From Nanobdellota archaeon (GTDB lineage Archaea > Nanobdellota > Nanobdellia > Pacearchaeales > GW2011-AR1), in assembly GCA_018817905.1 (NCBI GenBank), contig JAHISS010000087.1, forward strand, positions 985-64,984: 64,000 nucleotides of DNA. The letters run 5' to 3'. The position numbers were made by a program, and so were the translations under genes. This document shows positions 1 to 64,000 of the stretch, piece after piece (positions within the stretch are counted from its first letter, which is position 1; the number at the start of each line of letters is the position of its first letter). Under the pieces are notes generated by a model. That model did no database searches and was not told the DNA's origin. It worked only from the letters and a program-made list of their open reading frames with translations.

Positions 1-186
1 TATTATGTAAGAGGTGAGACCTTTTTCTATTAGCTTGTTAGTCAGTTGGTACATTAGAGTTCTGTCGAGGTTTGTTTTTTGTGCTAACGCGGTTGCTGTT
101 GTTTCCCCTAGTTCGAGGAGAGCTAAGTAAGTTTTTGCTTCCTTTTCTTCTAGTCCGTAGTTTTCTAGAGTTTTTTGGAGGTTCAT
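1..186 (-). CDS. TrmB-family HTH transcriptional regulator, N-terminal fragment (gene continues beyond window start)
   Basis: Own translation of minus strand from ATG at 186: MNLQKTLENYGLEEKEAKTYLALLELGETTATALAQKTNLDRTLMYQLTNKLIEKGLTSYII. This fits the TrmB N-terminal winged-helix pattern. Absent from the ORF track because it is truncated. Confidence 0.6.
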   Translation of the reverse strand, partial: MNLQKTLENYGLEEKEAKTYLALLELGETTATALAQKTNLDRTLMYQLTNKLIEKGLTSYII

Positions 187-362
187 TGTTTTGTGAGGAT
201 TTTAGGGTTTATAGTTGTTGTGATTTTATCACAACAAGTGTTTAAGTAGTGTTTGTATGACAAATTTATTATGATAACGGAAACAAAAAACACGAGAGAA
301 GAAGGGAAGAAGCTCATGCTTGGTGAGAAAACTGAGGTTGTGAAAGGAGGTAAGATGAGAAA

Positions 363-752
363 GTGACAATTAGAAAAATAATGAGCAGTGATTTAATGGG
401 TAAGGCAGTTATACTAAGTTTAAGTGGCTCGCTGCTTGCTAGTCCGATTAATTATGCGTTGAAGGTTATAGATACCGGGAGATTGAAAACATCTGAACAA
501 TCGCAAGTTTACCAAGCGAGGGCAGATGCGGAAGAACGAGCTCGTCCAGAGAACGTAGCTTATAGACTGCAACTTCAACACCTTGTTGATGTGGATGGGA
601 ATAACCAAGTAAGTCTTCAAGAATACGATGGATTTAGAAAAGTAACTGGAAGGAAACCGTATTTTGATAAATCTCTTGAGGAGGACTTAGAGGGCATGAA
701 TCCAAACGAAGTTAGGAATGCCATAGAAAAATATAGGAAAATGCCAGAGTAA
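363..752 (+). CDS. hypothetical protein (129 aa)
   Basis: GTG start overlapping (GTGA) the stop of a 31-codon micro-ORF (271-366). GGAGGT lies about 11 nt upstream. No family recognised. Arg/Gln/Asp-rich, unlike Lys-rich neighbours. Confidence 0.45.
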   Translation: MTIRKIMSSDLMGKAVILSLSGSLLASPINYALKVIDTGRLKTSEQSQVYQARADAEERARPENVAYRLQLQHLVDVDGNNQVSLQEYDGFRKVTGRKPYFDKSLEEDLEGMNPNEVRNAIEKYRKMPE

Positions 753-811
753 TTTTGTACAAAACAAAATTTACTTTTAATTTTGCTAAATTCAAGTCGA
801 AGAGTTAGAAA

Positions 812-1339
812 CTAAGCAACATTAAAAACTTTCCTGAAAATAGTTGTGAAAATCATGCTGAAAATTATGTAAGCCCAGAACCAGCTGAGCAGGCCGAATA
901 TTTTTATTGGATTGGCTGTGAAGTAATCGTTAAACCATCTGAAGAAAAGGATAATTGGGATTGAGGTGTACATAATCGGTCTGAGCGTTATCTCAAATGT
1001 CCTTGGGATAAACTGGAGTTGTTTCTTCTGGAGCTCCATCATTTTTTCTGGGTGGTCTTTGTATTTTTTAATTTCTTCCTGAAGAATTTTTTGTTCTTTC
1101 TTTATTTGTCTAAGAGTTTCCTGGTCTGTCGTGTATTTTTGAATTAACGTGATGAAAAGGGAAATTGCGGCTGCAAAAAGCAAAATTCCGACGTTGGCGC
1201 TCCAGTTAAGAAGTTTTCCACCTGTAGGGTCAAGGATTAAATGAACAGACTGGCTAATCGCCGGAACTTTATTCCAAAACATCGCGATTGCCATGCTAAC
1301 AGCAACAACCAAAAACAAGGACCTCATTGATTTGTTCAT
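812..1339 (-). CDS. DUF106-type membrane protein (archaeal YidC/Oxa1/EMC3-like insertase homologue)
   Basis: 175 aa with TM1, a Lys/Glu coiled coil (RQIKKEQKILQEEIKKYKDHPEKMMELQKKQ), then TM2 and TM3. This family typically follows secY/adk in archaeal r-protein superclusters. Confidence 0.7.
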   Translation of the reverse strand: MNKSMRSLFLVVAVSMAIAMFWNKVPAISQSVHLILDPTGGKLLNWSANVGILLFAAAISLFITLIQKYTTDQETLRQIKKEQKILQEEIKKYKDHPEKMMELQKKQLQFIPRTFEITLRPIMYTSIPIILFFRWFNDYFTANPIKIFGLLSWFWAYIIFSMIFTTIFRKVFNVA

Positions 1340-1398
1340 TTTCTCTTTTGCATGGAAGTTAAGGAAAGTTAGTTTTTAAAATTATTTAATTTGGAGTT

Positions 1399-1722
1399 TT
1401 AAGCACCCTTCGTCTCAGCGTTTTCTGCGTATCTGGTTTGATTAACTATCTTGCTCTCAGGAAGATTCCACCGTGCCCAACACTCTGCCAAAGCATGCAA
1501 CGTCGAACTAACTTCTTCCAAATTTGTAAAGTTTCCTTCCAAAAAACCCCCAACTCTCATCGGATTTTCTCCAAAAAATTCTTGAGTGTCAAGCTCTACT
1601 CTTCCATTCCCACCTTTACCAGCAATACGATAGAGATATCTATACGGTTCTGTTCCAGCGACTACGTAGGAACATTCGTCCGGTGTCCATGCTTCTAATA
1701 TTCTGACTATTTCTGCCATCAA
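1399..1722 (-). CDS. hypothetical protein (107 aa)
   Basis: Clean ORF with no family recognised. Arg 8 vs Lys 3, Trp/Glu/Gly-rich. Compositionally similar to the r-operon insert ORFs. Confidence 0.5.
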   Translation of the reverse strand: MMAEIVRILEAWTPDECSYVVAGTEPYRYLYRIAGKGGNGRVELDTQEFFGENPMRVGGFLEGNFTNLEEVSSTLHALAECWARWNLPESKIVNQTRYAENAETKGA

Positions 1723-1880
1723 AGATTCACAAAACAGCCCTATAAAAATGTTTTGGTTAACCGAACATTTCTAAAAATCATTTTCGCATAAACCTTAACC
1801 GGGTTGGTGATAATTATTATTCAAAAAATTCCGGTGCAGGAATGCTGTAACCGAACATCTTTAAGAGGCGTTACATTTTT

Positions 1881-2249
1881 TCATTTCTTCACAAATTCAA
1901 CATTTTCCAAACCTTCGAATTCCTTATCGCCTGTCAAAAATTTGACGCCCATTTCCCTTGCCATTGTATAAGAAACGCAATCTGTCATTGACATCTTCTT
2001 CTTTTTGTTTTCATAACGAAATTTCATGGCCTTCTTTAGGATTTCAGGATTGGGAAAAATTATCGCAGGTTCAACTTCATCAAGTATTTCTTCCTTATTC
2101 TCGGCCTTCCCAACAATCAACTGGTAAGAAAACTCTGCAAATATAAAATCATTGATTATGATTTCCTTGTCTGTGTATTGGTCGTAATTTGGGTTTTTAT
2201 TTAATATCTCAATCAAAGCATAAGTATCGTAAAGAAACGTCTCAGTCAT
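1881..2249 (-). CDS. vapC: PIN-domain toxin VapC
   Basis: 122 aa. N-terminal acidic motif FLYDTYALIE, then MTDCVSY and FLTGDKEF, typical of PIN. 8-nt overlap with the upstream AbrB-type antitoxin. Confidence 0.8.
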   Translation of the reverse strand: MTETFLYDTYALIEILNKNPNYDQYTDKEIIINDFIFAEFSYQLIVGKAENKEEILDEVEPAIIFPNPEILKKAMKFRYENKKKKMSMTDCVSYTMAREMGVKFLTGDKEFEGLENVEFVKK

Positions 2250-2463
2250 TGTACAAATCCTCTTCCATTTCTTTCATCAGCTGTTCAGTTGGTTTGGAAA
2301 ATTTATGCGCGCCAAATAATTTTCTTAAATTTGGTTTGTGTCTTTGTATGAAAATGGTTATTTCTTGTCCTTGAACTGCCTTGGCTTTTTCAATTGCTTT
2401 TTGAGGCACAACTATGCCGAACGAGTTTCCCCATTTTCTCAATTTCGTTTTTATCTCAATCAT
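2242..2463 (-). CDS. vapB: AbrB/SpoVT-fold antitoxin VapB
   Basis: 73 aa. KLRKWGNSFGIVVPQKAIEKA is the SpoVT/AbrB swapped-hairpin signature. Overlaps the vapC start. Confidence 0.8.
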   Translation of the reverse strand: MIEIKTKLRKWGNSFGIVVPQKAIEKAKAVQGQEITIFIQRHKPNLRKLFGAHKFSKPTEQLMKEMEEDLYND

Positions 2464-2612
2464 GTATAAACAATATAATTAGATTATATAAACTTTTCGT
2501 TTGTGTTCTTAGTAAAAAATCTATCCCTAAAGAATTCAATATTCTTATTTAGGAAAATTGAGAAATAGCTAAGGAGATGGTTTTTTAAATAGCTAATACA
2601 TTCAGATATCTA

Positions 2613-3311
2613 ATGGTAAAAGCGTTTAAGAAAAGAATTCCAGAGCTTGAAGAATTGTTTGAAGATGATAAAATTACTAAGAAATTTGTGGAAAGAGATG
2701 CCAAATTATTTTCTAGGAATGGAAGTTCATATCACAGAGTTAGTAAAGATATTATGACAAATATAAAAATTAAAGAAGGAAAAGTTTTGGATTTAGCATG
2801 CGGATATGGGGGTTTGATAGGGACCTTACAGGAGTATATGGTAAATAGTGATCTTGTTGGAATAGATGGTTCAGAATGGATAATAAAATTAGCTAAAAAA
2901 ACTATTAAATCAAAAAATATTAATTTTAAAGTTGCTCGAGCTGAAAAAATTCCATTTAAAGATGAGTCATTTGATTTAGTTTTATGTAGGGATTCAGTAC
3001 ACCATTTTAAAGACCCAATAAAAATCTTTAAAGAAATGTATAGAGTTACAAAGAAGAGCGGTATAATTTACATTCTTGATTTGAGAAGGGATGTTCCTGA
3101 AAAATTAATTTATGATGGTTTATTAGAGTTTTTCTGGACAAACCCCACCTTTACTACAGAATATCTTTACTCAATTAGGGCATCATATACAATATCTGAA
3201 ATAAGAAAAATACTAAATAAAATTAAAATAAAAAATTATTCATTACATAATTGCAGAGGGATTTCAGATTCCTATTTTAGAACCAGGTGGAAATTAATAA
3301 TTAAAAAGTAA
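2613..3311 (+). CDS. class I SAM-dependent methyltransferase
   Basis: 232 aa. Motif I VLDLACGYGGL, post-I LVGIDGS, and FDLVLCRDSVHHF typical of the Methyltransf_11/25 type. Confidence 0.8.
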   Translation: MVKAFKKRIPELEELFEDDKITKKFVERDAKLFSRNGSSYHRVSKDIMTNIKIKEGKVLDLACGYGGLIGTLQEYMVNSDLVGIDGSEWIIKLAKKTIKSKNINFKVARAEKIPFKDESFDLVLCRDSVHHFKDPIKIFKEMYRVTKKSGIIYILDLRRDVPEKLIYDGLLEFFWTNPTFTTEYLYSIRASYTISEIRKILNKIKIKNYSLHNCRGISDSYFRTRWKLIIKK

Positions 3312-3320
3312 ACAGTCAGA

Positions 3321-3503
3321 TGAGGCTGTCCGACAATACAAAACCAACCCGAATAAATTCATTCTAACAACCTATAAAAATTAGGTGTTAAAAAGACTTA
3401 TCTCCACACGAAATAAAAGATTAGTGTAAATCACAAGCTGAATGTGAACTATTTTAATCAAGGAATCGTCCCTAAATTTTGACTGGATTGTCGGACAGCC
3501 TCA
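3321..3503. repeat. 17-bp perfect inverted repeat pair (TGAGGCTGTCCGACAAT / ATTGTCGGACAGCCTCA) enclosing 149 nt of non-coding DNA
   Basis: Read directly: 3321-3337 is the exact reverse complement of 3487-3503. Lies between the methyltransferase stop and the secY stop. Confidence 0.85.
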
Positions 3504-3572
3504 AGCAATCATTTACTCTTAACCCGAACATTTCTAAGAAATCTTACACTTACAGAACATCTTGTTAATCAA

Positions 3573-4970
3573 TCACCCCATAAACTTTCTTAACGCGGGA
3601 TGCATATCAACTGCGTGTTGTTCTGCAATTCCTTTGTAAAGGTTGTACATAATCATTACCGCGAGCAAGATTGAAGTTCCGCCGGTAAGTGCGCCGAGCA
3701 AGTCTGCTGTTGAAGCAAGCAGGCCGATTGCCAGGCCGCCCATAATTGTCAAAGGCATTATGTATCTTTTCAAAATTGATTCTATAACTCGCGGGTCTTT
3801 TCTAAATCCAGGCAATTGCAGACCAGAACTAAGAATGTTTTTTGCCTGACTTGATTCGTCCATTCCAGAGGTCTTGACCCAGAACACTGCGAAGATTGCT
3901 GCGAAAATCATGTAAAACAAAAGATGGACGACTGCCTGCAAGATGAATCTTGATTGCATACTTCCACGAATTATCGCTTCAACAAGATTTGTGCTGGAAA
4001 TCCAGTAGGCAAAACCAGAAATTGCCGTGCCGTCGACGAAATTCCCAATGAAAGTTGGATGGCCGAGCCAATTTTGCAGCAAGTTTCCGAACAGCTGAAC
4101 ATTTGCAGAAAGGGCTGCGACCAAAATAACTGGAATAACGCTTGAATAGAAAAATGCAAGAGGCCATTTGACGCTGTAGCCGCGGATTCTTTCGTAAGTT
4201 AATGGGATTTCTACTTTTAGAGATTGTGCCCAGACAACGCCGAGGAAAATTACTACTGTTACGGCGATTGCTGCGATTGCAGAAAGTGCGTCGCGCGGCG
4301 CTCCGTTTATCACTGCCTGAATAATCACAAGTGCGTTTCCAGAACAAGGAGTGCCAGCAAAATCAAACAAACAGTTTTCTCCTGTCGGACCGATGAACTG
4401 GAACAATCTTGCAAAAAGAGTCCATGCAACTCCGGCAACAATGAAAAGCGAGACGCCGCCGCCGTTCTTGAATCCATATTTTTGCAAAACTTCATCCATG
4501 TACATTATTGCCAAGCCACCGAGAATTAACTGAAAGATTAAGATAATTGTAAAACCAGGAGCTGCTTGCAAACCGCCCATCACGACATAAACAATTGCTT
4601 CAAAAACAATGAAGAACAAAACGCCTACTTTTTGCAATCCCTGAAAGCGCCTTTTTCCTTCTTCGGTTTTTGTGTCAATGTTAAGAATTCCTGAGCCAGC
4701 AAGAAGCTGTAAAATAATTGATGACATAACTATTGGGCCAATCCCTAAACTAATTATGCTTCCAAACTGCGAGGCGAGAATAACTTGCAAAAATTCCAGA
4801 TTGCCGAGCGCGTTTTTTGACAAGCCGTAAAGGTCAATGTTCGCTAAGACGAAAAAAGCTGAAAGAATAATCAGAGTCCATTTTAGCTTTATGTTGAACG
4901 AAAGCTTTTTCTCTATAGGTTTTTTAACTTCTGGAAAATTGTACAACAGGGTTTGTATGTTGAGTGGCAT
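3573..4970 (-). CDS. secY: preprotein translocase subunit SecY
   Basis: 465 aa polytopic protein of archaeal SecY type (MPLNIQTLLYNFPEVKKP..., 10 TM pattern). Located distal to the r-protein supercluster as usual. Confidence 0.95.
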   Translation of the reverse strand: MPLNIQTLLYNFPEVKKPIEKKLSFNIKLKWTLIILSAFFVLANIDLYGLSKNALGNLEFLQVILASQFGSIISLGIGPIVMSSIILQLLAGSGILNIDTKTEEGKRRFQGLQKVGVLFFIVFEAIVYVVMGGLQAAPGFTIILIFQLILGGLAIMYMDEVLQKYGFKNGGGVSLFIVAGVAWTLFARLFQFIGPTGENCLFDFAGTPCSGNALVIIQAVINGAPRDALSAIAAIAVTVVIFLGVVWAQSLKVEIPLTYERIRGYSVKWPLAFFYSSVIPVILVAALSANVQLFGNLLQNWLGHPTFIGNFVDGTAISGFAYWISSTNLVEAIIRGSMQSRFILQAVVHLLFYMIFAAIFAVFWVKTSGMDESSQAKNILSSGLQLPGFRKDPRVIESILKRYIMPLTIMGGLAIGLLASTADLLGALTGGTSILLAVMIMYNLYKGIAEQHAVDMHPALRKFMG

Positions 4971-5118
4971 GTTATGGAAAGATTATAGAAAGAGGGTTTT
5001 AAAAGATTTGCCTGACTCCATTATCTCCCACGTGTTCATCGGAGATACTGGAAACAAGAAATAGATTTATATACTAAAGTGTCAGTATATTATTAAATAA
5101 ATGGGACTGTGTTAAAAA

Positions 5119-5394
5119 ATGGATAATCCAACATGGAGTGATATTTTCTCGTCTAATGACGTTTCATTAATAGTTGGTAAACAGCAGATGGAAGGATTTG
5201 TTAATGACTTAGGTAATGAGAAAGATGAAAGCGGATTTTTAATAGACTCAAATGATAAAAAGAGAGTGATTTCACAAGACGAGGATGAAATTAAACTAAA
5301 AGAATTGGGGAGCATTTCTTCTGGTTCTAAGATTTTTATAAAAGATAATCTTGCAAGTTATGCGGAGTTCTTAGCCCAGAAAAGAAGTTTGTAG
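5119..5394 (+). CDS. hypothetical acidic protein (91 aa)
   Basis: ORF opposite in strand to secY and the r-operon. 2-nt gap to the next ORF. No family recognised. Confidence 0.5.
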   Translation: MDNPTWSDIFSSNDVSLIVGKQQMEGFVNDLGNEKDESGFLIDSNDKKRVISQDEDEIKLKELGSISSGSKIFIKDNLASYAEFLAQKRSL

Positions 5395-5396
5395 CG

Positions 5397-6263
5397 ATGA
5401 CTGACGTTGTTTCTGTTGTCTTAGCTATTAAAAGTGTTTGGGAAGCAATAAAAGGAACACGAGAGTTAAAAAAAGTTGACCTGCCTTTAGCAATGAACGG
5501 AGAAGCTAGAAAAGATTTTCTAAACAACAATCCCAATTCTACCATAATCAATATAGCCGGTAATTGTTATATCGGAGATAAATCTCAAATAACTCAAGAA
5601 GAAAAGGATAAACTGAAAGAAATTTATAATCCAACAACACAAAGTGAAAAAAATTATGATATAATAGATACTGATTTTTTTGGAAGAATTCAAGAGTTCA
5701 AAAAAGAGCTTCCAGATAACAAGTCAATTAATCCTTTTCTTAAATTTCTTGAGCATGATTTAAGAACAATCTTGAATCTATCAATTTATTCAAAAAAACT
5801 GTTTGATAATAAAGAAGGAGAAAAAGCTCAAAAAGTTAGAGATGATATTGGTAAGCAGTATGGAAAAGGTGGAAGAAAACTTTGTAATTTATATCTTTCG
5901 GGTTATATAGATGGTATGACTGAATTCCTCATACAAGAATATGGGGACAACTTAGAAAAGGTGAAATCAGATATAAACAACAAAATAAGAAAATTTGTTG
6001 AAGATTCCGACTATATTTTTTTCGTACATTCCAGCTCAGATGAAAACCACATATTAAACAATATCCTAGAGTGTATTAATCAGGGCAGACCATACATCGC
6101 AATACATGGCGCTGGACCCACAAATATAAAAAAAGTCAGGAACATAATCTCAAAAATAGAAGGAGAACTTTCCAGTTTCGGATATGATAAAAATGAAGAT
6201 AATAAAAGAACACTTTCGCTCTGCCCTTTACTATACGTGTATTTGACAAAAAAGAAGATTTGA
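5397..6263 (+). CDS. hypothetical protein (288 aa)
   Basis: Long clean ORF coupled to 5119-5394. No motif recognised. Confidence 0.55.
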   Translation: MTDVVSVVLAIKSVWEAIKGTRELKKVDLPLAMNGEARKDFLNNNPNSTIINIAGNCYIGDKSQITQEEKDKLKEIYNPTTQSEKNYDIIDTDFFGRIQEFKKELPDNKSINPFLKFLEHDLRTILNLSIYSKKLFDNKEGEKAQKVRDDIGKQYGKGGRKLCNLYLSGYIDGMTEFLIQEYGDNLEKVKSDINNKIRKFVEDSDYIFFVHSSSDENHILNNILECINQGRPYIAIHGAGPTNIKKVRNIISKIEGELSSFGYDKNEDNKRTLSLCPLLYVYLTKKKI

Positions 6264-6394
6264 TTTAGAAGTTTATAACATTTCGCTGGTTCAATCTGTT
6301 TCCTTATGTAACTTTTCCATTTAAGAAAATACCTGTCTTTTACCAACTGCTTACGCAACAATGTAGCCTGACTCTAATTTCATGAAAGAATAAA

Positions 6395-7085
6395 CGTAAA
6401 CTACCGAGGGCTAAAGCCCTCAGCGTTTTAAGTTGAAAAATCAACAATTCTTTTTTGCATATCTTCGACAAGTTTAGGGGCTGAAGCCCTTTCCCAATGC
6501 TTGTCTTGACAGTCTTCAATGTAGTGCTTCATCGTCTCTTTGTTCACAGCACCGACGCTGCGGTAGAAATGTCCTCCACTCCAAAACTTATTTCCCCACA
6601 GCTTGTTTTTGAAAAGAGAGCTAAAGTGTCTTCGCATCTTGAAAGAACTGTAACCTTTGATTTGTCTGACAAGTTCTATCTCGCTGACAAATCTTACATT
6701 CGCAACAAACAAATGCAAATGATCTGGTCCAAAATTGTATGCAACCAAAACAACTTTCAGTTCATTTAACTTTTCCAGAATGCATGCAAAAGTTAATTCT
6801 GCAACTTGCTCATCTCGAAAAATCTGTCTTCGAAAAGCAGGAGTTAGCTGAATGTGAAAGTTGCTTTCACCGATAGCATTACTGCTCAGAATCAATTCCT
6901 TTTCCATTTTCACCTCCCGTAAGATTTAATTACGAGCAAGGCTACAGCTAACTGCTACGTGCAATGAGCTACAACCAGCTCATTGCTTATGTTCATTCAG
7001 ATTAGAAAAATATTACTGACTCGCTTTTGCGTCGTTGAAATTCAATCCGAGGGTTAAAACCTCACAGGGTTTCTTTCAACTGGCT
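6395..7085 (-). mobile_element. IS200/IS605-family insertion sequence (tnpA only); boundaries approximate
   Basis: Y1 transposase gene flanked by related subterminal hairpins CCGAGGGCTAAAGCCCTCA (6404-6422) and CCGAGGGTTAAAACCTCA (7047-7064). A perfect 10-bp stem hairpin GCAATGAGCT-acaacc-AGCTCATTGC (6961-6986) sits just upstream of tnpA. Confidence 0.6.
6428..6913 (-). CDS. tnpA: IS200/IS605-family Y1 (HUH) transposase TnpA
   Basis: 161 aa. FHIQLTPAFRRQIF, HUH motif DHLHLFV, IKGYSSFKMRRHF, and catalytic-Tyr region FWSGGHFYRSVG..ETMKHYIEDCQ. Confidence 0.85.
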   Translation of the reverse strand: MKMEKELILSSNAIGESNFHIQLTPAFRRQIFRDEQVAELTFACILEKLNELKVVLVAYNFGPDHLHLFVANVRFVSEIELVRQIKGYSSFKMRRHFSSLFKNKLWGNKFWSGGHFYRSVGAVNKETMKHYIEDCQDKHWERASAPKLVEDMQKRIVDFST

Positions 7086-7312
7086 CGTCCTAAAAACCAG
7101 ATTTGATTAATGATAATTATAGGTGTGGAATGAGAGATTAAAGTTTCTTTTCGTTATGACGGCAAGAATTATTTTCAATAAAGCCTCTGTCTGGGCCACA
7201 TCTTAGGACAAAGATTAATAGATAAGCCTTGTTCGGAGTTGATGGGTAGGGAGGTTATCTTTTTCTTTATTCCGAGGTCCAACACTTTGGCATCAATAAA
7301 CTGCCCAACCAC

Positions 7313-7380
7313 GATAGTCGTCTGGTTTATGAGATAATCATTTGGTGCTGGTGGTGGAACATATTTTTATTCAAGATAAT
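7313..7380 (+). repeat. dispersed intergenic repeat, copy A (about 70 nt)
   Basis: GTCGTCTGGTTTATGAGATAATCAT (7317-7341) is identical over 25 nt to 33951-33975. The following TATTTTTATTCAAGATAAT parallels TATTTTTGTTTAAGATAAAT in the other copy. Confidence 0.8.
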
Positions 7381-7772
7381 TATTTCCCAGAAACCAAAAT
7401 TTCCCCGCCGGCTTTTTTAACTTTGTCAATTGCCGAACTTGAAGCTGCGGACGCTTTTATTGTCAGCTTTTCCTTTACTTCGCCAAGTCCGAGAATCTTG
7501 TAACCCTTGAGTTCGATTTCTTTTTTACCTTTGAACTTTTCCACCAGGTCTCTCAAGTTTATTGTTTTCAGTTTTTTAGAGGGTTCTTTTCTCAAAGTTT
7601 TGTCTTTTCCAAAAGGATATTTGATTAAATTCTTTTTCTGGTCTGCTCGTTTTCCAGTTCCTGCTTTTCCAACTCCTCCCCTGTTTCCAGAACCTCTGGC
7701 TTTTTTCTTAAATCCTCTTGCAGCTGTGTGCGAACCGCGATGCCTTGTGTTTTTCTTTCTTTTTTTATTCAT
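7380..7772 (-). CDS. rpl15: 50S ribosomal protein uL15
   Basis: 130 aa. MNKKRKKNTRHRGSHTAARGFKKKARGSGNRGGVGKAGTGKR is the uL15 N-terminal signature. Last gene of the cluster. Confidence 0.92.
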   Translation of the reverse strand: MNKKRKKNTRHRGSHTAARGFKKKARGSGNRGGVGKAGTGKRADQKKNLIKYPFGKDKTLRKEPSKKLKTINLRDLVEKFKGKKEIELKGYKILGLGEVKEKLTIKASAASSSAIDKVKKAGGEILVSGK

Positions 7773-7947
7773 CTTCTTCCTCTGGCTGCATTGCTAAAAC
7801 ATTTTCAGCTTCTTTTTTTTCAATCATATCTTCTGGAACTTTAGCAAAACTTTCAATTGCCTGGCATTCCTCGCATTCTTGCGGAGGATACTGGCCGTAT
7901 TCGACGTTTCCGCATTCGCATTCCCACATGAAACCGTCTTTTGACAT
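7765..7947 (-). CDS. small zinc-ribbon protein (60 aa) inserted between uL30 and uL15 (insert 13)
   Basis: WECECGNVEYGQYPPQECEECQ gives a CxC...CxxC knuckle pair, followed by an acidic tail. Start overlaps the uL30 stop (1 nt) and the end overlaps the uL15 start (8 nt). Confidence 0.6.
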   Translation of the reverse strand: MSKDGFMWECECGNVEYGQYPPQECEECQAIESFAKVPEDMIEKKEAENVLAMQPEEEDE

Positions 7948-8369
7948 TACAACATCCTCCTAACCAAATCATTTATTTTCTCTTTGTTGTCTCCGAGAAC
8001 TGCCTTGCTGCTTGTTCCGAAATGTTTCTTTGAGTCTATTCCTCCTCTTGGCGGATGCAGCCTGAAAAAAGATTTTAAGCCTAAATCGTTCAATGATTTT
8101 TTGGCTAATCCTTCAACAATTTTCTCAGCGCTGATTTTATCTCCAGCTTTAATCGGTTGGCCTCTTTCCTTTATTAGTTGAACAAGAGTTTCTTTGTCTA
8201 TTGTTCCGTATGCGACATAGCTCCTTATTTTTTTTAAGAGTTTCAGATTTTCTTTAGTTGGCGCAAGAAGAACTGCAGAATACTTTCTTCTAAGTTTAAT
8301 TCTGAACAGGGTTTCTGTTACTTCCTTTGGAATTTCTACTTGGCCTGATATTCTTATTGTTAAAATCAT
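7947..8369 (-). CDS. rpl30: 50S ribosomal protein uL30
   Basis: 140 aa. ILTIRISGQV..TLFRIKLRRKYSAVL and FRLHPPRGG are archaeal uL30 hallmarks. Confidence 0.92.
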   Translation of the reverse strand: MILTIRISGQVEIPKEVTETLFRIKLRRKYSAVLLAPTKENLKLLKKIRSYVAYGTIDKETLVQLIKERGQPIKAGDKISAEKIVEGLAKKSLNDLGLKSFFRLHPPRGGIDSKKHFGTSSKAVLGDNKEKINDLVRRML

Positions 8370-9187
8370 TATGTCCTCATCTTTGTTGTTTTTTCAAGAG
8401 CATTGACGCATGCTTTTGCTAAATTGAAAGTTGTTTTTGTTTGTCCCTGCGTTTTTGTGTAGGCGTCTTTGATTCCTGCGAGTTTAAGGATTTTTTTGCA
8501 TTCGTCTCCTGTGACCAAGCCGGTTCCGCGAGGCGCTGGCCAGAGAGTAATTTTTACACTGCCTGATTTTCCCTGAACTTTGAACGGAACTGTGTGGGGA
8601 ATGCTGTCTTCTTTTTCATCTTCTGGAGATTCAAAACCAAGGTTAATTTTTATGAGGTTTAGTTTTGAGTTCCTAACTGCTTTTTCCCTTGCTGGCAGGG
8701 TTTCGCTTGCCTTGCCAAAACCAACTCCAACATGTCCTTTTTTATCTCCAGCAACTGCCATTGCAGAAAATGAAACAACATTTCCCTCCTGGGTTTTCTT
8801 TTGCGTTTGCCTCCACGCTCTTCTCTTGCCTCCGCCAAATTTTCCCTTTGCCTGACCAATTAAAATCAGGTCTGTCTCAATATTCAAAAGCGAATCAACA
8901 ATTTCTGATTCTAAAATCTTTTTTCCTTTTTCTAAAATCTTGTCAATGTCTTTTTCTTTTTTTTCTTTTACTAATCTTCCAAGATTGGTTTTTGGAACCC
9001 ATGCAGCTAACAGCACCTTAGGATCTTCCCTCTGAAATCTCCCATCTCTCCGGCCGTATTGTTTTTTTGAATTTTCTGTTTTTTCTGGCTCTTCTGTTTT
9101 TTCTGTTTCTTTCTCTAACTTTACAACTTCTTCTGGTGTTGCTTCAACAAGATCTTTTGGTTCGTTTTTTGTTTCTTTTTCTGCCAT
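8369..9187 (-). CDS. rps5: 30S ribosomal protein uS5 with Lys/Glu-rich N-terminal extension
   Basis: 272 aa. Core GKRRAWRQTQKKTQEGNVVSFSAMAVAGDKKGHVGVGFGKA and WPAPRGTGLV. The first 45 aa or so are a KE-rich extension. Confidence 0.92.
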   Translation of the reverse strand: MAEKETKNEPKDLVEATPEEVVKLEKETEKTEEPEKTENSKKQYGRRDGRFQREDPKVLLAAWVPKTNLGRLVKEKKEKDIDKILEKGKKILESEIVDSLLNIETDLILIGQAKGKFGGGKRRAWRQTQKKTQEGNVVSFSAMAVAGDKKGHVGVGFGKASETLPAREKAVRNSKLNLIKINLGFESPEDEKEDSIPHTVPFKVQGKSGSVKITLWPAPRGTGLVTGDECKKILKLAGIKDAYTKTQGQTKTTFNLAKACVNALEKTTKMRT

Positions 9188-9188
9188 T

Positions 9189-9509
9189 TTATTTTCCGTG
9201 CCTCCTTAATACTGCGTCTCTTTCTGAATGTCCTTCATCCTTAGGGCCATAGCCCCTATCTCGATTCGGATGTAAAAACGTTACTTTTCCATTATGTATT
9301 GGGTAGGAAATAACATCAATTGCTTGAGTTCCAGGGACCCTTCTAAGAAATCTTGCTCTTTCCGAATGACTCCTATAATTTCCTTCATGTGTCTCACTAA
9401 AAAACAATTCCAATTCTGATCCTTGATCGGGCTGAACTAACACCCTATCTTCAGACACGAGGTTTCTTGCCTTTAACGTTTGGCTTGATTTTATTTCTAA
9501 AGTTGCCAT
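9189..9509 (-). CDS. hypothetical protein interleaved in r-protein operon (insert 12, 106 aa, uL18|uS5 junction)
   Basis: 1-nt spacers on both sides. Its own SD AAGGAGGT lies in the last uL18 codons. Its last codons AAGGAGGCACGGAAAATAA supply the SD for uS5. Arg 12 vs Lys 5. No family recognised. Confidence 0.65.
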   Translation of the reverse strand: MATLEIKSSQTLKARNLVSEDRVLVQPDQGSELELFFSETHEGNYRSHSERARFLRRVPGTQAIDVISYPIHNGKVTFLHPNRDRGYGPKDEGHSERDAVLRRHGK

Positions 9510-9510
9510 T

Positions 9511-9984
9511 TTATAACTTTTCCTTTACCTCCTTAAAGATACTTTTAAGCTTTTCGTTAGCTTCAATTCTTTCTGTTTTTGGCAAGGTGCTTTCTTTATG
9601 CGGGATTTTCAAACCAGCGTCTATTGCTCCTTTTACAAGTGCGTAGATTCTTGAACCGTGAATGTTTCTGTTCAGACCGAAATCTAAAATCGCTTCGTTG
9701 ACTTTTGTCTTTATGTTTTTTACTAGGAGGAATCCGGTTAAGTAAGCGGCTGGAAGAGATTTCAAACTTCCTGATTTTTCTTTTGGCCAACCTTTTTCAA
9801 GGAGTTCCTGCGAGCTCGCCTTTGCTACAACTTTGTCCTGAGCTATTTGCGATTCAACAATCTGAGCGATAATGTAATGATTTGTTTTTCTTACGACTAA
9901 GCGCGGTTTTTCTGACTTCAACATTGTAAATCTTGCTTTGTAGTCTGTTTTTGCTTGTTTTCGGCGACGTTTTAGAGTTTTCAC
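9511..9984 (-). CDS. rpl18: 50S ribosomal protein uL18
   Basis: 157 aa. RRRKQAKTDYKARFTMLKSEKPRLVVRKTNHYIIAQIV is the uL18 signature. Confidence 0.92.
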   Translation of the reverse strand: MKTLKRRRKQAKTDYKARFTMLKSEKPRLVVRKTNHYIIAQIVESQIAQDKVVAKASSQELLEKGWPKEKSGSLKSLPAAYLTGFLLVKNIKTKVNEAILDFGLNRNIHGSRIYALVKGAIDAGLKIPHKESTLPKTERIEANEKLKSIFKEVKEKL

Positions 9985-10397
9985 TTTTCTTCCTCCTGCA
10001 TTTCAGCTAACCTTTCTTTCATGTGAGCCAAACTTCTGAAGTCTGAGGCCCGGATTTCTTTCCGCAATTTGTAATAATCTTCCAGCGAAATTTTCTTTCT
10101 CTTCTTCAAGTTTGAAAGATAAGTTCTTAATTTTCTCGTCATAGTAACATAATCTTGTTTTCTTGTCTTCACTGTTTTCTTTACTGAACCAGCACGTCTT
10201 CTTGTTTTTCTTTTTTTGATTTTTCTCCGTCCCTTTTTTTCCTCTATGAAAATCGCGCCAGATTCTTTCAAATCTTTCATGTCTTGTTTTGTTATTGCTT
10301 CTTTTAATTCTGCCAAGCGCGCGGTGTTGAAAGAGATTCTGTTCTTTCCTGTCTTTAACGCCCTTGCAGCTAACTCTTTTTTCTTTTCAAGTTTCAT
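9981..10397 (-). CDS. rpl19e: 50S ribosomal protein eL19
   Basis: 138 aa. KKELAARALKTGKNRISF...ITKQDMKDLKESGAIFIEEKKGRRK is typical eL19. Confidence 0.92.
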   Translation of the reverse strand: MKLEKKKELAARALKTGKNRISFNTARLAELKEAITKQDMKDLKESGAIFIEEKKGRRKIKKRKTRRRAGSVKKTVKTRKQDYVTMTRKLRTYLSNLKKRKKISLEDYYKLRKEIRASDFRSLAHMKERLAEMQEEEK

Positions 10398-10696
10398 GCT
10401 GTCCCCCGATGTTGTTCGACGAATTCTGAAACTGTCTTAAATTCAGGATGTGTTTCAGGAATTCTGCTCGTTGAAGTAAGGGATGGTTCTAAAACATCTA
10501 AGCCCGATAAATTATAAACACTTCTTAAAAATGCTAACTGACCCTCCACTGGGACTGGTTTTGGATCAATTATTTCTACAACCGTTCCCTTGGTTTTATA
10601 CACTAATCCTTTTGGGATCCTTTGACAAAAAACTTTTTCTCCAGGGTGATAAGATCCTCTAACTTTCAGTTCCCTTGGTCTTGTTTGCGTTGTCAT
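10394..10696 (-). CDS. hypothetical protein interleaved in r-protein operon (insert 11, 100 aa, eL32|eL19 junction)
   Basis: ATGA overlaps with the eL32 stop and the eL19 start. Begins MTTQT. Ends ..ACAGCATGA. No family recognised. Confidence 0.65.
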   Translation of the reverse strand: MTTQTRPRELKVRGSYHPGEKVFCQRIPKGLVYKTKGTVVEIIDPKPVPVEGQLAFLRSVYNLSGLDVLEPSLTSTSRIPETHPEFKTVSEFVEQHRGTA

Positions 10697-11043
10697 TTCT
10701 TCTCCCCCTTAACATTTAAAATTTTTATTTTCTTTTCAGTTGCTTCTTTTATAAGCTCCAACTTTTTCTTTGCTCCGACTTTTGCGAGAATTGCTCCCTG
10801 GTTTTTTCCCAAATCGTTTAGTTCTTTTCTGTTGTGGACTAAAACAACTTGGAGATTTTGGATTTTTCCTGCTTGTTTTTTTGGTTTTTTGTATCCAACT
10901 GAAACTGTTTTTGCATGACCATGCATGTTTAGCCTCATCTTACTGTCGCGGCCCTTTGGTCTTCGCCATTTTTGCAGTTTCTTTCTTCGCTTTCCGATTC
11001 TTGAATGTCTGTCTGCTTCCTGCCTGATGAATTTTTTTTTCAT
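10693..11043 (-). CDS. rpl32e: 50S ribosomal protein eL32
   Basis: 116 aa. FIRQEADRHSRIGKRRKKLQKWRRPKGRDSKMR is the eL32 signature. Confidence 0.92.
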   Translation of the reverse strand: MKKKFIRQEADRHSRIGKRRKKLQKWRRPKGRDSKMRLNMHGHAKTVSVGYKKPKKQAGKIQNLQVVLVHNRKELNDLGKNQGAILAKVGAKKKLELIKEATEKKIKILNVKGEKK

Positions 11044-11585
11044 TATAATCCCCTCCCTGGTTTTGAAACCAAGTGAATACCGTCTTGGAAAATTCTTCGG
11101 TCCCTGCCTCGAACCTTGGTAGCTTTTTCAATATTTGCCATTGTTTTTCCTGCAGCTTCTCGGTCATTAGAAGAAATAGTTACCTTCTGCCCCTTAATTT
11201 GAACTTCGACATTTGGAAAAATTTTTGCATGTCTTGGAGTTTTCTCCCCTAAAAAATTGTTTATTGCGAGTTGATTTCCTTCGACTTTCAAAGTCATCGG
11301 AAAATGAACATTCACTGCCTCTAACTCGTAAACAAACTTCTCTCCTAAACCTCTAAAAAGATTTTTGATGTGCGCGATTTGCGACTTGATGATTTTGTAT
11401 TGGTTTTTGTTTCCTTTTTTACAACTGATGACAATTTCGTTTCCCTGAAGTTGTATTTCTATCTGCGGAATGTTCATATCTCTTGAAATTGAATCAGAAC
11501 CCTTTGTGCAAGTTAGTTTTTTATTTTCATAAGTGCAAGAAATGCCTTCGGGTATTTCAACTTTTTCTAGGATTTGGTGTTTCAT
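11043..11585 (-). CDS. rpl6: 50S ribosomal protein uL6
   Basis: 180 aa. Two-domain uL6 pattern: VEIPEGIS..., HFPMTLKVEGNQLAINNFLGEK, RGRDRRIFQDGI. Confidence 0.92.
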   Translation of the reverse strand: MKHQILEKVEIPEGISCTYENKKLTCTKGSDSISRDMNIPQIEIQLQGNEIVISCKKGNKNQYKIIKSQIAHIKNLFRGLGEKFVYELEAVNVHFPMTLKVEGNQLAINNFLGEKTPRHAKIFPNVEVQIKGQKVTISSNDREAAGKTMANIEKATKVRGRDRRIFQDGIHLVSKPGRGL

Positions 11586-11586
11586 C

Positions 11587-11952
11587 TTATGCTGCGCTCC
11601 TATCTTTCTTACAGGATAATTCTAAAACTGCTTGATAGGGTTTATAGAAACGTTCACGAACAATTTCAATTAATGGTTTGTAATAATCTGGAAAAACAGG
11701 TCTTTCTGTTTTTGGATTAATGCCATATTTTCTAAAATCTGATTGGGCCAAGGGCATGGCTTCAAAAGCTGTGTGATACTCTCTCATCAAAACGTTTGTT
11801 TTACCAGGGTTGCCAATTACCTGTTCTGCCCTGTCTAAATGTGTATGTATAAAATTTGCAACAACTAAAAATTTAGCCATGTCTCCGCTTATAGCCCGTT
11901 GTTCCCAAAGTTTTCCTATTGTGACAAGAGAAGGATTTAATTTTTTAGCCAT
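11587..11952 (-). CDS. hypothetical protein interleaved in r-protein operon (insert 10, 121 aa, uS8|uL6 junction)
   Basis: 1-nt spacers to the uS8 stop and the uL6 start. Ends AGCGCAGCATAA. No family recognised. Confidence 0.65.
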   Translation of the reverse strand: MAKKLNPSLVTIGKLWEQRAISGDMAKFLVVANFIHTHLDRAEQVIGNPGKTNVLMREYHTAFEAMPLAQSDFRKYGINPKTERPVFPDYYKPLIEIVRERFYKPYQAVLELSCKKDRSAA

Positions 11953-11953
11953 C

Positions 11954-12328
11954 TTAATAAAAATAAGCTATCAAGCTTCCTCCGATGTTTTTATCCTGGG
12001 CTGTTTGGTGAGTCATGAGTCCTTGCGATGTTGAAATGATTAAAAATCCGATGTTTTTTGCCGGCAGGTATCTCTTGACGTATTTTTCAATTTCGTCGAC
12101 TTTTACCATGAAGCGCGGCTTGATTGCGTTGCAGTTGTTTAATTTTCCAAGTTCAATCTTTAGGTTTGTTTTGTCGGTTTTGTAACTTTTTACATATCCT
12201 TTTAATTTCGCGATTGCTAAAACAGAACTGAGAAGTTTTGAATGTCTTTTTACTTCTACGATTTCCTTTCCAGCTCTTCGGATGTTCATCATCTGGTTTA
12301 GCGCGTCTGCTACTACATCTTGTGACAT
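11954..12328 (-). CDS. rps8: 30S ribosomal protein uS8
   Basis: 124 aa. DVVADALNQMMNIRRAGKEIVEV and GGSLIAYFY are the uS8 termini. Confidence 0.92.
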   Translation of the reverse strand: MSQDVVADALNQMMNIRRAGKEIVEVKRHSKLLSSVLAIAKLKGYVKSYKTDKTNLKIELGKLNNCNAIKPRFMVKVDEIEKYVKRYLPAKNIGFLIISTSQGLMTHQTAQDKNIGGSLIAYFY

Positions 12329-12329
12329 T

Positions 12330-12560
12330 TTAACTATATTTTTTGAAGCCGATTTCTACTGCGATTTCTCGGAAGCAGTGTCGGCAGATGTTTAGATTAT
12401 ACTGATTGAGGTGAGCGCCGAAGCGACCGCATCTTTCGCATTTTCGCGCGGCGATTCCGGTCTTTCTTTCCTTCGGCTTGCAGTGCTTTAGGAACTTTTT
12501 CATAATTTCTGGTTTGTCCTTCAATTGCTTTGTTATTTTTTTCCAATCTGATGCTGTCAT
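12330..12560 (-). CDS. rps14: 30S ribosomal protein uS14 (zinc type)
   Basis: 76 aa. CERCGRFGAHLNQYNLNICRHCFRE is the Zn-ribbon uS14 core. Has an N-terminal extension relative to typical archaeal uS14. Confidence 0.88.
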   Translation of the reverse strand: MTASDWKKITKQLKDKPEIMKKFLKHCKPKERKTGIAARKCERCGRFGAHLNQYNLNICRHCFREIAVEIGFKKYS

Positions 12561-12862
12561 ATTGTGTCTGCCTCCAAGATTTCCTTAAACCTTTCGAATA
12601 TTTCCATTTCTTTTTCTCCACGCAAACAGTCTGGGTGCATTGTATAAACACTATCATCTCCATTCCTACGCGATATTGTTGAGCCATCGAATAATAATTT
12701 AAAATGCGTGGTGCCGAAAACTTCGATTGATCCTTTGTTGTTGCCTGGTTTAATAAATTGATGATATGGGTATTCTCCATCAACATATTTGAATCTTTCT
12801 CCAGAAGGTCTGACTGGATACCATTCGCCCATTGCCAACTTTGGTTTTGTTTGTGTTGTCAT
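12557..12862 (-). CDS. hypothetical protein interleaved in r-protein operon (insert 9, 101 aa, second ORF at the uL5|uS14 junction)
   Basis: ATGA overlaps at both ends. Begins MTTQT. Last codons CTTGGAGGCAGACACAATATGA carry the SD for uS14. No family recognised. Confidence 0.65.
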   Translation of the reverse strand: MTTQTKPKLAMGEWYPVRPSGERFKYVDGEYPYHQFIKPGNNKGSIEVFGTTHFKLLFDGSTISRRNGDDSVYTMHPDCLRGEKEMEIFERFKEILEADTI

Positions 12863-13215
12863 ATTCTCCTTTGTTCACTCCTTTCAACCATGGCATACAA
12901 ATCTTGAAAGCCTATTGTTCCTTCTTCAATACCCTCACATGGACAGATTTTTCGGATGCTGAAATTACTCCCTTGATCCACTGCTGCCCAATATAGGCGA
13001 AGATATTTTTTGCGAAGTATCTTATCTGTTTGTGCGAATAGTGCTCTTGCCCCGTCTGTATCGGCCACGGTTCCAACATAGTTATATCTAACCCGCCTAT
13101 CTGGGGAAACTATTATATCTCCTTCATGTATAATGGTAATATCTATGAGGGGATTTGCTACTACTACCGCATGTTCACGATGAATTAATGGGGTTGCCGC
13201 TGTCATCTCACTCAA
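12859..13215 (-). CDS. hypothetical protein interleaved in r-protein operon (insert 8, 118 aa, first ORF at the uL5|uS14 junction)
   Basis: 8-nt overlap with the uL5 end and ATGA overlap with insert 9. AAAGGAGAATATGA supplies the SD for insert 9. Arg 11 vs Lys 4. Confidence 0.65.
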   Translation of the reverse strand: MSEMTAATPLIHREHAVVVANPLIDITIIHEGDIIVSPDRRVRYNYVGTVADTDGARALFAQTDKILRKKYLRLYWAAVDQGSNFSIRKICPCEGIEEGTIGFQDLYAMVERSEQRRI

Positions 13216-13744
13216 CCTCTGTCTCGAAGTTTTCTTCGAGGAATTTAATTATTTCTTCAGGGGAAATTTTTTGTTTTTCTGGGAGTTTTCCTCTTTTGAT
13301 TTTTCTTCTCTTAACTCTTACTCCTGCTCTGATAAAACATGCAGTTACATTTAAACCTCTAATTCCAATTTCTCTTTGATATTCTATCCCGGGAATTTCA
13401 ATGTATTCATGGATTCCAAAAGAAAACGAGTTTTCTGCGATTTGCTTTTCGTCGAGCTCGTTGTCAACTGCGCCTAAAAGTTTTTTCAGGATTTCAAAAG
13501 CATGTTTTCCACGCAATGTCACTGATGTTCCAAGAGGTAAGTGCGGCTTCACTCCAAAGTCAGGAATTCTCCGCTTTGGTCCTGCCTTCATGATTTGCGC
13601 TTTTTTTCCTGAAATCATTTCCAAAAGTTTCTGCGACTTTTCAAGATTCGGACCTGTTGCTCCACAGCTAAGAACAACTTTCTCAAGTTTTACTTCTCTC
13701 ATTGGATTTTCTTTTTTTTCCTGGATTTGGGTTTGGGTTGTCAT
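13208..13744 (-). CDS. rpl5: 50S ribosomal protein uL5
   Basis: 178 aa. NPMREVKLEKVVLSCG..., RRIPDFGVKPHLPLGTSVTLRG, GIHEYIEIPGIEY. N-terminal MTTQTQIQEKKE precedes the usual start; an alternative start is M15 at 13702. Confidence 0.92.
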   Translation of the reverse strand: MTTQTQIQEKKENPMREVKLEKVVLSCGATGPNLEKSQKLLEMISGKKAQIMKAGPKRRIPDFGVKPHLPLGTSVTLRGKHAFEILKKLLGAVDNELDEKQIAENSFSFGIHEYIEIPGIEYQREIGIRGLNVTACFIRAGVRVKRRKIKRGKLPEKQKISPEEIIKFLEENFETEVE

Positions 13745-14013
13745 CTTTGTCCTCCCGGACCTCTGAAATAAGCATTCGTAAATTGAATTAGTAAAATACT
13801 GTAAAGTCTCTCCATTGCATTAACTAAACCGAGATATGCCTCTTGATTCGGTGGCGATGCCAGGGTTCTTCTCATTTCTCCAAAACGTTGATTAATTCTG
13901 TCCCTTGCTGCGAAAAAACCTTTAATGTTATTTCCTTCTTCGGCATATCTTCTTTGTTCGCTTACATCTTTCAATACTTCTTCTGTGAAAGATGCGATTT
14001 TTGCTAAACTCAT
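13741..14013 (-). CDS. hypothetical protein interleaved in r-protein operon (insert 7, 90 aa, eS4|uL5 junction)
   Basis: ATGA overlaps with the eS4 stop and the uL5 start. Last codons GGTCCGGGAGGACAAAGATGA carry the SD for uL5. Arg 10 vs Lys 3. Confidence 0.65.
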   Translation of the reverse strand: MSLAKIASFTEEVLKDVSEQRRYAEEGNNIKGFFAARDRINQRFGEMRRTLASPPNQEAYLGLVNAMERLYSILLIQFTNAYFRGPGGQR

Positions 14014-14630
14014 AGCGCCACCACCTGCTGTCTTTCCAAAACAGTTTCTTTATCTTTGAGCTGTATCTTTGCCTTGCTTCCTTCGACAGAAATTATTTTT
14101 CCCTTGTTCCCAATATATTTTCCAGCAATTATGAAACAGTTCTTTGTTTTTTCCAAGGGAACGTGTTTTGTTATTTTTCCAGAAAAGTCGAGATAAACTG
14201 TGTCCTGCGTGTTTATTTTCCTGTCTTCTGAAAGAACGTTGGAACCGTCGTGCAAGTTCAATTGGGTTTTGTTTCCCTTTAATATTTTTTTGTCTATCAC
14301 TTTGCAGATTCTTTCCTTGTCTTTTGTTTTTTCAAATGTGAACTTTCCATTTGCCGTGAAAGTCAAAACATAAGATTCTCCTGCTTCGAAAACGTTGAAG
14401 AGCCGAATTGAATCTCTGTAATCTTTAATTTCTTTTCCGTTGAGTTTTAGCAATTTTTGTTTTATCATTTCTCTTACTTCTTTTGCTGTTGTCGCGAGGT
14501 TTAACATGTTCCGGACAGCTACGACGACGGGAACCGAGTTTTCCAAATCAACTAAAGACCTAGCTATGTATCTGGTTCCTTTTCTTTCTATTGGAATTTT
14601 TTTTGTTAGCTTAGCTCTTGTTTGGTACAT
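14010..14630 (-). CDS. rps4e: 30S ribosomal protein eS4
   Basis: 206 aa. KLTKKIPIERKGTRYIARS...VVVAVRNMLNLATTAKEVREMI is typical eS4. Confidence 0.92.
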   Translation of the reverse strand: MYQTRAKLTKKIPIERKGTRYIARSLVDLENSVPVVVAVRNMLNLATTAKEVREMIKQKLLKLNGKEIKDYRDSIRLFNVFEAGESYVLTFTANGKFTFEKTKDKERICKVIDKKILKGNKTQLNLHDGSNVLSEDRKINTQDTVYLDFSGKITKHVPLEKTKNCFIIAGKYIGNKGKIISVEGSKAKIQLKDKETVLERQQVVAL

Positions 14631-15021
14631 TTTTCTTTTCCTTTGATTTGTTTAAAGCAGATATTCTTTTTTTGTCTTCTAAGTTTAAAGTTTGAATCTG
14701 CAACGAACTTGGATGGAACCAGACGCTGACTTTTGTTCCGTCTTTTTTTGTCCGCTGGATGTTTTCCAAAGCAATTCTTGTTCTTTTCAAATCAATTGTG
14801 ATGACTTTTGCTTTTTTCTTCTTGAACGAACCGCGCATGACAAGCACTTCATCATTCTTCCTGATTGGAATGCTTTTCTTGCCGTGCTTTTTCCTTAATT
14901 CTTTTGAAAGCTGGGCGCTTAAAAACTTATGCTTTGTGTGAAGCGGCGCGTTAGCTAAGTATTTTCGCTGCTTGCGAGGCTGCTTCGAAGATTTCCATTG
15001 GGTTGAGAATTTGTTTTTCAT
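14611..15021 (-). CDS. rpl24: 50S ribosomal protein uL24
   Basis: 136 aa. SKQPRKQRKYLANAPLHTKHKFLSAQLSKELRKKHG..IPIRKNDEVLVMRGSFKKKKAKV (KOW motif). 20-nt overlap with the eS4 start. Confidence 0.92.
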   Translation of the reverse strand: MKNKFSTQWKSSKQPRKQRKYLANAPLHTKHKFLSAQLSKELRKKHGKKSIPIRKNDEVLVMRGSFKKKKAKVITIDLKRTRIALENIQRTKKDGTKVSVWFHPSSLQIQTLNLEDKKRISALNKSKEKKNVPNKS

Positions 15022-15022
15022 T

Positions 15023-15322
15023 TTATGCTGCAGTCCCGCTACTTCTAATGAAATGACTAACTACTATAAGTTGGATTTCCAAGGCATTTTGAAGGTGCCC
15101 GTTAATTTCCCTTAAATGATTAACATTTGAAACATCTATGTTTTCGACAATGGCTAAGTGTTCACCAATTCTCTCATTATAATACCTTGCTCCCACTGTA
15201 TTACCAGATATTATTGCAGTCGCTAATTCATCTACGTAGCGCTTAAGAGCTTGGCTGGACCTTTTAGCCACTAAATAATTCCTTCTTTCAGAATCCTGAC
15301 TTAATCTAATTGTTGTATTCAT
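15023..15322 (-). CDS. hypothetical protein interleaved in r-protein operon (insert 6, 99 aa, uL14|uL24 junction)
   Basis: Track ORF 15023-15385 trimmed to the ATG at 15322 (MNTTIRLS...), 1 nt after the uL14 stop. 1-nt spacer to the uL24 ATG. Ends ACTGCAGCATAA. Arg 9 vs Lys 2. Confidence 0.6.
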   Translation of the reverse strand: MNTTIRLSQDSERRNYLVAKRSSQALKRYVDELATAIISGNTVGARYYNERIGEHLAIVENIDVSNVNHLREINGHLQNALEIQLIVVSHFIRSSGTAA

Positions 15323-15323
15323 T

Positions 15324-15749
15324 TTACAAAACATACTGAGCAATCTTGGCGACAGATGGCCAACGCTCCTGAACCTCCCTTGCAACTGGACCTTTAATTT
15401 GAGTTCCTTTTGGATTGCCTTTGTCGTCTTTCATTAAGGCTACGGCGTTGTCTTCGAAGCAGACTCTCTCACCTGTTAGTCTCCGGTAAGGTTTCTTTTG
15501 GCGGATTACAACTGCATCAAACACTTGGCCTTTCATGTCCGGCTTTCCTTTTCTGACAGAGACTTTTACCCAGTCCGATATTTTAGCATACTGCTGTCTT
15601 TTCTTTGTTGTTTTTCCGCCTTTTACTCCTGTGATTCTGACAATTCTCGCGCCGCTGTTGTCTGAAGCAAGAACCTGACTGCCAATGTTTAAACCGCGCG
15701 TTGCTCTTGCACTAATCGCCTTTCCGAATATTTTTTTTGATTTTGTCAT
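15324..15749 (-). CDS. rpl14: 50S ribosomal protein uL14
   Basis: 141 aa. GLNIGSQVLASDNSGARIVRITGVKG...FEDNAVALM is the uL14 signature. Confidence 0.92.
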   Translation of the reverse strand: MTKSKKIFGKAISARATRGLNIGSQVLASDNSGARIVRITGVKGGKTTKKRQQYAKISDWVKVSVRKGKPDMKGQVFDAVVIRQKKPYRRLTGERVCFEDNAVALMKDDKGNPKGTQIKGPVAREVQERWPSVAKIAQYVL

Positions 15750-16057
15750 TATTCGATTTCCTCCAAAGCTTTCTTAATTAAAGGATAAAGCGGATGACGC
15801 CTGTTTGCCCAGTAATGATTGTGACTCTTCTGAACAGAAGAGAACGTTCCATTTGGAAAAAGGACAAAACTATAAACCGGAATACAGCCAATAGTGTGGA
15901 AATTCTCCGTGTCCACTACGATAAGACTCCCGTCTTCCATGCCTGCGTATCGTCCTTCTATCCCTGAAGCCTCTCCGATAACTACATTATCTCCAATCTT
16001 AGTGTTTCTCGCATCTTCTGCTGTTCTTACTAACAATGCGGGTCTTCGTGGACTCAT
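15749..16057 (-). CDS. hypothetical protein interleaved in r-protein operon (insert 5, 102 aa, uS17|uL14 junction); weak Rpp29-like motif
   Basis: ATGA overlap with the uS17 stop and TAATG overlap with the uL14 start. GCTTTGGAGGAAATCGAATAATG supplies the uL14 SD. KIGDNVVIGEASGIEGR...IPVYSFVLFPNG loosely recalls the Rpp29 Sm-like pattern (LIGxxVxV..GIEGxVVDET..IPK..xFxF). This assignment is not secure. Confidence 0.6.
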   Translation of the reverse strand: MSPRRPALLVRTAEDARNTKIGDNVVIGEASGIEGRYAGMEDGSLIVVDTENFHTIGCIPVYSFVLFPNGTFSSVQKSHNHYWANRRHPLYPLIKKALEEIE

Positions 16058-16398
16058 TCTCCCCCTCCCTCTTTTTTCCTAATCTTCTCAACAACAATGA
16101 AATGAATCATCTTGCTCAATGGCCTGCATTCCTGGACTTTGATTAAATCACCAATATGGATTTCATGGGCAAGTTCTTCTGGCAAACGGGCGTGGATTCT
16201 TGTTTTCTTTTTGAGAAAGCGCTCGTATTTTTTAATTTTAACTGTGCGCTCGAATTCTATGGCGACTCGGGTTGGGAATTTCCTTGTGACAACTCCTTGA
16301 AAAATCCTGCCGCGGGTTGAGACTTTAGTTCTGACTAAGTTTTCTGTTTTCTTTTTTGTGGATTTCTCTATCTGTTTTTTCTTTGACGTTTCTGTCAT
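16054..16398 (-). CDS. rps17: 30S ribosomal protein uS17
   Basis: 114 aa. GRIFQGVVTRKFPTRVAIEFERTVKIKKYERFLKKKTRIHA..IGDLIKVQECRPLSK is the uS17 OB-fold signature. Confidence 0.92.
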   Translation of the reverse strand: MTETSKKKQIEKSTKKKTENLVRTKVSTRGRIFQGVVTRKFPTRVAIEFERTVKIKKYERFLKKKTRIHARLPEELAHEIHIGDLIKVQECRPLSKMIHFIVVEKIRKKEGGGE

Positions 16399-16424
16399 TT
16401 TCTCTTTGCTTTGCGATGTGCGAG

Positions 16425-16721
16425 TTAATCGCTGATGGACTCTTCGGGAAAGCCTAGCTTCACAAGAATCGGCCGGAGCTTTTTCTTGTGGTCGCCTTGC
16501 AGTTCGATGACGCCGTTTTTAGACGTGCCGCCGCATGCCAGTTCTTCTTTCAGGCGTTTTCCTGTTGCCTTGATGTCCACGTGTTTGTCAAACCCCTCGA
16601 CAAGTGTTATTTTTTTTCCGTATCTCCTTGTCTCGGTGCGCACTTTTATGTGCTGTTCGCTTTTAGCGATTTCTTCAAACACATCGGTTTCTGTTGGTAA
16701 ACCGAATTCGTTTGAATCCAT
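16425..16721 (-). CDS. sui1: translation initiation factor aIF1 (SUI1)
   Basis: 98 aa. IKVRTETRRYGKKITLVEGF...LKEELACGGTSKNGVIELQGDHKKKL is the SUI1 signature. Confidence 0.9.
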   Translation of the reverse strand: MDSNEFGLPTETDVFEEIAKSEQHIKVRTETRRYGKKITLVEGFDKHVDIKATGKRLKEELACGGTSKNGVIELQGDHKKKLRPILVKLGFPEESISD

Positions 16722-16942
16722 TATTTCTTTTTCAACCCATCCTCTTTCAAGGATTTGTTGAATTTTTCTGATTTCATGAATGTATTTAATCGTGAAATTG
16801 CCCTTTTAATCTCTTTGGTTTTAGCATTTGTCTTGTTTGCAGCGACATTTGCTCTGACCAGTTCCATTTTCAAATCTTTTAACTTGCTATCTCTCTCCCT
16901 TGCTGTCATCTTTGCTATTTCTTTTGATTTTAGGATTGCCAT
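16721..16942 (-). CDS. rpl29: 50S ribosomal protein uL29
   Basis: 73 aa. ILKSKEIAKMTARERDSKLKDLKMELVRANVAANKTNAKTKEIKRAISRLNT is typical uL29. Confidence 0.9.
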   Translation of the reverse strand: MAILKSKEIAKMTARERDSKLKDLKMELVRANVAANKTNAKTKEIKRAISRLNTFMKSEKFNKSLKEDGLKKK

Positions 16943-16948
16943 TTTATG

Positions 16949-17254
16949 CTATTGAACCTCCCCAGGTATATTACTTCTCCTTCTTAGTTCAGTTAATTCT
17001 TGTTCTAACTCTCCTAATGAAGACATCAATTCTACTCTCATTTGACTGGGCGCTTTTTGTGATAAATGATCTGTGGGAATGCAGGGAAGTTCTTGGCTAA
17101 TGAATTGATACACCTCTACATCCAAACTTGCCAATTGGTCAAGGAGTCCTGAATATCCTGGCAAGCCAACAGTTTGAACACCTTGCACTCTCTTTGTAAG
17201 ACTCTGGGTTTGTTTATAGAGTTCTTCGTATACTTCTCGGCCTTGTGCAATCAT
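16949..17254 (-). CDS. hypothetical protein interleaved in r-protein operon (insert 4, 101 aa, uS3|uL29 junction)
   Basis: ATGA overlap with the uS3 stop. Last codons GGGGAGGTTCAATAG give the SD for uL29, 6 nt downstream. Gln/Leu/Glu-rich and helical-looking. Confidence 0.62.
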   Translation of the reverse strand: MIAQGREVYEELYKQTQSLTKRVQGVQTVGLPGYSGLLDQLASLDVEVYQFISQELPCIPTDHLSQKAPSQMRVELMSSLGELEQELTELRRRSNIPGEVQ

Positions 17255-17973
17255 TCTTTTTCCTCCTCAACTTTCTTAGGCGCTTTCTTTTTGACTGTCT
17301 TCTTATCTGTCTTTTTCTTAACTTCGGTTTCTTCTTGCTGGTTCATTTCTTCTAAAGTAACCTTTATTTTTTGTCTGAGAGCTTCATCAATTTTTATTTG
17401 GTCGTGAAGTTCTGCTTCTGGTCTGAGAATAGCGACTTTGACACCGACAACTCCGGCGATTGTTGTTGCCTGGCTTTGGGCCCTGTTGACTACTTTTGCG
17501 GTATCGCCGGTTTTTTTCAAATAACCCTGGGTGAATCTCCAGGTTCTGGCTCTGTCGCTTGGCAGTTTTCCTGACAAAACAATTTCTGTTCCTAAAGCTC
17601 CTGCTTTCATTATCTGTTGTAATGTTCTGTAAGCGATAACTTTGAATTTTAATGAGCCTCTTCTTTCAAGTAACAAAGCGATGTCATCTGCAACTAATTG
17701 CGCGTCAAGCACTGGCTGCGTAATTTCTACAATTTCAATGTGCGGATTGTCGAGGTTGAATCTTTTTTTAAGTATTCTTGTCAGCTCGTCTATTTTTTCG
17801 CCTTTCCTTCCAATTACTAATCCTGGACGCGAAGTGAAAACTTTTATTTTTTCTCCTACTGGCGTATACTCAATGCTGACGTCGCTGATTTTTCCCTTCC
17901 CCAAACTATTTTTGATGTAATCTCTTACTCTGAACTCATCTTTCTTAAACGCGACAAATCTTTTTTCTTCCAT
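17251..17973 (-). CDS. rps3: 30S ribosomal protein uS3 with Lys/Glu-rich C-terminal tail
   Basis: 240 aa. KH-domain region PGLVIGRKGEKIDELT and GALGTEIVLSGKLPSDRARTWRF. The last 40 aa or so are a KE-rich tail. Confidence 0.92.
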   Translation of the reverse strand: MEEKRFVAFKKDEFRVRDYIKNSLGKGKISDVSIEYTPVGEKIKVFTSRPGLVIGRKGEKIDELTRILKKRFNLDNPHIEIVEITQPVLDAQLVADDIALLLERRGSLKFKVIAYRTLQQIMKAGALGTEIVLSGKLPSDRARTWRFTQGYLKKTGDTAKVVNRAQSQATTIAGVVGVKVAILRPEAELHDQIKIDEALRQKIKVTLEEMNQQEETEVKKKTDKKTVKKKAPKKVEEEKE

Positions 17974-17974
17974 T

Positions 17975-18415
17975 TTATGCGAAAACCTCCCTTAGCACTC
18001 TTAAAGCGTTATCTCTTTTTTTCCAATCTGGGTTCGTTACTCTGAGATAAGACCTGCCGTGACCTTCATCAGTAAAATGTTCTACGGTGCAATCTCTCAC
18101 ATGATAAATAAGGGAGGTTGAATCATGATATGCGCTATGATCTGGACTTGTAATGGGGGCACTAAAGTCTGTATCGCCAAAGCAGAGTATAATCGGATTA
18201 TCAATTCTGCGTTGAGGACTGGCTAATTTGGCTAATGCATTTCCTAAGTTTGCATTAGCACTTGTCACAAATTCTAACATTTCATGCATTTCAGGAAAAT
18301 CCCCCGCATCAAAGATATATAAATCAAACTCGTCGTCTCTGGCTGAACCGATTTTCCATTCAAACCCCCCAATACGATTTTGTCCAATTAACTTTTGTTG
18401 TGTTGCTTTTGCCAT
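17975..18415 (-). CDS. hypothetical protein interleaved in r-protein operon (insert 3, 146 aa, uL22|uS3 junction)
   Basis: Start overlaps the uL22 stop (TAATG). Last codons GGGAGGTTTTCGCATAA supply the SD for uS3, 1 nt downstream. Asp/His-rich (DHSAYHDSTSLIYH, HFTDEGHG). No family recognised. Confidence 0.65.
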   Translation of the reverse strand: MAKATQQKLIGQNRIGGFEWKIGSARDDEFDLYIFDAGDFPEMHEMLEFVTSANANLGNALAKLASPQRRIDNPIILCFGDTDFSAPITSPDHSAYHDSTSLIYHVRDCTVEHFTDEGHGRSYLRVTNPDWKKRDNALRVLREVFA

Positions 18416-19029
18416 TATTCCTTTCCTCCTTGTTTCTTAGGAAATTCCTTTGCTTTTAGAATAATGTTTGTCCTCTTTGATAATGTGCCGCCGCGACGCA
18501 TTTGTCTTCGCGCCCAAGAAGCAGAGGCGATGGAAATTCGCGTGGTTTCAAGTTCAAGTCCGTTTGTTATCGCGTTGCCTTTCAAAGCTTTCAAAAGATT
18601 AATAAAATATCCTGATGCTTTAATCGGGTATCTGCCTCGCTCCATGCTCCCTTTTCTGTGCGGCGTTTCTCCCCTGAACGGAACTGCCTGCTTAAACTTG
18701 GAAACTTTCTCAACGTCAGAAATTGCCTGGTCTATTTTTTTGTTTTTGATAAATCTGCAAAGATACACTGAATGTTTTTTCGAAATCGGCAATCCTGCGC
18801 CTCTGGCAATTGCTTCTTCTTTCTTAACTTTAGGAATTTCTTTCTTTTTTTCTTCCTTCTTCTCTGACTTTTCTTCAACTTTATCTTCCAATTTTTCTTC
18901 AGCTGTTTCTTTTTTTTCTTGCCTCATCTTTTCTTCTATTTCTTTGGTTTTTTCTTTGTCGACTGGCAACGGCTTTGCTTCTATCTTTTTCTTTTTTTCT
19001 TCTGCTGGTTGTTTATTTTCTTCTTTCAT
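18415..19029 (-). CDS. rpl22: 50S ribosomal protein uL22 with a ~75-aa Lys/Glu-rich N-terminal extension
   Basis: 204 aa. Core ARGAGLPISKKHSVYLCRFIKNKKIDQAISDVE...PFRGETPHRKG..GRYPIKA. Confidence 0.9.
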   Translation of the reverse strand: MKEENKQPAEEKKKKIEAKPLPVDKEKTKEIEEKMRQEKKETAEEKLEDKVEEKSEKKEEKKKEIPKVKKEEAIARGAGLPISKKHSVYLCRFIKNKKIDQAISDVEKVSKFKQAVPFRGETPHRKGSMERGRYPIKASGYFINLLKALKGNAITNGLELETTRISIASASWARRQMRRGGTLSKRTNIILKAKEFPKKQGGKE

Positions 19030-19030
19030 T

Positions 19031-19447
19031 TTATTTCTTCATTGCTCTCGATGATTTAGTTGCTCCGATTCCTGCGCTGCCGTGGTTTACTCTTGTTCGC
19101 GTTGGTGCGAATTCTCCCAACCGGTGTCCAATCATTTCAAAAGTTATTAGAACTTCTTGGAAATTTTTTCCGTTGTGAACGCCGATTGTCAAACCAACAA
19201 GTTTGGGAACTATGACTATGTCTCTTAGATGTGTCCTGATTTTTTTGCCTTTTGCAACTTTTCTATCGCATCTTTTTATGAATTTTTCAATTGAATCAAA
19301 AGTTCTTAAGACAGTTCTCCTGCTGCGTGAAGGAAGGAACTTGGCTATCTCTCTTGCATCTAGGGTTTTTAATTCTTCTATGGGCCTGCCTCTGTAAATT
19401 TGTTCTCTTCGCTTTACTTTTTCTTTTTCTTTCTTTTTGTGTGCCAT
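19031..19447 (-). CDS. rps19: 30S ribosomal protein uS19
   Basis: Track ORF trimmed to MAHKKKEKEK (ATG at 19447), 1 nt after the uL2 stop. Core GLTIGVHNGKNFQEVLITFEMIGHRLGEFAPTR. Confidence 0.9.
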   Translation of the reverse strand: MAHKKKEKEKVKRREQIYRGRPIEELKTLDAREIAKFLPSRSRRTVLRTFDSIEKFIKRCDRKVAKGKKIRTHLRDIVIVPKLVGLTIGVHNGKNFQEVLITFEMIGHRLGEFAPTRTRVNHGSAGIGATKSSRAMKK

Positions 19448-19448
19448 T

Positions 19449-20150
19449 TTATTTCCTACAACCTGTTCTTCTTGGACGAACATGCCCAACTTTTCTTCCT
19501 GGGGGAGCGTTACGTTTTGCTATCTTTTGTTTGACTCTCTTGCCTCGGCCAGAACCAAACGGGTGGTCTACTGCGTTAGCTTTTACTGCGGAAGTTCTCG
19601 GCCATAATTTTGATTTTGCTTTCATCTTGTAATACTTTTTCCCAGCTGTGACAAAAGGCTTTGCGACGCGGCCGTCACCGGCAATTCTTCCGATTGTTGC
19701 GCGACAGTTCTCGTTGAGGGTTACAACTTTCTTATTGGGCATGGTGACTGTTACTTCTGTGTTTTCTAATTTTTTTGAGAGTATTGCTGACGAGCCAGCT
19801 GTTCGCATCATTTTTCCTCCGTCTCCAGGATTTTTCTCTATGTTAAAAATATGAGTTCCTGGAGGTATTTTGTTTAATGGTAAAATGTTTCCTTCTCCGG
19901 GACTGGTGTTAATGGAAATTTTTTGCCCGACAAATGCGCCGTTGAACGCAGCGTTGTAGAAAGTTTTGTTCTTGATTTGGACTTTCATCAATGGAGCAGA
20001 ATGTGCGGCAGAATGGATGATTGCGATAATCTCTGCCTCGCCTTGTGCTTCGACTGGAGGATAAGCAATCTTTTTGTTGAACGCTTTCTTTCTGACTCTG
20101 TAAGTTAAACTTCCCTTGCCCCGCGCTTGTTGAATTATTCGTTTTCCCAT
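19449..20150 (-). CDS. rpl2: 50S ribosomal protein uL2
   Basis: 233 aa. GKRIIQQARGKGS..., NAVDHPFGSGRGKR and PGRKVG are uL2 hallmarks. Confidence 0.93.
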   Translation of the reverse strand: MGKRIIQQARGKGSLTYRVRKKAFNKKIAYPPVEAQGEAEIIAIIHSAAHSAPLMKVQIKNKTFYNAAFNGAFVGQKISINTSPGEGNILPLNKIPPGTHIFNIEKNPGDGGKMMRTAGSSAILSKKLENTEVTVTMPNKKVVTLNENCRATIGRIAGDGRVAKPFVTAGKKYYKMKAKSKLWPRTSAVKANAVDHPFGSGRGKRVKQKIAKRNAPPGRKVGHVRPRRTGCRK

Positions 20151-20151
20151 T

Positions 20152-20499
20152 TTATTCTCTTCTTCTAAGATTTACTTCTACCATGTCATCAAACAACTCC
20201 TTGTATCTTACATCACTTTGGTCTAAGGTGATATATCTACCACCAAGAGTTGTAACTATTCCATTCTTCCCAAATCTAAGCCCATTTTCAGACACGATAA
20301 ATAAATAAATGGAATCTCTTGTGCGTGGGAAAGCAAACGAGAAGTCTCCTTCTTCTGAACCTCGATATTGGGCTAGTGTTCCCCCAGCAGACAAGCCATA
20401 GCCGTCTATTCTTACTACTTTTTTAACCGCCCGATGCAGCTCATCTAAACTATTTACTTGTGTCTCTATATCTTCTATATCCCTTGCTTCTTGTGCCAT
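20152..20499 (-). CDS. hypothetical protein interleaved in r-protein operon (insert 2, 115 aa, uL23|uL2 junction)
   Basis: Start overlaps the uL23 stop (TAATG). 1-nt spacer to the uL2 ATG. Arg 12 vs Lys 4. No family recognised. Confidence 0.65.
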   Translation of the reverse strand: MAQEARDIEDIETQVNSLDELHRAVKKVVRIDGYGLSAGGTLAQYRGSEEGDFSFAFPRTRDSIYLFIVSENGLRFGKNGIVTTLGGRYITLDQSDVRYKELFDDMVEVNLRRRE

Positions 20500-20741
20500 T
20501 ATATCATCCCCAGCTTTGTCGCGACGTCGATGGCTGGGTTCTCCTTTGCAAATTTTACATAAGCATATTTTTTGTTATTGCGAAGCAAGGTCCTGACTTT
20601 TTCAACTTTCACTTTGAATGTTTCTTCTACTTCTTTCTTGATTTCTTCTTTTGAGAATTTTCTCCCAACCTGGAACAAGAGAGTGTTGTCTATGTCCACC
20701 ATTTTTACTGCTTTTTCTGAAGTTATTGGTTTGAGTATCAT
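20499..20741 (-). CDS. rpl23: 50S ribosomal protein uL23
   Basis: 80 aa. ILKPITSEKAVKMVDIDNTLLFQV..KEEIKKEVEETFKVKVEKVRTL is the uL23 signature. Confidence 0.9.
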   Translation of the reverse strand: MILKPITSEKAVKMVDIDNTLLFQVGRKFSKEEIKKEVEETFKVKVEKVRTLLRNNKKYAYVKFAKENPAIDVATKLGMI

Positions 20742-21520
20742 GATGTTTCTTCCTTCTTTTCATTCCCAAGTTCTTTAATTGCTTTGTGAGTGTAAATTGT
20801 CAATCTTCCCAACGGATACAAATCAGCAATGGAAATATCGCCAACTGTCTTCACTTCAACGCCAGAAAACTTCACGTTTTCTTTTTCTGAGATTATCAAA
20901 AGTGCGCCTGCGCTGGATTTGTATTTCCTTCCGCGAAGTTTTCCTTTGCCGGCTCTAACTGCTTTTTTCTTAAATGCGAGAGCAAAACTTTTCCCAAGAA
21001 TATTTTTCATGGCTTGTGCAAGTTCTTTTGTTTTTTTTGGCAGCGACTCTATGACAAAAGGAATGTTTTCAATTTTTTCAAGAGAAAAATATCTTTTCAG
21101 GACAAAGTCTTTTTGCGCAGTCGCGGCAATCGCAGAGTTCATCGCTAACTGGATTTCTTTTTTGTTAATTTTCTTTTCCTTGCCAATTCCTTTTGGGGGA
21201 TGTGCTCTTCGGCCGCCTCTTGAACCTGGGATGTTTGCGCCAACCCAAATAAACTGAGTTCCCCGTCTCGACATTGTTTTTCTTGGAACGCGAGAGATTC
21301 CTCGACCGTAGTGTCCTTTCCAGTCATGTCTTTTGTGAGATATTGTTCCTGAAGCTGACTGACGAAGCCCTGCCCGGGGATTTGAAGAATACGGCTGGAT
21401 GAATTTGTCTGCTTCGAAATATTTTTGGACGATGTCTTTTCTCACGCGGATTTCAAATATCTTGGGTAATTCTATTTGGGATTTTTTCTTTCCGTCGCTT
21501 GAATAAAGTGTTGTTTTCAT
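20738..21520 (-). CDS. rpl4: 50S ribosomal protein uL4
   Basis: Track ORF trimmed to MKTTLYSSDGKKK (ATG at 21520), because the longer form would overlap insert 1. Core SHKRHDWKGHYGRGISRVPR and GGRRAHPPK. Confidence 0.9.
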   Translation of the reverse strand: MKTTLYSSDGKKKSQIELPKIFEIRVRKDIVQKYFEADKFIQPYSSNPRAGLRQSASGTISHKRHDWKGHYGRGISRVPRKTMSRRGTQFIWVGANIPGSRGGRRAHPPKGIGKEKKINKKEIQLAMNSAIAATAQKDFVLKRYFSLEKIENIPFVIESLPKKTKELAQAMKNILGKSFALAFKKKAVRAGKGKLRGRKYKSSAGALLIISEKENVKFSGVEVKTVGDISIADLYPLGRLTIYTHKAIKELGNEKKEETS

Positions 21521-21524
21521 TTTG

Positions 21525-21812
21525 CTAAATATATTGAATATTTCCCCCTGCTTCCAATCTTGCAGATATTTCTGGAATGGACTCAAGGGTTCCAACCCTT
21601 TCGACTGTTTTTCCAGTTTCTGATTCATAAACTCGAGTTAGATAGTCACATGAAGCTAAAACATGAACTCGCATAATCACTAATCTGTCATCAAGTGTCT
21701 GCGCTTTTTCACAATCGCCATTTTCTCTAGCACCCTTAGCAGCCTTTCTAAATAAGTCATGCTTTTTCTTCCAATAAATTACTCTTTCTGCAGCTTTTTT
21801 TAATTCGCTCAT
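21525..21812 (-). CDS. hypothetical protein interleaved in r-protein operon (insert 1, 95 aa, uL3|uL4 junction)
   Basis: 1-nt spacer after the uL3 stop and 4-nt spacer before the uL4 ATG. SD GGAGGT lies within the last uL3 codons. No family recognised. Confidence 0.62.
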   Translation of the reverse strand: MSELKKAAERVIYWKKKHDLFRKAAKGARENGDCEKAQTLDDRLVIMRVHVLASCDYLTRVYESETGKTVERVGTLESIPEISARLEAGGNIQYI

Positions 21813-21813
21813 T

Positions 21814-22755
21814 TTATTTCAAAACCTCCAGAAATTCAAATTTCTTTTTAGATTGCGCTTTGCTTGGTCTTATCGGGGGTGTTAAAAGAATTTGTCTTTT
21901 TTGAGGTCCTGGGACTGAACCCTTGAGGATGATGAAGGAGGTTTTTATTTTGCCGTAGTGAGGGAAGCCTTGTTTGGGATTGACGTCGGTTTCGGAGATT
22001 TTTCCAGAGGTTATGACATTGAGGTTGTAGACGAGCCGCGTGAAGTAACCCATTTGGCCGGCCATTGGCGTTCTGAAGGTTACTCTGGCTGGGTGCCAAG
22101 GTGCTATCGAACCAACTTTTCTAATGCCTTTTTCAGACTTGTGGAATCTTAGCGCGATGCCGAATCGCTTTACCGGACCCTGCATGCCTTTGCCTTTTGT
22201 TAATCCACGGACGTCTAACAGTTCAGATTTCAAGCAATCTGCTAACGTGATTTCTTTTCCAATAAGGCCTTTTGCGAATTCAAGTTTGTTCTCGGATTGA
22301 ATTGCCAGTTCTATCATGTCTGGGGTTTTCTTGATTGAAGTTTGTTTTGGCAGAGAATAAGCGATAAGACGAATGTCGTCATAACCTTCTGGGACGTTGA
22401 CGAGGTTTTTGACTTGCTTCGGAATTTTAACTTTTTTCTTTAGTTCTTTTTCATTTGAAACAATTATTTCAGTCAAAGGGCGATTATGTTTGTAAAACCT
22501 GACGGAGAAGATTTTCATTGATGGAACTTCGAGGATTGTAACAGGAATTGCGATGTGTTTATTTTCTGTTAGGGATTTTTTAGTGAGGTCTTTAACAACT
22601 GCAGTTGCCATGCCTGCCTTGTATGCGATGAATCCTAAAACGCCGTCATCTTTCGAAGAAATAGGTTTCCAGTTTGCGCTCGGCAAAATTTTTGCAGCTC
22701 TCTTTCTAGGCCAGTACTGTAAACTTCCTTTTCTCGGTCTTGATAATTTTGGCAT
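21814..22755 (-). CDS. rpl3: 50S ribosomal protein uL3
   Basis: 313 aa. PRKGSLQYWPRKRA..., GVLGFIAYKAGM, TKGKGMQGPVKRFG are archaeal uL3 hallmarks. First gene of the cluster. Confidence 0.93.
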   Translation of the reverse strand: MPKLSRPRKGSLQYWPRKRAAKILPSANWKPISSKDDGVLGFIAYKAGMATAVVKDLTKKSLTENKHIAIPVTILEVPSMKIFSVRFYKHNRPLTEIIVSNEKELKKKVKIPKQVKNLVNVPEGYDDIRLIAYSLPKQTSIKKTPDMIELAIQSENKLEFAKGLIGKEITLADCLKSELLDVRGLTKGKGMQGPVKRFGIALRFHKSEKGIRKVGSIAPWHPARVTFRTPMAGQMGYFTRLVYNLNVITSGKISETDVNPKQGFPHYGKIKTSFIILKGSVPGPQKRQILLTPPIRPSKAQSKKKFEFLEVLK

Positions 22756-22895
22756 GTGTTGTGTTTACCATTTTGTTTTGGGTGCAACTCTCCCTGTTTA
22801 TGTAAATCTTGAGGGTGAAGATTCCTCTTGATTTGTATTAGATTCTTACGGGTTGAGATGATAATTGGGGTTTTTAAAACTTTGTGGCTTGAGAA

Positions 22896-23378
22896 TTAAT
22901 CCTTCAGAACAACAACATTAGTCATTCCTCTTCGCTTTCTTTCAATCAAATCTTTGTTCTCCAGCCTGTCTAAAATCCTGGAAACCTTTGCCTTGCCAAA
23001 ACCGCTCTTTTCGATAAGGCCTGCTTGGAAAATTGTTCCTTGCTCTTGGATGAGTTTGAAAACATCTCTGTCTTCTTTCCTTAAACCAGACAAATCAATC
23101 TTTGTTTTCTTTATTTTTTCCTTTACTTTTTTAACAACAATTCTTTCTTTTGGTTTGGTAAAAATTAAAACCAACCCTATGACAACTAAAACTGCGACGA
23201 TTGTTAAGGAAAGATAGGTTTGCTGCTCTACGGTTTGGTTCATCGGACAGACAGGTCCGTGAGTTGGTCCACAGTTTCCTACGATGATTTCTTTCATTGC
23301 GTTGTTGAAGAGAAAGATTATTATTACAATCGCTATAGAAATTCCTAGGATGAGATAGCCGACGTTTTTGTTTTCCAT
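22896..23378 (-). CDS. membrane-anchored winged-helix (MarR/ArsR-like) transcriptional regulator
   Basis: 160 aa with two TM segments and a CGPTHGPVCP motif between them. C-terminal wHTH FKLIQEQGTIFQAGLIEKSGFGKAKVSRILDRLENKDLIERKRRG. Divergent from the metal island. Confidence 0.7.
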   Translation of the reverse strand: MENKNVGYLILGISIAIVIIIFLFNNAMKEIIVGNCGPTHGPVCPMNQTVEQQTYLSLTIVAVLVVIGLVLIFTKPKERIVVKKVKEKIKKTKIDLSGLRKEDRDVFKLIQEQGTIFQAGLIEKSGFGKAKVSRILDRLENKDLIERKRRGMTNVVVLKD

Positions 23379-23475
23379 CTTTCTGTTTATGTTTTTAGGT
23401 ATAATAAGTTTACTATTTATCTTGTGAAACTAGTTTCACAAAAGCGGTTAAGTAGTGGGATATTTTAGAAAAGGC

Positions 23476-24423
23476 ATGGAAAAAAATGTTGTTGTTAAAA
23501 TCAAAGGAATGCATTGTCAGAATTGCGTTGAAAGAATTGAATCTGGTGTTGGTTCTCTCGAGGGTGTTGATAAAGTAAAAGTTGATTTGATAAATAATGA
23601 AGCAAAGATTAGTTTTGATGACGAGAAAGTTAATTTGGAACAGATTAATAATAAGATAAAGGAAGTTGGTTATAATTTAGGAGATGGAGAGAAAAAGAAG
23701 AAGACAATTATTCAGGGAATTGCTTACGGATTGATTCCGCACATTGGATGCATTGCGTTTATTATCGCGGCTGTTCTTGGTTCCACGATTTTGATGCAAT
23801 ATTTCAGACCGGTTCTTATGAATAGGTATGTGTTTCATTATTTGATTTTGATTTCTGTTGGGTTTGCCACTTTGTCTTCTGGAATTTATTTGAAGAAGAA
23901 CAAATTATTGTCTTGGGAAGGCATCAAGAGAAAGAAGGGATATTTGTCAATTATGTTTGGTTCTGTTGTCGGGATTAATTTGATTTTGTTTTTGGGCGTG
24001 TTTCCTGTGTTGGCAAATGTTGGGGTTGGAAGTATTAGTGGGGATGCTATTGATAGCGGAGAGTTTAGTGTCATGAGGATAAGTGTTGATATTCCTTGTC
24101 CGGGACATGCGCCTTTGATTACTTCGGAGTTGGCGACTGTTAATGGAGTTGAAGGAAGCGAATTTAGTTTTCCAAATGATTTTGATGTTTATTATGATCC
24201 AACGGTGACTTCTGAAGAAGAGATGCTGTCTTTGGAAGTTTTTGATGAATATCCTGCGACTGTTTTAACATTGGAATCTGGTTCAGGTTCGAGCGGCGGA
24301 GTGAATAAAGTTCAGCCTTTGGCAAGTCCTAGTGGTGGAAGTGCAGGAACTTGCGGAAGTCCAAGTTGTGGCAATCCTACTTGTACTGGTGGAGGAAGCT
24401 GTGGCGGAGGTTGTGGAGGTTAA
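23476..24423 (+). CDS. HMA-domain membrane protein with Cys/Gly-rich C-terminal tail
   Basis: Start set at the ATG (MEKNVVVKIKGMHCQNCVERIE, an MxCxxC heavy-metal-associated fold). Followed by 4-5 TM and a tail GTCGSPSCGNPTCTGGGSCGGGCGG. Confidence 0.75.
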   Translation: MEKNVVVKIKGMHCQNCVERIESGVGSLEGVDKVKVDLINNEAKISFDDEKVNLEQINNKIKEVGYNLGDGEKKKKTIIQGIAYGLIPHIGCIAFIIAAVLGSTILMQYFRPVLMNRYVFHYLILISVGFATLSSGIYLKKNKLLSWEGIKRKKGYLSIMFGSVVGINLILFLGVFPVLANVGVGSISGDAIDSGEFSVMRISVDIPCPGHAPLITSELATVNGVEGSEFSFPNDFDVYYDPTVTSEEEMLSLEVFDEYPATVLTLESGSGSSGGVNKVQPLASPSGGSAGTCGSPSCGNPTCTGGGSCGGGCGG

Positions 24424-24424
24424 T

Positions 24425-24511
24425 ATGGATGAAAATATTTTGTTCTTTATTATAATGGGGATTGTTGGAGTGGCAATTTTCTTTTATGGCGGTGGAGGAT
24501 GTGGAATATGA
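24425..24511 (+). CDS. micro-ORF: 28-aa single-TM peptide ending GGGGCGI
   Basis: Own translation MDENILFFIIMGIVGVAIFFYGGGGCGI. SD GGAGGT lies 5 nt upstream. Stop overlaps (ATGA) the next gene's start at 24508. Below the ORF-track size cut-off. Confidence 0.45.
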   Translation: MDENILFFIIMGIVGVAIFFYGGGGCGI

Positions 24512-24957
24512 AAATTAAAAAGAGCACCTTAATTTGGATTGCAATTATTATTATAGCAGGGATATTTTTCTTTAGGGGGAAAATTACAGGGAATGTTGTT
24601 GGTGGAAATTCAGGGACTATGGAGATTCCTCTTGCTGATATATCTGAAAATGCAGAATGGTATGAATATCAATCAAATGGGAAGACGATTAGGTTTTTTG
24701 TTGTTAAAGCTGGTGATGGAAGTGTGAAGACCGCGTTTGATGCGTGCGATGTTTGTTATGAAAGCAAGAAAGGTTATAGTCAACAGGGAGATGTAATGGT
24801 TTGTAATAATTGCGGCAATAAGTATCCAATTTCTGGGCTGGGAACTGAGAACGAGAAAGGCGGTGGTTGTTGGCCTGGTTATCTGCCGAGCAAGATTGTG
24901 GGGGACAAACTGATAATTAAGAATTCTGATATAGAAAAAGGAGCGTATCGGTTTTAG
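24508..24957 (+). CDS. membrane-anchored Cys-rich metal-binding protein (DUF2318-like)
   Basis: N-terminal TM. DACDVCYESKKGYSQQGDVMVCNNCGNKYPISGLG...GGGCWPGYLP is a CxxC..CxxC pattern seen in DUF2318-type metal-uptake partners. Start chosen at the coupled ATG at 24508. Confidence 0.6.
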   Translation: MKIKKSTLIWIAIIIIAGIFFFRGKITGNVVGGNSGTMEIPLADISENAEWYEYQSNGKTIRFFVVKAGDGSVKTAFDACDVCYESKKGYSQQGDVMVCNNCGNKYPISGLGTENEKGGGCWPGYLPSKIVGDKLIIKNSDIEKGAYRF

Positions 24958-24961
24958 TAAA

Positions 24962-25348
24962 ATGGCGAAAGAATTAAAATGTCCGGTGTGTTATGAAGTT
25001 GTGTATTCAGGAGTTGGAAAAGGGTGTAAAATGTGCGACATGGTTTTAGAAGATAAAAGCAGAGAGTTTTGTTCGAAGATGTGCCGGGTTAATTATTTTA
25101 AGATAAACAAAACAAAGGCTTCAATGATTTTATTGTTAGTTTTGATTGGTTTGACTGGTTTTGTTTCGGCCCATTCTGGGGACGATGGATATTCACATCA
25201 TGGAATGATGTCCTGCTTTTATGGGGGAGGATTTTCTGGAATGAATTTTTTTGGTTGGATGTTTATGGCTTTAGTTTTAGTTGCATTGGTTTTGGTGATA
25301 GTTTGGTTAGCTAAGCAGATACAAGGTCCTGGAGGTAAAAGAAGATGA
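24962..25348 (+). CDS. zinc-ribbon/TRASH-like metal-binding protein with TM segments and a His/Met-rich loop
   Basis: CPVC..CKMC..FCSKMCRVNYF (TRASH/YHS-like). Then TM, HSGDDGYSHHGMMSCFYGG, then TM. Confidence 0.6.
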   Translation: MAKELKCPVCYEVVYSGVGKGCKMCDMVLEDKSREFCSKMCRVNYFKINKTKASMILLLVLIGLTGFVSAHSGDDGYSHHGMMSCFYGGGFSGMNFFGWMFMALVLVALVLVIVWLAKQIQGPGGKRR

Positions 25349-25557
25349 AAAAAATTAAATTGACAATTGAAGGAATGCATTGCGCGGCTTGTGCTGGGAT
25401 TGCTGAGAAAGAACTGCGGAAGGTGCCGGGTGTGAAAGAAGTTAGTGTTAGTGTGACAACTAACAAAGGTTTTGTGTATGCAGAGGATTCTGTGAGCGAG
25501 GAGAGCTTGAAGAAAGCAGTTGCAGAAGCTGGATATAAAGTTGTCGGGGTGAAATAA
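25345..25557 (+). CDS. copZ: copper chaperone CopZ (HMA domain)
   Basis: 70 aa. KLTIEGMHCAACAGIAEKELRKVPGVKEVSV is the MxCxxC ferredoxin-like fold. Confidence 0.88.
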   Translation: MKKIKLTIEGMHCAACAGIAEKELRKVPGVKEVSVSVTTNKGFVYAEDSVSEESLKKAVAEAGYKVVGVK

Positions 25558-27492
25558 ATGGAAGAGTCGGTAGAGGCGAGGGAGATTAGGGGTTGGAAAC
25601 TTAAGCTTGTTTGGGCGTGGGTTTTGACTATTCCGATAATGTTGATAATGTATTCTGGAATGGTTTTTGGGATTGAGATTGTGCCAATGAAGTATATGCC
25701 TATTTCTCTGCTTATTTTAGGATTTCCAGTTATATTTATTATTGGATGGGGAACTATTAAAGCTGGGACTAGGGGATTTTTTAAGTTAAGATTTAGTATG
25801 GACTCTTTGATTTCAATGGGGACAATTGTTGCGTACGCGACAGGGTTTTTGGCGTTTTTTGAATTGACGCAAGATTATTCTGGTGTGAGTTCTATGATTA
25901 TGACTATTTTTATTACTGGGAAATTTATAGAATCAAAGGCAAGGGGGCAGGCAAGTAAAGAGATAAAGAAGTTACTGGAGTTGGGAGCTAAGAAAGCGGT
26001 GGTTTTGCGGGGAAAGAAAGAAGTTGAAGTTCCGATTGAAGAAGTTGGGGTTGGCGACATTTTTATTGTGAAACCAGGGGAGAAAATTCCTACGGACGGG
26101 GTTGTTACAAGGGGCGAGAGCACAGTTGATGAAAGCATGGTTACTGGAGAAAGCCTGCCTGTTGACAAGACTGTAAAAAGTCATGTGATTGGGGCGACGA
26201 TAAATCAGGACGGTGTCTTATATGTTAAAGCGAGCAAGGTCGGCGATGATACTTTTCTTGCCCATATTATTGAATTAGTTGAGGAGGCGCAGGGCACGAA
26301 AATTCCGATACAGAAATTTGCAGATAGTGTTACAAATGTTTTTGTTCCGATTATATTGACTGTTGCGGTCTTGACGTTTATTGGATGGATTGCTGCGACA
26401 GGAGATTGGAGCCGATCTATCGGGGTGGGCATATCTGTTTTAGTTATTGCGTGTCCGTGCGCTTTAGGTTTAGCGACGCCGATTGCGTTAATGGTTGGAA
26501 GTGGGATGGGTGCTAAGAAGGGGATATTGATTAGAAAAGGAGAAGCGATTCAGACAATGAAAGAAATCAAGATAATTGTTTTTGATAAGACCGGGACAAT
26601 AACGAAAGGAAAGCCAGAGGTGACTGATGTTTATTCAGTTCTGAAGAAAAATGAGGCGAGCGTGATTGAGAAAACTGCTGCGCTTGAGAAATTGAGCGAG
26701 CATCCTATTGGGAAGGCGATTGTTGAGTATGGGAATCTTTCTAAATTCAAAAACGTTACAAAATTTAAAATTCTTCGGGGGCGGGGTGTTGAAGGAGTTT
26801 TAGATAAAAAGAAGATGTTAATTGGCAATACTGCGTTGATGAAAGAGAGAAATGTGGACATTAGTAAGATTAAGGAAGTGTTAGAAGAATATGAAACTGG
26901 CGGGAAGACAACTATGATTGTTGCCGAGGGCGGGAAGGTTATCGGAGTTATTGCGGTTGCCGATACTGTGAAGGAAGAATCAAAGAAAGTAATTCATTAT
27001 TTGAGAAGGCAAGGATTTAGAACTGTGATGATTACTGGTGATAATGAAAGAACTGCGAAGGCGATTGCAAAGCAAGTTGGGATTGATGAGGTCATTGCAA
27101 ATGTTTTGCCAGAGGACAAATCCAACAAAGTTAAAGAGCTTCAGAAAAGGGGAATGGTTGCTTTTGTTGGGGACGGGATTAACGATGCTCCGGCGTTGAA
27201 GCAGGCGAATGTTGGTATTGCAATGGGGACTGGGACTGATATTGCAATTGAGGCCGGCGACATTGTTTTGGCGAGCGGCTCTTTACGAGGTGTGCCGCAG
27301 GCGATTGTGTTATCTAAAGCTACGTTTGGGAAAATAAAACAGAATTTGTTCTGGGCGTTTGCTTACAATGTTGTTGCTATTCCGTTGGCTATTGCTGGTT
27401 TTTTGCATCCAGTTATTGCAGAGATTGCAATGGCTTTGTCATCGATAACTGTTGTCACTAATGCGAACTTGCTACGACGAAAGCGAATCTAA
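25558..27492 (+). CDS. copA: P1B-type copper-translocating ATPase (no N-terminal HMA domain)
   Basis: 644 aa. CPC motif [37 protein letters not shown]. Confidence 0.93.
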
Positions 27493-27555
27493 ATGTGAGG
27501 AGTAATGGGTGAGCTATTTGGGGACGAATGCTAATTTGTTGAGGCGGAAGAGGAT

Positions 27556-27972
27556 TTAATCTTCAAACCTAAATTCCTTAAATGTAACTTCATCAGATTT
27601 CAAATCGTCAATTAAATCCTTGATTTGTTTTTGATGTTTGCTTAGCTTTGAAGTTCCCTGCTTTACCTCGACAAAATGCACGCCTTTGACATCTCGTTCG
27701 TCCAGACCTTCGAATGCAACGTAATCAATTGGATCGCCGAGGAACTTGCATTCGCTTGGTTTGAATGGGAAACCTCCAAGGAACGGAGCGAAAGTTTCTG
27801 AGACTTTTCCTTTGATTCCTGCTCTTTGCTGGTCGGCGATTGATTTTCTTAGAGAGACAAGATTCTTTTGCCATTTTAGGTCTGCTCGAAGAACTGCGAG
27901 TTTGTAAGTCAGCCAGATAACTATGATGAATGCTGCTGCTGCGAGAAGGATTGTTATTGTTGAGATTTGCAT
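27556..27972 (-). CDS. membrane-anchored Holliday-junction-resolvase-related endonuclease (PF10107-like)
   Basis: 138 aa. N-terminal TM and coiled coil, then LGDPIDYVAFEGLDERDVKGVHFVEVKQGTSKLSKHQKQIKDLI, a restriction-endonuclease-like core. Confidence 0.6.
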   Translation of the reverse strand: MQISTITILLAAAAFIIVIWLTYKLAVLRADLKWQKNLVSLRKSIADQQRAGIKGKVSETFAPFLGGFPFKPSECKFLGDPIDYVAFEGLDERDVKGVHFVEVKQGTSKLSKHQKQIKDLIDDLKSDEVTFKEFRFED

Positions 27973-28146
27973 TATTTCACAAACTCCACATTTTCAATCT
28001 TAGGGAAAATAATCCTCATTGAATTTCCATATTTTTTTACAAATTCATATGCCATGTTGATATCTATTATCGAAAGTATTTGAATTTTGTCATTTTGAAA
28101 AGAGATTAATAGAAAAGATGACTTGGGAATTATTGCACAAAAAGCT

Positions 28147-28245
28147 TTAGATAATTAAAATGGCATTGAACAGTAAATAAATTATCAAGGCGATGTATCC
28201 AATTACTAACAATTTGTTTAAAGTGTTAATTTGTTTTGATGTCAT
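28147..28245 (-). CDS. micro-ORF, 32-aa single-TM peptide
   Basis: Own translation MTSKQINTLNKLLVIGYIALIIYLLFNAILII. ATGA overlap with the upstream micro-ORF. GGAG lies 8 nt upstream. Confidence 0.4.
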   Translation of the reverse strand: MTSKQINTLNKLLVIGYIALIIYLLFNAILII

Positions 28246-28412
28246 CTTTTCTCCAACAAATTATACAAATTTATCAAGGCTCCGACAAAAACTCCGAAAG
28301 AGGCAATAGCAAAATCTGTAATTGCTCCTTCTTGATTAATCAGTTGTGATGCAAAATAAACTAATATTGAAAAATTCAACATGCTTCCGAGCCAGCTCAA
28401 GAACTCTCCCAT
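28242..28412 (-). CDS. micro-ORF, 56-aa two-TM peptide
   Basis: Own translation MGEFLSWLGSMLNFSILVYFASQLINQEGAITDFAIASFGVFVGALINLYNLLEKR. Starts immediately after the upstream micro-ORF stop. GGAG lies 11 nt upstream. Confidence 0.45.
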   Translation of the reverse strand: MGEFLSWLGSMLNFSILVYFASQLINQEGAITDFAIASFGVFVGALINLYNLLEKR

Positions 28413-28505
28413 TTAGATAACTCCAAAAGCAGATAAAAGGAGAAGGATTATTGCGATTACCCCTGCGATTATAAGAATCTTTTCTAGAATACTTTTCTTA
28501 GCCAT
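28413..28505 (-). CDS. micro-ORF, 30-aa single-TM peptide
   Basis: Own translation MAKKSILEKILIIAGVIAIILLLLSAFGVI. First of three tandem, abutting hydrophobic micro-ORFs. Confidence 0.4.
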   Translation of the reverse strand: MAKKSILEKILIIAGVIAIILLLLSAFGVI

Positions 28506-28783
28506 ATTAATCTATGTCTTGCTTATATTTAGATTTTTGCATTGGGAAAATATAAATATTTATCTTTTGATTTATTTGATTATCGGGCTGTTTGGCAGGA
28601 ATTACCTTGGGTGGATGATTTTGCCTTCAATAATCTTTGAAGAAGTTTTTGAAAGATGTTGTTATGCTTTTTCTAACAATCGTGTTGGGAATTTTGCGTT
28701 TGTGATATTGTTTTGGTTTGTTGTAGGGGGTGGTTGGGAAGATTGTTGGGGTGGTGAAGAGGAAATAATTAGTTGGTTTTTTA

Positions 28784-29083
28784 TTATGAATTCACTTGTT
28801 GTTTTCTTTGTTTAATTTTTCCAATGACCAAACCGATTAAAGCCCCTATTAAAAAATATGTTATTGGAGCAGTTATAATCCCAAAATATATCGGTCCAAA
28901 ACCACGCCAGCCACCCCCACTAATAGCAACAAGTAATAATCCATTTGGGACATTGAGAACCATTAACGGTCCGACTGATGGCATAATGCTATAAGCCGCG
29001 CCTAAAAAATATCCTAAAATTCCAACTAGGGAGATGCCTAGTCCAATCAGTCCTCCCTTTAGCCAAGTCTTCATAAAGAACAA
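28784..29083 (-). CDS. small Gly-rich polytopic membrane protein (99 aa)
   Basis: Three hydrophobic segments (GLIGLGISLVGILGYFLGAAY, LLLVAISGGGW, ITYFLIGALIGLVIG). No family recognised. Confidence 0.5.
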   Translation of the reverse strand: MFFMKTWLKGGLIGLGISLVGILGYFLGAAYSIMPSVGPLMVLNVPNGLLLVAISGGGWRGFGPIYFGIITAPITYFLIGALIGLVIGKIKQRKQQVNS

Positions 29084-29202
29084 ACGAATAAAACTATTAT
29101 AAATCTTCCTAAATAACCATCTCCTTACTATCTCTCAAATTTCTTTTATAAAAAATTATCTTTTCTTGGGGGACAAATTATTTACTAATCGTCCTGCTTG
29201 AA

Positions 29203-30141
29203 TCAAAAAGGCAACGTCTTAACATTACCTTCGTTTTCCATTAGAAGTAATTCTGAGTCTTGAATGTCTTGTTGAAAAGTTGAGTTAATGTCTTTTATAG
29301 CGTCTCGGAGTTCTTTTTCTTCTTGATAGAAGAACTGGATAATGCAGTTGTATTTTGAGATTCCGAAGACAAGCGCGTTGATGTTTTTGTGCTGCTGGCA
29401 AAAACTCTTGATTTTGTTTTTTTCTAAGGGGTTTAGCTTTAGCTTGAGTGCTGCAAAGTTGAATCCGAGTTTTTCCATGTCGAATTGGATTCTGTTGCCT
29501 AAAATGATTTTCTTTTTGTAAAGTTGTTTTAATTTGTAAGCTATTAGTTCTCCTGAGAGATTTATTTTTTTTGAGAGATCGGTGATCTTTGCTCTGCCAT
29601 TTGTTTCTAGTGCTTTCATTAATGCAATATCTTTTTGCTGTAGCGTTACTTTTGCGACTGGTTGCATGAATGTGTACGTTTCCGCTTCTTTTTGCTCTCC
29701 AAAAGTCTTTAGAGGATATAATGAGGACGAGGTTGTCGTGAAAACTTCATAATGGGTAATTTCTTTATTCTCTTTTAGAAGATTGCTGAATTTCTCTTCA
29801 AATTCGTCCTTGTCCTTGAAAACAAAGTCTACAAATAAGTCATATTTCGAAAGCGTTTCTCCGACGGAGACTACATTGGGACTTTTCTCTAAACTGCTCT
29901 TTATCTGTTGTTTTTTGGAAGAGACTTTTAACCAGACGATTATGAACTCGTTATAACCGAGAAGAGCGTAATTGAAAATTGTGACATATTTCTTTATGAA
30001 CCCTTGCGACTCAAATTTTTTCAATCGGTATTCTGCCTGGTCGCGTGAAATTCTACAGGCTTTTGCTATCTGAGTTATTGGTTTTCTGTAGCTATGGTAA
30101 AGATATTTTATTAGTTTTTTGTCTATTGCGTCTAGTTTCAT
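29203..30141 (-). CDS. tandem Lrp/AsnC-type HTH transcriptional regulator
   Basis: 312 aa with two HTH_AsnC-like modules (LDAIDKKLIKYLYHSYRKPITQIAKACRISRDQAEYRLKKFESQGFIKKY and LQQKDIALMKALETNGRAKITDLSKKINLSGELIAYKLKQL). Each is followed by a RAM-like half. Confidence 0.75.
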   Translation of the reverse strand: MKLDAIDKKLIKYLYHSYRKPITQIAKACRISRDQAEYRLKKFESQGFIKKYVTIFNYALLGYNEFIIVWLKVSSKKQQIKSSLEKSPNVVSVGETLSKYDLFVDFVFKDKDEFEEKFSNLLKENKEITHYEVFTTTSSSLYPLKTFGEQKEAETYTFMQPVAKVTLQQKDIALMKALETNGRAKITDLSKKINLSGELIAYKLKQLYKKKIILGNRIQFDMEKLGFNFAALKLKLNPLEKNKIKSFCQQHKNINALVFGISKYNCIIQFFYQEEKELRDAIKDINSTFQQDIQDSELLLMENEGNVKTLPF

Positions 30142-30240
30142 TTTGGCATTGCTAAATACGGAAAGAATTGCTTAAATATCTTTTGTTTTTTAGGAAAATC
30201 TGGGGGATGTTTTTATGTATTTCTGGAGCTAGTAAAGAAC

Positions 30241-30456
30241 ATGGCAGTAGGATTGTCGGGATCGAACGGTGGAATCGGAAGAGTTTACAGAGCAGTGCTA
30301 GTGGCAGATGTCGAAGCGGGAATTACAAAGTACGAAACGCTTAGAAGTCAGATTCCTGAGGAAAATAGAGAAGTTAGAACAATGTATTCTGGGTTTATAG
30401 AGTCTTTGAGGGAGTTGCAGGCGAGCATGACTAAAGATAACCCAAGGGGTGACTAA
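30241..30456 (+). CDS. small protein (71 aa) coupled to the radical SAM gene
   Basis: MAVGLSGSNGGIGRVYRAV... shares a GxSGSxGGxG[RK] N-terminal motif with the downstream enzyme. 8-nt overlap with its GTG start. Confidence 0.55.
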   Translation: MAVGLSGSNGGIGRVYRAVLVADVEAGITKYETLRSQIPEENREVRTMYSGFIESLRELQASMTKDNPRGD

Positions 30457-31498
30457 AGTGGTCTTGGGATTTTCTGGTTCTAGTGGGGGCGTTGGTAAAG
30501 AAACTTTTGGGAAAGTTGGTTTAGTTAATCGGCCTTTAGAAGTTTCTTATTTTGTTAATAATCGATGCAATCTAAGTTGCAGACATTGTTATGTTGGATA
30601 TGAGCAGACTGATGGGGAATTGTCTGTTGGTGAATGGAGTGAAACGTTTGATAGGCTTATTGAGATGGGTGCTTTGACTTTTGGGAATGTTGGCAAGGAA
30701 CCTTTGCTTTCTTCGGATAAGACTATTGCTATTATGCAACACTTGGCTAAGAGGCGGGAGGAAATCCCTGCCTTGAGGTTTGGATTTGTCACGAATGGAA
30801 CTCTCCTTGACTGTAGAATGGTTGAAGATTTAGAAAGAATTTCTCCCGATTACATTGATGTAAGTTTAGATGGCGGCAGAAAAGTTCATGATTTTATTCG
30901 TGGAGATTATAATTATATTAGAACAGTTAGGAAACTTAGAGGTCTTCCTTCTGGTTTAACTGAGAAAGTTTTCTTAAGTTTTACTTTGATGAAGCCGAAT
31001 GTGGGAGAGTTTAGAGGGGTTGTTGGAGATATGAGTGCGTTGGGTTTAACAAAATTTCTTGTTTCTCCGTATGTTGCGACTCCTGGATCAAATGGAGAAT
31101 TGTTTATTAGTGATGAGGAAGTTGTCGATTTTTACGAACGAGTTGCTGATGGCTCTGAAATAAAGTTTGCAGACTTGCCCCAGATAGAAATAATCCTGAA
31201 ATCGGATTACGATTCTCAAAAAGCATTAATGGATAGATTAGTTGAACGGGGCGTAATTGATTTAGGAAATCTGTCAATAGATGAGTACGGAGTGATATTC
31301 AATAGGCACGTGCAAGGTGGTGGTTCAGAGGTTGTTGTTAATTACATGCCTTTTTCAGACACTCTCTCTAGGGCTGTTAGAATAAGCCATGATGGTTATG
31401 TTGGCGGTTGTTTAGAAATGTTTCACAAGGACTATCCTGAAAGAGCAAGGGCAAACTTGCGAGATAAGAAAATTGAAGAAATCCTCGGTAGAAATTAA
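30449..31498 (+). CDS. radical SAM enzyme (no SPASM/twitch Cys cluster visible)
   Basis: 349 aa. CNLSCRHCY (CX3CX2C), GKEPLL, VTNGTLL, VSLDGGRKVHDFIRG. The C-terminal half has a single Cys. GTG start. Confidence 0.85.
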   Translation: MTKVVLGFSGSSGGVGKETFGKVGLVNRPLEVSYFVNNRCNLSCRHCYVGYEQTDGELSVGEWSETFDRLIEMGALTFGNVGKEPLLSSDKTIAIMQHLAKRREEIPALRFGFVTNGTLLDCRMVEDLERISPDYIDVSLDGGRKVHDFIRGDYNYIRTVRKLRGLPSGLTEKVFLSFTLMKPNVGEFRGVVGDMSALGLTKFLVSPYVATPGSNGELFISDEEVVDFYERVADGSEIKFADLPQIEIILKSDYDSQKALMDRLVERGVIDLGNLSIDEYGVIFNRHVQGGGSEVVVNYMPFSDTLSRAVRISHDGYVGGCLEMFHKDYPERARANLRDKKIEEILGRN

Positions 31499-32226
31499 TC
31501 GTCCTGCTCAACTCTCGGCGCAAGAACGAAACTTAGGACGACGTCGCCGGTGTGGAAGTCCAGCCGCATTGGATGATTGTCTGAGAAACTCAGGGTCGAC
31601 TGGTTTGAAATCTTTGCTCCTTTGATGAACTTGCTTAGATATTCCAAGGAAAATCTTGCTGTGCTGTTTCCTGAATGGATTTCTGCTTCGTCGGTGGAGA
31701 ATTCTGCTCTCGCGCTGTTTAGGCTGTGGGCTTCAACAACAAACTTGTCTGGTTCGGCTATGAATGTGCAAGCGTCGCTTACGACTGAACAATCTTCGAT
31801 GACTTCAGTTAGGGTGTCTGAATTTATTTTGATAACTGAGTTGAACTCCCATTCTGGCAATGGCTTTTCTTCTGTGTCTGTGTCAATCAAAGCGAGAGAG
31901 AAATCCCGCTTGATTCTGTCTCTTATTGAAAGTTTCAACAGGTTGTCTTGTTTTTCCAAAGTAAGAGCTGCTCCAATCTTGCATCTTCTTAAAACTGCTT
32001 TCAAATTACTCAGATTGACTCCTAACTCCTCTTCTTCTTTGTCTATCTCAAAGTCTGAGAAGAGGGTATTTGGAATTTTAAAATAAATCATTGCGACATT
32101 TGCTGGGTCGATTGCAACAAGGCTCATTCCTTCTTTGTTTATTTTAATTCTCACTTCGGTAACTAACTCTGAAATGATTGTTACAATGTCTGAAAAAATC
32201 TTCGGGTTTTGAAGTGTGAGTTTCAT
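31495..32226 (-). CDS. pcn: DNA polymerase sliding clamp PCNA
   Basis: Track ORF trimmed to MKLTLQNPKIFSDIVTIISELVTEVRIKINKEGMSLVAIDPANVAM (ATG at 32226). 243 aa, typical PCNA. The stop overlaps the radical SAM stop by 4 nt (convergent genes). Confidence 0.9.
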   Translation of the reverse strand: MKLTLQNPKIFSDIVTIISELVTEVRIKINKEGMSLVAIDPANVAMIYFKIPNTLFSDFEIDKEEEELGVNLSNLKAVLRRCKIGAALTLEKQDNLLKLSIRDRIKRDFSLALIDTDTEEKPLPEWEFNSVIKINSDTLTEVIEDCSVVSDACTFIAEPDKFVVEAHSLNSARAEFSTDEAEIHSGNSTARFSLEYLSKFIKGAKISNQSTLSFSDNHPMRLDFHTGDVVLSFVLAPRVEQDD

Positions 32227-32296
32227 GGATTTTGATAAGATAAGAAGGTTAAAAGCTTTGTTGTAGTAAGAGAACAACAAACAATAAATAACCTCC

Positions 32297-33877
32297 TTGA
32301 TTCTCATTGGCGTGGAAGCAAAAGAAAAAAGAGTTCGGGCGATAACAAGTCTTTATTACTCGAATCAGAAGGTTCAGCAGGCGATTTTAGAGTTTGCAAA
32401 AGATAGAGAAGTTGTGCCGCAGTATTTTGAAGGTTTTGGAAAGCGGCCTGACATGCTTCAATACCAATCTGACATTGATGGTTTGGTTAGGAAAGGTGCG
32501 ACGTCTTTTCATGCTTCTGAAGAGTTATGGGAAAATCCCTTGAGCCTTAATTCAGAAATAACGCAGAAAGAAATGACGAAGCTGCGAAAGGGCTGGGATT
32601 TGCTGATTGATATTGACTCGCCTTTTCTTGACTGCTCGAAGATTGCAGCAGGCCTTCTTATCGAAGCTTTAGAACAACATGACGTGAAGAATTATGGCGT
32701 GAAATTTTCAGGAAGCAAAGGTTTCCATTTAATGATTTCTGGAAAAGCATTTCCAAAAGAGTTTGATGATAAAAAAACAAAAGAAATGTTTCCAGACTGG
32801 GCGCGGGTGGTTTGTTCTTATTTGATGGATTACATCAGAAAAGATTATAATGTTATGGCGAGCGAAATTCTTACGGATTTTGATGCGATAAAGCGGCGGA
32901 CAAAATTAACAAAAGAACAATTGCAAGAAGTCAGGTGCAATAAGTGCGGCGGTGTTGCGAGAAAAGGTTCAATTGCAGAGTTTTCCTGCCCTGTGTGCGG
33001 GATGAACGTTAAAAGAAAAAATATCAAAATAACAAAACGAAGATTGAAGTGTTTAAGCAACGACTGCGCTGGAATTTTGGAAATTGGCGATAGTGAGGAA
33101 TTTTATTATTGCGAGGATTGCAAAGACCAAGAAAACGAAAACCTGCAGTTGAATTCAAGCAAGCATCCTGAAAATTTTGAAAAGTTCGAAGGAGTCAGCG
33201 CTGAAAAAGTGGCTTCGCTGGATTTGGTTTTAGTTGCTCCGAGACATTTGTTCAGAATGCCTTACTCGCTTCATGAAAAAACCGCCTTGGCAAGCGTTGT
33301 TCTTTCAAAAAATGAAATTGAAAAATTCTCTCCGAAAGATGCAGATCCTTTGAAAGTTAAAGTCAGGAATTTTATGCCAGAGAATGTTGAAGGTGAGGCG
33401 AAAAAATTATTGAGCAAAGCACTTGATTGGGGAAGGGGAAGGGAAATTGTTCAGAAAGAAATTGAAGAAAAAAGATACAAGGGGAAGAGTTTTGAAAATG
33501 TTGAAATGAAAAACATCAGCGAGGACATGTTTCCGCCTGCGATAAAAAAACTTTTGAAAGGTTTAGAGGAAGGAAGGAAGCGGGGATTGTTTGTTTTGAT
33601 TACTTTTTTGAAAGCAGTTGGCAAGACGCCAGAAGAACTCAATAAAAGTATCAGAGAATGGAACGAAAAAAATGAGCCGCCGCTGAAAGAAGGTTATGTT
33701 AGGAGTCAGATTGAATGGCATCTGAAACAAACAAAGACAATCATCCCGCCAAATTACAGCAATGACGCGTTTTATCGAGACATTGGAATCTTAGACAAAA
33801 AACCGAAAACGAAAAATCCGCTGGTGGATGTTCGGAGGAGGATGTGGGGGCGAAGTGGTGATAATCTGAAAAAATAA
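32297..33877 (+). CDS. priS: DNA primase: PriS catalytic domain fused to a PriL/PriX-like helical C-terminal domain
   Basis: 526 aa. WDLLIDIDSP (DxD), FSGSKGFHLMIS, and a Zn-knuckle insert CNKCGG..CPVCG. The C-terminal FPPAIKKLLKGLEEGRKRGLFVLITFLKAVG resembles a primase large-subunit helical bundle. TTG start at 32297, or GTG at 32312. Confidence 0.8.
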   Translation: MILIGVEAKEKRVRAITSLYYSNQKVQQAILEFAKDREVVPQYFEGFGKRPDMLQYQSDIDGLVRKGATSFHASEELWENPLSLNSEITQKEMTKLRKGWDLLIDIDSPFLDCSKIAAGLLIEALEQHDVKNYGVKFSGSKGFHLMISGKAFPKEFDDKKTKEMFPDWARVVCSYLMDYIRKDYNVMASEILTDFDAIKRRTKLTKEQLQEVRCNKCGGVARKGSIAEFSCPVCGMNVKRKNIKITKRRLKCLSNDCAGILEIGDSEEFYYCEDCKDQENENLQLNSSKHPENFEKFEGVSAEKVASLDLVLVAPRHLFRMPYSLHEKTALASVVLSKNEIEKFSPKDADPLKVKVRNFMPENVEGEAKKLLSKALDWGRGREIVQKEIEEKRYKGKSFENVEMKNISEDMFPPAIKKLLKGLEEGRKRGLFVLITFLKAVGKTPEELNKSIREWNEKNEPPLKEGYVRSQIEWHLKQTKTIIPPNYSNDAFYRDIGILDKKPKTKNPLVDVRRRMWGRSGDNLKK

Positions 33878-33945
33878 TTGGAAATAACTGTAAAACCAGA
33901 TTCACTAAATACGCAAACACCAATAATAAAAAACCGTTCAGCTAT

Positions 33946-34015
33946 GATAGGTCGTCTGGTTTATGAGATAATCATAAGGCTGTGGCTATTATTGAAGCTA
34001 TTTTTGTTTAAGATA
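33946..34015 (+). repeat. dispersed intergenic repeat, copy B (about 70 nt)
   Basis: 25-nt exact match (33951-33975) to 7317-7341 plus flanking similarity. Sits about 30-100 nt upstream of the surface-protein gene at 34047. Confidence 0.8.
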
Positions 34016-34046
34016 AATTTTTAAACATCTCCTGCTTGAAAATAAG

Positions 34047-36173
34047 ATGAGAAAAAAGGTGCTGGCTGGCTTGTTAGTTGTTGCTTTTGTGGCAGTCTTA
34101 TTTTGCGGCCTTGTCACACCAGAAGATGATGACTCTGAAAAAATAAATGCTGCGTTCAATTGTTTGGATGAGAGAGTTGCTGCGACTTCTATCTCTCTTG
34201 AAGAGGCTGTGTTTGCTGCCTTGACAAAAGTTCCTGGAACAAAGGCGGCAGACAAGATAGAACAGGAAAAAAGTTCTTCAGCAGATTGCTGGCCAAAGTC
34301 TGGATGCGGGGTTAAAGAAAGCGCACAAGCTGCCCTGGCAAAATTAAGCATGGGTGAAAGTGTTGAGGAGATTACAGCATGGCTGGTTACAAAAAGCGGA
34401 ATGCCTAAAGAGCTCACTTGGTATCTGCAAATTTCAATAGGCGACAACGGGCCTGCAACATGTGTTGTTAATTACGACGGTTCTGATCATTCTGTAAGCG
34501 TGAACGAAGAAATGAAATTAAGCGGAAGTGCTGGCTCTTGTTTTAACTTGGCAAACTCTGACTATTGGTTGAAGATAAAAACTAACTGCTTAGAAAAAGA
34601 ATTTAACATTCAATGTGATAAAGAATTTAAGACAAATCTTTTGTACGAGAAAAGTTCTGGCGGCACGATTTATGTTTCTTCGCAAACGCATGGGGCAAGT
34701 TCTGGCGCTTGGACGGTTGAAGCAATAACAGCAAGATGTTTCAGGGAAGGGAATGACTGCGATTACGAAGCAAGTTTGTGGGGCGCTGTTGCCCTTTACG
34801 CAAACGGAGAAGATGTTTCTGAATTTGCACCTTACTTGCGGGCGCTTTCCTCGGAAAATGGAAAATATTTCCCAAGCGCTTTTCTTGTCGCTATTTTGGA
34901 AGGTGGGGAAAATCATTATTCTAAAATAATTGAAAACCAGCGAGCCAGACCAGAAGGAGCTTATTGGGAAATGCCCAACACTCCACACAACAAATACTAC
35001 GACACAGCGCTTGGAATGCTTGCCTTGGGCGGCGCTGGCTCTTCGGAGATAACAAACGCAAACACGATTGGTTATTTATTCAAAAAACAAGATGCAAGCG
35101 GCTGCTGGAATAACAACAATATCCGAGATACAGCGTTTTTGATTTATGCTGCGCAATGGTTGCGGGGAACAGGCGGCGGAGTAGAGTGTTATATTAATTC
35201 TGATTGTTCAGAAGGTTACGTTTGCGAGGATGGAAACTGTGTTTCAGAAGCTGTGTTGGAATGCAATAATAACGGCGTGATGAATGATTCTGAACAATGC
35301 GATGGAAACGACTTTGGAACTTTCAGCGATGGCGTTGGTCAATGTGATGAGTATAATTCTGGTTTCACAGGCGGTGATTTAATCTGTGAGGATTGCAAGA
35401 TTAATACAACGCAATGCACTGGAACAGGCCCGCCGCCAGTGGTAAATGGAAGTACTGGCAACGGCACTGATGATGAATCTTATGACCCAAACATGATAAC
35501 AGATTGCGAGTTGGCAAATCTTTTCTGCGCGCCAAGTCGAGCTTCTTGTTTGGAAAATGGCGGGAGTTTTTATCCTCAGGAAACACACGCCTGTGCTGAC
35601 CATTATGAATTTTGCTGCACTGTTGAAACTCCTGAATTGCCGAATTGTTTTAGTTTAGGGGGAAGTGTTTGCGCTTATGAAGAAGAATGCGGCGGCGCGG
35701 TGCAACAGGCCTCTGACGGAGCATGTTGTTTAGATATTTGTGAACTAACTGGAACAACTGGATGCTCTTTGGATAGTGATTGTCTTTCTGGAGAAACATG
35801 CCAAAGTGGTGCATGTGTTTATTCCGGTAGCAGTTCGAATGGGGGCGGTGGAGATGACGATGAAGGTGGAAGCAGTTTATGGATTTGGATTGTTATTCTT
35901 TTGATTTTAATCGGGCTTGTTGTTTTAGGAATAATTTACAGAGATAAAATCAGAGTTTGGTGGTTTAAGTTCAGAGGAAAAGCAAAAACTTCTAAAGTTC
36001 CTCCGGGAAGACCGCCAGGAATGAACTCTTTGATAAGAAGACCAACTCCGAGATTTATGCCTCAGGGGATGAGGACAATGCCTGAGCCTCAGAGAGCTCC
36101 GCCAAAACAAATGTCAAAAAAAGATAAGGAAATGGAAGAGACCTTTAAAAAATTGAAGGAGATTGGGGAATAG
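34047..36173 (+). CDS. cell-surface protein: signal/TM, toroid-like repeat region, Cys-rich modules, C-terminal TM and Pro/Arg-rich tail
   Basis: 708 aa. N-terminal hydrophobic leader. YYDTALGMLALGG and QDASGCWNNNNIRDTAFLIYAAQW recall prenyltransferase/terpene-cyclase-like repeats. Also ECNNNGVMNDSEQCDGND and many further Cys. TM LWIWIVILLILIGLVVLGII. Confidence 0.7.
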   Translation: MRKKVLAGLLVVAFVAVLFCGLVTPEDDDSEKINAAFNCLDERVAATSISLEEAVFAALTKVPGTKAADKIEQEKSSSADCWPKSGCGVKESAQAALAKLSMGESVEEITAWLVTKSGMPKELTWYLQISIGDNGPATCVVNYDGSDHSVSVNEEMKLSGSAGSCFNLANSDYWLKIKTNCLEKEFNIQCDKEFKTNLLYEKSSGGTIYVSSQTHGASSGAWTVEAITARCFREGNDCDYEASLWGAVALYANGEDVSEFAPYLRALSSENGKYFPSAFLVAILEGGENHYSKIIENQRARPEGAYWEMPNTPHNKYYDTALGMLALGGAGSSEITNANTIGYLFKKQDASGCWNNNNIRDTAFLIYAAQWLRGTGGGVECYINSDCSEGYVCEDGNCVSEAVLECNNNGVMNDSEQCDGNDFGTFSDGVGQCDEYNSGFTGGDLICEDCKINTTQCTGTGPPPVVNGSTGNGTDDESYDPNMITDCELANLFCAPSRASCLENGGSFYPQETHACADHYEFCCTVETPELPNCFSLGGSVCAYEEECGGAVQQASDGACCLDICELTGTTGCSLDSDCLSGETCQSGACVYSGSSSNGGGGDDDEGGSSLWIWIVILLILIGLVVLGIIYRDKIRVWWFKFRGKAKTSKVPPGRPPGMNSLIRRPTPRFMPQGMRTMPEPQRAPPKQMSKKDKEMEETFKKLKEIGE

Positions 36174-36345
36174 TTAACTGCGCGTCATTGAGAAACAGAT
36201 CTCACCAACCAAAAAAATCATTATCAATAACACACATCATCCCATCTGATTCTGGTTGATATAATAATCTTTGGGGTGGGTGGCGATGGAAACAACAGGA
36301 ATAGGTTTCAGCAGAATTTATATAACTGAATTATTTAATTAGATT

Positions 36346-38076
36346 ATGAAAAAAGTTGTGATTTTATTTGCATTGGTTATTTTGCTTCCAATTGTTGCAG
36401 GGGTTTCTTCTGATTTGGCGGATGTTTATCTTCCTAAGGAAACAATGATTGGCGAGATTTCTGGAGGGATTTTAGCTTCGATTTCTCCTGAGCAAGTTAA
36501 AGTTGTTAGAGACGAACACATTGAGGTTGCAGTTGAGTATGGTGTTAAAAAATTAGGAAGCAAACATTACATCTGGCTGATTTCCCCAGAAAATCCAGGA
36601 AATTACACATTGAAAATAAAAGAGATTATCGCGCTTGTTGATGGAGTTCCAGAAGTTGTTGATTACTCCAAAGATTTCCGAGTTGAGGGCTTGGCTGATT
36701 ATTCGATTAAGCCGGGCTTTGTACTTGCAGTAGATGATTTTGAAATTGTTGCTACTTTGTATGAATCAGTTGGAAAGTCAATAACTGTTGATTTTCCAGA
36801 AAGCCGGGAAATCAGTTTGCTCCCTGGAATAAATTACATTGACTTTTCAATTGCAGAGATTGTTGGCGTTCAGGAAGTTAAAATTGGCGTTGGGAAATAT
36901 TCTGTTCCGGGATATGTTGTTGGGCAAGAATATATTTGCGGAGACGGACAGATTGACGGAAGGGAAGTTTGCGACGGAGAGAATCTGAATGGAAAAGATT
37001 GTGCGGGAGTTGGAGATTTTTCAGGAGAAGATTTAGCTTGTTCAAGCGATTGTTTAAGTTTTGATGATAGTGGTTGTGTTTTGTCAGAACCAGAACCTGA
37101 ATGTGATTTAGAAAACTTGGATTTGTGTTTAACAGAAAACGACTGTGTTGGCGTTGGAGGTTATTGGTATAATGAAAGCTGCAATGTTTACGAGCAAGGA
37201 GCTGTATGCGACTCTGAGCATGTCGGTCTTTGCGAAACTTTAGAAACTTGTTCAGAAGCTGAAGGCTATTGGTATAACGAGAGCTGCAATGAAGACTCTT
37301 GCGGAAACTTGGAAATAGACGCTGGGGAAGTCTGCGATGGAACCAACTTAAGCGGAGAAACCTGCTTTTCCAAAGGTTATGCCAAAGGAAATTTATCTTG
37401 CTCAAGCGATTGTTTAAGTTTTGACTTTGGGGGTTGTGTTGTTGGAACTGTAACGCCGTTGAATTTTGCAATCAACCCAAGCGTAATCAGAGACACAATT
37501 TTGTCTTCGGGACAAATTCCAGTTTATTCTTTTAAAATTATTAACTCTTGGGAAAATTCAATTAAGGATTTGCGCCTTGATTATGACCGAAGTAAATTTA
37601 CAGTTGAACCTGATGAGATTTTTTCTATTGGTGTGAATGAAAGCGCTTATTTTAATTTGACATTTAAACAAATGCCAAGAGGTGCTGCGAAAGGAGTTGT
37701 TGTTGCTTATTCTGGAGATGTTTATGAATATTTATTGTTTATGTTTAACCTGACAGATGATGAGGCGCAAGTTAGAAGAGAATATTATCAAAATAATTCT
37801 GTCAGCACTCCATCGTACTACTGCACTGAAATTCCTGACGGGAAGTTCTGCGGTTCTGATGAGAGTTGTTCTGTTGTGGAAGTTGCTGCTCTTGACGGAA
37901 TGTGCTGCGCAGGACAATGTGAAGAAGAATCTTCTGGCGGCGGAAGGGCGTGGATTGGTTACTTGGTTGCTGGAATTGTCATCCTTGTTTTGCTGATTAT
38001 TTATGTAAAATACAAAAAGACAAAGCCTGCGAAAGATCCCATGGGGGTGAGAGTTTCCCAGATTGAGAAGGGTTAG
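36346..38076 (+). CDS. cell-surface protein with duplicated Cys-rich (CGxGxxDxGExCDG) modules and a C-terminal TM anchor
   Basis: 576 aa with a signal peptide. Two ~47-aa modules, paired GYWYNESCN motifs, and C-terminal TM WIGYLVAGIVILVLLIIYV. Confidence 0.75.
   Translation: MKKVVILFALVILLPIVAGVSSDLADVYLPKETMIGEISGGILASISPEQVKVVRDEHIEVAVEYGVKKLGSKHYIWLISPENPGNYTLKIKEIIALVDGVPEVVDYSKDFRVEGLADYSIKPGFVLAVDDFEIVATLYESVGKSITVDFPESREISLLPGINYIDFSIAEIVGVQEVKIGVGKYSVPGYVVGQEYICGDGQIDGREVCDGENLNGKDCAGVGDFSGEDLACSSDCLSFDDSGCVLSEPEPECDLENLDLCLTENDCVGVGGYWYNESCNVYEQGAVCDSEHVGLCETLETCSEAEGYWYNESCNEDSCGNLEIDAGEVCDGTNLSGETCFSKGYAKGNLSCSSDCLSFDFGGCVVGTVTPLNFAINPSVIRDTILSSGQIPVYSFKIINSWENSIKDLRLDYDRSKFTVEPDEIFSIGVNESAYFNLTFKQMPRGAAKGVVVAYSGDVYEYLLFMFNLTDDEAQVRREYYQNNSVSTPSYYCTEIPDGKFCGSDESCSVVEVAALDGMCCAGQCEEESSGGGRAWIGYLVAGIVILVLLIIYVKYKKTKPAKDPMGVRVSQIEKG
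36937..37077 (+). repeat. intragenic Cys-rich module, copy 1
   Basis: CGDGQIDGREVCDGENLNGKDCAGVGDFSGEDLACSSDCLSFDDSGC. Shares the 23-nt exact string TCAAGCGATTGTTTAAGTTTTGA (37042-37064) with copy 2. Confidence 0.85.
37300..37437 (+). repeat. intragenic Cys-rich module, copy 2
   Basis: CGNLEIDAGEVCDGTNLSGETCFSKGYAKGNLSCSSDCLSFDFGGC. The 23-nt exact match lies at 37402-37424. Confidence 0.85.
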
Positions 38077-38223
38077 GGTGATTTTTTCTTCAAGTTACCC
38101 AAACCCACCACAAATCCAACTAATTCGATAGTATCCAAAACTCAATTAATGTGACATCCGATTGGTTTTGTTATTAATTTGGCGGATTGCTGCTATAGTT
38201 AAAACTATTTTTTTAAAGATTTT

Positions 38224-38730
38224 CTACTTTGACTTCTTTTTTGTTTTTTTAGATTTTTTAACTGGTTTGCTTTTTTCTGCTGGCTGTTGGACAGTAGCGT
38301 CTTTTTGCTTGAATAAGTGCGGCGCAACTTCTTGTAGTTTTTTTACAAGAACATCGCGGTCTGCCAGTGCTTTTTTTACAACTGCGTCGTAATTATGCAG
38401 CCTTTGTGTCAAGGCGTTTGCAACTTCGTTCAAATCAGCGTTTGTAATTGTTAGTTTTTCTGGATAAGTTATTTCTATGTGGGATGGCATATAAGCCAAC
38501 AAAATCCCGAAATAATTCGACAAAGATTCTAACTCTACATCGATTTCTGCAAATGTTGTGAAGAAATCTTTTGAACCTTCTACCTCTTTAGGTTCATGAC
38601 AGGTTTTGTTTATGATTTTCACGCCTTTTTCAGAGCCCATTTTTTCTACGAGGAGGTTTAGGGATTCTTTTAGATGATCTGGCGGTCTGCCCAGGATTTC
38701 CACAATCAATGATGCGTTTAATTTGTCCAT
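38224..38730 (-). CDS. hypothetical protein with Lys-rich C-terminal tail (168 aa)
   Basis: Clean ORF with a host-like Lys-rich composition. No family recognised. Confidence 0.55.
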   Translation of the reverse strand: MDKLNASLIVEILGRPPDHLKESLNLLVEKMGSEKGVKIINKTCHEPKEVEGSKDFFTTFAEIDVELESLSNYFGILLAYMPSHIEITYPEKLTITNADLNEVANALTQRLHNYDAVVKKALADRDVLVKKLQEVAPHLFKQKDATVQQPAEKSKPVKKSKKTKKKSK

Positions 38731-38830
38731 TGCTGGCTAAAGTTTAGGGAGTTTTTAAAAGTTAGGTTTGGAAAAATGATTGGATTGCCCGCATCGATAA
38801 ATTTATTAACCAAGAATAAATCAATCAGAC

Positions 38831-39040
38831 ATGGGACAAAAACAAATAACTCTTGAAGAAATCTATGCGGCTATCCAAAACTTACAGCGAGAGGTTCATG
38901 TTATCAGGGAAAATGTTGAGGAAACGGAAATGACTGACTGGGCAGAACAAGAACTTGAAGAAGCAAGAAATGAACCAGGAGAAAAATACATCTCGCTTGA
39001 AGATTTAGAAAACGAGATAAAAAATGACGTGGAAGATTGA
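38831..39040 (+). CDS. putative antitoxin partner of RelE (69 aa, acidic)
   Basis: Small acidic ORF overlapping the RelE start by 17 nt, as in the classic type II TA layout. Confidence 0.6.
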   Translation: MGQKQITLEEIYAAIQNLQREVHVIRENVEETEMTDWAEQELEEARNEPGEKYISLEDLENEIKNDVED

Positions 39041-39278
39041 ATTCAGTTCCAAAGCAGAAAGATTTCTAAAAAAATTACCAAAGGATATTTCCTTAAGAAT
39101 CCTAAACAAGTTTAAATTATTGCAACAAAATCCGTTTAGATTTTTAGAGCATTACGAAGGTGCAAATTGTTTTAAGTTTAGAATCGGAGATTACAGAGCT
39201 TTGGTAGATATTGATTTTGACAGAAAAATCTTGTTGGTAAGAGTTTTTGATAAGCGAGGAAGAATTTACAAGAGATGA
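39024..39278 (+). CDS. relE: RelE/ParE-family toxin
   Basis: 84 aa. WKIEFSSKAERFLKKLPKDISLRILNKFKLLQQNPF...FKFRIGDYRALVDIDFDRKILLVRVFDKRGRIY. Confidence 0.85.
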   Translation: MTWKIEFSSKAERFLKKLPKDISLRILNKFKLLQQNPFRFLEHYEGANCFKFRIGDYRALVDIDFDRKILLVRVFDKRGRIYKR

Positions 39279-39293
39279 TTTCACAAATCAATT

Positions 39294-40307
39294 TTACTGT
39301 AAAGAATTCTTGGTGTCTAAAATCCTTGTCACAGAATCATCGATTCTTTCTTCTGGGATTTCTCCGCTGAGAACTGCTTTTTCTATTGCATTGATTCCTT
39401 GCTTAACTCTTTGGTGGTTTGAAAGAACATACGTCGTGTCTAGGATTATGTCATTTCCTGCTTTGACCAAATCAGGATATAATTTTTCTGGTTTGAATAA
39501 ATAAGACCACTTTAAGCCCCACATTCCGATTGCATCTGTGATTATCAGTCCGTTGAAATTTTTCCTTAAATTAGAAATAACTTCTTCAGAAACAGTGCTT
39601 TGTTTTCCGTTGGAGTTGAGTTCTCCAGAAACAATTGCATGACCGACCATTACAGATGAAACATTATTTTTAATTGCGTAATCGAATAACTCTAAATCCT
39701 CTCTTGAGATTTCTGCCTTGACTTTGAACCAGTGCGGGTCTTTGAGCATGCTTCCTCCGGGGTAGTGTTTTGCAGTCGCTAAAATTTTCTGTTCTTGCAA
39801 ACCTTTAATGTAAAATGCTATTTTCTCTTTAATTTCCTCATGCGTTCCTGAAAAACTTCTTCCAGGCCAAACAGTATTTTTTTCTTCTGCAACTGGGGAA
39901 AAGTCAAAATTAAAACCAACTTGTTTTAGAATTTTCCCGTGTTCTTTTCCTAATTCATAAGCTTCTTCTTTATTCTTTATTTCTTTGAAATTTTTGCTTT
40001 GATAAAATGGAAAAGGATTCCAATATCCTTCCATGTCTGTCGCAACGAGCAGTTTTATTTTTGAATTTTTTTGATAGGAATTGACGAGGTTTTTGTAAGT
40101 TTGCTCTGAGCTTTGTTTGTCGAGAAAAATCCCTCCAATTCCCAAGTCCAAAAAACGAGCATCGTATTTTGCCCCTCTAACCATGACCATTTGCGCGATT
40201 TTTTCTTTCAAGGTTAAATCTGAAATGTTTATGCTTTCCATTTCTTGAGCTATGGCAAGGTTCATCATAAAAACAAAGATTGTCAAGATAAAAATGTATT
40301 GTTTCAT
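39294..40307 (-). CDS. secreted glycoside hydrolase family 3 (NagZ-like N-terminal domain)
   Basis: 337 aa with a signal peptide. KIAQMVMVRG, GIGGIFL, ATDMEGY, KHYPGGS, VMVGHA, ITDAIGM. Confidence 0.8.
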   Translation of the reverse strand: MKQYIFILTIFVFMMNLAIAQEMESINISDLTLKEKIAQMVMVRGAKYDARFLDLGIGGIFLDKQSSEQTYKNLVNSYQKNSKIKLLVATDMEGYWNPFPFYQSKNFKEIKNKEEAYELGKEHGKILKQVGFNFDFSPVAEEKNTVWPGRSFSGTHEEIKEKIAFYIKGLQEQKILATAKHYPGGSMLKDPHWFKVKAEISREDLELFDYAIKNNVSSVMVGHAIVSGELNSNGKQSTVSEEVISNLRKNFNGLIITDAIGMWGLKWSYLFKPEKLYPDLVKAGNDIILDTTYVLSNHQRVKQGINAIEKAVLSGEIPEERIDDSVTRILDTKNSLQ

Positions 40308-40993
40308 AACTTCCTCAAAGCCAAAAGAATTATCAAAACTACGCAGAAGGAGGTGAAGGCGTAGATGATCCAGGTGCGGTTTTTTCCTTGTTTTGTTTTT
40401 AGAACTTGGGGTTCATCTTGATCTTGGGACTGCTTTGAGTTGAGGAGGATTTTTTCATTTTCATTTGAATTGGTTGACAAAGGTTTAATTTCTTCGCTCG
40501 CATCAGAAAGGTCGATTTCAATTTCTTCTTCGTGGACAGTTTCTTTTTCTTCCTGTATTTCTTCTTCAACTGGAGTTTGTTCTTCTTGAGTTTGTTCTTC
40601 GCCGGTGATTTTAATTTCCTGACAGATTTGTTCAAATCCTGAATCGCGTACTGAAGATTTTCTCAACCTCAGACAAATCTGCTGATTTCCAGGGGATTCT
40701 GTAACTTTTATTTTATATTCTGTTTTCTCAGGAAAAACTTCTTGCAAATAATACCATGGATTGCTCCAAGACTCCTTGTCTTCGCTGTAAATCTCAGAGA
40801 TGTAATCTGATGAAGGGATTTTATCGCTTTCTGATTTGTGGACAAAAATCTTTACATCGAAGTTTTCATCTGAATCTGCAGAAATCAAGACAGAAAACTC
40901 TTCATTGATTTCTACTTGACCTGGGGAATTTAACGACAGTTCGAGGGCTGAAGCATTGTGACTCAGGAAAAAACTAATAACCATAGCAATCAT
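40304..40993 (-). CDS. secreted acidic protein with C-terminal TM anchor
   Basis: Start moved to MIAMVISFFLSHNASA to limit overlap with the upstream nuclease. Glu/Gln-rich linker. C-terminal TM WIIYAFTSFCVVLIILLAL. Confidence 0.5.
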   Translation of the reverse strand: MIAMVISFFLSHNASALELSLNSPGQVEINEEFSVLISADSDENFDVKIFVHKSESDKIPSSDYISEIYSEDKESWSNPWYYLQEVFPEKTEYKIKVTESPGNQQICLRLRKSSVRDSGFEQICQEIKITGEEQTQEEQTPVEEEIQEEKETVHEEEIEIDLSDASEEIKPLSTNSNENEKILLNSKQSQDQDEPQVLKTKQGKNRTWIIYAFTSFCVVLIILLALRKL

Positions 40994-41714
40994 AATGAAC
41001 AAGAGCTTGCTCCTTGTCGAAAATGTATGCTGTGTCGCGGTCGTTGTTCCAAATGTTTTGCTTGCTTTGCCAAAATAAATCTGTTTCATTGTCTTTTCCT
41101 TCTCCTGTGTGGAGGATTACCTCACTTAAATCAATATCTGGAAACTTATATTTTTTTCTGCTCTCGTCTGTTATGGTCCAATCCTTGATATTTACTTCAC
41201 CGCAGAGACTTTTTATCTCTACTGTTTCTTTTTCTGCTTGGATTTTTGTTTGAAGACAATTAAAGTGTTGGGACTTTTTCCAAATTCCTTTTTGGTTTTC
41301 GATAGCGTTGGCTTCTGTTTGTGAAAAAAGTTTTAACTCGTCGTCTTCTACAAGAAATTTTTTTGCAAGTCCCTGCTCCACGAGTTTTAGGTTTAGATAT
41401 TCTGGAGCAAAAACTCTGGCAAGTGTTCTCCCGTATTTGTCTGGGGCGAGTTCTTGTATTTCTACTGTTTTATTTTCAAAAAGCGCGAGGAATTTTTTCG
41501 CTTCTTCGTAACCAGGTTCTGACTTTTCAGGGGCATTTATGTTGAGCAAACGAAAGCTTGTTCCTGTGCTGTCTTTGAAAGTGTCGCCGTCTATAACTCT
41601 GGATATTGTAATTGTTCTATAGGCCGAGCTTTCTAAAAAAGAAAAGAGAAAAAAGTTAGCTGCAAGCAAAAGTGTCAAGACAAGTGCTATTGTGAAAGCT
41701 TGTTTTGATTTCAT
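40974..41714 (-). CDS. secreted thermonuclease (SNase) fused to a lamin-tail-like domain
   Basis: 246 aa with a signal/TM. RVIDGDTFKDSTGTSFRLLNINAPE...YGRTLARVF. C-terminal VEIKSLCGEVNIKDWTITDESRKKYKFP...WNNDRDTAYIFD is LTD-like. Confidence 0.8.
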   Translation of the reverse strand: MKSKQAFTIALVLTLLLAANFFLFSFLESSAYRTITISRVIDGDTFKDSTGTSFRLLNINAPEKSEPGYEEAKKFLALFENKTVEIQELAPDKYGRTLARVFAPEYLNLKLVEQGLAKKFLVEDDELKLFSQTEANAIENQKGIWKKSQHFNCLQTKIQAEKETVEIKSLCGEVNIKDWTITDESRKKYKFPDIDLSEVILHTGEGKDNETDLFWQSKQNIWNNDRDTAYIFDKEQALVHYDCYGY

Positions 41715-42190
41715 AATTCCATAATCTGTTTTTTTGTTTTAAGAGAGTTGTAAAATCTTTCTAAATCTTCGTGCGTGATTTCCAAAGTCGCAGTATTAAT
41801 GTTTGGATGGAAACCAACAACCGGAGCTTCCCAAACTTGTTTGTCAAGAACTAAATAAACCTCTGTTGCGTGAATCATTCCAAAGATTGAAACAGAGCCA
41901 GGAGTTAGATTTAGTTTTTCCTTTAGCTGTTCTGCCGAAGCAAATGACAATTTCTTTTTAGCGTGGAGTTTTTTCGCAAGCGATTTCAAGTCAAGGCGTT
42001 TGTGCGCAAACATTGAAACAAGAAAGAATTTTTTATTTTCATCCTTAAGGAAAAGGTTTTTTGTGTGGAGAATGTTCGGAAGTTGCTCCTTTAGTTTCAT
42101 TGATTCTTCAACTGTGAAAACCGCTGGATGTTTGTGTTCGGTGTAAGCGATGCTGCACTTTTCTAAATATGTTTTTAGCGTTTGTTCCAC
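41711..42190 (-). CDS. YbaK/ProX-type aminoacyl-tRNA deacylase
   Basis: 159 aa. HPAVFTVEES..., HTKNLFLKDENKKFFLV, LSFASAEQLKEKLNLTPGSVSIFG. Confidence 0.8.
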   Translation of the reverse strand: MEQTLKTYLEKCSIAYTEHKHPAVFTVEESMKLKEQLPNILHTKNLFLKDENKKFFLVSMFAHKRLDLKSLAKKLHAKKKLSFASAEQLKEKLNLTPGSVSIFGMIHATEVYLVLDKQVWEAPVVGFHPNINTATLEITHEDLERFYNSLKTKKQIMEL

Positions 42191-42240
42191 CCATGTATTG
42201 ATGACGAATATTTTATATAATCTGTGTTTTTTAAGAATGT

Positions 42241-43176
42241 ATGACTTATGATTTTATCATCGTTGGAGCAGGAGTTGCTGGCTTGGCTGGAGCAATGTAT
42301 GCGGCGCGGCTTGGGATGAAGACGCTTGTTCTTGGAACATCGCACGGAAGCGAGATGCCTGTCGGCGGAGTTATCACAACTACAAATCTTGTTGAAAATT
42401 ATCCTGGATTTGTAAAATTAACTGGAACTGAATTAGCTGAAAAAATCAGAAAACATACAGAGAGTTACAAACTGGTTGAAATTAAAGAAGAAAAAGTTGA
42501 AGGTGTGAAAAAAACTGGGAAGAATTTCGAAGTTAAAACCGGCGGGGGAAATTATTTGGCAAAGGCAATTTTGTTTGCAACAGGAACAGAATGGAAAAGG
42601 CTTGAAGTTCCCGGCGGCAGGGAATTTGAAAACCGGGGCGTGGCTTACTGCACTTTGTGCGATGCGCCGCTTTACAAAAACAAAACTGTCGCAGTTGTCG
42701 GAGGAAGCGATGTGGCTGCAAAAGACGCATTGGTTTTAGCAGAACATGCGAAAAAAGTTTACATCATTTACCGAAGAGAAAAAATCCGGGCTGAGCCGAT
42801 TAATTTGGAAAGAATTGAAAAGAATAAAAAAATCGAAGTGATAAACAACACAAATGTCTTGGAAGTCAAAGGGGAGAACGTTGTCAAGTCAGTTGTTTTA
42901 GACAAGAATTATAGTGGTGGAAAAGGGCTTTTGGTTGACGGAGTTTTTGTCGCAATTGGACACCGGATTTTATCTGATTTGGCCAATGAGCTTGGAGTGA
43001 AATTGAACAAAAAGAGAGAGATTGTGATTGACCATAAAACTTGTGAAACAAACCTTGCTGGAGTTTTTGCGGCAGGTGATGTTGCAGACAAACCGTTCAA
43101 ACAGGCAATCACAGGAGTTGCAGAAGGCTGCACTGCTGCGTATTCTGCTTACGAGTATTTGAAGACAATTGAATAA
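42241..43176 (+). CDS. trxB: thioredoxin-disulfide reductase
   Basis: 311 aa. YDFIIVGAGVAGLAGAMYAAR, redox CTLCDAPLY, VAVVGGSDVAAKDAL, FAAGDV. Confidence 0.9.
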   Translation: MTYDFIIVGAGVAGLAGAMYAARLGMKTLVLGTSHGSEMPVGGVITTTNLVENYPGFVKLTGTELAEKIRKHTESYKLVEIKEEKVEGVKKTGKNFEVKTGGGNYLAKAILFATGTEWKRLEVPGGREFENRGVAYCTLCDAPLYKNKTVAVVGGSDVAAKDALVLAEHAKKVYIIYRREKIRAEPINLERIEKNKKIEVINNTNVLEVKGENVVKSVVLDKNYSGGKGLLVDGVFVAIGHRILSDLANELGVKLNKKREIVIDHKTCETNLAGVFAAGDVADKPFKQAITGVAEGCTAAYSAYEYLKTIE

Positions 43177-43203
43177 ATTTTTAAAGAAGAAAGATTATTT
43201 AAT

Positions 43204-43659
43204 TTGATGATTGTTGAGAAAAAAAGAGGGCTGTCTCCAGTTATAGCAACTGTTTTACTTGTTTCGATTGCTTTAGTTTTGGCAGTTATCATTTTTTTAT
43301 GGGCGAGAAGTTTTATTGCTGAAACTGTTTTGAAGGGTGGAGAGCGAGTTGAATTGATGTGCGAAGATGTTGGGTTTTTGGCGGAAGCATACGGTGAGCA
43401 GTTGCTCATAGAAAATATTGCGACTGTTCCGATTTATGGTGTTGAAATCAGGGTTCTTGGAAGCGGCGAAATAAGAGAAGTTGCACCGACAACGGGCGGG
43501 ACAATCGAGGCAGGGCAAACAATGAGCTTTGATCTTCCGGTTGGTATTTCTTCTGGAGAAACAATTATTGCTGTTCCGATTCTGCTCGGCGAAACAGATG
43601 AAGAACAGGTCCCATATATTTGCGACATTGATTATGGCGTGGAAGCTGTAGTGGGATGA
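43204..43659 (+). CDS. archaeal type IV pilin-like protein (class III signal peptide)
   Basis: MMIVEKKRGLSPVIATVLLVSIALVLAVIIF, with the KRG|LSPVIATVLL prepilin motif. Confidence 0.85.
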   Translation: MMIVEKKRGLSPVIATVLLVSIALVLAVIIFLWARSFIAETVLKGGERVELMCEDVGFLAEAYGEQLLIENIATVPIYGVEIRVLGSGEIREVAPTTGGTIEAGQTMSFDLPVGISSGETIIAVPILLGETDEEQVPYICDIDYGVEAVVG

Positions 43660-43663
43660 TGAA

Positions 43664-44212
43664 ATGAAAAAAAAAGGTCTGTCAACTATTGTTGCTACGA
43701 TTGCAGTTGTTTTGCTGACTTTGGCTGCTGCGGCGTTTATCGCTGGATTTATTGTTCCGCTTGTGAGAAACCAGCTGAATGAAGGAACAGAATGTCTTGG
43801 CTATGAAGATTATTTTACGTTTTATGAAGAGTTTGAGTATAATTGTTACAGACAGGGTGGATCGACCTGGCTTTACGGGATTTCTGTTCAAGCAGATTCG
43901 GTGAGAGAAGAAACTGCAGATGAAGTAGCAGGATTTAAACTTCAGTTTTTGAAAACAGGAGAATCAAAAAGTGTTGAGGTTGAAGATGAAATGCCGAAGA
44001 CAGATGAAATCAGAATGTTAAATTCTTCTGTGGCGAAGTTAGAAATTCCTAAGAGTGGGGAAGTAAGAACCTATGTTTATACCGGGAATGGACTTTTCGG
44101 AACAGTTAAAATAGCTCCCGTGTTAAAGTCAGGAAGAACTTGTGAAATAACTGATTCAATAGATATTGGAGGAATAGAATGCGCTCCAGGAGTAGATTTG
44201 GCGCTCACTTAA
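43664..44212 (+). CDS. archaeal type IV pilin-like protein
   Basis: MKKKGLSTIVATIAVVLLTLAAAAFIAGF is a class III signal peptide. Confidence 0.85.
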   Translation: MKKKGLSTIVATIAVVLLTLAAAAFIAGFIVPLVRNQLNEGTECLGYEDYFTFYEEFEYNCYRQGGSTWLYGISVQADSVREETADEVAGFKLQFLKTGESKSVEVEDEMPKTDEIRMLNSSVAKLEIPKSGEVRTYVYTGNGLFGTVKIAPVLKSGRTCEITDSIDIGGIECAPGVDLALT

Positions 44213-44503
44213 AATGAGCTACTAAAGGGGATGCACCAAAAAATAAAATGCCACCAAAAACAAACAAGCAAAAAAGAGATTTAATATTTAATCTTAGATT
44301 TATCAATCACAAAGTGAAGCTCCCAACCGTAAAATCAAAAAACAATCGTTATCAACAACGCACATTATTGGATATGATAATCTTTGGTGGGGCAGTAGCA
44401 TTTGCCCAACTGCAACAAGCGGAAGGAATCTCTTTTCAATTAAATTTAGGGGGCGACAATTCCTCTTTCGGTTTCAAAACCGAGTATCATTGGTGTTGAT
44501 GCG

Positions 44504-45040
44504 ATGGATAAAAAAAATGCCCAAGTTTGGATAGAGACTGTGATGTACACTTTGATTGGACTTGCTTTGATAGGCATTGTCCTGGCAATTGCAACTCCGA
44601 GAATAAACGAAGCAAAGGACAGGATTGCAGTTGAGCAGACAATTGAATCGTTAAATGTTTGGGATGAAAAAATCAGCGAGGTTTTGGACAGAGGTCCTGG
44701 AAACAACAGAAACATTCCTTCTTTTGTTATGAAACGGGGTGAGCTTTTTATCAACGGCGATACAGACACAATTGTTTTTATTTTAGACGAACTTGGAAAG
44801 CCATATTCAGAACCAGATATTGAAATAGAGTTCGGAGAAGTTGTTCTTGTTTCCAGACAAGAGGGAAAATCAAATTCTGTTGAAATGACTTTGAATTATC
44901 TTAACGTTACAAACTTAACTTATGACGGGGAAGACAATGTTAAAAAGTTCACTGCTGCTGCAACACCTTATGCGTTTTCTATAAAAAATCTTGGCGGAGT
45001 TAACATCAGCAATGTTGATATCGAAGAGAGCTCCAGATAG
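44504..45040 (+). CDS. pilin-like protein
   Basis: MDKKNAQVWIETVMYTLIGLALIGIVLAI. Short basic leader, Glu at +5 after A|Q, then a hydrophobic helix. Confidence 0.7.
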   Translation: MDKKNAQVWIETVMYTLIGLALIGIVLAIATPRINEAKDRIAVEQTIESLNVWDEKISEVLDRGPGNNRNIPSFVMKRGELFINGDTDTIVFILDELGKPYSEPDIEIEFGEVVLVSRQEGKSNSVEMTLNYLNVTNLTYDGEDNVKKFTAAATPYAFSIKNLGGVNISNVDIEESSR

Positions 45041-45070
45041 TTTTAAATAAATGTTTTCTTTAAAATCGAT

Positions 45071-46597
45071 ATGGCTGGCAAGATAAATCTAAATCCAGTA
45101 GTGCCGCCGCTTCCGCGGAATGAAGATAAAAAAAAGGTAGATGTGAGGTATATGCTGATTTCACCTTATGCTTCTGCGCACATTTACTGGAACAAGAAAG
45201 TAAATGAGTTGGTTTACGAACTTGAAGAGCCGATTCTGACAAAAGAAGAAGAGGAAGTGCTTGAAAGAGTTGAAAGCGCAATGCTTGAGTTGATTAATGT
45301 TAACGTTGCTATTGAAAAAACCCTTGAGGCAACAACGAATTATATAGATAAAACGGCGAGGTTACTGATTGATGAATTGAATATTGGGGTATCTTCTGAG
45401 AGTTATGATAAAATATTTTATTATCTGTTTAGGGATTTTATCGGACTGAATGAGATTGATCCATTGTTAAGGGATTATTTTATTGAAGATATAGAGTGCA
45501 ATGGAATTGATACGCCGTTATTTATCGTTCATAGGATGTATCGGAATCTTAGGACTAACCTTATTTTCAATGACTTTGACAAGCTTGCGAGTTTTATAGA
45601 AAAACTTGCGCAGCGCACAGGCAGGTATGTTTCTTACGCGCAGCCGCTGCTTGATGGAACACTGCCAGATGGTTCGAGAGTTAATGCTACATACACAAAA
45701 GATGTTTCTTCACGGGGACCTACTTTCACAATTAGAAAATTCACTAAAGTTCCATGGACTCCGACACAATTGATTTCGATGAACACGCTTTCCCCTGAAA
45801 TGCTGGCTTATTTCTGGATTTTGCTTGACAACAAAGCAAACATCTTGGTTACAGGAAGCACTTCTTCTGGAAAAACAACTTTGTTGAATGCGCTGGCTTT
45901 TTTTATCCCGCCTGAGGCGAGAGTTGTCAGTATTGAAGACACTCGAGAAATAAATTTACCGAGGGAAAACTGGCTGCCTTCGGTTGCAAGAACTTCTGTC
46001 GGCGTTGGAAAAATTGGCGAGGTTGATTTGTTTGAAATTTTGAAAAGCTCGTTCAGACAAAATCCAGATTATTTGATTGTGGGGGAAGTCAGAGGAAAAG
46101 AAGCGTTTGTTTTGTTTCAGGGAATGGCGAGCGGCCACACGTCCATCAGCACAATGCATTCTGACTCTGTGGACACTTTAATAAGGCGATTGCAGACTCC
46201 TCCAATAGATTTATCTCCAACCTTGGTAAATTCTTTAGATTGTGTTGTTGTTACAACGCACGCGGTAGCTAAAAAACAAGAAACCAGAAAAGTTAGAGAA
46301 ATCGTTGAGATTGTTAATGTTAACAAAGACGGAACAGCTTTGGTGAATACGCCGTTTAAGTGGGATCCTGCGAAAGATGTTTTTTACTCAAAAAAACAGA
46401 GCAAGGTTTTTGAAAAAATATCTACGCGAACTGGCACTCCTATTGAAAAATTGTATAAAGATTTAGCTACGAGGGCGAAATTGCTTTACGAGTTATACAA
46501 ACGAAAGATATTTGGATTTGATGAGGTTGGTTGGATTATTAATGAATTCCACAAAAACCCGGTTGGCGTTTTGAATAAATTTAATATTGCGGAGTGA
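45071..46597 (+). CDS. type II/IV secretion-family ATPase (ArlI/PilB-like)
   Basis: 508 aa. Walker A GSTSSGKTTLLNAL, EDTREI, Walker B/His box LIVGEVRGKEAFVLFQGMASGH. Confidence 0.9.
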   Translation: MAGKINLNPVVPPLPRNEDKKKVDVRYMLISPYASAHIYWNKKVNELVYELEEPILTKEEEEVLERVESAMLELINVNVAIEKTLEATTNYIDKTARLLIDELNIGVSSESYDKIFYYLFRDFIGLNEIDPLLRDYFIEDIECNGIDTPLFIVHRMYRNLRTNLIFNDFDKLASFIEKLAQRTGRYVSYAQPLLDGTLPDGSRVNATYTKDVSSRGPTFTIRKFTKVPWTPTQLISMNTLSPEMLAYFWILLDNKANILVTGSTSSGKTTLLNALAFFIPPEARVVSIEDTREINLPRENWLPSVARTSVGVGKIGEVDLFEILKSSFRQNPDYLIVGEVRGKEAFVLFQGMASGHTSISTMHSDSVDTLIRRLQTPPIDLSPTLVNSLDCVVVTTHAVAKKQETRKVREIVEIVNVNKDGTALVNTPFKWDPAKDVFYSKKQSKVFEKISTRTGTPIEKLYKDLATRAKLLYELYKRKIFGFDEVGWIINEFHKNPVGVLNKFNIAE

Positions 46598-46628
46598 TTG
46601 AAAACTATTTAAATCTTCTACTTCTTTT

Positions 46629-46799
46629 ATGTTGATGAAAAAAGAGAACATCGTAGTTGTAGCTCAGCTTTTGACAGCTATTAAGGACAACATTGAAAAA
46701 ATAGAAGAAGCTGAACGGGAAAAAGATGCTGAGAAACTTTCTTCTGGAAGGCAGGAGATTTTGAGTTTTCAAAAGAAAATCGGGGAGCTTTTGAAATGA
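46629..46799 (+). CDS. small coiled-coil protein (56 aa)
   Basis: Own translation MLMKKENIVVVAQLLTAIKDNIEKIEEAEREKDAEKLSSGRQEILSFQKKIGELLK. Stop overlaps (ATGA) the platform-gene start. Confidence 0.4.
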   Translation: MLMKKENIVVVAQLLTAIKDNIEKIEEAEREKDAEKLSSGRQEILSFQKKIGELLK

Positions 46800-48106
46800 T
46801 TGGCGAACTGAAAAAAAACATTGAAACAGAAATCGGAATGCTTCGGGAGATTTCTAATTATCAGCGCAAACTGGAATCTGCGACAGAAGAAGAGAAAGTT
46901 CTTTTGGAAGGGACGGTTAAGTCGCTGGTGGCTGGAATGAAAATAATTAATGATTCAGTTCCGAAAATGCTGCAGGATGTTTCTATCTCAAAAAAATTGC
47001 CTTCTCTTGGTCGGGGGAAAAAAGAAAAACAGAGATTTGAAAAAATTAATTTTAAGCGGGCGGGGTCAGATGTTGAGGTTGTTCTTAAGTCGGGGGACAA
47101 AGAAAGGTTTTTGAAGGAACTTGACATAAGCGAGCAGTTTGTGAAGAAACTTCGGAAAAAACAATTTGAAAAACAGGAGACATATGGAGAGTTTAAAGCG
47201 TCGCGTGGATACCTGAAACTTGCGAACAGTTTTTTTCTAAAAAGTGCTGGGAAGTCAATAAGAAAGGGTTATTTCAAAAGTCTTTCAGGGAGTTTGAGGA
47301 AGGCAAACATTGATATTTTGTTTGAATCCTATGTTGCACTAATCTATCTTTCTGTTTTGTTGTCTTTTATTGCGTCAATTTTCATCACAGTTGTTTTATT
47401 ATTTTTCAGCACTATGCCCATCTGGCCTTTTTTTGAAGTTAATGATGGCGGTTATCTTTTAAGAATTGGGAAAATCTTTTGGATACCAGTCGCTGTTCCG
47501 CTGCTAACTTTTTTAGGGCTTTACATTTACCCGCTGACTGAAAAAAAGTCTATTGGAAACAAAATAAATCAAGAACTGCCTTTTGCAGTGATTCATATGA
47601 GCGCGATATCTGGCTCTGGAATTGAACCTTCGGAAATATTCAGGATAATTGGACTGAATAAAGAATACCCTTATCTGAGAAGAGAGATTAGGAAAGTTCT
47701 GAACCAGATTAATCTTTATGGTTATGATTTGACTACTGCGCTTAGCAATGCGGCTAAAAGTTCTCCGAGCGAAAAATTGTCAGAGTTGTTTTCTGGTTTG
47801 TCGACTACGATAACTTCTGGCGCTGACCTTTCCGAGTTTTTCGAAAAAAGGGCGGAAACATTGCTTCTGGGTTATAGGATAGAACGGGAGAAATATACTC
47901 AGCTTGTTGAAACTTTTCTTGATATTTATATTAGCGTTGTCATCGCAGCCCCAATGATATTTTTGCTGCTGCTTGTGATGATGGCTGTTTCTGGGATGGG
48001 CGTTGCCTTGAGCTCGTTTCAGATAAGCGTCTTAGCTGTCCTCATCATAGCTGTCTTAAACATTGTTTTCCTGTTGTTTTTACAAATGAAACAACCGAGT
48101 TACTAA
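46796..48106 (+). CDS. pilus/archaellum platform protein, first half (T2SSF domain; ArlJ/TadC-like)
   Basis: 436 aa. Cytoplasmic coiled coil, then TMs and LPFAVIHMSAISGSGIEPSEIFRII...YDLTTALSNAAKSSPSEKLSELFSGL. Confidence 0.8.
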   Translation: MIGELKKNIETEIGMLREISNYQRKLESATEEEKVLLEGTVKSLVAGMKIINDSVPKMLQDVSISKKLPSLGRGKKEKQRFEKINFKRAGSDVEVVLKSGDKERFLKELDISEQFVKKLRKKQFEKQETYGEFKASRGYLKLANSFFLKSAGKSIRKGYFKSLSGSLRKANIDILFESYVALIYLSVLLSFIASIFITVVLLFFSTMPIWPFFEVNDGGYLLRIGKIFWIPVAVPLLTFLGLYIYPLTEKKSIGNKINQELPFAVIHMSAISGSGIEPSEIFRIIGLNKEYPYLRREIRKVLNQINLYGYDLTTALSNAAKSSPSEKLSELFSGLSTTITSGADLSEFFEKRAETLLLGYRIEREKYTQLVETFLDIYISVVIAAPMIFLLLLVMMAVSGMGVALSSFQISVLAVLIIAVLNIVFLLFLQMKQPSY

Positions 48107-48107
48107 A

Positions 48108-48479
48108 ATGAAAAATAAATTACAAAAGAAAATTTGTCAGGAATGGAAAAATATTATTTTTAATGCCCTATTTGCAGTTTTAACAATGCTGTTCGCTGTG
48201 CTATTTTACGAAAATATATTTTTAACAACGGCGGTGATTGGGGTTGTTAGTCTTGTTGGTTTAATTAAATGGAAATCTAAATTGACTTTGGTTATTTTTA
48301 TTTTTTCAGCGTTGTTAGGGACAATCGGCGAGATGATTGCTACAAATTATGGTGTTTGGGAATATTCGTTTGCTAATTTTGTTAATATCCCATTATGGCT
48401 ATTTTTAGTTTGGGGGAACGCTGGGGCTTTTATTTATCAAACTGCTTTAGAATTTAAAAGATTGGGAGTCAAAAAATAA
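48108..48479 (+). CDS. small polytopic membrane protein (123 aa)
   Basis: Four hydrophobic segments. Sits between the two platform halves with 1-nt spacers. No family recognised. Confidence 0.55.
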   Translation: MKNKLQKKICQEWKNIIFNALFAVLTMLFAVLFYENIFLTTAVIGVVSLVGLIKWKSKLTLVIFIFSALLGTIGEMIATNYGVWEYSFANFVNIPLWLFLVWGNAGAFIYQTALEFKRLGVKK

Positions 48480-48480
48480 A

Positions 48481-49341
48481 ATGGCGCTGAAAAAAATGCA
48501 CTGGTTTGGGATAATTGCAGGCGTAGTTATCGCGCTTTTTGATTTTGTATTCTTCTACAAAAATGAAAAGATGTTGTTTTTCCTTTTGGGAATCGGCATT
48601 GGAATTATAGCTTTGCCGTTTATTATCGGACTTAGCCTTGAGAACAAGAAAGAACACAAAGTTGATGATATGTTTTTAGAATTCACGAGGAATCTTGCAG
48701 AAAGCGTGGCAACTGGAACTCCGATAAGCAAAGGAGTAATCAACATGAGAAAAAAGAATTATGGGGTTTTGAATCCTCATGTCAATAAACTTGCAAACCA
48801 GATAGAGCTTGGAATTCCTGTTGACGAGGCGCTGCAAACTTTTGCGAAAGAGCTGGACAGCACTGTTGTTAAGCGGGCGATTGCCCTGATACGCGAAGCT
48901 GAAAAAGCTGGGGGAGATATTGACTATATTTTGGATTCAACAGCAAAGTCAATTTGTGAAGTTGAAAAGCTGAAGAAAGAAAGAAGGGCTGTGATTTATG
49001 GGCTGGTTGTTCAAGGTTATGTTATCTTTTTTATTTTTATCGGGATAATACTTATCATGGAATTCAAAATCATTCCGCTTACTGCTGGAGTCAGCACCTT
49101 CGGAGGTTTGGGCGGGGCAGGAGATTTGGGCTCTGGAGCAGCTGGAGTGGGAGAGATATCTCCTGAACAGTTTACTAAACCTTTTTTGTATCTTTTGCTG
49201 GCGCAGGGATTGTTTGTCGGGCTTGTAATCGGGAAGCTGACAGAAGGTTCGATAAAGAAAGGGCTGAAACATTCTTTTATCTTGATGATAACTGCTTTTC
49301 TTATTTCAACTGGGGCGCGGCTGTTTTTGAGTGGTGGGTGA
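48481..49341 (+). CDS. pilus/archaellum platform protein, second half (T2SSF domain; TadB/TadC-like)
   Basis: 286 aa. FLEFTRNLAESVATGTPISKGV...IELGIPVDEALQTFAKELDSTVVKRAIALIREAEKAGGD. Confidence 0.8.
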   Translation: MALKKMHWFGIIAGVVIALFDFVFFYKNEKMLFFLLGIGIGIIALPFIIGLSLENKKEHKVDDMFLEFTRNLAESVATGTPISKGVINMRKKNYGVLNPHVNKLANQIELGIPVDEALQTFAKELDSTVVKRAIALIREAEKAGGDIDYILDSTAKSICEVEKLKKERRAVIYGLVVQGYVIFFIFIGIILIMEFKIIPLTAGVSTFGGLGGAGDLGSGAAGVGEISPEQFTKPFLYLLLAQGLFVGLVIGKLTEGSIKKGLKHSFILMITAFLISTGARLFLSGG

Positions 49342-49488
49342 ATTGAAAAATCTGAAAAGAGTTAGTTGATGAAGGGAGGCATTTCTTTAGTCCGATTAGA
49401 ATGGAAAAACATTATGACTACTATAACTTGAAAGTGATAACAAAAAGAAAAGTTTATAAAGCAAGATACTGGAACTTTTATAGAGAAA

Positions 49489-52128
49489 ATGAAAGGAAAA
49501 GTACTCATCTGTGCCCTTTTGGCATCATTAGTTTTACTTAATTTAGCAAGTGCGGAAGCAAATGAGATTCCTGTCTCTACATGTCAAGTCTTGGATATGG
49601 GGAATGCTGTTTATGTGTTGCAGAAGGATATTGTAACTTCAGAAACTTGTTTTATTATTGGAGCAGACTTTGTAACTCTTGATTTAAGGGGATACACTGT
49701 AACTGGAGCAAACACTAATGTTGGAGTCGATAATAATGGATATAACTCTATGGTTCTCAAAAACGGAAGGATAACAAACTTCAATAAAGGGATTTATATC
49801 AGAGATGGTTCAAATAATCAAATAATCAACAATAACTTTGACTTCAGCGATGATGGAGGTATTTTCTTAAGAAATTCTAATAACAATTTAATGAGTGATA
49901 ATATCCTGAACTCGAATGAATTTGGCATCTTTATTGAAGGTGGTTCAAATAATATTATCAGAGATAGCCAAATCTTTAATAGCGGGTATCAAGGAATTCG
50001 TTTTAATTATGGTAGCACAAATAACGAGATAACTGATACGATTATCCAAAATAGTGTGCGCCATGATTTCTTTATCGCGACTAATTCAGTAACACAATGT
50101 AATCATCAGTTTACAAATGTTATTGGGACAGGAAATAAGCCAATTTTGTTCTTCAAAGATTCTGTAGAAATAAGTGACCTGGATGTAAGCGAAATGATAT
50201 TATGTAACGCAGATAATTCTGTAATAAGTGGTGTGACTCTAAACAATGAAAATCAGCAAAATAATGGTCTGCTCTTGTTATGGACAGATAATACAATATT
50301 ATCTCACATGTTAGTAAACAACTCAAGGGAAGGGATTTACATGGAAGACGGGAATTATAATACCATAATCAATTCTGAATTAACTCATAATCGGCAAGGG
50401 CTTGAGATTTATCGGGGGGATGGAAATTCCATAAGTGATAATCATATTAGCGATAATTCCAACGACGGTCTCACATTAGATAATGCAATCAATAGCATCG
50501 TAGAAAATAATTATTTAGAAAACAACGGCAGAGCTGGGGTGGATATTTCTGGAGGAGCATTGAATAATATCATTAGAGGTAACTTCATTAAAAACAACGA
50601 GGAGGTTGGAATCGATGTAGGGGATAGTAACAATCTATTTTTTAATAATTTTATTAGTAATCAGCTTAATGTTGAGATTGATGTTATAGATGATGATGAG
50701 GAAGAGATAATTAATGCTTGGAATACTGATTTACAGAATGGATTAAATATTGTTGGTGGAAATTTTTTAGGCGGAAACTACTGGGCAAATCCATTTGGAA
50801 CAGGTTTCTCAGAAACCTGTGGGGATTCTGATGAAGATGGAATATGTGATGAGCCTTATGTTTTAGAAGAGAGTAATATAGATTATTTGCCTTTAACTTC
50901 TATAGCCCCCAAAGAACCATCACTTTCAATAACAAAAACTCAAGAATTAACCTTAACACAAAATGGAATATTATCAATCATCAATACTGGAGATATGCTC
51001 CTAACCAATGTAACTCTTTCCGCAATAGGAGATTTTGAAATTGATTTTTCCCATAACAACTTCAATTTACCTGTACAGCCAGGAGCCATAGCACTAACAC
51101 AAGTTTCATTAATTAATTTAGATGATTTAGAATTTGGTCAAAACATAGTAACAATTACTGCCCAATCAGATGAAGGAGCACAAGACATAACAACATTCAC
51201 ACTAAAAGAAACATTCTGCAAAAATGGCGAAATAGGAGCTCTTAGAATAAATGACGTCAGCATAGAAAATGCAGACGGAGAAGACGACAAATGGATTCTT
51301 TGGGATTATGTTGAGATTGACATTGAAATAAAAAACGAGGGAGATGAAAAAATAAAGGATGTTATTGTTGAGCTTGGCTTATTTGATTCTTCTGGCCGGA
51401 ATGTTGCAGATGACTTAGAATTCTTCGGTGGAGATGAAGAGGTTGAGATTGGTAGTTTGAATGATGGAGAAAGAGAGACCGCCAGTTTTAAGTTTAAAGT
51501 TCCTGCTGATTTTGAGGACGGAGACTATAAATTGACTGTTAAGGCATATAGTGATGAGTTAGGGGAAGAGAACGAATGTGTTGATAGCGCAAGAGATTTA
51601 GATACTGACTTTTTCCAAGAAATCGAAATTGAACGAGAAGACGATGAAAGCAGATTTATTATTTTTGATAATGTTGTGATTGAACCATCTGAAACTTCAT
51701 GCGGAGACAGCGTGACATTGACAGCAGATATTTACAACATTGGTGAAGATGACCAGGATAGAGTTAGAGTTAATTTGGTTAACAATGAATTGGGGCTTGA
51801 CGAGTTTGTGGAGATAATGGGTGATTTTGATGTCGGAGATGAGGAAAGTGTTAGTTTTGATTTTGTGATTCCTAATGTTGCTAAGAATAAAATTTATCAG
51901 TTACGTTTATCTACAGATTATGATTTTAAGCGTAACGCTTACAGTGAATCTTCTGATGAAGAATTAATAGAATTAAGCATAACTGCTTGCGGTGTTACGC
52001 CAATTGTTGCAGTGGATGACAACGGACAAAGCGGAGATATTATTTACTTAGGTGGAAGAGCTGACGAAGAATCTGAAAAAGGTTTCTTTAGTAATCTTTG
52101 GGAAGAGATTTCTTCTTGGTTTGGTTGA
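49489..52128 (+). CDS. secreted parallel beta-helix (PbH1/NosD-like) repeat protein with acidic CARDB-like C-terminal modules
   Basis: 879 aa with a signal peptide. About 15 tandem ~22-aa repeats (GIYIRDGSNNQIINNNF, GIFLRNSNNNLMSDNIL, GIFIEGGSNNIIRDSQI ...). Followed by Asp/Glu-rich beta-sandwich-like segments. Confidence 0.8.
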   Translation: MKGKVLICALLASLVLLNLASAEANEIPVSTCQVLDMGNAVYVLQKDIVTSETCFIIGADFVTLDLRGYTVTGANTNVGVDNNGYNSMVLKNGRITNFNKGIYIRDGSNNQIINNNFDFSDDGGIFLRNSNNNLMSDNILNSNEFGIFIEGGSNNIIRDSQIFNSGYQGIRFNYGSTNNEITDTIIQNSVRHDFFIATNSVTQCNHQFTNVIGTGNKPILFFKDSVEISDLDVSEMILCNADNSVISGVTLNNENQQNNGLLLLWTDNTILSHMLVNNSREGIYMEDGNYNTIINSELTHNRQGLEIYRGDGNSISDNHISDNSNDGLTLDNAINSIVENNYLENNGRAGVDISGGALNNIIRGNFIKNNEEVGIDVGDSNNLFFNNFISNQLNVEIDVIDDDEEEIINAWNTDLQNGLNIVGGNFLGGNYWANPFGTGFSETCGDSDEDGICDEPYVLEESNIDYLPLTSIAPKEPSLSITKTQELTLTQNGILSIINTGDMLLTNVTLSAIGDFEIDFSHNNFNLPVQPGAIALTQVSLINLDDLEFGQNIVTITAQSDEGAQDITTFTLKETFCKNGEIGALRINDVSIENADGEDDKWILWDYVEIDIEIKNEGDEKIKDVIVELGLFDSSGRNVADDLEFFGGDEEVEIGSLNDGERETASFKFKVPADFEDGDYKLTVKAYSDELGEENECVDSARDLDTDFFQEIEIEREDDESRFIIFDNVVIEPSETSCGDSVTLTADIYNIGEDDQDRVRVNLVNNELGLDEFVEIMGDFDVGDEESVSFDFVIPNVAKNKIYQLRLSTDYDFKRNAYSESSDEELIELSITACGVTPIVAVDDNGQSGDIIYLGGRADEESEKGFFSNLWEEISSWFG

Positions 52129-52150
52129 GTTTTACCATTAATCATTCTGT

Positions 52151-52906
52151 TTAGCTTCCCTTCTCCACAAAATAAAAAACCTCGTTTTCGCTTTTGAATG
52201 TTTTGAAAGGGAAGTTTAATTTTTTCAAAAGAACTTCAAACCAAATCCTCTTCGGAAAATTCATCGGCTTGCCGGATAACTTTCTTGTTGAAAAGCTGAC
52301 TATCAATCTGGTGCAGGGAACTGTTGTGAGAATTTTTCTGGCGTGTTTTTTTTCTATTACGTCGAGAACTTTGAAAAGAAGGCACAGGTCTGCACGGGGA
52401 AGATTTTTTTTAAGATTCCTTAAATCGCAAATGAAAGTTTCCCCTTTTATTTTGTTTTTTTTGAAGAATTTTTTAACAAGGGAGAGTTCGTCTTGCTTTA
52501 TGTCTGAGGCGTGATATTTTATTTTTGGATTTGCTAAGGCAAGGGGGTTTAATCCGCAGCCCAGGTCTAAGATTGAAGCGGGTTTGAGAGAGGCTACGAT
52601 TTTTTTAAGTTCAGGATAAAACTCTAATCTTTCTGCTGTTGAAGAATGTGTCTTGAGAATCTTTTGGAAATCCCCTTCTTTGAAAAGTTTTTCTCTGTTT
52701 TTCAAACTTTTTTGAAATCTTCCGGTGAGGATTCTCAATTCAGCTCTTAAATCTTTGACGATTATTTTTTTTTGTTTTTGTGAAAGGTTGGCTAATTCTA
52801 TTCTGTATTTGTTAAGATAATTATTTAGAGCGGTTTTCACAACTGAATCGACCAAGCCGGACAGTTCTTTTTTTTGTTTTATTGTTTTGATTAGTTCATT
52901 TTTCAT
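52151..52906 (-). CDS. Arm/Rmt (FmrO)-family 16S rRNA (guanine1405-N7)-methyltransferase homologue
   Basis: 251 aa. LKTHSSTAERL, ILDLGCGLNPLAL, YHASDI, LLFKVLDVIE, IVSFSTRKLSGKPMNFPKRIWFE, NEVFYFVEK. These align by eye with the conserved blocks of ArmA/RmtB (HxSTxER, LDxxCGxNPLA, FKxLPxLE, SFPxxSLxGxxKGM..WFE). Confidence 0.75.
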   Translation of the reverse strand: MKNELIKTIKQKKELSGLVDSVVKTALNNYLNKYRIELANLSQKQKKIIVKDLRAELRILTGRFQKSLKNREKLFKEGDFQKILKTHSSTAERLEFYPELKKIVASLKPASILDLGCGLNPLALANPKIKYHASDIKQDELSLVKKFFKKNKIKGETFICDLRNLKKNLPRADLCLLFKVLDVIEKKHARKILTTVPCTRLIVSFSTRKLSGKPMNFPKRIWFEVLLKKLNFPFKTFKSENEVFYFVEKGS

Positions 52907-52955
52907 TTTATTTGGTGTGGGAAAATGTATATAAATGTAGGCGGCATTGATTGTT

Positions 52956-53684
52956 ATGAGAAGCTGCGGATTGTTTGGAAAAAAAGGCGTAAGCCATGTT
53001 GAAATTATTCTGGCATTTGTGATTTTTATCGCTGCTGTGGGATTTGCGCTGTATTTTTTTAATCCTGGAGATAGTGATAGGTTGGTGGGAACTTCTTTGA
53101 CTTATGCGTTTCGTGAAATAAAACAGAACGCAAGTGTGGGCGTTGAGACATTTTCAGTTGTGATTGACGATGTTGCGGTTGTTACTGGGGGAAGTGATAC
53201 GATTGCGATGAATTTCCCAGGTGTTGAAGGAAAAACAAGAGTTGAAACTTATGACGGAGAGGTTTTGAACTCTTCACATGTAGCGGACATTGTTAATGTT
53301 AACACTGATAATTGGAACGGGATAGATTTTCTTTTTGTAAAGTTTGGTGAAGAATTTGTTGAAACTGCTGGTTTGTCTGGAACTGAGAATGCGACTTATT
53401 ATGAAATTGGTTCTTCAAATTTAAAAGAAGTGATTTCTGAAAAAAGGATTTTAAATCTCAAGGATGCTTATGATGCAGATTATTATTCCTTGCGAGGGGA
53501 GGATAATTTCAATCTTCCTGACAGGGTGAATTTTGGTTTTTCTCTGGTTTTTGATGATGGTTCTATCGAGGCAGAAAGAGAAATTCCGGCAAGTCTTGAA
53601 GTTTTTTCAGACACAGAAAGAGTTGAGGTTCTTAGAGATGGAGGAGAGATTGTGTTTGCTGATTTGATGGTTAAACTGTGGTAA
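52956..53684 (+). CDS. pilin-like protein (class III signal peptide)
   Basis: ATG at 52956. MRSCGLFGKKGVSHVEIILAFVIFIAAVGFALYFF, with KKG|VSHVE and Glu at +5. Confidence 0.7.
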   Translation: MRSCGLFGKKGVSHVEIILAFVIFIAAVGFALYFFNPGDSDRLVGTSLTYAFREIKQNASVGVETFSVVIDDVAVVTGGSDTIAMNFPGVEGKTRVETYDGEVLNSSHVADIVNVNTDNWNGIDFLFVKFGEEFVETAGLSGTENATYYEIGSSNLKEVISEKRILNLKDAYDADYYSLRGEDNFNLPDRVNFGFSLVFDDGSIEAEREIPASLEVFSDTERVEVLRDGGEIVFADLMVKLW

Positions 53685-53688
53685 TGAA

Positions 53689-54114
53689 ATGATGAACAAA
53701 AAAGGTTTTATGCGCGTGGTTGAAGCGACAATTGCTATTTTGATTATCTTCGGAGTTTTGTTAGTGATTGTTCCAAAAAAAACAAGTAGTGAAGAGAAAG
53801 ATTTTAGTGAGATTTTACCAGGACTTTTGGACGAGTTGGCGCAAAATCTGACATTGCGCGAAGAGCTAATCTCTGGAGCTAAAGAAGATGGTTTTCTTGA
53901 GGGAGAGATAGAAACTTTGCTTGGGCAGAGGATTAAAAATCCTTCTTTAAGTTATTCTGTTGAGATTTGTGAGCTGGATGAAATTTGTTATCTTGAGCCG
54001 TATCCTGCTGATGTTGAAGAAGACATTTATGCGGCAGAGAGAGTTGTAAGTGCGAGTATAAAGAACTTGGATTTCTCTCCGAAGAAAATAAAAATATTCT
54101 TATGGCAGAATTGA
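53689..54114 (+). CDS. pilin-like protein (class III signal peptide)
   Basis: MMNKKGFMRVVEATIAILIIFGVLLVIV, with the KKG|FMRVVEA motif. Confidence 0.7.
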   Translation: MMNKKGFMRVVEATIAILIIFGVLLVIVPKKTSSEEKDFSEILPGLLDELAQNLTLREELISGAKEDGFLEGEIETLLGQRIKNPSLSYSVEICELDEICYLEPYPADVEEDIYAAERVVSASIKNLDFSPKKIKIFLWQN

Positions 54115-54338
54115 TTTGATAGCATGCGCTATTGAAATATTGCCAGCAATAAACAACCCAGTAGATATCTCTCTGCGTGTCATTGAATTGTTTTGTAATA
54201 TTATTTGAAGAAATTTGGTGGCGCGGGTTGGGGAAATGAATCGTGCTATCTTGTGCTGTAACAAACGAGTTAATGGTTGTAACCTACAACGAGATTGATT
54301 TTGACAATCTTTATAAAGTTGCGTTCTTTAGAAAAATC

Positions 54339-55904
54339 ATGAAGAGGATATTGAGTTGTATTTTACTTGTAAGTGTTTTGTTTTGCATTCTTACGTTGGG
54401 AATTGTTTCTGCTGTAATAACTTGCGTTAATGGAGAAGACAGAATGTTTAGAATAAGCAGTGTTACAAATGCTCATGCGGAAAAATGGGTTCAAACTAAT
54501 TATGGTGAAGAGATTTGTTACGAGGATTATTTCCAAGGATATGGGAGTGGCGTGAGGGGCTGCGCTGGAGGAAATAAAATCTTGGGAATTTCTGGAGATA
54601 CAAATGCTCATGTTGAAATTCCTACCCAAAGTAATTATGAATCTGTTTGTTATGGGGACTTGACTTGTAAAGCAGTTCAAGGACAATGCAATGATACTGA
54701 CTTAGGAGTTGGAACAGATTACAGTGTGATTGTTTCGTTGGCTGATGAAGAAAACAGCCATGTTTCACTTGCTTATGTTTATCCTTACAGAATTTGTTGT
54801 AAGGGTCCGCATTCTCCGATTTGTAATTATGACGGTGTTTGTGATTATTTATCTCGCGGGGAAACAGCGCAAAATTGTCCTGACGATTGTGTTTGCGGGA
54901 ACGGACAGATTGACGCGGGAGAAGTTTGCGATATTGGAGACGACCCCGAAGATCCAAGTGATGATGTATTCACAATTCCAGGGTTTGATTGTACTGATCT
55001 CGATTACAGCAGTGGACCACTTTATTGTGCTGAAGGATGCATGAGTTATGATGTAAGTTCGTGTGAGGTAGAATGTGATGATGGAATTCTTAGTCCTGGG
55101 GAAACATGTGAACCTTCTCTTGATCCTGATGGAGCGGATTGTAATGATGCTGAAGGTTATCCTGGAACGCGGCAATGTAGTAATGTAACTTGCAATTGGG
55201 TTTGTGATACAGGTTTGTTTTGCGGAGATACAATTTTCACTTCTCCCCCAGAAGAATGCGAAATTGACGATGAAGAAAGTTGCGAAGAGCATGATTTTGA
55301 AAGCGGCCTAGAAGTAACTTGTGACGAAGATACGTGCAAGTGGGACACAAGCCAATGCGTTGGAAAATTAACTTTTTGTGAAAAACATGAACCATTTACT
55401 TACGAACATCCAGACGAAAGTGGAAATTATTTTTCTCCGATGAGGTGCGTTGAATACAATCTTGTTTATCCTGGTTCTAGTAAAGCAGAAGAAAGGGAAG
55501 AACTTTGTCTTGGCGACTGTGTCGCTGGCGCTTCTGTTCCTGTGAACAATGGCTATGCTGGGACAAATCTTTTTAGCTCTGGATGTGCTTGGGATTCTGA
55601 CGGAACAGATGGCGGGCAGTGTTACTTTTATTTTGAAAGAAACGAAGGAGATAGATGTAGGACAGATTTTGTTTCTGAAGCAGACTGCGAGCCAGATGAT
55701 TCATTTAGAGAAGTGACAATTAACGCGAGCGCTGTCGGCGGAGGAACTTGGACTTGTGATGCTGGCTGTGGTGAAGATACTTGCACTTCGCAAATCTATT
55801 GTCCAACAGTTATACGTCTCCCTTTCTTTGGTTGGGTGGCTTTTGTTTCTGGAATTTTCTTAATTGGAATTATTTATATGTTTAATTTTGCAAGAAAAAG
55901 ATGA
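54339..55904 (+). CDS. Cys-rich cell-surface protein with C-terminal TM anchor
   Basis: Track ORF trimmed to MKRILSCILLVSVLFCILTLGIVSA (signal peptide). Repeated SxxTNAHxExxxQxNY motif, CVCGNGQIDAGEVCD module, more than 50 Cys, C-terminal TM. Confidence 0.75.
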   Translation: MKRILSCILLVSVLFCILTLGIVSAVITCVNGEDRMFRISSVTNAHAEKWVQTNYGEEICYEDYFQGYGSGVRGCAGGNKILGISGDTNAHVEIPTQSNYESVCYGDLTCKAVQGQCNDTDLGVGTDYSVIVSLADEENSHVSLAYVYPYRICCKGPHSPICNYDGVCDYLSRGETAQNCPDDCVCGNGQIDAGEVCDIGDDPEDPSDDVFTIPGFDCTDLDYSSGPLYCAEGCMSYDVSSCEVECDDGILSPGETCEPSLDPDGADCNDAEGYPGTRQCSNVTCNWVCDTGLFCGDTIFTSPPEECEIDDEESCEEHDFESGLEVTCDEDTCKWDTSQCVGKLTFCEKHEPFTYEHPDESGNYFSPMRCVEYNLVYPGSSKAEEREELCLGDCVAGASVPVNNGYAGTNLFSSGCAWDSDGTDGGQCYFYFERNEGDRCRTDFVSEADCEPDDSFREVTINASAVGGGTWTCDAGCGEDTCTSQIYCPTVIRLPFFGWVAFVSGIFLIGIIYMFNFARKR

Positions 55905-58642
55905 TAAAAAAGAGGATGTTAATTGTGGGGCTTGTTTTGATGATTGGCTTAGCAAGCGCGAGTTTTGACGTTGATGATAGTTCTTCTGTGATTGAAAAGA
56001 ATTATTACGAAGGGGATTTTGTCAGAGGTGTTTTGAATATGAGTTTTTCTGAACAAGATAATGAGGATTTTACAAGCAACTTTAAGGGAGGAATTGATAT
56101 AGTCGAACTTCTTAGAGGAATGAGTTATAATTCAAGCAGAGATTTTATTTGTGATCCTGTGAATTGCGAAAGTGATTATTATGTTAATTCTGGCACAGGT
56201 TCTGAAATTCATGGTTTAAATATAGGAGTCAAGAAAGTTTATGGTTTTCAAATAAAGGGAGGAGAAATTACTGGAATTGTAAATAACGGGCTAAAGTTTA
56301 ATGTTAATGTTACATCTCCTCCAATTTGCGGGGATAACCAAGTGTTTGTTGATTTGTTTGATGATGGGACGCTTGACTTTTACAATACTCAATCTGTCAG
56401 CGGCGGGGCGTGCATCTATGAAGAAAAAGATTTTGGCTGTTTTGACGAAGATGAAGTAACTGGAACTGTTTCAATTGAAGGTGAACCTTATTGTGAAAAG
56501 ATTAAACTGCGTCCTGCACCTGGTTACAGAATCGGAGCAGTGATAAGCGGCAGTAGCAGCGGGCAGTTAAGATTTTCAATTTATTCAACTGATTGGGACA
56601 GTGCTTTGGTTTATGGAACTGCGACAAATCCTTTGGCGGCGCCGTGGGTTGAGCCGTGGGTTGATGTTGATTATTCTTTTACAGAAGATACTGAAGTGTT
56701 TGTCTGTGTTGATGCTCCTTCGGGAAGTGAAGGGAAATATTCAATCAGAATCAATGAGGATAGCGATGAAATGTGCGGGGTGAATGTTGGGGAAGGAACA
56801 TCTGACACTGAGTTTGAAGTGGATTATGAAATTTTTGCTTTGCCGCGCCCTTATGGTTGGCTTAAAGAATTTGAATTTAATGCAGATTCTTATGCGAAGC
56901 TAACTAAAAGAAAACTTATAGATGATTTAGAAGATTATCTTGAAACAAAATATGACAATGATTGTTCTGGAGATGACGGATGCATTATCCCTTTCAGCAT
57001 TTTGGTGAGGAATTCTACAACCTCTCCGATTTTGCATTCCCCAACGCTGAAATATAAAAAGAAGAGTGCTGGCAGTCCAACAATTTACCAGTTGTTTGAG
57101 CTTAGTAAACGCCTTCCAAAAGTTAGTTCTGATTATCTTCTTTTGGACGTTGAAAAAATGGAATTCAGAGTTCCTGATTCAGATGGAGGATACAACTTTA
57201 AGTTAAAACTTGACGGGAGAAATGTGATTGAAGAAGAAGTGGATGTTGATATTGGATTTGTTTTCAATGTTGCGCCGCGGTTTGCGTTTATTGGGAGAAG
57301 CACTTCGTTTATTGCCTCTGGCTCAACCGGTGTGAATGGTTCGACCTGGGATTTCGGAGACGGAAGTTCTGTTGTTTATTCTAACAGCAATAGCGCGCAG
57401 CATCTTTATTCTGAAGCAGGGAGTTATGTTATCAAAACTACTTTAAAAAAATCTTCTGGCGCGACTTCTACGCGAAGGTTTAGAGTCATTGTTGGCGACG
57501 CGAAAACTTCGGCAAATTTAACACTTACAGATTACAAGTCGAGAATTTTGAACATTCAGTCTGGAATAAACTCCCTGCCAGAATGGGCGAGGCCGAGTGT
57601 TGAAACTGCTTTGAATTTTAACACGATGAAGGCAGCTGTTGCCAGCAAGAAAAATTCTTTTGAATTGCTAGGAACAAATGCTGCGGAATCAGCTTACGTT
57701 GAGATTGTCAATAGTTTGATGAATCTCTGGGTTCCGTATTCGGTTTTTGTCAGTGCAAGCGGAGAGCTTCCTGCGCTGGTTGGATTTAATAATCTTAATG
57801 TTGAACACATAAAATCAATTTCCGGCGAAGGCGCGGGGGTTGATAGTTCTGAAATGCGCCAGAGCATTGCTGATTGGATGGAACGAAATTATGAGCTTTC
57901 TGTGGCCTTTGAAACAATTTCTGCTGATGGAGATTTACAAACAACTGAGTTGTTGAAGAAGTATAAAATAAAAATCACGCAAAAACCAAACGCTGAAGAA
58001 GATTATTCTTATTTGGTAATAAATCATCCGCGGAGCGGCATAGTTGCAAAATCTTCTGCAAGTGGTCTTGAAGAAACAGTTTCTGGCGACGGAGCTTATG
58101 TTGGAATTGATTACAGCAGTCCATTGCAAGAAATAGAATTTTTGATTGTTGGTGCTGACGCTCCTGATGTTGAGGCATTGGGTGCGTATGTTTCTCCGAT
58201 TGTCAGCGCCTTGGGGGTAAGTGAACTGCCAATTAGGCCAAATTGGTGGGAAGATGAGGGGGGAAATTTCAGTTGGGGGAAATTTCTCATTGGAATGTTG
58301 ATTCTTTTAATTGTAACTCTTGCCGCATATATTCTTCTCCAGATGTGGTATAAAAAACATTATGAAAACCATTTATTCAAAGACCCGACCCATCTTTACA
58401 ACTTAATTAATTTCATTTACAATTCAAGAAGGGCTGGGCTGAAAGACAGCGTTATCAAAAGCCAGCTCAAAGAGAGAAAATGGAAAGGCGAGCAAATAGA
58501 TTATGCGTTTAAGAAAATAGACGGAAAGCGAACCGGAATGTGGGAGATACCTTTGTTCAAGTTTGTTGAAAACAGAAAAGTCAGGGAGGAAATTGAGAAA
58601 AAGCAAGGAATGCCAATAGACGCAAGATTTATTAAAAGATAA
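55901..58642 (+). CDS. giant surface protein with PKD domain, C-terminal TM and basic cytoplasmic tail
   Basis: 913 aa with a signal peptide. PKD-like WDFGDGSSVVYSNSNSAQHLYSEAGSYVIKTTL. TM FLIGMLILLIVTLAAYILL. ATGA overlap with the upstream gene. Confidence 0.75.
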   Translation: MIKKRMLIVGLVLMIGLASASFDVDDSSSVIEKNYYEGDFVRGVLNMSFSEQDNEDFTSNFKGGIDIVELLRGMSYNSSRDFICDPVNCESDYYVNSGTGSEIHGLNIGVKKVYGFQIKGGEITGIVNNGLKFNVNVTSPPICGDNQVFVDLFDDGTLDFYNTQSVSGGACIYEEKDFGCFDEDEVTGTVSIEGEPYCEKIKLRPAPGYRIGAVISGSSSGQLRFSIYSTDWDSALVYGTATNPLAAPWVEPWVDVDYSFTEDTEVFVCVDAPSGSEGKYSIRINEDSDEMCGVNVGEGTSDTEFEVDYEIFALPRPYGWLKEFEFNADSYAKLTKRKLIDDLEDYLETKYDNDCSGDDGCIIPFSILVRNSTTSPILHSPTLKYKKKSAGSPTIYQLFELSKRLPKVSSDYLLLDVEKMEFRVPDSDGGYNFKLKLDGRNVIEEEVDVDIGFVFNVAPRFAFIGRSTSFIASGSTGVNGSTWDFGDGSSVVYSNSNSAQHLYSEAGSYVIKTTLKKSSGATSTRRFRVIVGDAKTSANLTLTDYKSRILNIQSGINSLPEWARPSVETALNFNTMKAAVASKKNSFELLGTNAAESAYVEIVNSLMNLWVPYSVFVSASGELPALVGFNNLNVEHIKSISGEGAGVDSSEMRQSIADWMERNYELSVAFETISADGDLQTTELLKKYKIKITQKPNAEEDYSYLVINHPRSGIVAKSSASGLEETVSGDGAYVGIDYSSPLQEIEFLIVGADAPDVEALGAYVSPIVSALGVSELPIRPNWWEDEGGNFSWGKFLIGMLILLIVTLAAYILLQMWYKKHYENHLFKDPTHLYNLINFIYNSRRAGLKDSVIKSQLKERKWKGEQIDYAFKKIDGKRTGMWEIPLFKFVENRKVREEIEKKQGMPIDARFIKR

Positions 58643-58656
58643 AATCTCTATTTAAA

Positions 58657-59295
58657 ATGTTCAAGTTATTGAAAAAATTTTCAGCGAGGATTTTCGGTGG
58701 GCTGTTTAGAAAGAAAGATAATTTAAAAATTGGTTTTTACGGTCCGCCAAATGCTGGGAAGACGAGTTTGGCCAACAAAATTTGCAAGGACTGGACAGGT
58801 GAAGATATTGGAACTGTCAGCAATGTGCCTCATGAAACAAGAAATGTTCAAATCAAAGAAAAAGTCGAAATAAAATACAAGGGCAAAACGCTGATGTTTA
58901 AATTGATCGATACGCCGGGAATTGCCACGAAAATAGATTATGAAAATTTCATGAAGTTTGGCTTGAAAAAGAAAAAAGCAAAGAAGAGGGCCAAGGAAGC
59001 GACTCAAGGAATTATTGAAGCGATACAATGGCTTGACGACATGGATGCAGTGATTATTGTTCTTGACTCGACGCAAAACCCTTATTCTCAAGTGAACATT
59101 ACAATCATTGGGAATTTGGTTGCAAGGAAAATTCCTATCCTGATTGCCGCAAATAAGATAGATTTAAAAAAATCAGATGTTAAAAAAATAGAATCTGCAT
59201 TTCCTGAGTATGAAGTTGTCGGGATTTCAGCTAAAGAAGGGAAAAATATAGATGAATTTTATGAGTCATTGTTTAAACTTTCGAAAAAAATCTAA
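58657..59295 (+). CDS. small GTP-binding protein
   Basis: 212 aa. G1 GPPNAGKTS, G3 DTPG, G4 NKID, G5 SAK. Confidence 0.8.
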   Translation: MFKLLKKFSARIFGGLFRKKDNLKIGFYGPPNAGKTSLANKICKDWTGEDIGTVSNVPHETRNVQIKEKVEIKYKGKTLMFKLIDTPGIATKIDYENFMKFGLKKKKAKKRAKEATQGIIEAIQWLDDMDAVIIVLDSTQNPYSQVNITIIGNLVARKIPILIAANKIDLKKSDVKKIESAFPEYEVVGISAKEGKNIDEFYESLFKLSKKI

Positions 59296-59297
59296 AG

Positions 59298-59705
59298 ATG
59301 GAAAATAAAATGAAAAAAGGGGTGAAGAGAATAAAAGGATTGAGTTTGCAGGTGATACCGTTTGCAGAAGTTCAGGGCCTGACAATTGCTCAAAGAGTTA
59401 AGAAAATTTTGAGTTTAGTTTTAGGAAATAAGATTGTTATTTTGCATGGAAGGTTAAGGGCGGAGGAAGAGGCGAGATTAATCGAAGATACAATGGCTTT
59501 AGTTGACCATGTTAAGAATTTTAAGGGAATTGAGCTGGCTGTCATTGAACCTGACTTGAGGAATAGAAGTATTTTTATTAAAATGAAATATGGGATTGCG
59601 AAACGGCTTGTCGGAGATAACAGCGCTTTGACAGTTATTGGGCCTGCGACAGTAATTAAGGAAATCAAAAGGGACCCGAAAAGATTAGAACTGATGCTGG
59701 GGTGA
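59298..59705 (+). CDS. conserved archaeal protein (DUF2073-like) coupled to the GTPase
   Basis: 135 aa with a 2-nt gap after the GTPase. The family assignment is from memory of the GTPase/DUF2073/Zn-ribbon gene triad and is not verified. Confidence 0.45.
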   Translation: MENKMKKGVKRIKGLSLQVIPFAEVQGLTIAQRVKKILSLVLGNKIVILHGRLRAEEEARLIEDTMALVDHVKNFKGIELAVIEPDLRNRSIFIKMKYGIAKRLVGDNSALTVIGPATVIKEIKRDPKRLELMLG

Positions 59706-59778
59706 TTTGTGATTTTTTGGATAGGGATTTATTTCTTAATAACTAAATCTTTATTAATTGATTTAACTTCTGAAATGT

Positions 59779-60168
59779 ATGCCTTACAAATGTGTCCACT
59801 GCTCGAAACTTTACGAAGATGGGAGTGAGCAGGTGCTGAAAGGTTGTGACGGCTGCGGACGGAAGTTTTTCTTTTATATTCGGAAAGACCAAGTTGATAA
59901 AATAAGGGAGAATGAAGAGCTTGACGTTGAACTTGATGCTGTGGAAAAAAAACAGATAGAACAAGACGTGCGGGAGATTTCTGGTTTTGAAGACGAAGAA
60001 GTGCCGGTATTCCTTGATTTTGAAAGCGTGAAAGTGATTCGGCCTGGAAAGTATGCTGTGGATTTAGGGAATTTATTTGCTACGAACAAACCAAGAGTTT
60101 ACAAACTGGAAGACGGGAAGTATATCATTGATCTTTCGACAATTAAAATCAGTGAAAGACAAACTTAA
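59779..60168 (+). CDS. Zn-ribbon protein (DUF2072-like)
   Basis: MPYKCVHCSKLYEDGSEQVLKGCDGCGRKFFFYI is a CxxC..CxxC ribbon, followed by an acidic linker. Confidence 0.55.
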   Translation: MPYKCVHCSKLYEDGSEQVLKGCDGCGRKFFFYIRKDQVDKIRENEELDVELDAVEKKQIEQDVREISGFEDEEVPVFLDFESVKVIRPGKYAVDLGNLFATNKPRVYKLEDGKYIIDLSTIKISERQT

Positions 60169-60192
60169 AAGCTTTGAATTCTTTTAAAAGTT

Positions 60193-61458
60193 ATGAACGC
60201 AAAGAGGGTATTGGAAACATTGGATTTTTCTGTTGGCAAGAATGAATTTAATGAGTTAGAAAAAGAAACAAAAAGTTTTTTGAACTTGTTGAAGAAACAG
60301 GTTTCTAAGAAAAAAGTTAATTGTGAAGTTTTTCTCGGGGGAAGTTTTGCAAAAGGAACGCTGGCAAAATCAGAGAGCTATGATGCAGATATTTTTGTGA
60401 GATTTGGCCGTAAGTGCGGAGATTTATCAGATTATTTGGGGAAAATTTTGAAAAACCTTGTGAAAAGAACGGGGATGAAAATTGAGAGATTGCATGGAAG
60501 CAGAGACTATTTTAGGATTAGAAAAAATGAAAAATTAATCTTTGAACTTATTCCTGTCTTGAAAATAAAAAAAATTGTTGAAGCGATGAATGTCATGGAC
60601 TTGAGTTATTTTCATGTGAATTATGTGCGGAGAAATCTGAAAGGTCGACTGAGAAAAGAGGTGAGTTTTGCAAAGAAATTCTGCGAGGCGCAGGGCGTTT
60701 ACGGGGCTGAATCTTACATCAACGGTTTTTCAGGATACGGGCTGGAATGTTTGATAATTCATTTCAAGAGCTTTGAAAAAATGCTAAAAGAATTGATAAA
60801 GATTAAAGACAAAAAACTTGTGATTGATACGAAAAAGTTTTACAAGAAGAAAGGTGATGTTTTTATCGAGTTGAATGAGTCCAAATTGCAGTCGCCAATA
60901 ATTTTAATTGATCCGACGTGGAAAGAAAGGAATGTTTTGGCTTCTTTGAATTGGGAAACGTTTGTGAAGTTTCAAAGCGCTGCAAGAAATTTTTTGAAAA
61001 AACCTTCTGAAAAGTTTTTTTACAAGAAAGAAATTAATGTTTCCCAATTGAAGAAGAAAAATGGTGAGTTTTTGCATCTTGTTTTGGAAACAGACAAACA
61101 AGAAGGAGATATTGCTGGGACAAAGCTAAGAAAGTTTTCTAATTTTTTAATCAGAGAGATTGAGAAATATTTCTACGTTCTTGGGAAAGAATTTGTTTAT
61201 CGCGGAGAAGGAAAAAAGGCAGAACTTTATTTGACTTTGAAATCTCGCGGCGAAGTTTTGAAAAAAGGGCCACCAGTAACGATGAAGAAAGATGCTGTTT
61301 GCTTTAGGAAAAAGAATGAGAAAACAGCAGTTAGGGGTGGGGTTTTATATTGCAAGGTAAAGACTGATTTTTCTGGGAAGGAGTTTTTGAAGAAATTTGT
61401 TAGGAAGAATGAAAAGAAAATTAAGGAGATGGGTGTTGTTGACGTGAGGATAGAGTAA
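60193..61458 (+). CDS. cca: archaeal class I CCA-adding tRNA nucleotidyltransferase
   Basis: 421 aa. VFLGGSFAKGTLAKSESYDADIFVRF, MDLSYFHVNYV, GVYGAESYINGFSGYGLECLIIHF. Confidence 0.85.
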   Translation: MNAKRVLETLDFSVGKNEFNELEKETKSFLNLLKKQVSKKKVNCEVFLGGSFAKGTLAKSESYDADIFVRFGRKCGDLSDYLGKILKNLVKRTGMKIERLHGSRDYFRIRKNEKLIFELIPVLKIKKIVEAMNVMDLSYFHVNYVRRNLKGRLRKEVSFAKKFCEAQGVYGAESYINGFSGYGLECLIIHFKSFEKMLKELIKIKDKKLVIDTKKFYKKKGDVFIELNESKLQSPIILIDPTWKERNVLASLNWETFVKFQSAARNFLKKPSEKFFYKKEINVSQLKKKNGEFLHLVLETDKQEGDIAGTKLRKFSNFLIREIEKYFYVLGKEFVYRGEGKKAELYLTLKSRGEVLKKGPPVTMKKDAVCFRKKNEKTAVRGGVLYCKVKTDFSGKEFLKKFVRKNEKKIKEMGVVDVRIE

Positions 61459-61680
61459 TTCGAAGAGTTTTTCTCTTGTTATGTTTGCTTGTTTGATTAT
61501 GCTGTTTAAAGTTCCTTTTGCTATCTCTCTGTGGAGTGGAACAGGAACAGTAGTCTTTCCCTTTTCTTCGCCTATTTTATTCAGAATTGCATGGCTTCCT
61601 GTTGTTCTTACGTGTTGAAATCCAATCTTAGCCAATGCTTTTATCAGTTCCTTGCCTGAGAGAATTGGCAATTTTGGCAT
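61345..61680 (-). CDS. hicA: HicA-family toxin (C-terminally extended ORF overlapping the cca 3' end)
   Basis: MPKLPILSGKELIKALAKIGFQHVRTTGSHAILNK...VPVPLHREIAKGTLNSIIKQANI is the HicA signature. The ORF continues 114 nt into convergent cca. Confidence 0.8.
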   Translation of the reverse strand: MPKLPILSGKELIKALAKIGFQHVRTTGSHAILNKIGEEKGKTTVPVPLHREIAKGTLNSIIKQANITREKLFELLYPHVNNTHLLNFLFILPNKFLQKLLPRKISLYLAI

Positions 61681-61921
61681 TTTGACTTATCTCGATTACA
61701 GAAAAAAGAGAAGGTTCTGTTGAGATGTTTAATTCAGAATATTTTTCTGGCTGCTCTTCAAGATAAAGTTCAATTGCTTCTTTAATATTTTTGATTGCTT
61801 CTTCTGTTGTAGTTCCTTGGCTGGCAATTCCCAAATTTGTGCAATGAGCTACAAAAACATTTGAATCATCGCTTAGTTTCTCTTTCTTAATTACAATGTC
61901 TGCAAAATATTTTTCTGGCAT
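61628..61921 (-). CDS. hicB: HicB-family antitoxin
   Basis: FVAHCTNLGIASQGTTTEEAIKNIKEAIELYLEE is the HicB/UPF0150 signature. Lies upstream of and overlapping hicA. Confidence 0.8.
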   Translation of the reverse strand: MPEKYFADIVIKKEKLSDDSNVFVAHCTNLGIASQGTTTEEAIKNIKEAIELYLEEQPEKYSELNISTEPSLFSVIEISQNAKIANSLRQGTDKSIG

Positions 61922-61951
61922 GTTTTATCAAAAAGGCGGAGTTATATAAAG

Positions 61952-62386
61952 TTATTCTTTTTTCTTTGGAGGATGTGCTTTGAGGCGGTCTTGGATGTCT
62001 TCTAATCGTTCCTCCGCTACATCTGTAAGACAGAGGTTTGCTACCCATCCTAAAAGCTTCCCCGCGACATAAAGGGCAGCGCCCGCATTTGCATATGGTC
62101 TAAGAGATTCTGGCACGATTGTGTTAGCAAGAGTAAATAGCCCTCCTGTTTTAAGTAACCCTTCTCCTAACGATAACCACATGTACTTGTTAAATCTTTC
62201 AGTTCTTTTCTCTGCCCTATCCTCAACTTCTCCTAAATCTAATTCTGCATTAAGCCTATTCCCTAAATCATCAAGTTTTCTTCCAACAGTTTCGTCAACT
62301 AAACCACCAATTGGAGATTCACTGCCGCAACGCGGACAATATCCATTTCTATTTTGTGTTGCTGGGTCGTATTGTGTTTGTGTCAT
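61952..62386 (-). CDS. hypothetical protein with N-terminal Zn-knuckle and a hydrophobic hairpin (144 aa)
   Basis: Begins MTQTQ. CPRCGSE. Hydrophobic GGLFTLANTIV..AGAALYVAGKLLGWVANL. No family recognised. Confidence 0.5.
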   Translation of the reverse strand: MTQTQYDPATQNRNGYCPRCGSESPIGGLVDETVGRKLDDLGNRLNAELDLGEVEDRAEKRTERFNKYMWLSLGEGLLKTGGLFTLANTIVPESLRPYANAGAALYVAGKLLGWVANLCLTDVAEERLEDIQDRLKAHPPKKKE

Positions 62387-62410
62387 TTTATTTTTCTAAT
62401 TTCCTTTTTT

Positions 62411-62614
62411 TTAAATTTTACTTTTTCCCCGGTAAGGCGGGAGTCCGTAATTTCTTCTGAACTTCTCAATTCTCGGGTTCTCTAAAGTAACAACTCGCGC
62501 ATCTTTTCCAGAGATATCTTCTTCATCGCTACCTATTCGTTTCATTGCTGCGAACATGCTGTCGCCAGCTGCATCAACCCTTGAAGATTTGCTTGTTAAA
62601 ACTATTTTTTTCAT
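62411..62614 (-). CDS. hypothetical small protein (67 aa)
   Basis: Start overlaps (ATGA) the TrmB stop. No family recognised. Confidence 0.45.
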   Translation of the reverse strand: MKKIVLTSKSSRVDAAGDSMFAAMKRIGSDEEDISGKDARVVTLENPRIEKFRRNYGLPPYRGKSKI

Positions 62615-63396
62615 TTACTTCTCCTCCCTACTTGAGATTCTAAAATTCCTGACAAGGATTGCGCAAAGAACGGCGAGTTAAGCCAGATAGCGATTTCTTC
62701 GTCTGCTTTTTCTGAAGTTATCATGAACAAAACTTCTTTTTTGTCTGAAATATACATCCTGGCATCTGAGTCAGTTAAAAACGGTTTGAGGTTTGTTTTG
62801 GCGCTGATTTTTTTAATCTTTTCCGGTGCTCCAGTTAAAGCTAATCTTACATGAATATTATTTTTTGCAGCCTGCTCTAAAGCTGGAAGCAAAACCCTGC
62901 TCTTGTCTTCAAAATCCAAGACAGATGTTGAAATTGAGATTTCTTTTTTTGCGTTTTGAATTAGTTCTCTAACCCTTGAAATGATATTTGACCTTCCCCT
63001 AAGCGAGCCGGTTATTTCATGGGCCTTGACTGGGGCGATTCCTGTTTTGTGCAGTTTTTCAAGTTCTTCGTATTCTGTTGTTTCTTTTAAGGTTCCGAGA
63101 TTTTTTACTTTTTCCTGCGCTTCCTGCATGGCATTTGATTTCATTTTTTCAATAACCTCTGTAGGTTTAACTGCTATGTACTTCACTGGCTTGCCTATTT
63201 TTACTATTGCAAACCCGTGTTTTTCTAAAGATTCGAGGACATCGTAAGTTCTTGACCTTGGAACACCAGAAATTGTTGCAATTTCTCCAGCAGAAGCAAT
63301 TCCCCTTGAAAGCAGAGAAATCCAGACCTTGGTTTCATAAATATTCAAATTAAAGTATTCTTTGATTCTCTTCACAAGTTCATTCTTTACCATCAT
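62611..63396 (-). CDS. TrmB-family transcriptional regulator
   Basis: Track ORF trimmed to MMVKNELVKRIKEYFNLNIYETKVWISLLSRGIASAGEIATISGVPRSRTYDVLESLEKHGF (ATG at 63396). The upstream 97 codons are low-quality read-through. Confidence 0.8.
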   Translation of the reverse strand: MMVKNELVKRIKEYFNLNIYETKVWISLLSRGIASAGEIATISGVPRSRTYDVLESLEKHGFAIVKIGKPVKYIAVKPTEVIEKMKSNAMQEAQEKVKNLGTLKETTEYEELEKLHKTGIAPVKAHEITGSLRGRSNIISRVRELIQNAKKEISISTSVLDFEDKSRVLLPALEQAAKNNIHVRLALTGAPEKIKKISAKTNLKPFLTDSDARMYISDKKEVLFMITSEKADEEIAIWLNSPFFAQSLSGILESQVGRRSK

Positions 63397-63499
63397 ACTG
63401 GAGCAACAATTATTGGGTATATAAAGTTTTCTATTTTGTTGTAACTTGGGGATGACAAGTAATGGGAAGGTTTGAGTATTGAAAGACGTGAAAGGAAAC

Positions 63500-64000
63500 A
63501 TGGCAATTGATGAAAAAATATTAGATGAATCAGAAGAACTCCTCAAGGCAATGAAAAAAGTACAGATGTTTAGCTCAAAATATCGGGGAATCCCAGTTAA
63601 CGAATTGGTACGAGTGATAAATGGGATGAGGTGTTTAGAAGACTCTCTTCCAAATATTACAACGCCAAAAAACGCTGACGAGGCCACAACTAACGAATTG
63701 AAAAGAAGACTTCACGGCGAGGCAGCACATCTTGACCATTGGGTATCAGGAGAGCCATATGACTTCGAAACTGTTGTAGATATTTATAGAATTCCCAAAG
63801 AAGATCTTGAAGAACTGAGACCTTGGTTACTTGAAAACAAAGAGCCCACACAAAAATCAATTGAAAGGTTATTTGGAAAAAGCGATGTTCAAAGTTTTGA
63901 ATTGCCCCTTGCTGCAGATATCCCTAGTGTGAGGCGGGCTGCTGAGGAAGTAGCCAGGACTAAAATTCAACATTATCACAGAGTTATCGGAAGGTACATT
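63500..64000 (+). CDS. hypothetical protein, N-terminal 167 codons (runs off window end)
   Basis: Own translation MAIDEKILDESEELLKAMKKVQMFSSKYRGIPVNELVRVINGMRCLEDSL... is open to the last base. Not in the track because there is no stop. Confidence 0.5.
   Translation, partial: MAIDEKILDESEELLKAMKKVQMFSSKYRGIPVNELVRVINGMRCLEDSLPNITTPKNADEATTNELKRRLHGEAAHLDHWVSGEPYDFETVVDIYRIPKEDLEELRPWLLENKEPTQKSIERLFGKSDVQSFELPLAADIPSVRRAAEEVARTKIQHYHRVIGRYI

Follow-up and report, generated by a model that had tools for sequence, protein, structure and literature searches.

Borosin enzymes are SAM-dependent α-N-methyltransferases whose core peptide is carried either on the enzyme itself, in the fused forms (OphMA, types I–III), or on a separate ORF, in the split forms (SonM/SonA, types IV–IX). 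The fused forms are single-turnover and the split forms multi-turnover; a helical-bundle binding domain and multi-core repeats characterize the precursors. Among radical SAM enzymes, the SPASM/twitch RiPP maturases (CteB, SkfB and SuiB, and also PqqE/PqqA and MftC/MftA) use small adjacent ORFs as their substrates. In the anSME/sulfatase, QhpD/QhpC and PFL-AE/PFL systems, the target of the radical SAM enzyme is a flexible protein segment that contains Ser/Gly, and GrcA, the spare part of PFL, is a small protein duplicating the motif-bearing module of a larger enzyme. Bottromycin radical SAM enzymes are B12-dependent methyltransferases. Bottromycin-type precursors carry the modified part at the extreme N-terminus, followed by the recognition part (PMC5103208).

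Here we describe a two-gene module under a divergent tandem-Lrp regulator, located in a window of 64,000 nucleotides (the whole stretch of DNA analyzed). The small ORF (30241–30456, plus strand; 100% identical to NCBI KJ600_04515) encodes a 71-aa, tail-bearing hairpin protein. It is followed by the gene for a radical SAM enzyme (30458–31498, plus strand), which is 346 aa long when started at GTG 30458 and 349 aa long with GTG 30449. The N-terminus of the small protein reads MAVGLSGSNGGIGRV and that of the enzyme ..VVLGFSGSSGGVGK. Both ORFs are present as described in an earlier note on this DNA, which also placed an 8-nt overlap between them. That overlap holds only if GTG 30449 is the start, although the tight coupling of the two genes stands. 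The start is most likely GTG 30458, because the family register M-x-x-G fits there, giving MVLGFSGS. The NCBI call (MBU0761179.1) is the 346-aa form, and there is no record of exactly this sequence at 349 aa. Starting at GTG 30458 leaves a 1-nt spacer behind the TAA at 30454–30456, matching the 0–2 nt spacers at eight of nine distinct related DPANN loci with hairpin ORFs. The last part of the small ORF contains a Shine-Dalgarno-like AGGGGTGA, picked out by eye at 30445–30452 (plus strand) and separated by 5 nt from GTG 30458; the position of this box supports the GTG 30458 start and suggests termination-reinitiation coupling.

The regulator gene (29203–30141, minus strand) diverges from this operon and encodes a 312-aa tandem Lrp/AsnC-type transcription regulator with two wHTH plus ligand-domain repeats, matched by Pfam HTH_24, HTH_AsnC-type and AsnC_trans_reg. 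The view that it completes the unit agrees with these matches and with its synteny in 14/14 DPANN loci; it also lies divergently upstream of the radical SAM gene in 16 of 55 metagenome loci, and in Patescibacteria a TrmB-like regulator replaces it. The tandem Lrp is a conserved regulator, one that would control the small-ORF/radical SAM operon. The divergent intergenic region (30142–30240), delimited by gene layout only, presumably holds the promoters of both transcription units and the operator. An Rfam search of positions 29000–32000 returned zero RNA elements.

The pairing of a tandem Lrp-like protein with a radical SAM enzyme could also be read as the remnant of an alternative haem or haem d1 pathway, with a NirJ/AhbC/AhbD-like enzyme and a fused AhbAB/NirDL siroheme decarboxylase. 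The best NCBIfam matches of the enzyme are indeed NirJ, NirJ1 and AhbC, and the Lrp protein weakly matches AhbA (36 bits) and AhbB (23 bits). The enzyme scores only 56–61 bits against cut-offs of 515–650, however, and lacks the SPASM cysteines of NirJ/Ahb. True Lrp models fit the Lrp protein better (82 bits), and its best PDB sequence matches are FL11/PH1519-type regulators rather than AhbA/B or NirDL. The replacement of Lrp by a TrmB-like regulator in CPR and the lack of tetrapyrrole genes among the conserved neighbors also argue against this reading. Scores, SPASM cluster and gene context all speak against a NirJ, AhbC or AhbD identity, and we regard the haem-pathway origin as exceedingly improbable.

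The enzyme belongs to the radical SAM superfamily by its cluster motif, SAM motif, Pfam score (Radical_SAM, PF04055, 55 bits against a cut-off of 29.5) and fold. In the cluster motif CNLSCRHC (30566–30589, plus strand), the CX3CX2C cysteines that are the ligands of the radical SAM [4Fe-4S] cluster (C40, C44 and C47 in the numbering of the 349-aa form) are invariant in 107 sequences. The ‘GGE’-type SAM-binding motif G-K-E-P (30692–30703, plus strand) has invariant G82 and E84, with K83 and P85 at least 90% conserved. These blocks, together with TNGTLL and SLDG..HD..RG, had been picked out in the earlier note and are conserved across the family. The AF2 model of the enzyme (mean pLDDT 91.5) matches radical SAM structures at E 1e-11.

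The C-terminal part retains S-H-D-G-Y-V-G-G-C (31385–31411, plus strand), a vestigial SPASM/twitch β-hairpin that carries C321. H314, G316 and C321 in this hairpin are invariant, and S313 and D315 at least 90% conserved. The absence of SPASM/twitch cysteines noticed earlier extends to the family: outside the cluster motif, C321 is the sole conserved cysteine in the 107 sequences, and the C-terminal cysteine motif of the subfamily (seven cysteines in SPASM, three to four in twitch) is missing. Pfam SPASM is sub-threshold in the window enzyme (14 against 21.5 bits) and precomputed for several homologues. Because the SHDGYVxxC hairpin is retained, the domain is SPASM/twitch-derived but devoid of clusters.

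SPASM/twitch RiPP maturases are the closest described relatives in both sequence and fold. CteB and SkfB are the PDB sequence matches of the enzyme, and CteB, SkfB and SuiB lead the Foldseek search of the PDB, followed by viperin, MoaA and anSME. They share with the enzyme the CX3CX2C core and the vestigial SPASM hairpin. Unlike these maturases, the enzyme has neither an RRE domain or protein nor auxiliary [4Fe-4S] cysteines, its NCBIfam scores fall far below cut-off, and the conserved element is N-terminal and found also on the enzyme itself. Specifically, neither the enzyme nor the small ORF contains an RRE/PqqD Pfam domain. The ~30 residues ahead of enzyme strand β-1 are predicted to be disordered and the small protein is a two-helix hairpin, so the N-terminal or stand-alone wHTH of RRE-dependent maturases is absent. 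The best NCBIfam scores of 56–61 bits, against cut-offs of 500–650, place the enzyme in no known housekeeping clade, and it belongs to none of the curated families. Some JGI records carry the name anSME/AslB; this identity was rejected, as the enzyme has no SPASM cysteines, its tail lacks P-x-R, and anSME is only a mid-rank fold match.

The earlier note had pointed to a Gly/Ser-rich motif, h-G-h-S-G-S-x-G-G-h, that opens both proteins. In a six-frame search of the 64-kb window, the expression G-x-[SL]-G-[ST]-x-G-[GE] matched just twice, at these two N-termini. The small-protein tail M-A-V-G-L-S-G-S-N-G-G-I (30241–30276, plus strand) fits the family consensus MAxGFSGSNGGI, while the slightly degenerate enzyme tail (M)V-L-G-F-S-G-S-S-G-G-V (30458–30493, plus strand) aligns with the near-invariant N-terminus of the family. 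Across 107 enzymes from archaea and bacteria, the tail M-A-h-G-h-S-G-S-N-G-G-[IV] is nearly invariant and is followed by ~20 residues closing with a K-[YW]-hydrophobic element; one lineage reads SGSKGG, with Lys in place of Asn9. The motif can thus be regarded as a functional element, as had been proposed. It is not, however, peculiar to these two genes but marks the N-terminus of the entire enzyme family, and the small ORF is accordingly a detached copy of the enzyme N-terminal module. Selection acts on the tail at the protein level. Third codon positions are free to vary among 33 distinct sequences, and Ser8 is encoded by both AGY and TCN codons, which, together with the lack of an Rfam match, dismisses an RNA-level cause for the conserved 5′ end. 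In the AF2 models, residues 1–7 of the small protein and residues 1–13 and 18–20 of the enzyme have pLDDT below 50, so the tail is predicted to be flexible in both proteins. The enzyme model, read at the level of pLDDT and secondary structure, docks the tail nowhere.

Scanning 241 million metagenome records with a degenerate DNA pattern returned 70 motif matches, of which 41 start a radical SAM enzyme of the same family, ~24 start mini-ORFs and ~5 are spurious. For most of them, the enzyme or its regulator shares the contig, and contigs are often short. A profile search of 1.84 billion representatives gave only 34 matches, all of them small proteins except for a tandem-tail enzyme and a long protein that is spurious. 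Neither search found the motif in another protein family. A role as signal peptide, lipobox, or encapsulin or microcompartment targeting tag was rejected, since the tail has no hydrophobic core and the motif is limited to this system; no shell genes are conserved near the loci. The caution that the motif might be a degenerate ParA/MinD-type Walker A, or another nucleotide-binding P-loop, arose from the window enzyme, whose SGSSGGVGKET resembles GxxxxGK[ST]. That lysine is private to the window sequence, and the family consensus GSNGGI[TSG]x has neither Lys nor Thr at the critical place, which refutes the reading. The segment, moreover, is an unstructured extreme N-terminus rather than a strand-loop-helix, and no P-loop NTPase domain was found with Pfam or NCBIfam; there is next to no likelihood left for a nucleotide-binding loop.

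In the 71-aa protein, a copy of the enzyme N-terminal module (the tail and the helix behind it) stands alone, extended to a helical hairpin. An hhalign comparison of the small family with bacterial enzyme N-termini gave 98% probability over 28 columns. AF2 places helices at residues 9–37 and 43–65 with pLDDT 97–98. A Foldseek search with the hairpin model found nothing in the PDB below E = 1; the top matches were encapsulated-ferritin hairpins, generic two-helix likenesses. The small ORF is conserved, forming 28 clusters at 90% identity with 34 representative matches.

These data bear on whether the small ORF might be a non-functional relic of a duplicated enzyme-gene 5′ end. Its homology to the enzyme N-terminal module and the recurrence of tandem tail-unit duplications would be expected of a relic, as would a 9-nt repeat at the junction. 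The repeat had been reported earlier and does occur: two copies of TGACTAAAG (30428–30436 and 30450–30458, plus strand), each encoding M/V-T-K, flank the stop/start junction. Two copies in the window are matched by 15 of 100 shuffles, however, and the pair, possibly a small local duplication, is by itself not significant. Against a relic, the 28 clusters, at 35–60% identity, hold conserved positions along both helices, which are themselves confidently predicted. The 0–2 nt coupling is kept at most such loci, and tail ORFs persist exactly where the enzyme tail was lost. Conservation, coupling and retention beside tail-less enzymes largely refute decay, and we consider a relic very improbable.

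The enzyme family occurs in DPANN archaea, Patescibacteria and anaerobic bacteria, with Desulfobacteraceae and Methyloglobulus among the bacterial sources. Similar small ORFs directly adjoin close and distant enzyme homologues in DPANN and Patescibacteria; the tail-bearing small ORF is found in 10/14 DPANN loci and in several Patescibacteria and metagenome loci. In at least four lineages the enzyme gene has tail-bearing mini-ORFs of 35–86 aa on its flanks, and some of these ORFs encode two or three tails in tandem. Many loci pair an intact cis tail with one or two trans copies, and most non-CPR bacterial homologues carry the tail in cis only, with no small ORF. At loci L002, L003, L032, L104 and L119 the tail is in trans only; the tail ORF lies downstream of the tail-less enzyme in L104, and two peptides with three tails in all precede it in L119. 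Locus L091 is split, with a 35-aa peptide and a tail-less enzyme, and L100 is fused, with tail, linker and a similar enzyme N-terminus. The same element is thus fused in some lineages and a discrete ORF in others, and the enzyme has the adjacent conserved small ORF of a RiPP-like or protein-modifying pair. Among the tandem forms, three tails precede a single K-Y helix in P0166 and two in P0165, P0172, P0161 and P0164 (the contigs of P0166 and P0172 end too soon to show an enzyme), while P0026, P0117 and L073 are enzymes with two tandem tails each.

Enzymes that have lost their own tail nearly always have tail-bearing mini-ORF neighbors. When loci were chosen by the enzyme core alone, lost or degenerate enzyme tails were confined to DPANN, where seven such enzymes occur (L002, L003, L004, L032, L034, L035 and that of the window). 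A tail ORF stands beside five to six of the seven; the upstream ORF of L035 is itself degenerate, and L034 has no tail ORF. With the exception of L034, all partner-less enzymes keep their tail, two bacterial ones with a single substitution.

Conserved alongside the enzyme in non-CPR bacteria are an Opp-type importer and a SIR2-like protein. The ThsA-like SIR2 gene next to the enzyme recalls a conflict system (toxin-antitoxin or defence), in which the radical SAM protein would be a viperin-like toxic or antiviral effector and the mini-protein or cis tail its pseudo-substrate inhibitor. A small ORF coupled closely upstream of the enzyme is reminiscent of type II toxin-antitoxin layouts, and PADLOC pVip models match weakly, at 37–51 bits. 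These matches cover the radical SAM core only, and PADLOC models fit no further than generic radical SAM or SIR2 similarity; the NCBIfam viperin score is 35 bits against 180, and viperin structures rank below RiPP maturases in the fold search. A full SBP-dependent importer in the bacterial cassette, present at 12–13 loci from several phyla, is atypical of defence islands, the module is stable beside housekeeping genes in reduced DPANN and CPR genomes, and no family members were found on viral contigs. We judge a conflict system improbable.

The earlier proposal of an enzyme with a small substrate, carrier or partner protein, joined by a functional shared motif, is supported by adjacency, conservation and the clade checks. 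For its substrate form we see roughly even chances: the tail would be the peptide substrate of the enzyme, fused in cis or supplied in trans, like the fused and split borosins. The tail would serve as core and the following helix as docking element. Reductive cleavage of SAM would yield a 5′-deoxyadenosyl radical that takes a hydrogen within the invariant S-G-S/G-G segment, from a Ser Cβ or a Gly/Ser Cα, with oxidation, epimerization or a cross-link as candidate outcomes. The invariant C321 and H314 and the conserved D315 might act as hydrogen donor or base. In most bacteria, the fused substrate would be modified in cis or within an oligomer, probably in a single turnover. In DPANN and Patescibacteria, the tail would also, or solely, be presented in trans on cheap mini-proteins encoded 0–2 nt from the enzyme, which would permit multiple turnover.

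The tandem multi-tail peptides favor a substrate, as they fit multi-core precursors and not leader or docking peptides, and the closest folds and sequences, those of the peptide-modifying CteB, SkfB and SuiB, point the same way. On the other side, RiPP cores are not usually kept so strictly from phylum to phylum, and a cofactor-like product, or a structural or docking role, would account for this conservation just as well. The target residues of PqqA and MftA are also strongly conserved. The substrate model leaves the bacterial Opp-type importer and SIR2-like partners unexplained, DPANN and CPR loci have no conserved protease or exporter nearby, and the auxiliary clusters that many peptide-oxidizing relatives need are absent. 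We know of no self-modifying radical SAM enzyme, which counts against the substrate reading as well. Should the enzyme follow borosin logic, a possibility taken up below, a core nearly invariant from archaea to Proteobacteria would make an antibiotic a less likely product than a conserved metabolite or cofactor derived from the peptide, or a protein-derived cofactor.

Another possibility, which we hold to be on the unlikely side, is that the tail acts unmodified as a docking, activating or lid element (a cis leader or a Gly-rich active-site lid), with the mini-proteins as regulatory or auxiliary subunits. They could be lid-supplying activators in trans or competitive decoys, and the real substrate could lie elsewhere; bacteria with an Opp-type importer might, for instance, take up a peptide or small molecule that fills this role. 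The extreme conservation of the motif across phyla would agree with this, as would the occurrence of cis copies only, beside an SBP-dependent importer and a SIR2-like gene, in most non-CPR bacteria. Tail-less enzymes keep a tail-bearing neighbor in the manner of a split enzyme, and the local regulators, Lrp and TrmB, are ligand-sensing types. Peptides with two or three tandem tails are, however, hard to fit with a lid or leader, and intact cis tails coexist with one or two trans copies at many loci. The tail is disordered rather than packed in the AF2 models, and the nearest folds are those of peptide-modifying enzymes. If the tail were a detachable lid or regulator, it would represent a new mode of radical SAM enzyme control.

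Returning to the tail as substrate, the borosins offer the closest organizational parallel, with the core on the enzyme or on a separate ORF and, in the split precursors, a helical binding domain and multi-core repeats as in the tail mini-proteins. They differ in that the enzymes are methyltransferases, whereas the tail enzymes are radical SAM proteins, and in that the borosin core is C-terminal, whereas the shared element here is at the extreme N-terminus. Many tail loci, unlike borosins, hold cis and trans copies together, and the evidence for the tail system is comparative. It is tentatively conceivable, though somewhat doubtful, that borosin logic here has its first radical SAM analogue, in an enzyme that primes or sacrifices itself by using its own tail as the core. 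DPANN and Patescibacteria would then have moved the tail onto mini-scaffold proteins, in some cases with two or three tandem cores, so that multiple turnover becomes possible. If so, the free-living anaerobes would link the product to the Opp-type importer and SIR2-like enzyme, and should the tail be a core, the fused-precursor concept would come to cover radical chemistry in addition to methyltransferases and BURP cyclases.

The other known systems share single features with the tail family. The order of bottromycin-type precursors, an N-terminal core and a C-terminal follower, resembles the tail-then-helix order of the small protein. Bottromycin precursors differ in being separate from the modifying enzymes and in having a core that is not rich in Gly/Ser. 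Target motifs in the anSME (C/S-x-P-x-R) and glycyl radical enzyme (RVxG[YF]) systems differ from the tail, and anSME and QhpD need SPASM clusters, which the tail enzyme does not have. The radical SAM enzymes anSME, QhpD and PFL-AE are not known to bear the target motif themselves, unlike those of the tail family. Pairs of a radical SAM enzyme and a small peptide are a known kind, but the curated libraries and the literature searched describe neither an enzyme family whose own N-terminus bears the shared peptide element nor the repeated fused/split transitions and multi-tail peptides. We found no occurrence of the string SGSNGG in the literature and no description of the tail family, with its fused, split and multi-tail forms, in curated libraries or searchable literature. 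For this uncharacterized enzyme clade, the system singles out 12 residues as a sharply defined candidate substrate, and it is among the few conserved, lineage-spanning accessory modules of DPANN and CPR organisms.

The two proteins also stand apart in composition. The Arg bias remarked on earlier is borne out: R/(R+K) is 0.30 ± 0.11 across 33 long ORFs in the window but reaches 0.78 in the small ORF and 0.60 in the enzyme.

The gene pair lies where the earlier note had placed it, with the small ORF at 30241–30456 (+ strand) encoding a 71-residue protein and the radical SAM (rSAM) ORF ending at 31498. Both proteins open with the motif h-G-h-S-G-S-x-G-G-h, and a six-frame regular-expression search of the 64-kb window matches only these two N-termini. 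The 8-nt overlap described between the ORFs rests on GTG 30449 as the enzyme start and is a weak detail. GTG 30458 is the favoured start, since it yields MVLGFSGS, in agreement with the family register M-x-x-G, the NCBI record of the exact protein has 346 residues with no 349-residue form on record, and a AGGGGTGA box, seen by eye, lies 5 nt upstream. The coupling is still tight, because the spacer is 1 nt if GTG 30458 is used and spacers measure 0–2 nt in eight of nine distinct related DPANN loci carrying hairpin ORFs, the small-ORF family to which the 71-residue protein belongs. The TGACTAAAG repeat reported around the junction exists but is weak, with 15 of 100 shuffles reaching two copies per window. 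The claimed arginine bias is clear, with R/(R+K) of 0.78 and 0.60 for the two proteins versus a window mean of 0.30 ± 0.11; both genes of the pair are Arg-rich and their neighbors Lys-rich, and the G+C content of the small ORF is 0.449 versus 0.38 for the window. The composition of 30241–31498 may be the trace of an acquisition from a DPANN relative of higher G+C, for example of the type seen at locus L002.

The enzyme contains the CX3CX2C cluster and GKEP motifs and all downstream blocks recognized initially. Auxiliary-cluster cysteines are absent, as had been suspected, and C321 is the only further Cys that is conserved; a SPASM-like hairpin (R-I-S-H-D-G-Y-V-x-x-C) persists in the C-terminal part, with one Cys only, and the enzyme lacks an RRE. 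Its AF2 model has a mean pLDDT of 91.5, falling below 50 in the first ~20 residues. At least 229 relatives, with full-length identities of 42–67%, are distributed over DPANN archaea (Woese-, Pace-, Nano-, Aenigm-, and Nanohalo-archaeota), Patescibacteria/CPR, and anaerobic or microaerophilic bacteria, among them Desulfobacteraceae, Brocadia, Scalindua, Methyloglobulus, Sulfuritalea, Magnetococcales, Myxococcota, and Rhodothermaceae; viral contigs yielded no member of the family. No curated model covers the family, the top NCBIfam matches (NirJ, AhbC, and RiPP maturases) scoring 44–61 bits versus cut-offs of 340–650. Among solved structures, the RiPP maturases CteB, SkfB, and SuiB come nearest in sequence and fold, followed by viperin, MoaA, and anSME.

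Among 107 aligned enzymes, the extreme N-terminus reads MA[LIV]G[FWLI]SGSNGG[IV], with at least 90% conservation at each of M, A, G, S, G, S, G, and G and, in many loci, stop codons just 5′ of the Met. This tail is the signature N-terminus of the family. Third codon positions in 33 distinct DNA sequences of the motif have entropies of 0.85–1.9 bits, at least 1.18 bits everywhere except at the two-codon Asn9, and Ser8 is encoded by AGY as well as TCN codons; the region has no Rfam match. Selection on the tail acts at the level of the protein. The tail of the small ORF in the window (MAVGLSGSNGGIG) is nearer the family consensus than that of its enzyme (MVLGFSGSSGGVG).

A profile search of 5.8 billion proteins returned 28 small-ORF clusters of 54–106 residues, and HMMER, run without filters on 1.84 billion representatives, gave just 34 matches, none fused to another domain. 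The consensus is MAxGFSGSNGGIxEAYRxFxxADVxAGIxKYExLxxxxPxE..LY..I..L..L. AF2 predicts a helical hairpin (helices 9–37 and 43–65, pLDDT 97–98) preceded by seven floppy residues, and the model has no structural neighbor of significance. An hhalign comparison with bacterial enzyme N-termini gave 98% probability over 28 columns, which makes the small protein a detached copy of the enzyme N-terminal module, consisting of the tail and a helix ending in K-Y.

The tail element is modular and occurs fused, split, or repeated. Scanning 241 million metagenome records for M-A-[LIVMF]-G-x-S-G-S-N-G-G-[IVM] with a degenerate DNA pattern gave 70 matches, comprising 41 rSAM N-termini, ~24 mini-ORFs, and ~5 spurious hits, with no other protein family bearing the motif. 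For most of these mini-ORFs, the same contig, often short, holds the enzyme or its regulator. Mini-ORF C-termini fall into at least four unrelated types: the DPANN hairpin, 59–61-residue CPR proteins, 35–40-residue peptides, and 36–62-residue SGSKGG peptides. At locus L100 (437–1566), the tail is joined to the enzyme via a linker, and at L091 (885–2086), a tail-less enzyme with an N-terminus similar to that of L100 follows a 35-residue peptide. L091 has two such peptides, one before the tail-less rSAM (MKFEEWFDEIQ..) and the other before a 206-residue MKFEE.. ORF in which no cluster motif is obvious; the L100 gene appears interrupted, with ORFs of 151 and 211 residues. At L104, the tail ORF comes after a tail-less enzyme, and two peptides bearing three tails precede one at L119, where a 94-residue ORF of the SGSKGG lineage (2436–2720; no Pfam match on record) follows the enzyme after a 1-nt spacer. 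Tandem tails occur in peptides (three in P0166; two in P0165, P0172, P0161, P0164, and P0123–P0125) and in enzymes (P0026, P0117, and L073). Each repeat starts with MA, mostly after Lys (..GGIxK-MAxG..); internal Met-Ala restarts are seen in P0123–P0125, P0147, P0161, P0164–P0166, and P0172 and in the three enzymes, and could represent alternative starts, a processing site, or an M-A within the recognized element. In loci picked on the enzyme core alone, only DPANN enzymes had a lost or degenerate tail, and these were nearly always accompanied by tail ORFs (L002, L003, L004, L032, and the window; a degenerate ORF at L035), with L034 the sole exception.

Genomic context differs among lineages. 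The 14 DPANN loci contain a divergent tandem Lrp gene, then 0–2 hairpin ORFs (at least one in 10 loci), then the rSAM gene. At L034, from Nanoarchaeota, a 234-residue ORF of unknown type (MALSAGYVDES...; 5271–5975) occupies the hairpin-ORF place upstream of the tail-less enzyme. Patescibacteria have a divergent TrmB-like regulator, sometimes an unrelated 59–61-residue tail ORF, then the rSAM gene. In 12–13 loci from several other bacterial phyla, all lacking the small ORF, an Opp/Sap/Nik-type ABC importer (ATPase with oligo_HPY, family-5 binding protein, and two permeases) and a ThsA-like SIR2_2 protein precede the enzyme. The rSAM gene closes this conserved cassette in non-CPR bacteria, with the SIR2_2 gene directly upstream and often coupled to it (L008–L011, L016, L017, L019, L021, L022, L025, L026, L028, and L029; ~0–6 kb upstream of the rSAM match).

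Together, the enzyme and the mini-protein make up a conserved module whose shared N-terminal element is homologous, flexible, and selected at the protein level, which bears out the pairing of an enzyme with a small partner proposed in the earlier note. We give an even chance to the tail being the enzyme's peptide substrate, with the K-[YW] helix or hairpin after it as the docking part. Multi-tail peptides with one K-Y helix, the coexistence of copies on the enzyme (cis) and on separate mini-ORFs (trans), tail disorder, and the RiPP-maturase-like fold favor this proposal, as does a close architectural parallel with borosins, which are single-turnover when fused and multi-turnover when split and likewise have helical binding domains and precursors with multiple cores. 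The main rival, rather unlikely in our judgment, casts the tail as a docking, lid, or regulatory element that is not modified, with the mini-proteins as subunits or decoys; it is sustained by how extremely the tail is conserved and by the importer/SIR2 context in bacteria, which is left unexplained. For a substrate tail, the obvious candidate chemistry would be H-abstraction at Ser C-beta or Gly/Ser C-alpha, and the invariant C321, H314, and D315 could act as H-donor or base. Relic, Walker-A, haem-pathway, and defense/TA readings of the pair are disfavored.

Radical SAM enzymes partnered by a small peptide or protein are known as a general kind; the present arrangement is not described in Pfam, NCBIfam, PADLOC, or the searchable literature. 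We found no description of a family without auxiliary clusters or RRE defined by an invariant N-terminal tail, of this tail also on neighboring mini-ORFs, of recurrent fused/split transitions, or of tandem tails. The system is cleanly testable and occurs in lineages with little known biochemistry (DPANN, CPR, anammox bacteria, and sulfate reducers).

The divergent neighbor of the pair encodes a genuine tandem Lrp/AsnC protein, as first annotated, with an 82-bit score against an Lrp model and PDB matches to the FL11/PH1519 regulators. Its constant divergent placement from the operon in DPANN and its replacement by a TrmB-like regulator in CPR argue for a local regulator over an AhbAB-like enzyme. 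Elsewhere in the window, a PCNA gene (31495–32307, − strand) is divergent from a 526-residue protein (32297–33877, + strand) that matches both small- and large-subunit primase domains, as in a PriS/PriL-like fusion; with the annotation of P0121, this pair identifies the window as Nanoarchaeota (DPANN) DNA. The ORF list also shows a 708-residue protein (34047–36173, + strand) that has a signal-like segment at the N-terminus and a transmembrane segment at the C-terminus, together with many Cys-rich repeats and a Pro/Arg-rich tail. A 644-residue P-type ATPase (25558–27492, + strand), with CPC and DKTGT motifs identified by eye, is probably a heavy-metal pump.

Follow-up and report, generated by a model that had tools for sequence, protein, structure and literature searches.

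A modular family of short non-coding cassettes, confined to intergenic DNA and including head-to-tail arrays, was identified in a 64,000-nucleotide stretch of Pacearchaeota DNA (hereafter referred to as the window) and on other contigs of the same metagenome. Five of its units lie in the window, and ~25 more were counted on eight other contigs. On the best reading of the sequences, these cassettes probably multiplied within one Pacearchaeota population, represented by the metagenome-assembled genome (MAG) GCA_018815165.1 and by relatives that share JGI sample 3300014656 with it. The gene content of the window is archaeal: uL15 closes a long operon of ribosomal-protein genes, and the window also encodes a SecY with a Sec61-type plug, PCNA, and a primase in which PriS and PriL are fused, together with a type IV pilus locus; no tRNAs were found in the window.

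Core sequence, architecture, and extent of the family

The initial annotation of the window had reported an exact 25-nt pair, GTCGTCTGGTTTATGAGATAATCAT. Both copies were recovered by a search of the window (7317–7341 and 33951–33975, both on the + strand), and no further match with up to three mismatches was found in the window or in 100 shuffled sequences, with 0 expected by chance. GATA(G) precedes both copies, with a 1-nt indel, and TATTTTT(A/G)TT(C/T)AAGATAA follows both, as had also been described. The similarity detected by blastn extends over 95 nt (7295–7385 versus 33928–34022, 73.7% identity), with the core identical at 25 of 25 positions compared with ~64% identity in the flanks. Uniform decay predicts a 25/25 run at roughly 1e-3 over the alignment of this pair, and the improbability of such a run indicates that the core, which contains a partial dyad (TTAT-N3-ATAA), is under extra constraint. 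Judged from these alignments, the 25-mer is the core of two homologous elements of ~125–160 nt and the best-conserved segment of a superfamily of short non-coding cassettes.

A 21-mer version of the core, TCTGGTTTATGAGATAATCAT, was found on eight further contigs of metagenome Ga0180007 (JGI sample 3300014656), none of which overlaps the window. One of them, L004, comes from the MAG that also contains the window, GCA_018815165.1 (window proteins 100% identical). The homologous genes of L001 and L003 are only 68–84% identical, indicating that the family is present in two or more related genomes, or else in two paralogous regions. Searches with profiles and all-against-all comparisons added diverged copies, a sister family (family 2), and arrays in which two to five units follow one another head to tail. 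Neither the 21-mer nor a degenerate form of the core had any match in 185,579 species-representative genomes. A viral or plasmid origin was rejected because a search of the IMG/VR viral contigs returned chance seed matches only, with no true match. No description of the cassette family was found in the literature on repeats of DPANN archaea or Pacearchaeota.

From 5′ to 3′, each unit consists of a G-poor, C/A-rich half (ACAAGTTACCC.., AATTATCCACAAATCCAA, or ATCAACAACACA), the AT-rich core (TCTGGTTTATGAGATAATCAT or, in family 2, GATTGATTTTATTATTAAT), a G-string, and a 3′ block composed of CTATTTTTT followed by (C)AAAGATTATATA. G makes up 8% of the 65 nt that precede the core and 45% of the 16 nt that follow it. 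The families differ in their 5′ blocks, namely ACAAGTTACCC in family 2, AAGTGAAGC..CCCAACC plus ATCAACAACACA in subtype 1A, and a TATA-like AACTATAAAT..TAATTCC.. in subtype 1B. The arrays (L001 1313–1905; L004 1460–1727 and 4439–4789; and L007 3082–3326) mix family 2 units with those of family 1A, and each junction reads ..GCTATTTTTTCAAAGATTATATAC-N-ACAAGTTACCC..; within them, AAAGATTATATAC precedes every unit and a T4–T7 run ends it. Chimeric or truncated units also exist, such as the family 2 unit at 2335–2469 of L002, in which ACAAGTTATCGGACGTGATAATCTTTGGGCGGG is found at the downstream end (element strand). The copies at L001 1328–1382 and L003 1868–1922, which are putatively orthologous, are 85% identical and their adjoining gene 84%. 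On another of the contigs, a tRNA-like sequence (L005 566–661, −) reached 31 bits with the tRNA-Sec model, short of the gathering score, and may be a long-arm or intron-containing tRNA missed by standard models.

Units in the window and the corresponding junctions in relatives

Membership in the window was assessed using HMMs trained solely on other contigs of the same metagenome, without window sequence. These independent models recognized exactly five members, all on the + strand (7258–7380, ~33858–34019, 36198–36296, 38089–38234, and 44313–44409); a covariance or HMM scan had been proposed in the initial annotation, and the profiles run on the window thereby gave a family beyond the single exact pair. 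Among the looser relatives listed in that annotation, those at 36251–36283, 38161–38193, and 44368–44392 were matched by the window-free HMMs (E 4e-6 or better), whereas those at 1801–1822, 7097–7128, 22850–22870, and 54192–54232 were absent or at noise level (E >0.5) with every profile. The sequence at 22851 fits merely a loose regular expression composed after the fact. Three independent HMMs flagged a possible degenerate relic unit, AATAATTATCACCAACCC..GGTTTATGCGAAAATGATTTTT, at 1775–1819 on the − strand, at E-values of 0.5–5.6 that are non-significant alone; it is co-directional with the flanking minus-strand genes and overlaps the putative copy at 1801–1822 on the opposite strand. PIN-domain genes adjoin repeat units twice, at 1881–2249 of the window (by this weak relic) and at 2570–2941 of L002 (region 2335–3098), an adjacency that may be a coincidence.

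The junctions occupied by the five units were compared with those of seven syntenic Pacearchaeota loci (L009–L015, 113 kb in total). The primases encoded by L009–L012 are ~70–76% identical to that of the window, and the SecY proteins of L013–L015 are 83–87% identical to their window counterpart. No member of any repeat family was found in these 113 kb.

The first unit (family 1B, 7258–7380, +) lies in the gap between uL15 and SecY, where it is arranged tail-to-tail with uL15, in agreement with the earlier statement that this copy points into the 3′ end of the gene. It was detected by nhmmer at 7258–7380 (E 1e-28) and by the independent model at 7291–7370 (E 5e-13), and contains the core 25-mer (7317–7341), a G-string (7344–7357), and a T-run with a TATA-like 3′ block (7360–7385). 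The uL15–SecY junction measures 10–25 nt in the relatives (L014 and L015) and 2.4 kb in the window. The extra DNA (4971–7379) is made up of the repeat unit, an IS200 element, and two + strand ORFs (5119–5394, 91 aa, and 5397–6263, 288 aa) for which no Pfam, NCBIfam, or PADLOC match was obtained. SecY of the window has acquired its own TATA box ~37 nt upstream.

The second unit (family 1B, 33858–34019, +; nhmmer 33883–34019, E 3e-28; independent model 33889–34005, E 1e-15) is situated between the fused primase and a surface-protein gene, with its core 25-mer at 33951–33975 and its 3′ block, GCTATTTTTGTTTAAGATAAA, at 33997–34017. The distance from the primase gene to the next gene is 170 nt in the window and 23–65 nt in the relatives, which carry no unit and solely the native TATA box (GAAAG followed by TTTTTAAACATCT) at this junction. 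This box is kept in the window immediately after the insert (TTTTTAAACATCT, 34018–34030). At the other edge (33852–33877), the last codons and stop of the primase gene diverge from the relatives right after GAAGTG, which marks the left edge of the insert; the insertion appears to have replaced the C-terminal residues of the primase.

The third unit belongs to family 1A and separates two large surface-protein genes (36198–36296, with the feature extending to 36326, +; nhmmer E 5e-21; independent model 36214–36294, E 8e-13). Its 5′ block, ATCATTATCAATAACACACAT, occupies 36217–36237, and a diverged core with G-string occupies 36251–36283. These two genes abut in the relatives (TAA-A-ATG) and are 173 nt apart in the window. 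The following junction, between the second surface-protein gene (36346–38076) and a convergent gene, measures 148 nt in the window, where its tail-to-tail spacer is filled by a unit of family 2, a distant relative of family 1 (38089–38234, +), while the genes overlap or abut in the relatives. This unit, which matches five other contigs by blastn (nhmmer E 3e-38; independent model 38094–38230, E 2e-24), contains block 1 (TCAAGTTACCC, 38090–38100), the core (GATTGGTTTTGTTATTAAT, 38160–38178), and a T-run with a BRE/TATA-like block (38204–38227) that overlaps the stop of the convergent gene. Cys-rich coding repeats were additionally noted at 36928–37080, 37291–37440, and 54885–54931, shared both within and between the predicted surface-protein genes at 36346–38076 and 54243–55904.

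The fifth unit (family 1A, 44313–44409, +; nhmmer E 3e-19; independent model 44327–44399, E 4e-6) resides inside the pilus operon, between two pilin-like genes that are ~12 nt apart in the relatives and 292 nt apart in the window. It comprises the 5′ end AAGTGAAGCTCCCAACC (44312–44328), the block ATCGTTATCAACAACGCACAT (44345–44365), a diverged core with G-string (44368–44392), and a T-run/TATA-like sequence, CTCTTTTCAATTAAATTTAG (44430–44449).

On parsimony, the units were probably gained in the window lineage rather than lost in the relatives. Four assemblies of the window population are identical across the units, and no presence/absence polymorphism was seen among them. Elsewhere in the window, two stretches (27973–29202, 1.2 kb, and 38731–39293, 0.56 kb) are unusually long and contain no ORF with a family assignment and no repeat units except a marginal match at 28565–28584 (E 0.38). 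A second, unrelated duplicated upstream module is present at 2509–2587 (+) and 29110–29188 (−), with 76% identity over 80 nt; it contains TAAGGAGATGGTTwTTTA and a TATA box. The module lies ~26 nt before two genes that are not homologous to each other, one for a methyltransferase at 2613 and the other a small membrane ORF that begins at 29083 (−).

Promoter-like 3′ blocks, mobility signatures, and RNA folding

Promoters of this genome consist of (A)AAG plus TTTAAA/TTATATA located ~30–38 nt upstream of the ATG, as exemplified by AGATTATATAAA before 41711, and this spacing suggests that leaders are short or absent. The AAAGATTATATA sequence of the cassettes fits this native BRE/TATA pattern and is preceded by the conserved T4–T7 run. 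Oligo-T runs are signals at which archaeal RNA polymerase terminates. These motifs make the 3′ block a putative terminator plus promoter, the latter part resembling real promoters of this genome. In the case of gene 36346, the promoter-like sequence AGAATTTATATAAC at 36313–36326 lies 31 nt upstream of the ATG; in the relatives, this gene is operonic and has no promoter of its own.

The initial annotation had offered three readings of the repeats: a promoter module for envelope genes, a small structured RNA family, and MITE-like repeats. According to the first, the repeat would be a shared operator/promoter co-regulating surface-protein and pilus genes, with the 25-mer bound by a common regulator. 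The partial dyad in the core and the promoter-like 3′ end of the unit (CTATTTTT..AAGATwAtA) are consistent with this, and genes for secreted or pilin-like proteins (34047, 36346, and 44504) lie downstream of three of the five window members, although the fourth copy thought to lie upstream of an envelope gene, that at 54192, is a non-member. The two remaining window members, however, face the 3′ end of uL15 and fill a tail-to-tail spacer, and the neighbours on other contigs are functionally unrelated: units follow genes for SerRS, an HAD hydrolase, and an AAA protein, precede an AspRS gene, border a PIN gene, or run antisense between unrelated genes, with an oxidoreductase gene also among the neighbours. 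Of the 18 loci scored, ~13 have the unit in the same direction as the upstream gene, and at ~10 of 16 loci the downstream gene is convergent or there is none. Moreover, the orthologous envelope genes of the relatives are entirely devoid of the element, and the native TATA box kept downstream of the insert suggests that gene 34047 is independent of the repeat. We therefore regard co-regulation of envelope genes as unlikely, with only a slim probability of being correct. A Fur-box resemblance of GATAATCAT and a bacterial extended -10 element were also considered; both identifications were rejected because the host is an archaeon and the neighbouring genes form no metal regulon.

Signatures of transposition were not detected in the units. 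Upon comparison of the first and last 35 nt of each window unit with several choices of boundary, 121–494 of 500 shuffles reached the best match for terminal inverted repeats, and local alignment of the junctions of 15 units or arrays yielded no target duplication or att-like direct repeat below 35 of 300 shuffles. There were no duplicated bases relative to the empty sites of the relatives, no end hairpins on the units, no transposase sharing the unit ends, and no transposase near the units on L004, L006, and L008. The sole IS in the window is an IS200 (~6390–7075) whose ends are unrelated to the units. Its tnpA gene (6428–6913, −), 350 nt from the 7258–7380 unit, scored 80.2 bits with the NCBIfam transpos_IS200 model (cut-off, 55) and 22.2 bits with REP_Tyr_transpos (cut-off, 80). 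The element is flanked by similar end hairpins, GAGGGCTAAAGCCCTC (6406–6421) and GAGGGTTAAAACCTC (7049–7063), which are absent from the rest of the window and from the loci. It is complete (6390–7075), and a Logan assembly of this organism is interrupted within it, pointing to further genomic IS200 copies.

The adjacency of this Y1 transposase gene to the 7258–7380 copy raises the question of whether the units are non-autonomous PATE/REP-like derivatives mobilized by the enzyme. The presence of all five window members on one strand is compatible with such an origin, as is the lack of terminal signatures, since IS200/IS605 elements likewise have neither inverted terminal repeats nor target duplications. 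Against it, the end hairpins are unique to the IS copy, the units have no stable hairpins, the score of the transposase identifies it as IS200 rather than a REP-associated enzyme, and the related locus L010 has a Y1 transposase yet no units. Nor do the units consistently follow one fixed tetranucleotide at the junctions examined. Joining the IS flanks rebuilds no unit, so that insertion of the IS200 into a unit was also rejected, and the possibility that the units represent an IS200 end was dismissed because the IS carries its own unique hairpins. Mobilization by this transposase is thus unlikely as well, and we consider it highly improbable.

RNA structure was evaluated at several levels. No match to the window was found in Rfam 15 at the gathering score, so that the Rfam search suggested in the initial annotation pointed to no family, and in a permissive search of the window region around the copies and of five loci nothing overlapped the units at E-values of up to 5–10. 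RNAalifold detected four invariant pairs in family 1, none in family 2, and no compensatory pairs. The folding energies of 25 units did not differ from those of dinucleotide shuffles on either strand (mean z-scores of -0.43 and -0.49). Finally, C-rich and G-rich arms of one unit show no pairing advantage over arms combined across units (-14.25 versus -14.25 kcal/mol; permutation p = 0.5), which indicates that their complementarity is compositional and not maintained in each copy. The C-rich tracts described earlier are accordingly real as composition, while the long imperfect hairpins attributed to them are unsupported by the folds, the RNAalifold pairs, the arm-pairing test, and the z-scores, and the same results speak against a small structured RNA family. 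Archaeal C/D box sRNAs possess C (RUGAUGA) and D (CUGA) boxes, ~12-nt guides, and C′/D′ copies; on inspection of the alignments, the core holds just CUGG..AUGAGAU and the unit ends carry no boxes, and no C/D family was matched in Rfam. H/ACA boxes were likewise not visible in the alignments. Split-tRNA halves, origin-recognition boxes, and integron attC sites were rejected, their defining motifs or expected genomic arrangement being absent.

The units may instead be genes for small, largely unstructured non-coding RNAs of ~90–120 nt with a functional core, expanded by gene duplication. Transcription would start from the BRE/TATA just upstream (the 3′ block of the previous unit or, in subtype B, AACTATAAAT) and end at CTATTTTTT, with the invariant core serving either to bind a protein or to seed pairing. 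Several features fit this reading: each array unit has AAAGATTATATAC before it and a T4–T7 run at its end, a TATA-like box is conserved among the subtype B copies ~95 nt before the core, and three subtype A copies begin with AGTGAA(G/A)C ~25 nt after a TATA-like box. In addition, the conservation is central and not terminal, the putatively orthologous L001/L003 pair has been kept at 85% identity, and the low G content of the 5′ half (8%) is as would be expected for an RNA kept single-stranded. The absence of an Rfam family, of a conserved helix, of a folding signal on either strand, of copy-specific pairing, and of C/D or H/ACA boxes counts against it, as do the single copies at 38089, at 36198, and on L003, which have no recognizable upstream TATA. 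The conserved unit also runs past the T-run into the promoter-like block, which is unexpected in such an RNA, and the absence from all close relatives would be odd for a housekeeping RNA. We retain the RNA-gene reading as the main rival of the one preferred below, though as a possibility on the doubtful side.

Nature and significance of the cassettes

The interpretation that we prefer, and to which we give about an even chance of being correct, is that the units are lineage-specific, proliferating intergenic cassettes of ~100–150 bp that bear a terminator and a promoter and behave in the manner of MITEs or REPs, while tests of membership place them in neither class. The units would spread by DNA-level insertion or duplication, the invariant core being a site recognized by the copying machinery or by a host protein. 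The T-run would stop the upstream transcript and the BRE/TATA would restart transcription of the next gene; because of this, the cassettes would be tolerated and would lie mostly co-directional with the upstream gene. Gene 36346 may be an example, having presumably lost its operon coupling and gained the cassette TATA at -31. Several observations nevertheless weigh against mobile cassettes. Neither terminal inverted repeats, target duplications, and end hairpins nor, in the sequences searched, an end-sharing transposase was found, and the central peak of conservation is unusual for transposon derivatives. The equal identity of the L001/L003 copies (85%) and their neighbouring gene (84%) suggests retention under constraint, arrays with a TATA before and a T-run after every unit fit a gene array equally well, and the lack of presence/absence polymorphism among assemblies also counts against proliferation. 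The mobile-cassette and small-RNA readings are mutually compatible.

Among known systems, MITEs of bacteria and archaea can bring regulatory signals to neighbouring genes (PMC10969869). The units resemble them in being short, non-coding, multi-copy, intergenic, and lineage-restricted, with empty orthologous sites in relatives, and the suggestion of MITE-like repeats proved the closest in behaviour of the three original readings. They differ in that terminal inverted repeats and target-site duplications were tested for and not found, no cognate IS was found in the window or on L004, L006, and L008, conservation is central, divergence outside the core is strong, and head-to-tail arrays are formed. 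REPs are short palindromes that form hairpins, and constitute persistent intragenomic populations of extragenic repeats associated with RAYT transposases (PMC8049555). The units share with REPs/REPINs the short extragenic repeats and a nearby Y1-family transposase gene; yet they have no conserved hairpin, and the Y1 enzyme here is an IS200 equivalog and not a RAYT. Putative mobile promoters were defined by ≥80% identity over 50–100 nt upstream of non-homologous genes (Matus-Garcia et al. 2012, PMC3488235). The family is similar in placing homologous promoter-like non-coding segments before unrelated genes of one genome, but the window pair falls below that identity (73.7% over 95 nt), many units are upstream of no gene, and the promoter-like part is the last ~20 nt of a larger unit.

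Intergenic repeats of the halovirus HF2 (58 and 29 bp) contain AT-rich promoter motifs that are active by reporter assay (PMC8707807). These, too, are archaeal repeated intergenic sequences with promoter motifs, the promoter role of the present units being proposed from sequence resemblance; the HF2 repeats, however, are shorter and viral, and their positions are conserved throughout a virus genus, whereas the units are chromosomal, 100–150 bp long, lineage-specific, and arrayed. The Correia elements of Neisseria are small interspersed repeats that can supply promoters, terminators, or RNA-processing sites to neighbouring genes; they are bacterial, with evident inverted repeats at their termini and a duplicated TA, neither of which is seen in the units. 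It is conceivable, but we think it less than probable, that the family represents an undescribed class of archaeal element, either self-contained genes, single or arrayed, for ~100-nt unstructured RNAs with a common invariant functional segment of 21–25 nt or a mobile terminator–promoter cassette that spreads with no inverted repeats, target duplications, or hairpins. If the latter is true, the operons of a streamlined DPANN genome could be divided by such a cassette without harm.

Repeat expansions are unexpected in DPANN archaea such as Pacearchaeota, whose genomes are very small and tightly packed. In the 64 kb analysed here, at least five gene junctions have been opened by cassettes, including uL15–SecY, the surface-protein pair, and the pilus operon. 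The family accounts for additional intergenic DNA in these MAGs and is a probable cause of some of their contig breaks, and the HMMs can be used to mark it. To judge from their sequence, the cassettes could halt transcription and start it again, and may thereby uncouple genes that are co-transcribed in relatives. If this is true, they would allow rapid rewiring of operon structure and of surface-protein expression in an episymbiont, and would offer a handle on a new propagation mechanism or a new class of small RNA.

Follow-up and report, generated by a model that had tools for sequence, protein, structure and literature searches.

The locus at positions 43204-58642 of the analyzed DNA is very probably a lineage-typical archaeal type IV pilus cluster of a Pacearchaeota/Woesearchaeota-type DPANN archaeon that secondarily carries two insertions, and it most likely constitutes an ordinary representative of the known archaeal pili, namely an adhesive type IV pilus. 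The whole analyzed stretch, here called the window, comprises 64,000 nt of a Nanobdellota archaeon (contig JAHISS010000087.1, assembly GCA_018817905.1). A previous sequence-only reading had listed five pilin-like genes, an ATPase, a micro-ORF, two platform genes, a 123-aa gene and three large proteins for this locus; all of these ORFs were found on the plus strand with correct coordinates. Its interpretation as archaeal type IV pilus machinery was borne out by the presence of a secretion ATPase, of T2SSF platform genes beside it and of five proteins with class III signal peptides. The genes of the locus are as follows:

43204-43659, plus strand: pilin 1, PilA-like, candidate major pilin, class III signal peptide KRG|LSPVIATVLL
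43664-44212, plus strand: pilin 2, PilA-like, KKG|LSTIVATI
44504-45040, plus strand: pilin-like protein 3, candidate minor pilin, KKNA|QVWIETV with Glu at +5
45071-46597, plus strand: assembly ATPase of the PilB/FlaI/GspE2 type, 508 aa, PF00437 (9e-30)
46629-46799, plus strand: micro-protein, 56 aa, charged, probably helical and cytoplasmic; its stop overlaps the platform-N start by 4 nt (ATGA)
46796-48106, plus strand: platform N-half (platform-N), TadC-like, one T2SSF domain (PF00482, 2.5e-16, residues 267-392)
48108-48479, plus strand: four-helix membrane protein, 123 aa, Insig/DUF817-like, between the two platform genes
48481-49341, plus strand: platform C-half (platform-C), TadB-like, one T2SSF domain (PF00482, 8.5e-14, residues 68-193)
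49489-52128, plus strand: NosD-like beta-helix protein with CARDB, 879 aa (NosD 4.8e-35, Beta_helix 1.8e-33, CARDB 2.4e-9)
52151-52906, minus strand: FmrO-like rRNA methyltransferase (PF07091, 1.5e-16)
52956-53684 (alternative start 52947), plus strand: pilin-like protein, 242 aa, candidate minor pilin, KKG|VSHVE with Glu at +5
53689-54114, plus strand: pilin-like protein, 141 aa, candidate minor pilin, KKG|FMRVVEA
54339-55904, plus strand: Cys-rich surface protein, 521 aa, start ATG 54339, 44 Cys (8.4% of residues)
55901-58642, plus strand: PKD-domain surface protein, 913 aa (PKD 7.8e-8)

The arrangement seen in the window is identical on nine contigs from independent assemblies and is therefore not an artefact. 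For comparison, three full-length related loci (L011, L012 and the JGI locus) and a fourth one, L013, which extends only 1.3 kb past platform-C, were used. All three full-length loci share a conserved core consisting of three pilin-like genes, the ATPase, a 53-56-aa micro-ORF, platform-N and platform-C, followed by the FmrO methyltransferase on the opposite strand, two further pilin-like genes, the Cys-rich gene and the gene of the PKD protein of about 900 aa, after which housekeeping genes follow; neither the 123-aa gene nor the NosD-like gene occurs there. The position and orientation of the FmrO gene are likewise kept in all three, and the synteny takes in further unrelated genes, namely those of TrxR, OapABC and the CCA enzyme. 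The FmrO-like methyltransferase is syntenic with, and functionally unrelated to, the pilus.

The class III signal peptides reported at five gene starts are present, and their motifs are kept in the orthologues. For pilin 1, whose start is probably ATG 43207, the assignment is based on a match to the TIGR02537 archaellin/pilin N-terminal domain above cutoff (2.2e-9, 36.6 bits, cutoff 20), next to a weak UpsA match and 18 bits for Pilin_N; its orthologues in L011 and L012 (45-63% identity) have the same motif. For the other four proteins it is based on motifs kept in orthologues. Pilin 2 matched TIGR02537 weakly (16 bits), and its orthologues, at 51-60% identity, have KRG|LSPIVATV. The N-terminus [GA]|Q[IV]WIETV.YTLIG of pilin-like protein 3 is kept in L011, L012 and L013 (54-66% identity), its signal peptide being non-canonical since N takes the place of K/R at -2. 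Orthologues of the 242-aa protein (40-63% identity) show K[KR]G|[MI]SHVE, and those of the 141-aa protein (42-61% identity) an identical N-terminus, so that across the orthologues the canonical N-termini read K[KR]G|LS.., K[KR]G|[VMI]SHVE and KKG|FMRVVE. Family searches with the pilin-like proteins at 44504, 52956 and 53689 yielded no family match. The two PilA-like pilins are likely the major subunits, while the motif (a G|xxxxE-type N-terminus) and position of the three further pilin-like proteins point to likely roles as minor or priming subunits.

The ATPase, correctly recognized beforehand as ArlI/PilB-type, is 81-87% identical to its orthologues and aligns over its whole length with A. 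fulgidus GspE (2OAP) at 381 bits, compared with 286 bits for FlaI and 151 bits for CpaF. Judged from these bit scores, its nearest relatives are A. fulgidus GspE and FlaI, and not the CpaF of Tad systems. The FlaI model was its best NCBIfam match (398 bits, 5.8e-119), and the best matches of both platform halves were ArlJ models, as would be expected if the locus encoded an archaellum or an archaellum-derived motility apparatus. However, these scores stay below the equivalog cutoffs (398 versus 550 for the ATPase; 93 versus 550 for the platform, with ArlJ model cutoffs of 400-570), neither an archaellin domain nor ArlF/G/H/X/C/D/E could be detected in the locus, and the platform is split, unlike ArlJ. 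A motility apparatus is accordingly regarded as extremely improbable.

PF00482 occurs once in each platform gene, as had been described, and comparison with HMMs identified them as N-half and C-half, collinear with the ArlJ model: platform-N covers model positions 44-248 and platform-C positions 266-470 of 555. Similarly, in a fused 701-aa haloarchaeal platform, whose gene follows its own ATPase gene, platform-N aligns to residues 52-297 and platform-C to residues 421-696. Platform-N consists of a cytoplasmic extension of about 170 aa, TM segments and the single T2SSF domain; platform-C has two TM segments, the T2SSF domain and further TM segments, and its orthologues (70-78% identity) directly follow platform-N. 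The platform-N family comprises at least 1135 clusters, of which the best 120 matches are all 400-445 aa long with a single T2SSF domain, and among the 50%-identity representatives listed that reach the C-terminal part of the query, 150 of 150 end with it. A frameshifted single gene, named earlier as a possible cause of the split, is ruled out by these single-domain, same-ending homologues together with the identical layout on nine contigs.

The preceding micro-ORF is predicted as a gene on independent contigs too and has equally placed orthologues of 53-54 aa (65-72% identity) in L011, L012, L013 and the JGI locus; family searches with the 56-aa protein gave no match.

A split platform is usual in this lineage, and the arrangement is already known from archaea. 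Archaeal clades 1, 2 and 4B commonly have two tadC-like genes (Makarova 2016), platform fission into two single-T2SSF genes has been reported from Epd-like and Tad systems (Denise 2019), and a DPANN island with TadC and TadB has already been drawn (Makarova 2019). In light of Makarova 2016 and Denise 2019, it is an overgeneralization that an archaeal platform normally combines the two repeats in a single polypeptide, and as the split is found lineage-wide, it does not make the locus a novel variant, as had been proposed. Since it is already documented, knowledge of type IV filaments in general remains unchanged.

Two adjacent single-T2SSF platform genes are also what the Epd pilus of Methanococcus maripaludis and bacterial Tad/Flp systems (TadB/TadC) possess, an arrangement interpreted as gene fission (Denise 2019). 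The locus might hence be a member of the Epd-like/Tad (T4c) lineage, derived from the same ancient fission as EpdJ/EpdK and TadB/TadC; genes matching the N and C halves are the defining trait of that lineage (Denise 2019), and the adhesion function expected here would be shared with Epd and Tad/Flp pili. The ATPase, however, resembles afGspE and FlaI far more than CpaF/TadA (TadA model 136 bits, cutoff 373), which also speaks against the label Tad-like given before. Furthermore, a domain search of the locus genes found no TadZ/FlaH-like second ATPase, secretin or EppA-type peptidase, and the pilin-like proteins, at 141-242 aa, are not the short Flp-like subunits of Tad. In the tad operon the order is tadA-tadB-tadC, with the C-like half first, whereas here the ATPase is followed by the N-half and then the C-half, collinear with fused platforms. 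Given that two tadC-like genes also occur in several other archaeal clades (Makarova 2016), descent from the Epd-like/Tad fission appears rather improbable.

A close counterpart to the lineage-typical pilus cluster is found in the euryarchaeal PilA-type pili (clade 2 of Makarova 2016, with PilB3/PilC3 of Haloferax volcanii; possibly subclade 4F). These likewise combine a GspE2/FlaI-like ATPase with one or two adjacent tadC-like genes and the same PilA-type class III pilin N-terminus; further shared traits are a FlaFind-type minor pilin of larger size and an S-layer-like protein anchored by a C-terminal TM segment, and in subclade 4F a coiled-coil component is located inside the cell. Both clade 2 and 4F were reported to include nanoarchaeal ATPases (Makarova 2016), the Archaeoglobus GspE that is the nearest solved relative of the ATPase is only suggestive of such a placement, and the locus has the corresponding PilA N-terminus, two platform genes, and Cys-rich and PKD proteins with C-terminal TM segments. 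It differs in that the pilins are encoded together with the ATPase and the platform, whereas the PilA pilins of H. volcanii are encoded in trans, in the N-terminal extension of platform-N, and in the micro-ORF, the Cys-rich protein and the tail-bearing PKD protein, which match no described family. The "dark matter" island with type IV pilus genes from DPANN archaea (Fig. 2A of Makarova, Wolf and Koonin 2019), compared by its description, likewise contains a secretion ATPase, TadC, TadB and surface proteins, with unannotated signal-peptide proteins read as divergent pilins. The 123-aa and NosD insertions, by contrast, are peculiar to the window's species.

The first of these insertions, the 123-aa four-TM gene, is indeed flanked by 1-nt spacers, reading TAA-A-ATG on both sides; in relatives without it, the platform-N/platform-C junction reads TAA-G-ATG or TGATG. 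The gene might in principle encode a true new accessory platform subunit in this species: it is tightly coupled to both platform halves, it is retained in two species (76% identical), and its product is a membrane protein like those of its neighbors. A check of its conservation in homologous loci, however, showed that the junction lacks it in three of three full-length loci; it lies between the platform halves only in the window's species and one sister species, the members of the window and L013 forming one clade. Elsewhere, the family is found between or beside POR subunit genes (about 20 loci), between or beside PheRS subunit genes (about 10 loci) and in other, unrelated operons. The fold appears Insig-like and has no relation to type IV pilus parts, and DUF817 is matched by four of 37 family members (best E-value 6.5e-6). 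From mycobacterial MvINS (PDB 4xu4), with about 190 aa and six helices, the protein differs by its 123 aa, its four helices and a sequence identity of about 12%, and its genomic position is not fixed. An accessory subunit is thus hardly to be expected, and the 123-aa gene is an unrelated hitch-hiker and not a pilus component. It provides a small concrete case for single-gene movement in extremely compact genomes.

The three large proteins described downstream (879-aa NosD-like, 521-aa Cys-rich and 913-aa PKD) are all present. The NosD-like protein is of the secreted kind, carrying a Sec-type signal but lacking a C-terminal TM segment. Its gene was found neither in L011, L012 and the JGI locus nor in the 1.3 kb after platform-C of L013, and the 3′ ends of platform-C and FmrO overlap each other in L012 and the JGI locus. 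The NosD-like gene is a species-specific insertion that separates platform-C from the convergent FmrO gene.

The Cys-rich protein, with an N-terminal Sec signal and a C-terminal TM anchor, evolves fast: its positional counterparts are 412-745 aa long and 26-38% identical, and family searches gave no match. The PKD protein, which occupies this position in each of the three full-length related loci, has a Sec signal, a chain of beta-sandwich domains, one TM helix near the C-terminus and a cytoplasmic tail of about 100 aa. In its AF2 model (pLDDT 83.5) the TM helix spans residues 792-825, and Foldseek matched the protein solely to PKD/Ig-like domains. Fourteen full-length homologues besides the window's own (873-934 aa) form with it an alignment of 15 rows, in which invariant columns are concentrated in the cytoplasmic tail, for which family searches gave no match. 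Both proteins are C-terminally anchored envelope proteins of an S-layer-like or adhesin-like kind.

As the pilus machinery adjoins these anchored surface proteins, an attachment role is reasonable, and the locus probably serves attachment to surfaces or host cells; this part of the proposal of a candidate attachment apparatus coupled to adhesins stands. The coupling itself is only inferred from synteny, and since this synteny also spans TrxR, FmrO, OapABC and the CCA enzyme, adjacency argues only weakly for a joint action of the pilus with the Cys-rich and PKD proteins. Alternatively, the machinery could mainly serve DNA uptake, or surface-protein display or secretion in the manner of a bindosome or pseudopilus. 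Such functions would suit a DPANN cell dependent on external nucleotides and nutrients, DNA uptake and secretion are among the known functions to which type IV filaments have diversified (Denise 2019), pilin-like and competence genes co-occur in ultra-small archaea according to the literature, and three of the pilin-like proteins have a bacterial-style G|xxxxE N-terminus. Against this, ComEC, DprA, nucleases and substrate-binding proteins are not encoded in the locus, and PilA-like pilins together with anchored surface proteins fit adhesive PilA-type systems. A main function in uptake, display or secretion is accordingly considered unlikely. For the main reading there is literature precedent in two tadC-like genes and S-layer-like partner proteins (Makarova 2016), in DPANN type IV pilus islands (Makarova 2019) and in host attachment.

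While the gene identities are established here, the joint action of the products is deduced from established knowledge of type IV filaments. The class III signal peptides would be cut by a prepilin peptidase encoded elsewhere. A hexameric GspE2/FlaI-like ATPase would dock on a two-polypeptide platform made of ArlJ/PilC-type N-half and C-half, whose genes are presumably translationally coupled, and the cytoplasmic micro-protein may join this complex. Pilins would then be lifted from the membrane into a filament, with the PilA-like ones as likely major and the G|xxxxE ones as likely minor or priming subunits, and this filament would most likely mediate adhesion to surfaces or host cells. The promoterless 123-aa gene was probably inserted ORF-precisely at the platform-N/platform-C junction, and the NosD-like gene would be a secondary insertion into the platform-C/FmrO interval.

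A further-reaching joint reading is possible, though we regard it as doubtful. It holds that the GspE2/FlaI-associated platform may have split separately, and collinearly, from that of Epd/Tad; that the micro-protein, the platform-N extension and the protein of about 900 aa with its most-conserved tail may, as lineage-specific parts, build a trans-envelope host-attachment organelle; and that the promoterless 123-aa gene may be a "nomadic ORF", repeatedly lodged ORF-precisely between two subunit genes of one complex. The sites named for the latter are POR alpha/beta, PheRS alpha/beta and platform N/C. If true, it would point to an undescribed type of single-gene relocation in ultra-compact genomes.

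DPANN archaea spend their lives attached to hosts, with pili as foremost candidates for establishing this contact. With the species-specific insertions set apart, the conserved core of the Pacearchaeota/Woesearchaeota-type pilus locus is now defined and gives a clean target list for cryo-ET, proteomics and heterologous expression.

Prepilin peptidases are often encoded in trans. In agreement with the earlier statement that the window lacks one, no A24 family peptidase (PibD/FlaK/EppA) was found among its ORFs with at least three predicted TM segments, i.e., SecY, an EMC3/YidC-like protein, a P-type ATPase, an HMA protein and one small unmatched ORF; the scan left out 18395-19054, an overlap artefact across ribosomal-protein genes of the other strand. 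Two features of the locus had been omitted in the sequence-only reading, namely the minus-strand FmrO gene, which divides the locus into two transcription units, and a non-coding spacer of 291 bp at 44213-44503.

Reading of the open reading frames and domain assignment confirmed all genes that the sequence-only reading had placed at 43.2-58.6 kb, where they make up a type IV pilus-like locus.

Genes of the type IV pilus-like locus (window positions)
43204, 43664 and 44504, plus strand: three small pilin-like genes, pilins 1 to 3 (ORF reading)
45071, plus strand: T2SSE ATPase, 508 aa (domain search)
46629, plus strand: micro-ORF, 56 aa, its stop overlapping the start of the next gene
46796-48106, plus strand: platform-N, 436 aa, N-terminal half of an ArlJ/PilC-type platform, one T2SSF domain
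48108-48479, plus strand: 123-aa membrane protein, Insig/DUF817-like
48481-49341, plus strand: platform-C, 286 aa, C-terminal half of the platform, one T2SSF domain
3′ of platform-C, plus strand: NosD/beta-helix/CARDB protein, 879 aa (domain search)
52151-52906, minus strand: FmrO-like methyltransferase, between the NosD-like gene and the pilin-like gene at 52956
52956 and 53689, plus strand: two further pilin-like genes, after FmrO
from ATG 54339, plus strand: Cys-rich protein, 521 aa, 44 Cys counted
after the Cys-rich protein, plus strand: PKD protein (domain search)

The claim that no prepilin peptidase lies in the window was likewise borne out when all window ORFs with at least three predicted transmembrane (TM) segments were examined; these encode SecY, an EMC3/YidC-like protein, a P-type ATPase, an HMA protein and a 99-aa ORF without a match. 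The ORF at 18395-19054 also has this many TM segments but was rejected as spurious, lying over ribosomal-protein genes of the opposite strand. Neither Rfam nor tRNA searches found anything in the window, and a promoter/terminator scan gave counts near those of shuffled controls, its consensus being bacterial and uninformative for an archaeon. The G+C content of the window is low (about 0.35-0.40). Segments identical to it occur in the MAG GCA_018815165.1 (NCBI label 'Nanoarchaeota archaeon') and in several other assemblies; among named relatives, Candidatus Pacearchaeota and Woesearchaeota MAGs come closest.

Gene content was read in three orthologous loci, namely a 160-kb JGI contig, L011 (from a Pacearchaeota MAG) and L012. 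All three share the order TrxR, three pilin-like genes, ATPase, micro-ORF, platform-N and platform-C, continued by FmrO on the minus strand, pilin-like proteins of 234-263 aa and 137-214 aa, a variable protein of 412-745 aa, a PKD protein of about 900 aa, an OapA-like GTPase, OapB, OapC and a CCA-adding enzyme. The ATPase orthologues are 81-87% identical, and those of the micro-ORF (53-54 aa, 65-72% identical) keep a 4-nt overlap. In these loci platform-N and platform-C are directly adjacent, with the junction TAA-G-ATG or TGATG, and the 3′ ends of platform-C and FmrO overlap in L012 and the JGI locus, at the place where the window carries the NosD gene. The 123-aa gene and the NosD-like gene are missing from all three; both are therefore secondary insertions in the window and accidents of this species. 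L011 contains toxin-antitoxin-like insertions of its own, a MazE/PIN pair upstream of pilin 1 (4740-5337) and a small-ORF/PIN pair between ATPase and micro-ORF (9002-9686); insertions are thus tolerated at more than one junction of the locus. In the window, 291 bp between pilin 2 and pilin 3 (44213-44503) hold no credible gene and show no similarity to the sequences compared in this analysis, while the two genes abut or overlap in L011 and L012. The FmrO-like methyltransferase, of the 16S rRNA G1405 type, is retained on the opposite strand inside the locus in all three full-length relatives. Only about 50 bp separate its start from that of the pilin-like gene which follows, a space that has to hold both diverging promoters.

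The sequence-only reading had taken the locus, with its platform divided between two genes, for a Tad-like or novel variant. A frameshift or assembly error as the cause of the division is ruled out by independent contigs and by homologue lengths: the same gene arrangement is found on nine contigs from independent assemblies, and the best 120 platform-N matches measure 400-445 aa and have one PF00482 domain each, the exception being a 370-aa fragment on a 1.3-kb contig. Homologues of platform-N fall into at least 1135 clusters. A search against 1.84 billion 50%-identity representatives matched 1773 proteins; among the 150 listed, which extend down to about 31% identity, all that reach the C-terminal part of platform-N stop at the end of the query, even where they carry much longer N-terminal extensions. 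The halves are distantly related to each other (23% identity over 78 residues, E = 0.001), and in a profile search platform-N covered positions 44-248 and platform-C positions 266-470 of the ArlJ model. Searching plasmids for annotated TadB/TadC with both halves by tblastn yielded only one spurious and one weak haloarchaeal match. The latter is a fused 701-aa Salinibaculum platform, encoded by a single gene following its ATPase gene, in which residues 52-297 match platform-N and residues 421-696 platform-C. A PDB sequence search with both halves gave no useful relative (best E-values 0.52 and 0.015). These comparisons show a gene fission fixed across a large DPANN family. Such an arrangement is not unusual among archaea and has already been described: two tadC-like genes occur in clade 1 (Methanococci/Epd), in many clade 2 euryarchaeal loci and in Thermoproteales 4B (Makarova et al., 2016), Epd-like and Tad platforms consist of two single-T2SSF genes that arose by fission (Denise et al., 2019), and TadC and TadB appear together in a DPANN type IV pilus island drawn by Makarova et al. 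(2019). Since two-gene platforms are thus reported in several archaeal clades, the rule that archaeal ArlJ/PilC normally carries both T2SSF repeats in one polypeptide is too broad (Makarova et al., 2016, 2019; Denise et al., 2019).

The 123-aa gene between the two halves belongs to a family of 37 clusters (50-76% identity). Its flanking genes were classified in 15 loci from GTDB species genomes and 76 from a metagenome scan, and it has no fixed home (window 48108-48479; L007-L010, L013-L103).

Gene neighbourhoods of the 123-aa gene
POR alpha/gamma, 123-aa gene, POR beta, or beside one POR gene: about 20 loci, including the most divergent members
PheRS alpha, 123-aa gene, PheRS beta, or beside one PheRS gene: about 10 loci, both PheRS genes on the contig in six
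after PheRS beta: L061/L062, two contigs, probably one locus
platform-N, 123-aa gene, platform-C: this species and one sister species (L013/L028, 76% identical)
ROK, 123-aa gene, GHMP kinase: L015/L032
methyltransferase, 123-aa gene, permease: L008/L009, L047, L076
NUDIX gene before it: L019/L055, L022, L023
Oxidored_q6 after it: L020, L052, L078
PIN after it: L021/L060, L048/L049

The junctions around the gene mostly measure -4 to +3 nt, and the moved unit is therefore essentially a bare ORF; in the window it comprises the ORF and one base, which leaves no room for a promoter or recombination site. The proposal that the gene is part of the pilus does not hold, given that it lacks a counterpart in three orthologous loci and is found in unrelated operons elsewhere; judged by its neighbourhoods, it is a small membrane gene riding inside operons rather than a pilus component. 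Three ideas address its frequent placement between subunit genes of one complex. Being promoterless, it may survive only inside transcribed, translationally coupled operons; POR may be its ancestral home and the other positions rare moves; or some recombination process favouring stop-start junctions may place it. In a neighbour-joining tree the window and L013 form one clade, the protein being too short for reliable relocation counts. Its AlphaFold model is a confident four-helix structure (pLDDT 94). DUF817, matched weakly by four of the 37 family members, is a domain for which no functional information was found in the literature.

Over its full length the ATPase aligned with A. fulgidus GspE (2OAP) at 381 bits, compared with 286 bits for Sulfolobus FlaI and only 151 bits for the Tad ATPase CpaF, and it stayed below the cutoffs of both NCBIfam models (FlaI 398 against 550, TadA 136 against 373). 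Together with the domain searches, which found neither archaellins nor Arl accessory genes in the locus, the sub-cutoff scores indicate that the system is not an archaellum and argue against the Tad-like variant suggested before. Pilins 1 and 2 have a canonical archaeal PilA-type N-terminus. The remaining conserved N-termini read [GA]/QxWIE in pilin 3, G/xSHVE in the 242-aa protein and G/FMRVVE in the 141-aa protein (slash, predicted cleavage site). Three of the five pilin-like proteins (44504, 52956, 53689) hence carry a Glu at +5 or +6 past this site, kept in orthologues, and these N-termini are closer to the bacterial G/FxxxE prepilin motif than to typical archaeal pilins.

Pfam and PDB searches returned no match for the minor pilins, the micro-ORF, the platform-N extension or the Cys-rich protein. 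The latter carries a Sec signal, is anchored at its C-terminus and is fast-evolving (26-38% identity to its counterparts). S-layer-like proteins of this type, in which conserved cysteines are combined with a C-terminal TM segment, typically accompany type IV pilus genes in archaea (Makarova et al., 2016). For the PKD protein, 14 other full-length homologues were found (27-50% identity). Its model (pLDDT 83.5) shows a beta-sandwich chain, a helical region, a TM helix (792-825) and a helical cytoplasmic tail; Foldseek against the PDB gave generic PKD/Ig-like domain matches and none that was global. Across the 15 aligned sequences, the tail of about 100 aa (58346-58639; residues 816-913) is the most conserved part of this roughly 900-aa protein, which implies a putative conserved intracellular partner. 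The tail contains the invariant motif K..GKRTGM.EIP and matched neither Pfam nor the PDB. Two further large proteins, encoded about 6-9 kb before the pilus genes (34047-36173, 708 aa; 36346-38076, 576 aa), match no Pfam family; each begins with a signal sequence and ends in a TM segment, and they are probably additional envelope proteins.

The evidence best supports reading the locus as an adhesive archaeal type IV pilus. Its five prepilins would be processed by a peptidase encoded in trans, and the ATPase hexamer would act on the two-piece platform, perhaps with the micro-protein, so as to form a fibre from PilA-like subunits with the three G/xxxxE proteins as minor subunits. While the gene identities come from the present analysis, this presumed assembly logic is taken from established knowledge of type IV filaments, and we infer a possible role in adhesion or host contact from DPANN biology. 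Coupling of the Cys-rich and PKD proteins to the pilus would be the weakest step, because the synteny also takes in the unrelated TrxR, FmrO, OapABC and CCA-adding enzyme. The observations of the sequence-only reading thus stand; its interpretation is only partly supported, as the split platform occurs throughout the lineage, had been described before and so is not novel. Although uncharacterised, the locus belongs to a known kind and is an ordinary example of it, in which only the roaming Insig-like ORF and the conserved PKD cytoplasmic tail might repay further work.

Directly after the PKD gene, 58657-61458 encodes an OapA-like GTPase, OapB (PF09846), OapC (PF09845) and the CCA-adding enzyme; these genes follow one another in the same way in L011, L012 and the JGI locus. 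As Oap proteins are 'origin-associated', there may be a replication origin close by. Beside a PCNA gene (31495-32307), a single 526-aa ORF (32297-33877) carries domains of both the small and the large primase subunit and is thus a candidate PriS-PriL fusion; a similar primase/PCNA pairing lies upstream of the pilus locus in L011. A metal-handling cluster at 22896-27492 comprises a membrane-anchored MarR/DUF7343 regulator, an HMA-domain membrane protein, an FtrD-like protein and a P-type ATPase, and a set resembling it is present in L007, one of the loci carrying the 123-aa gene.
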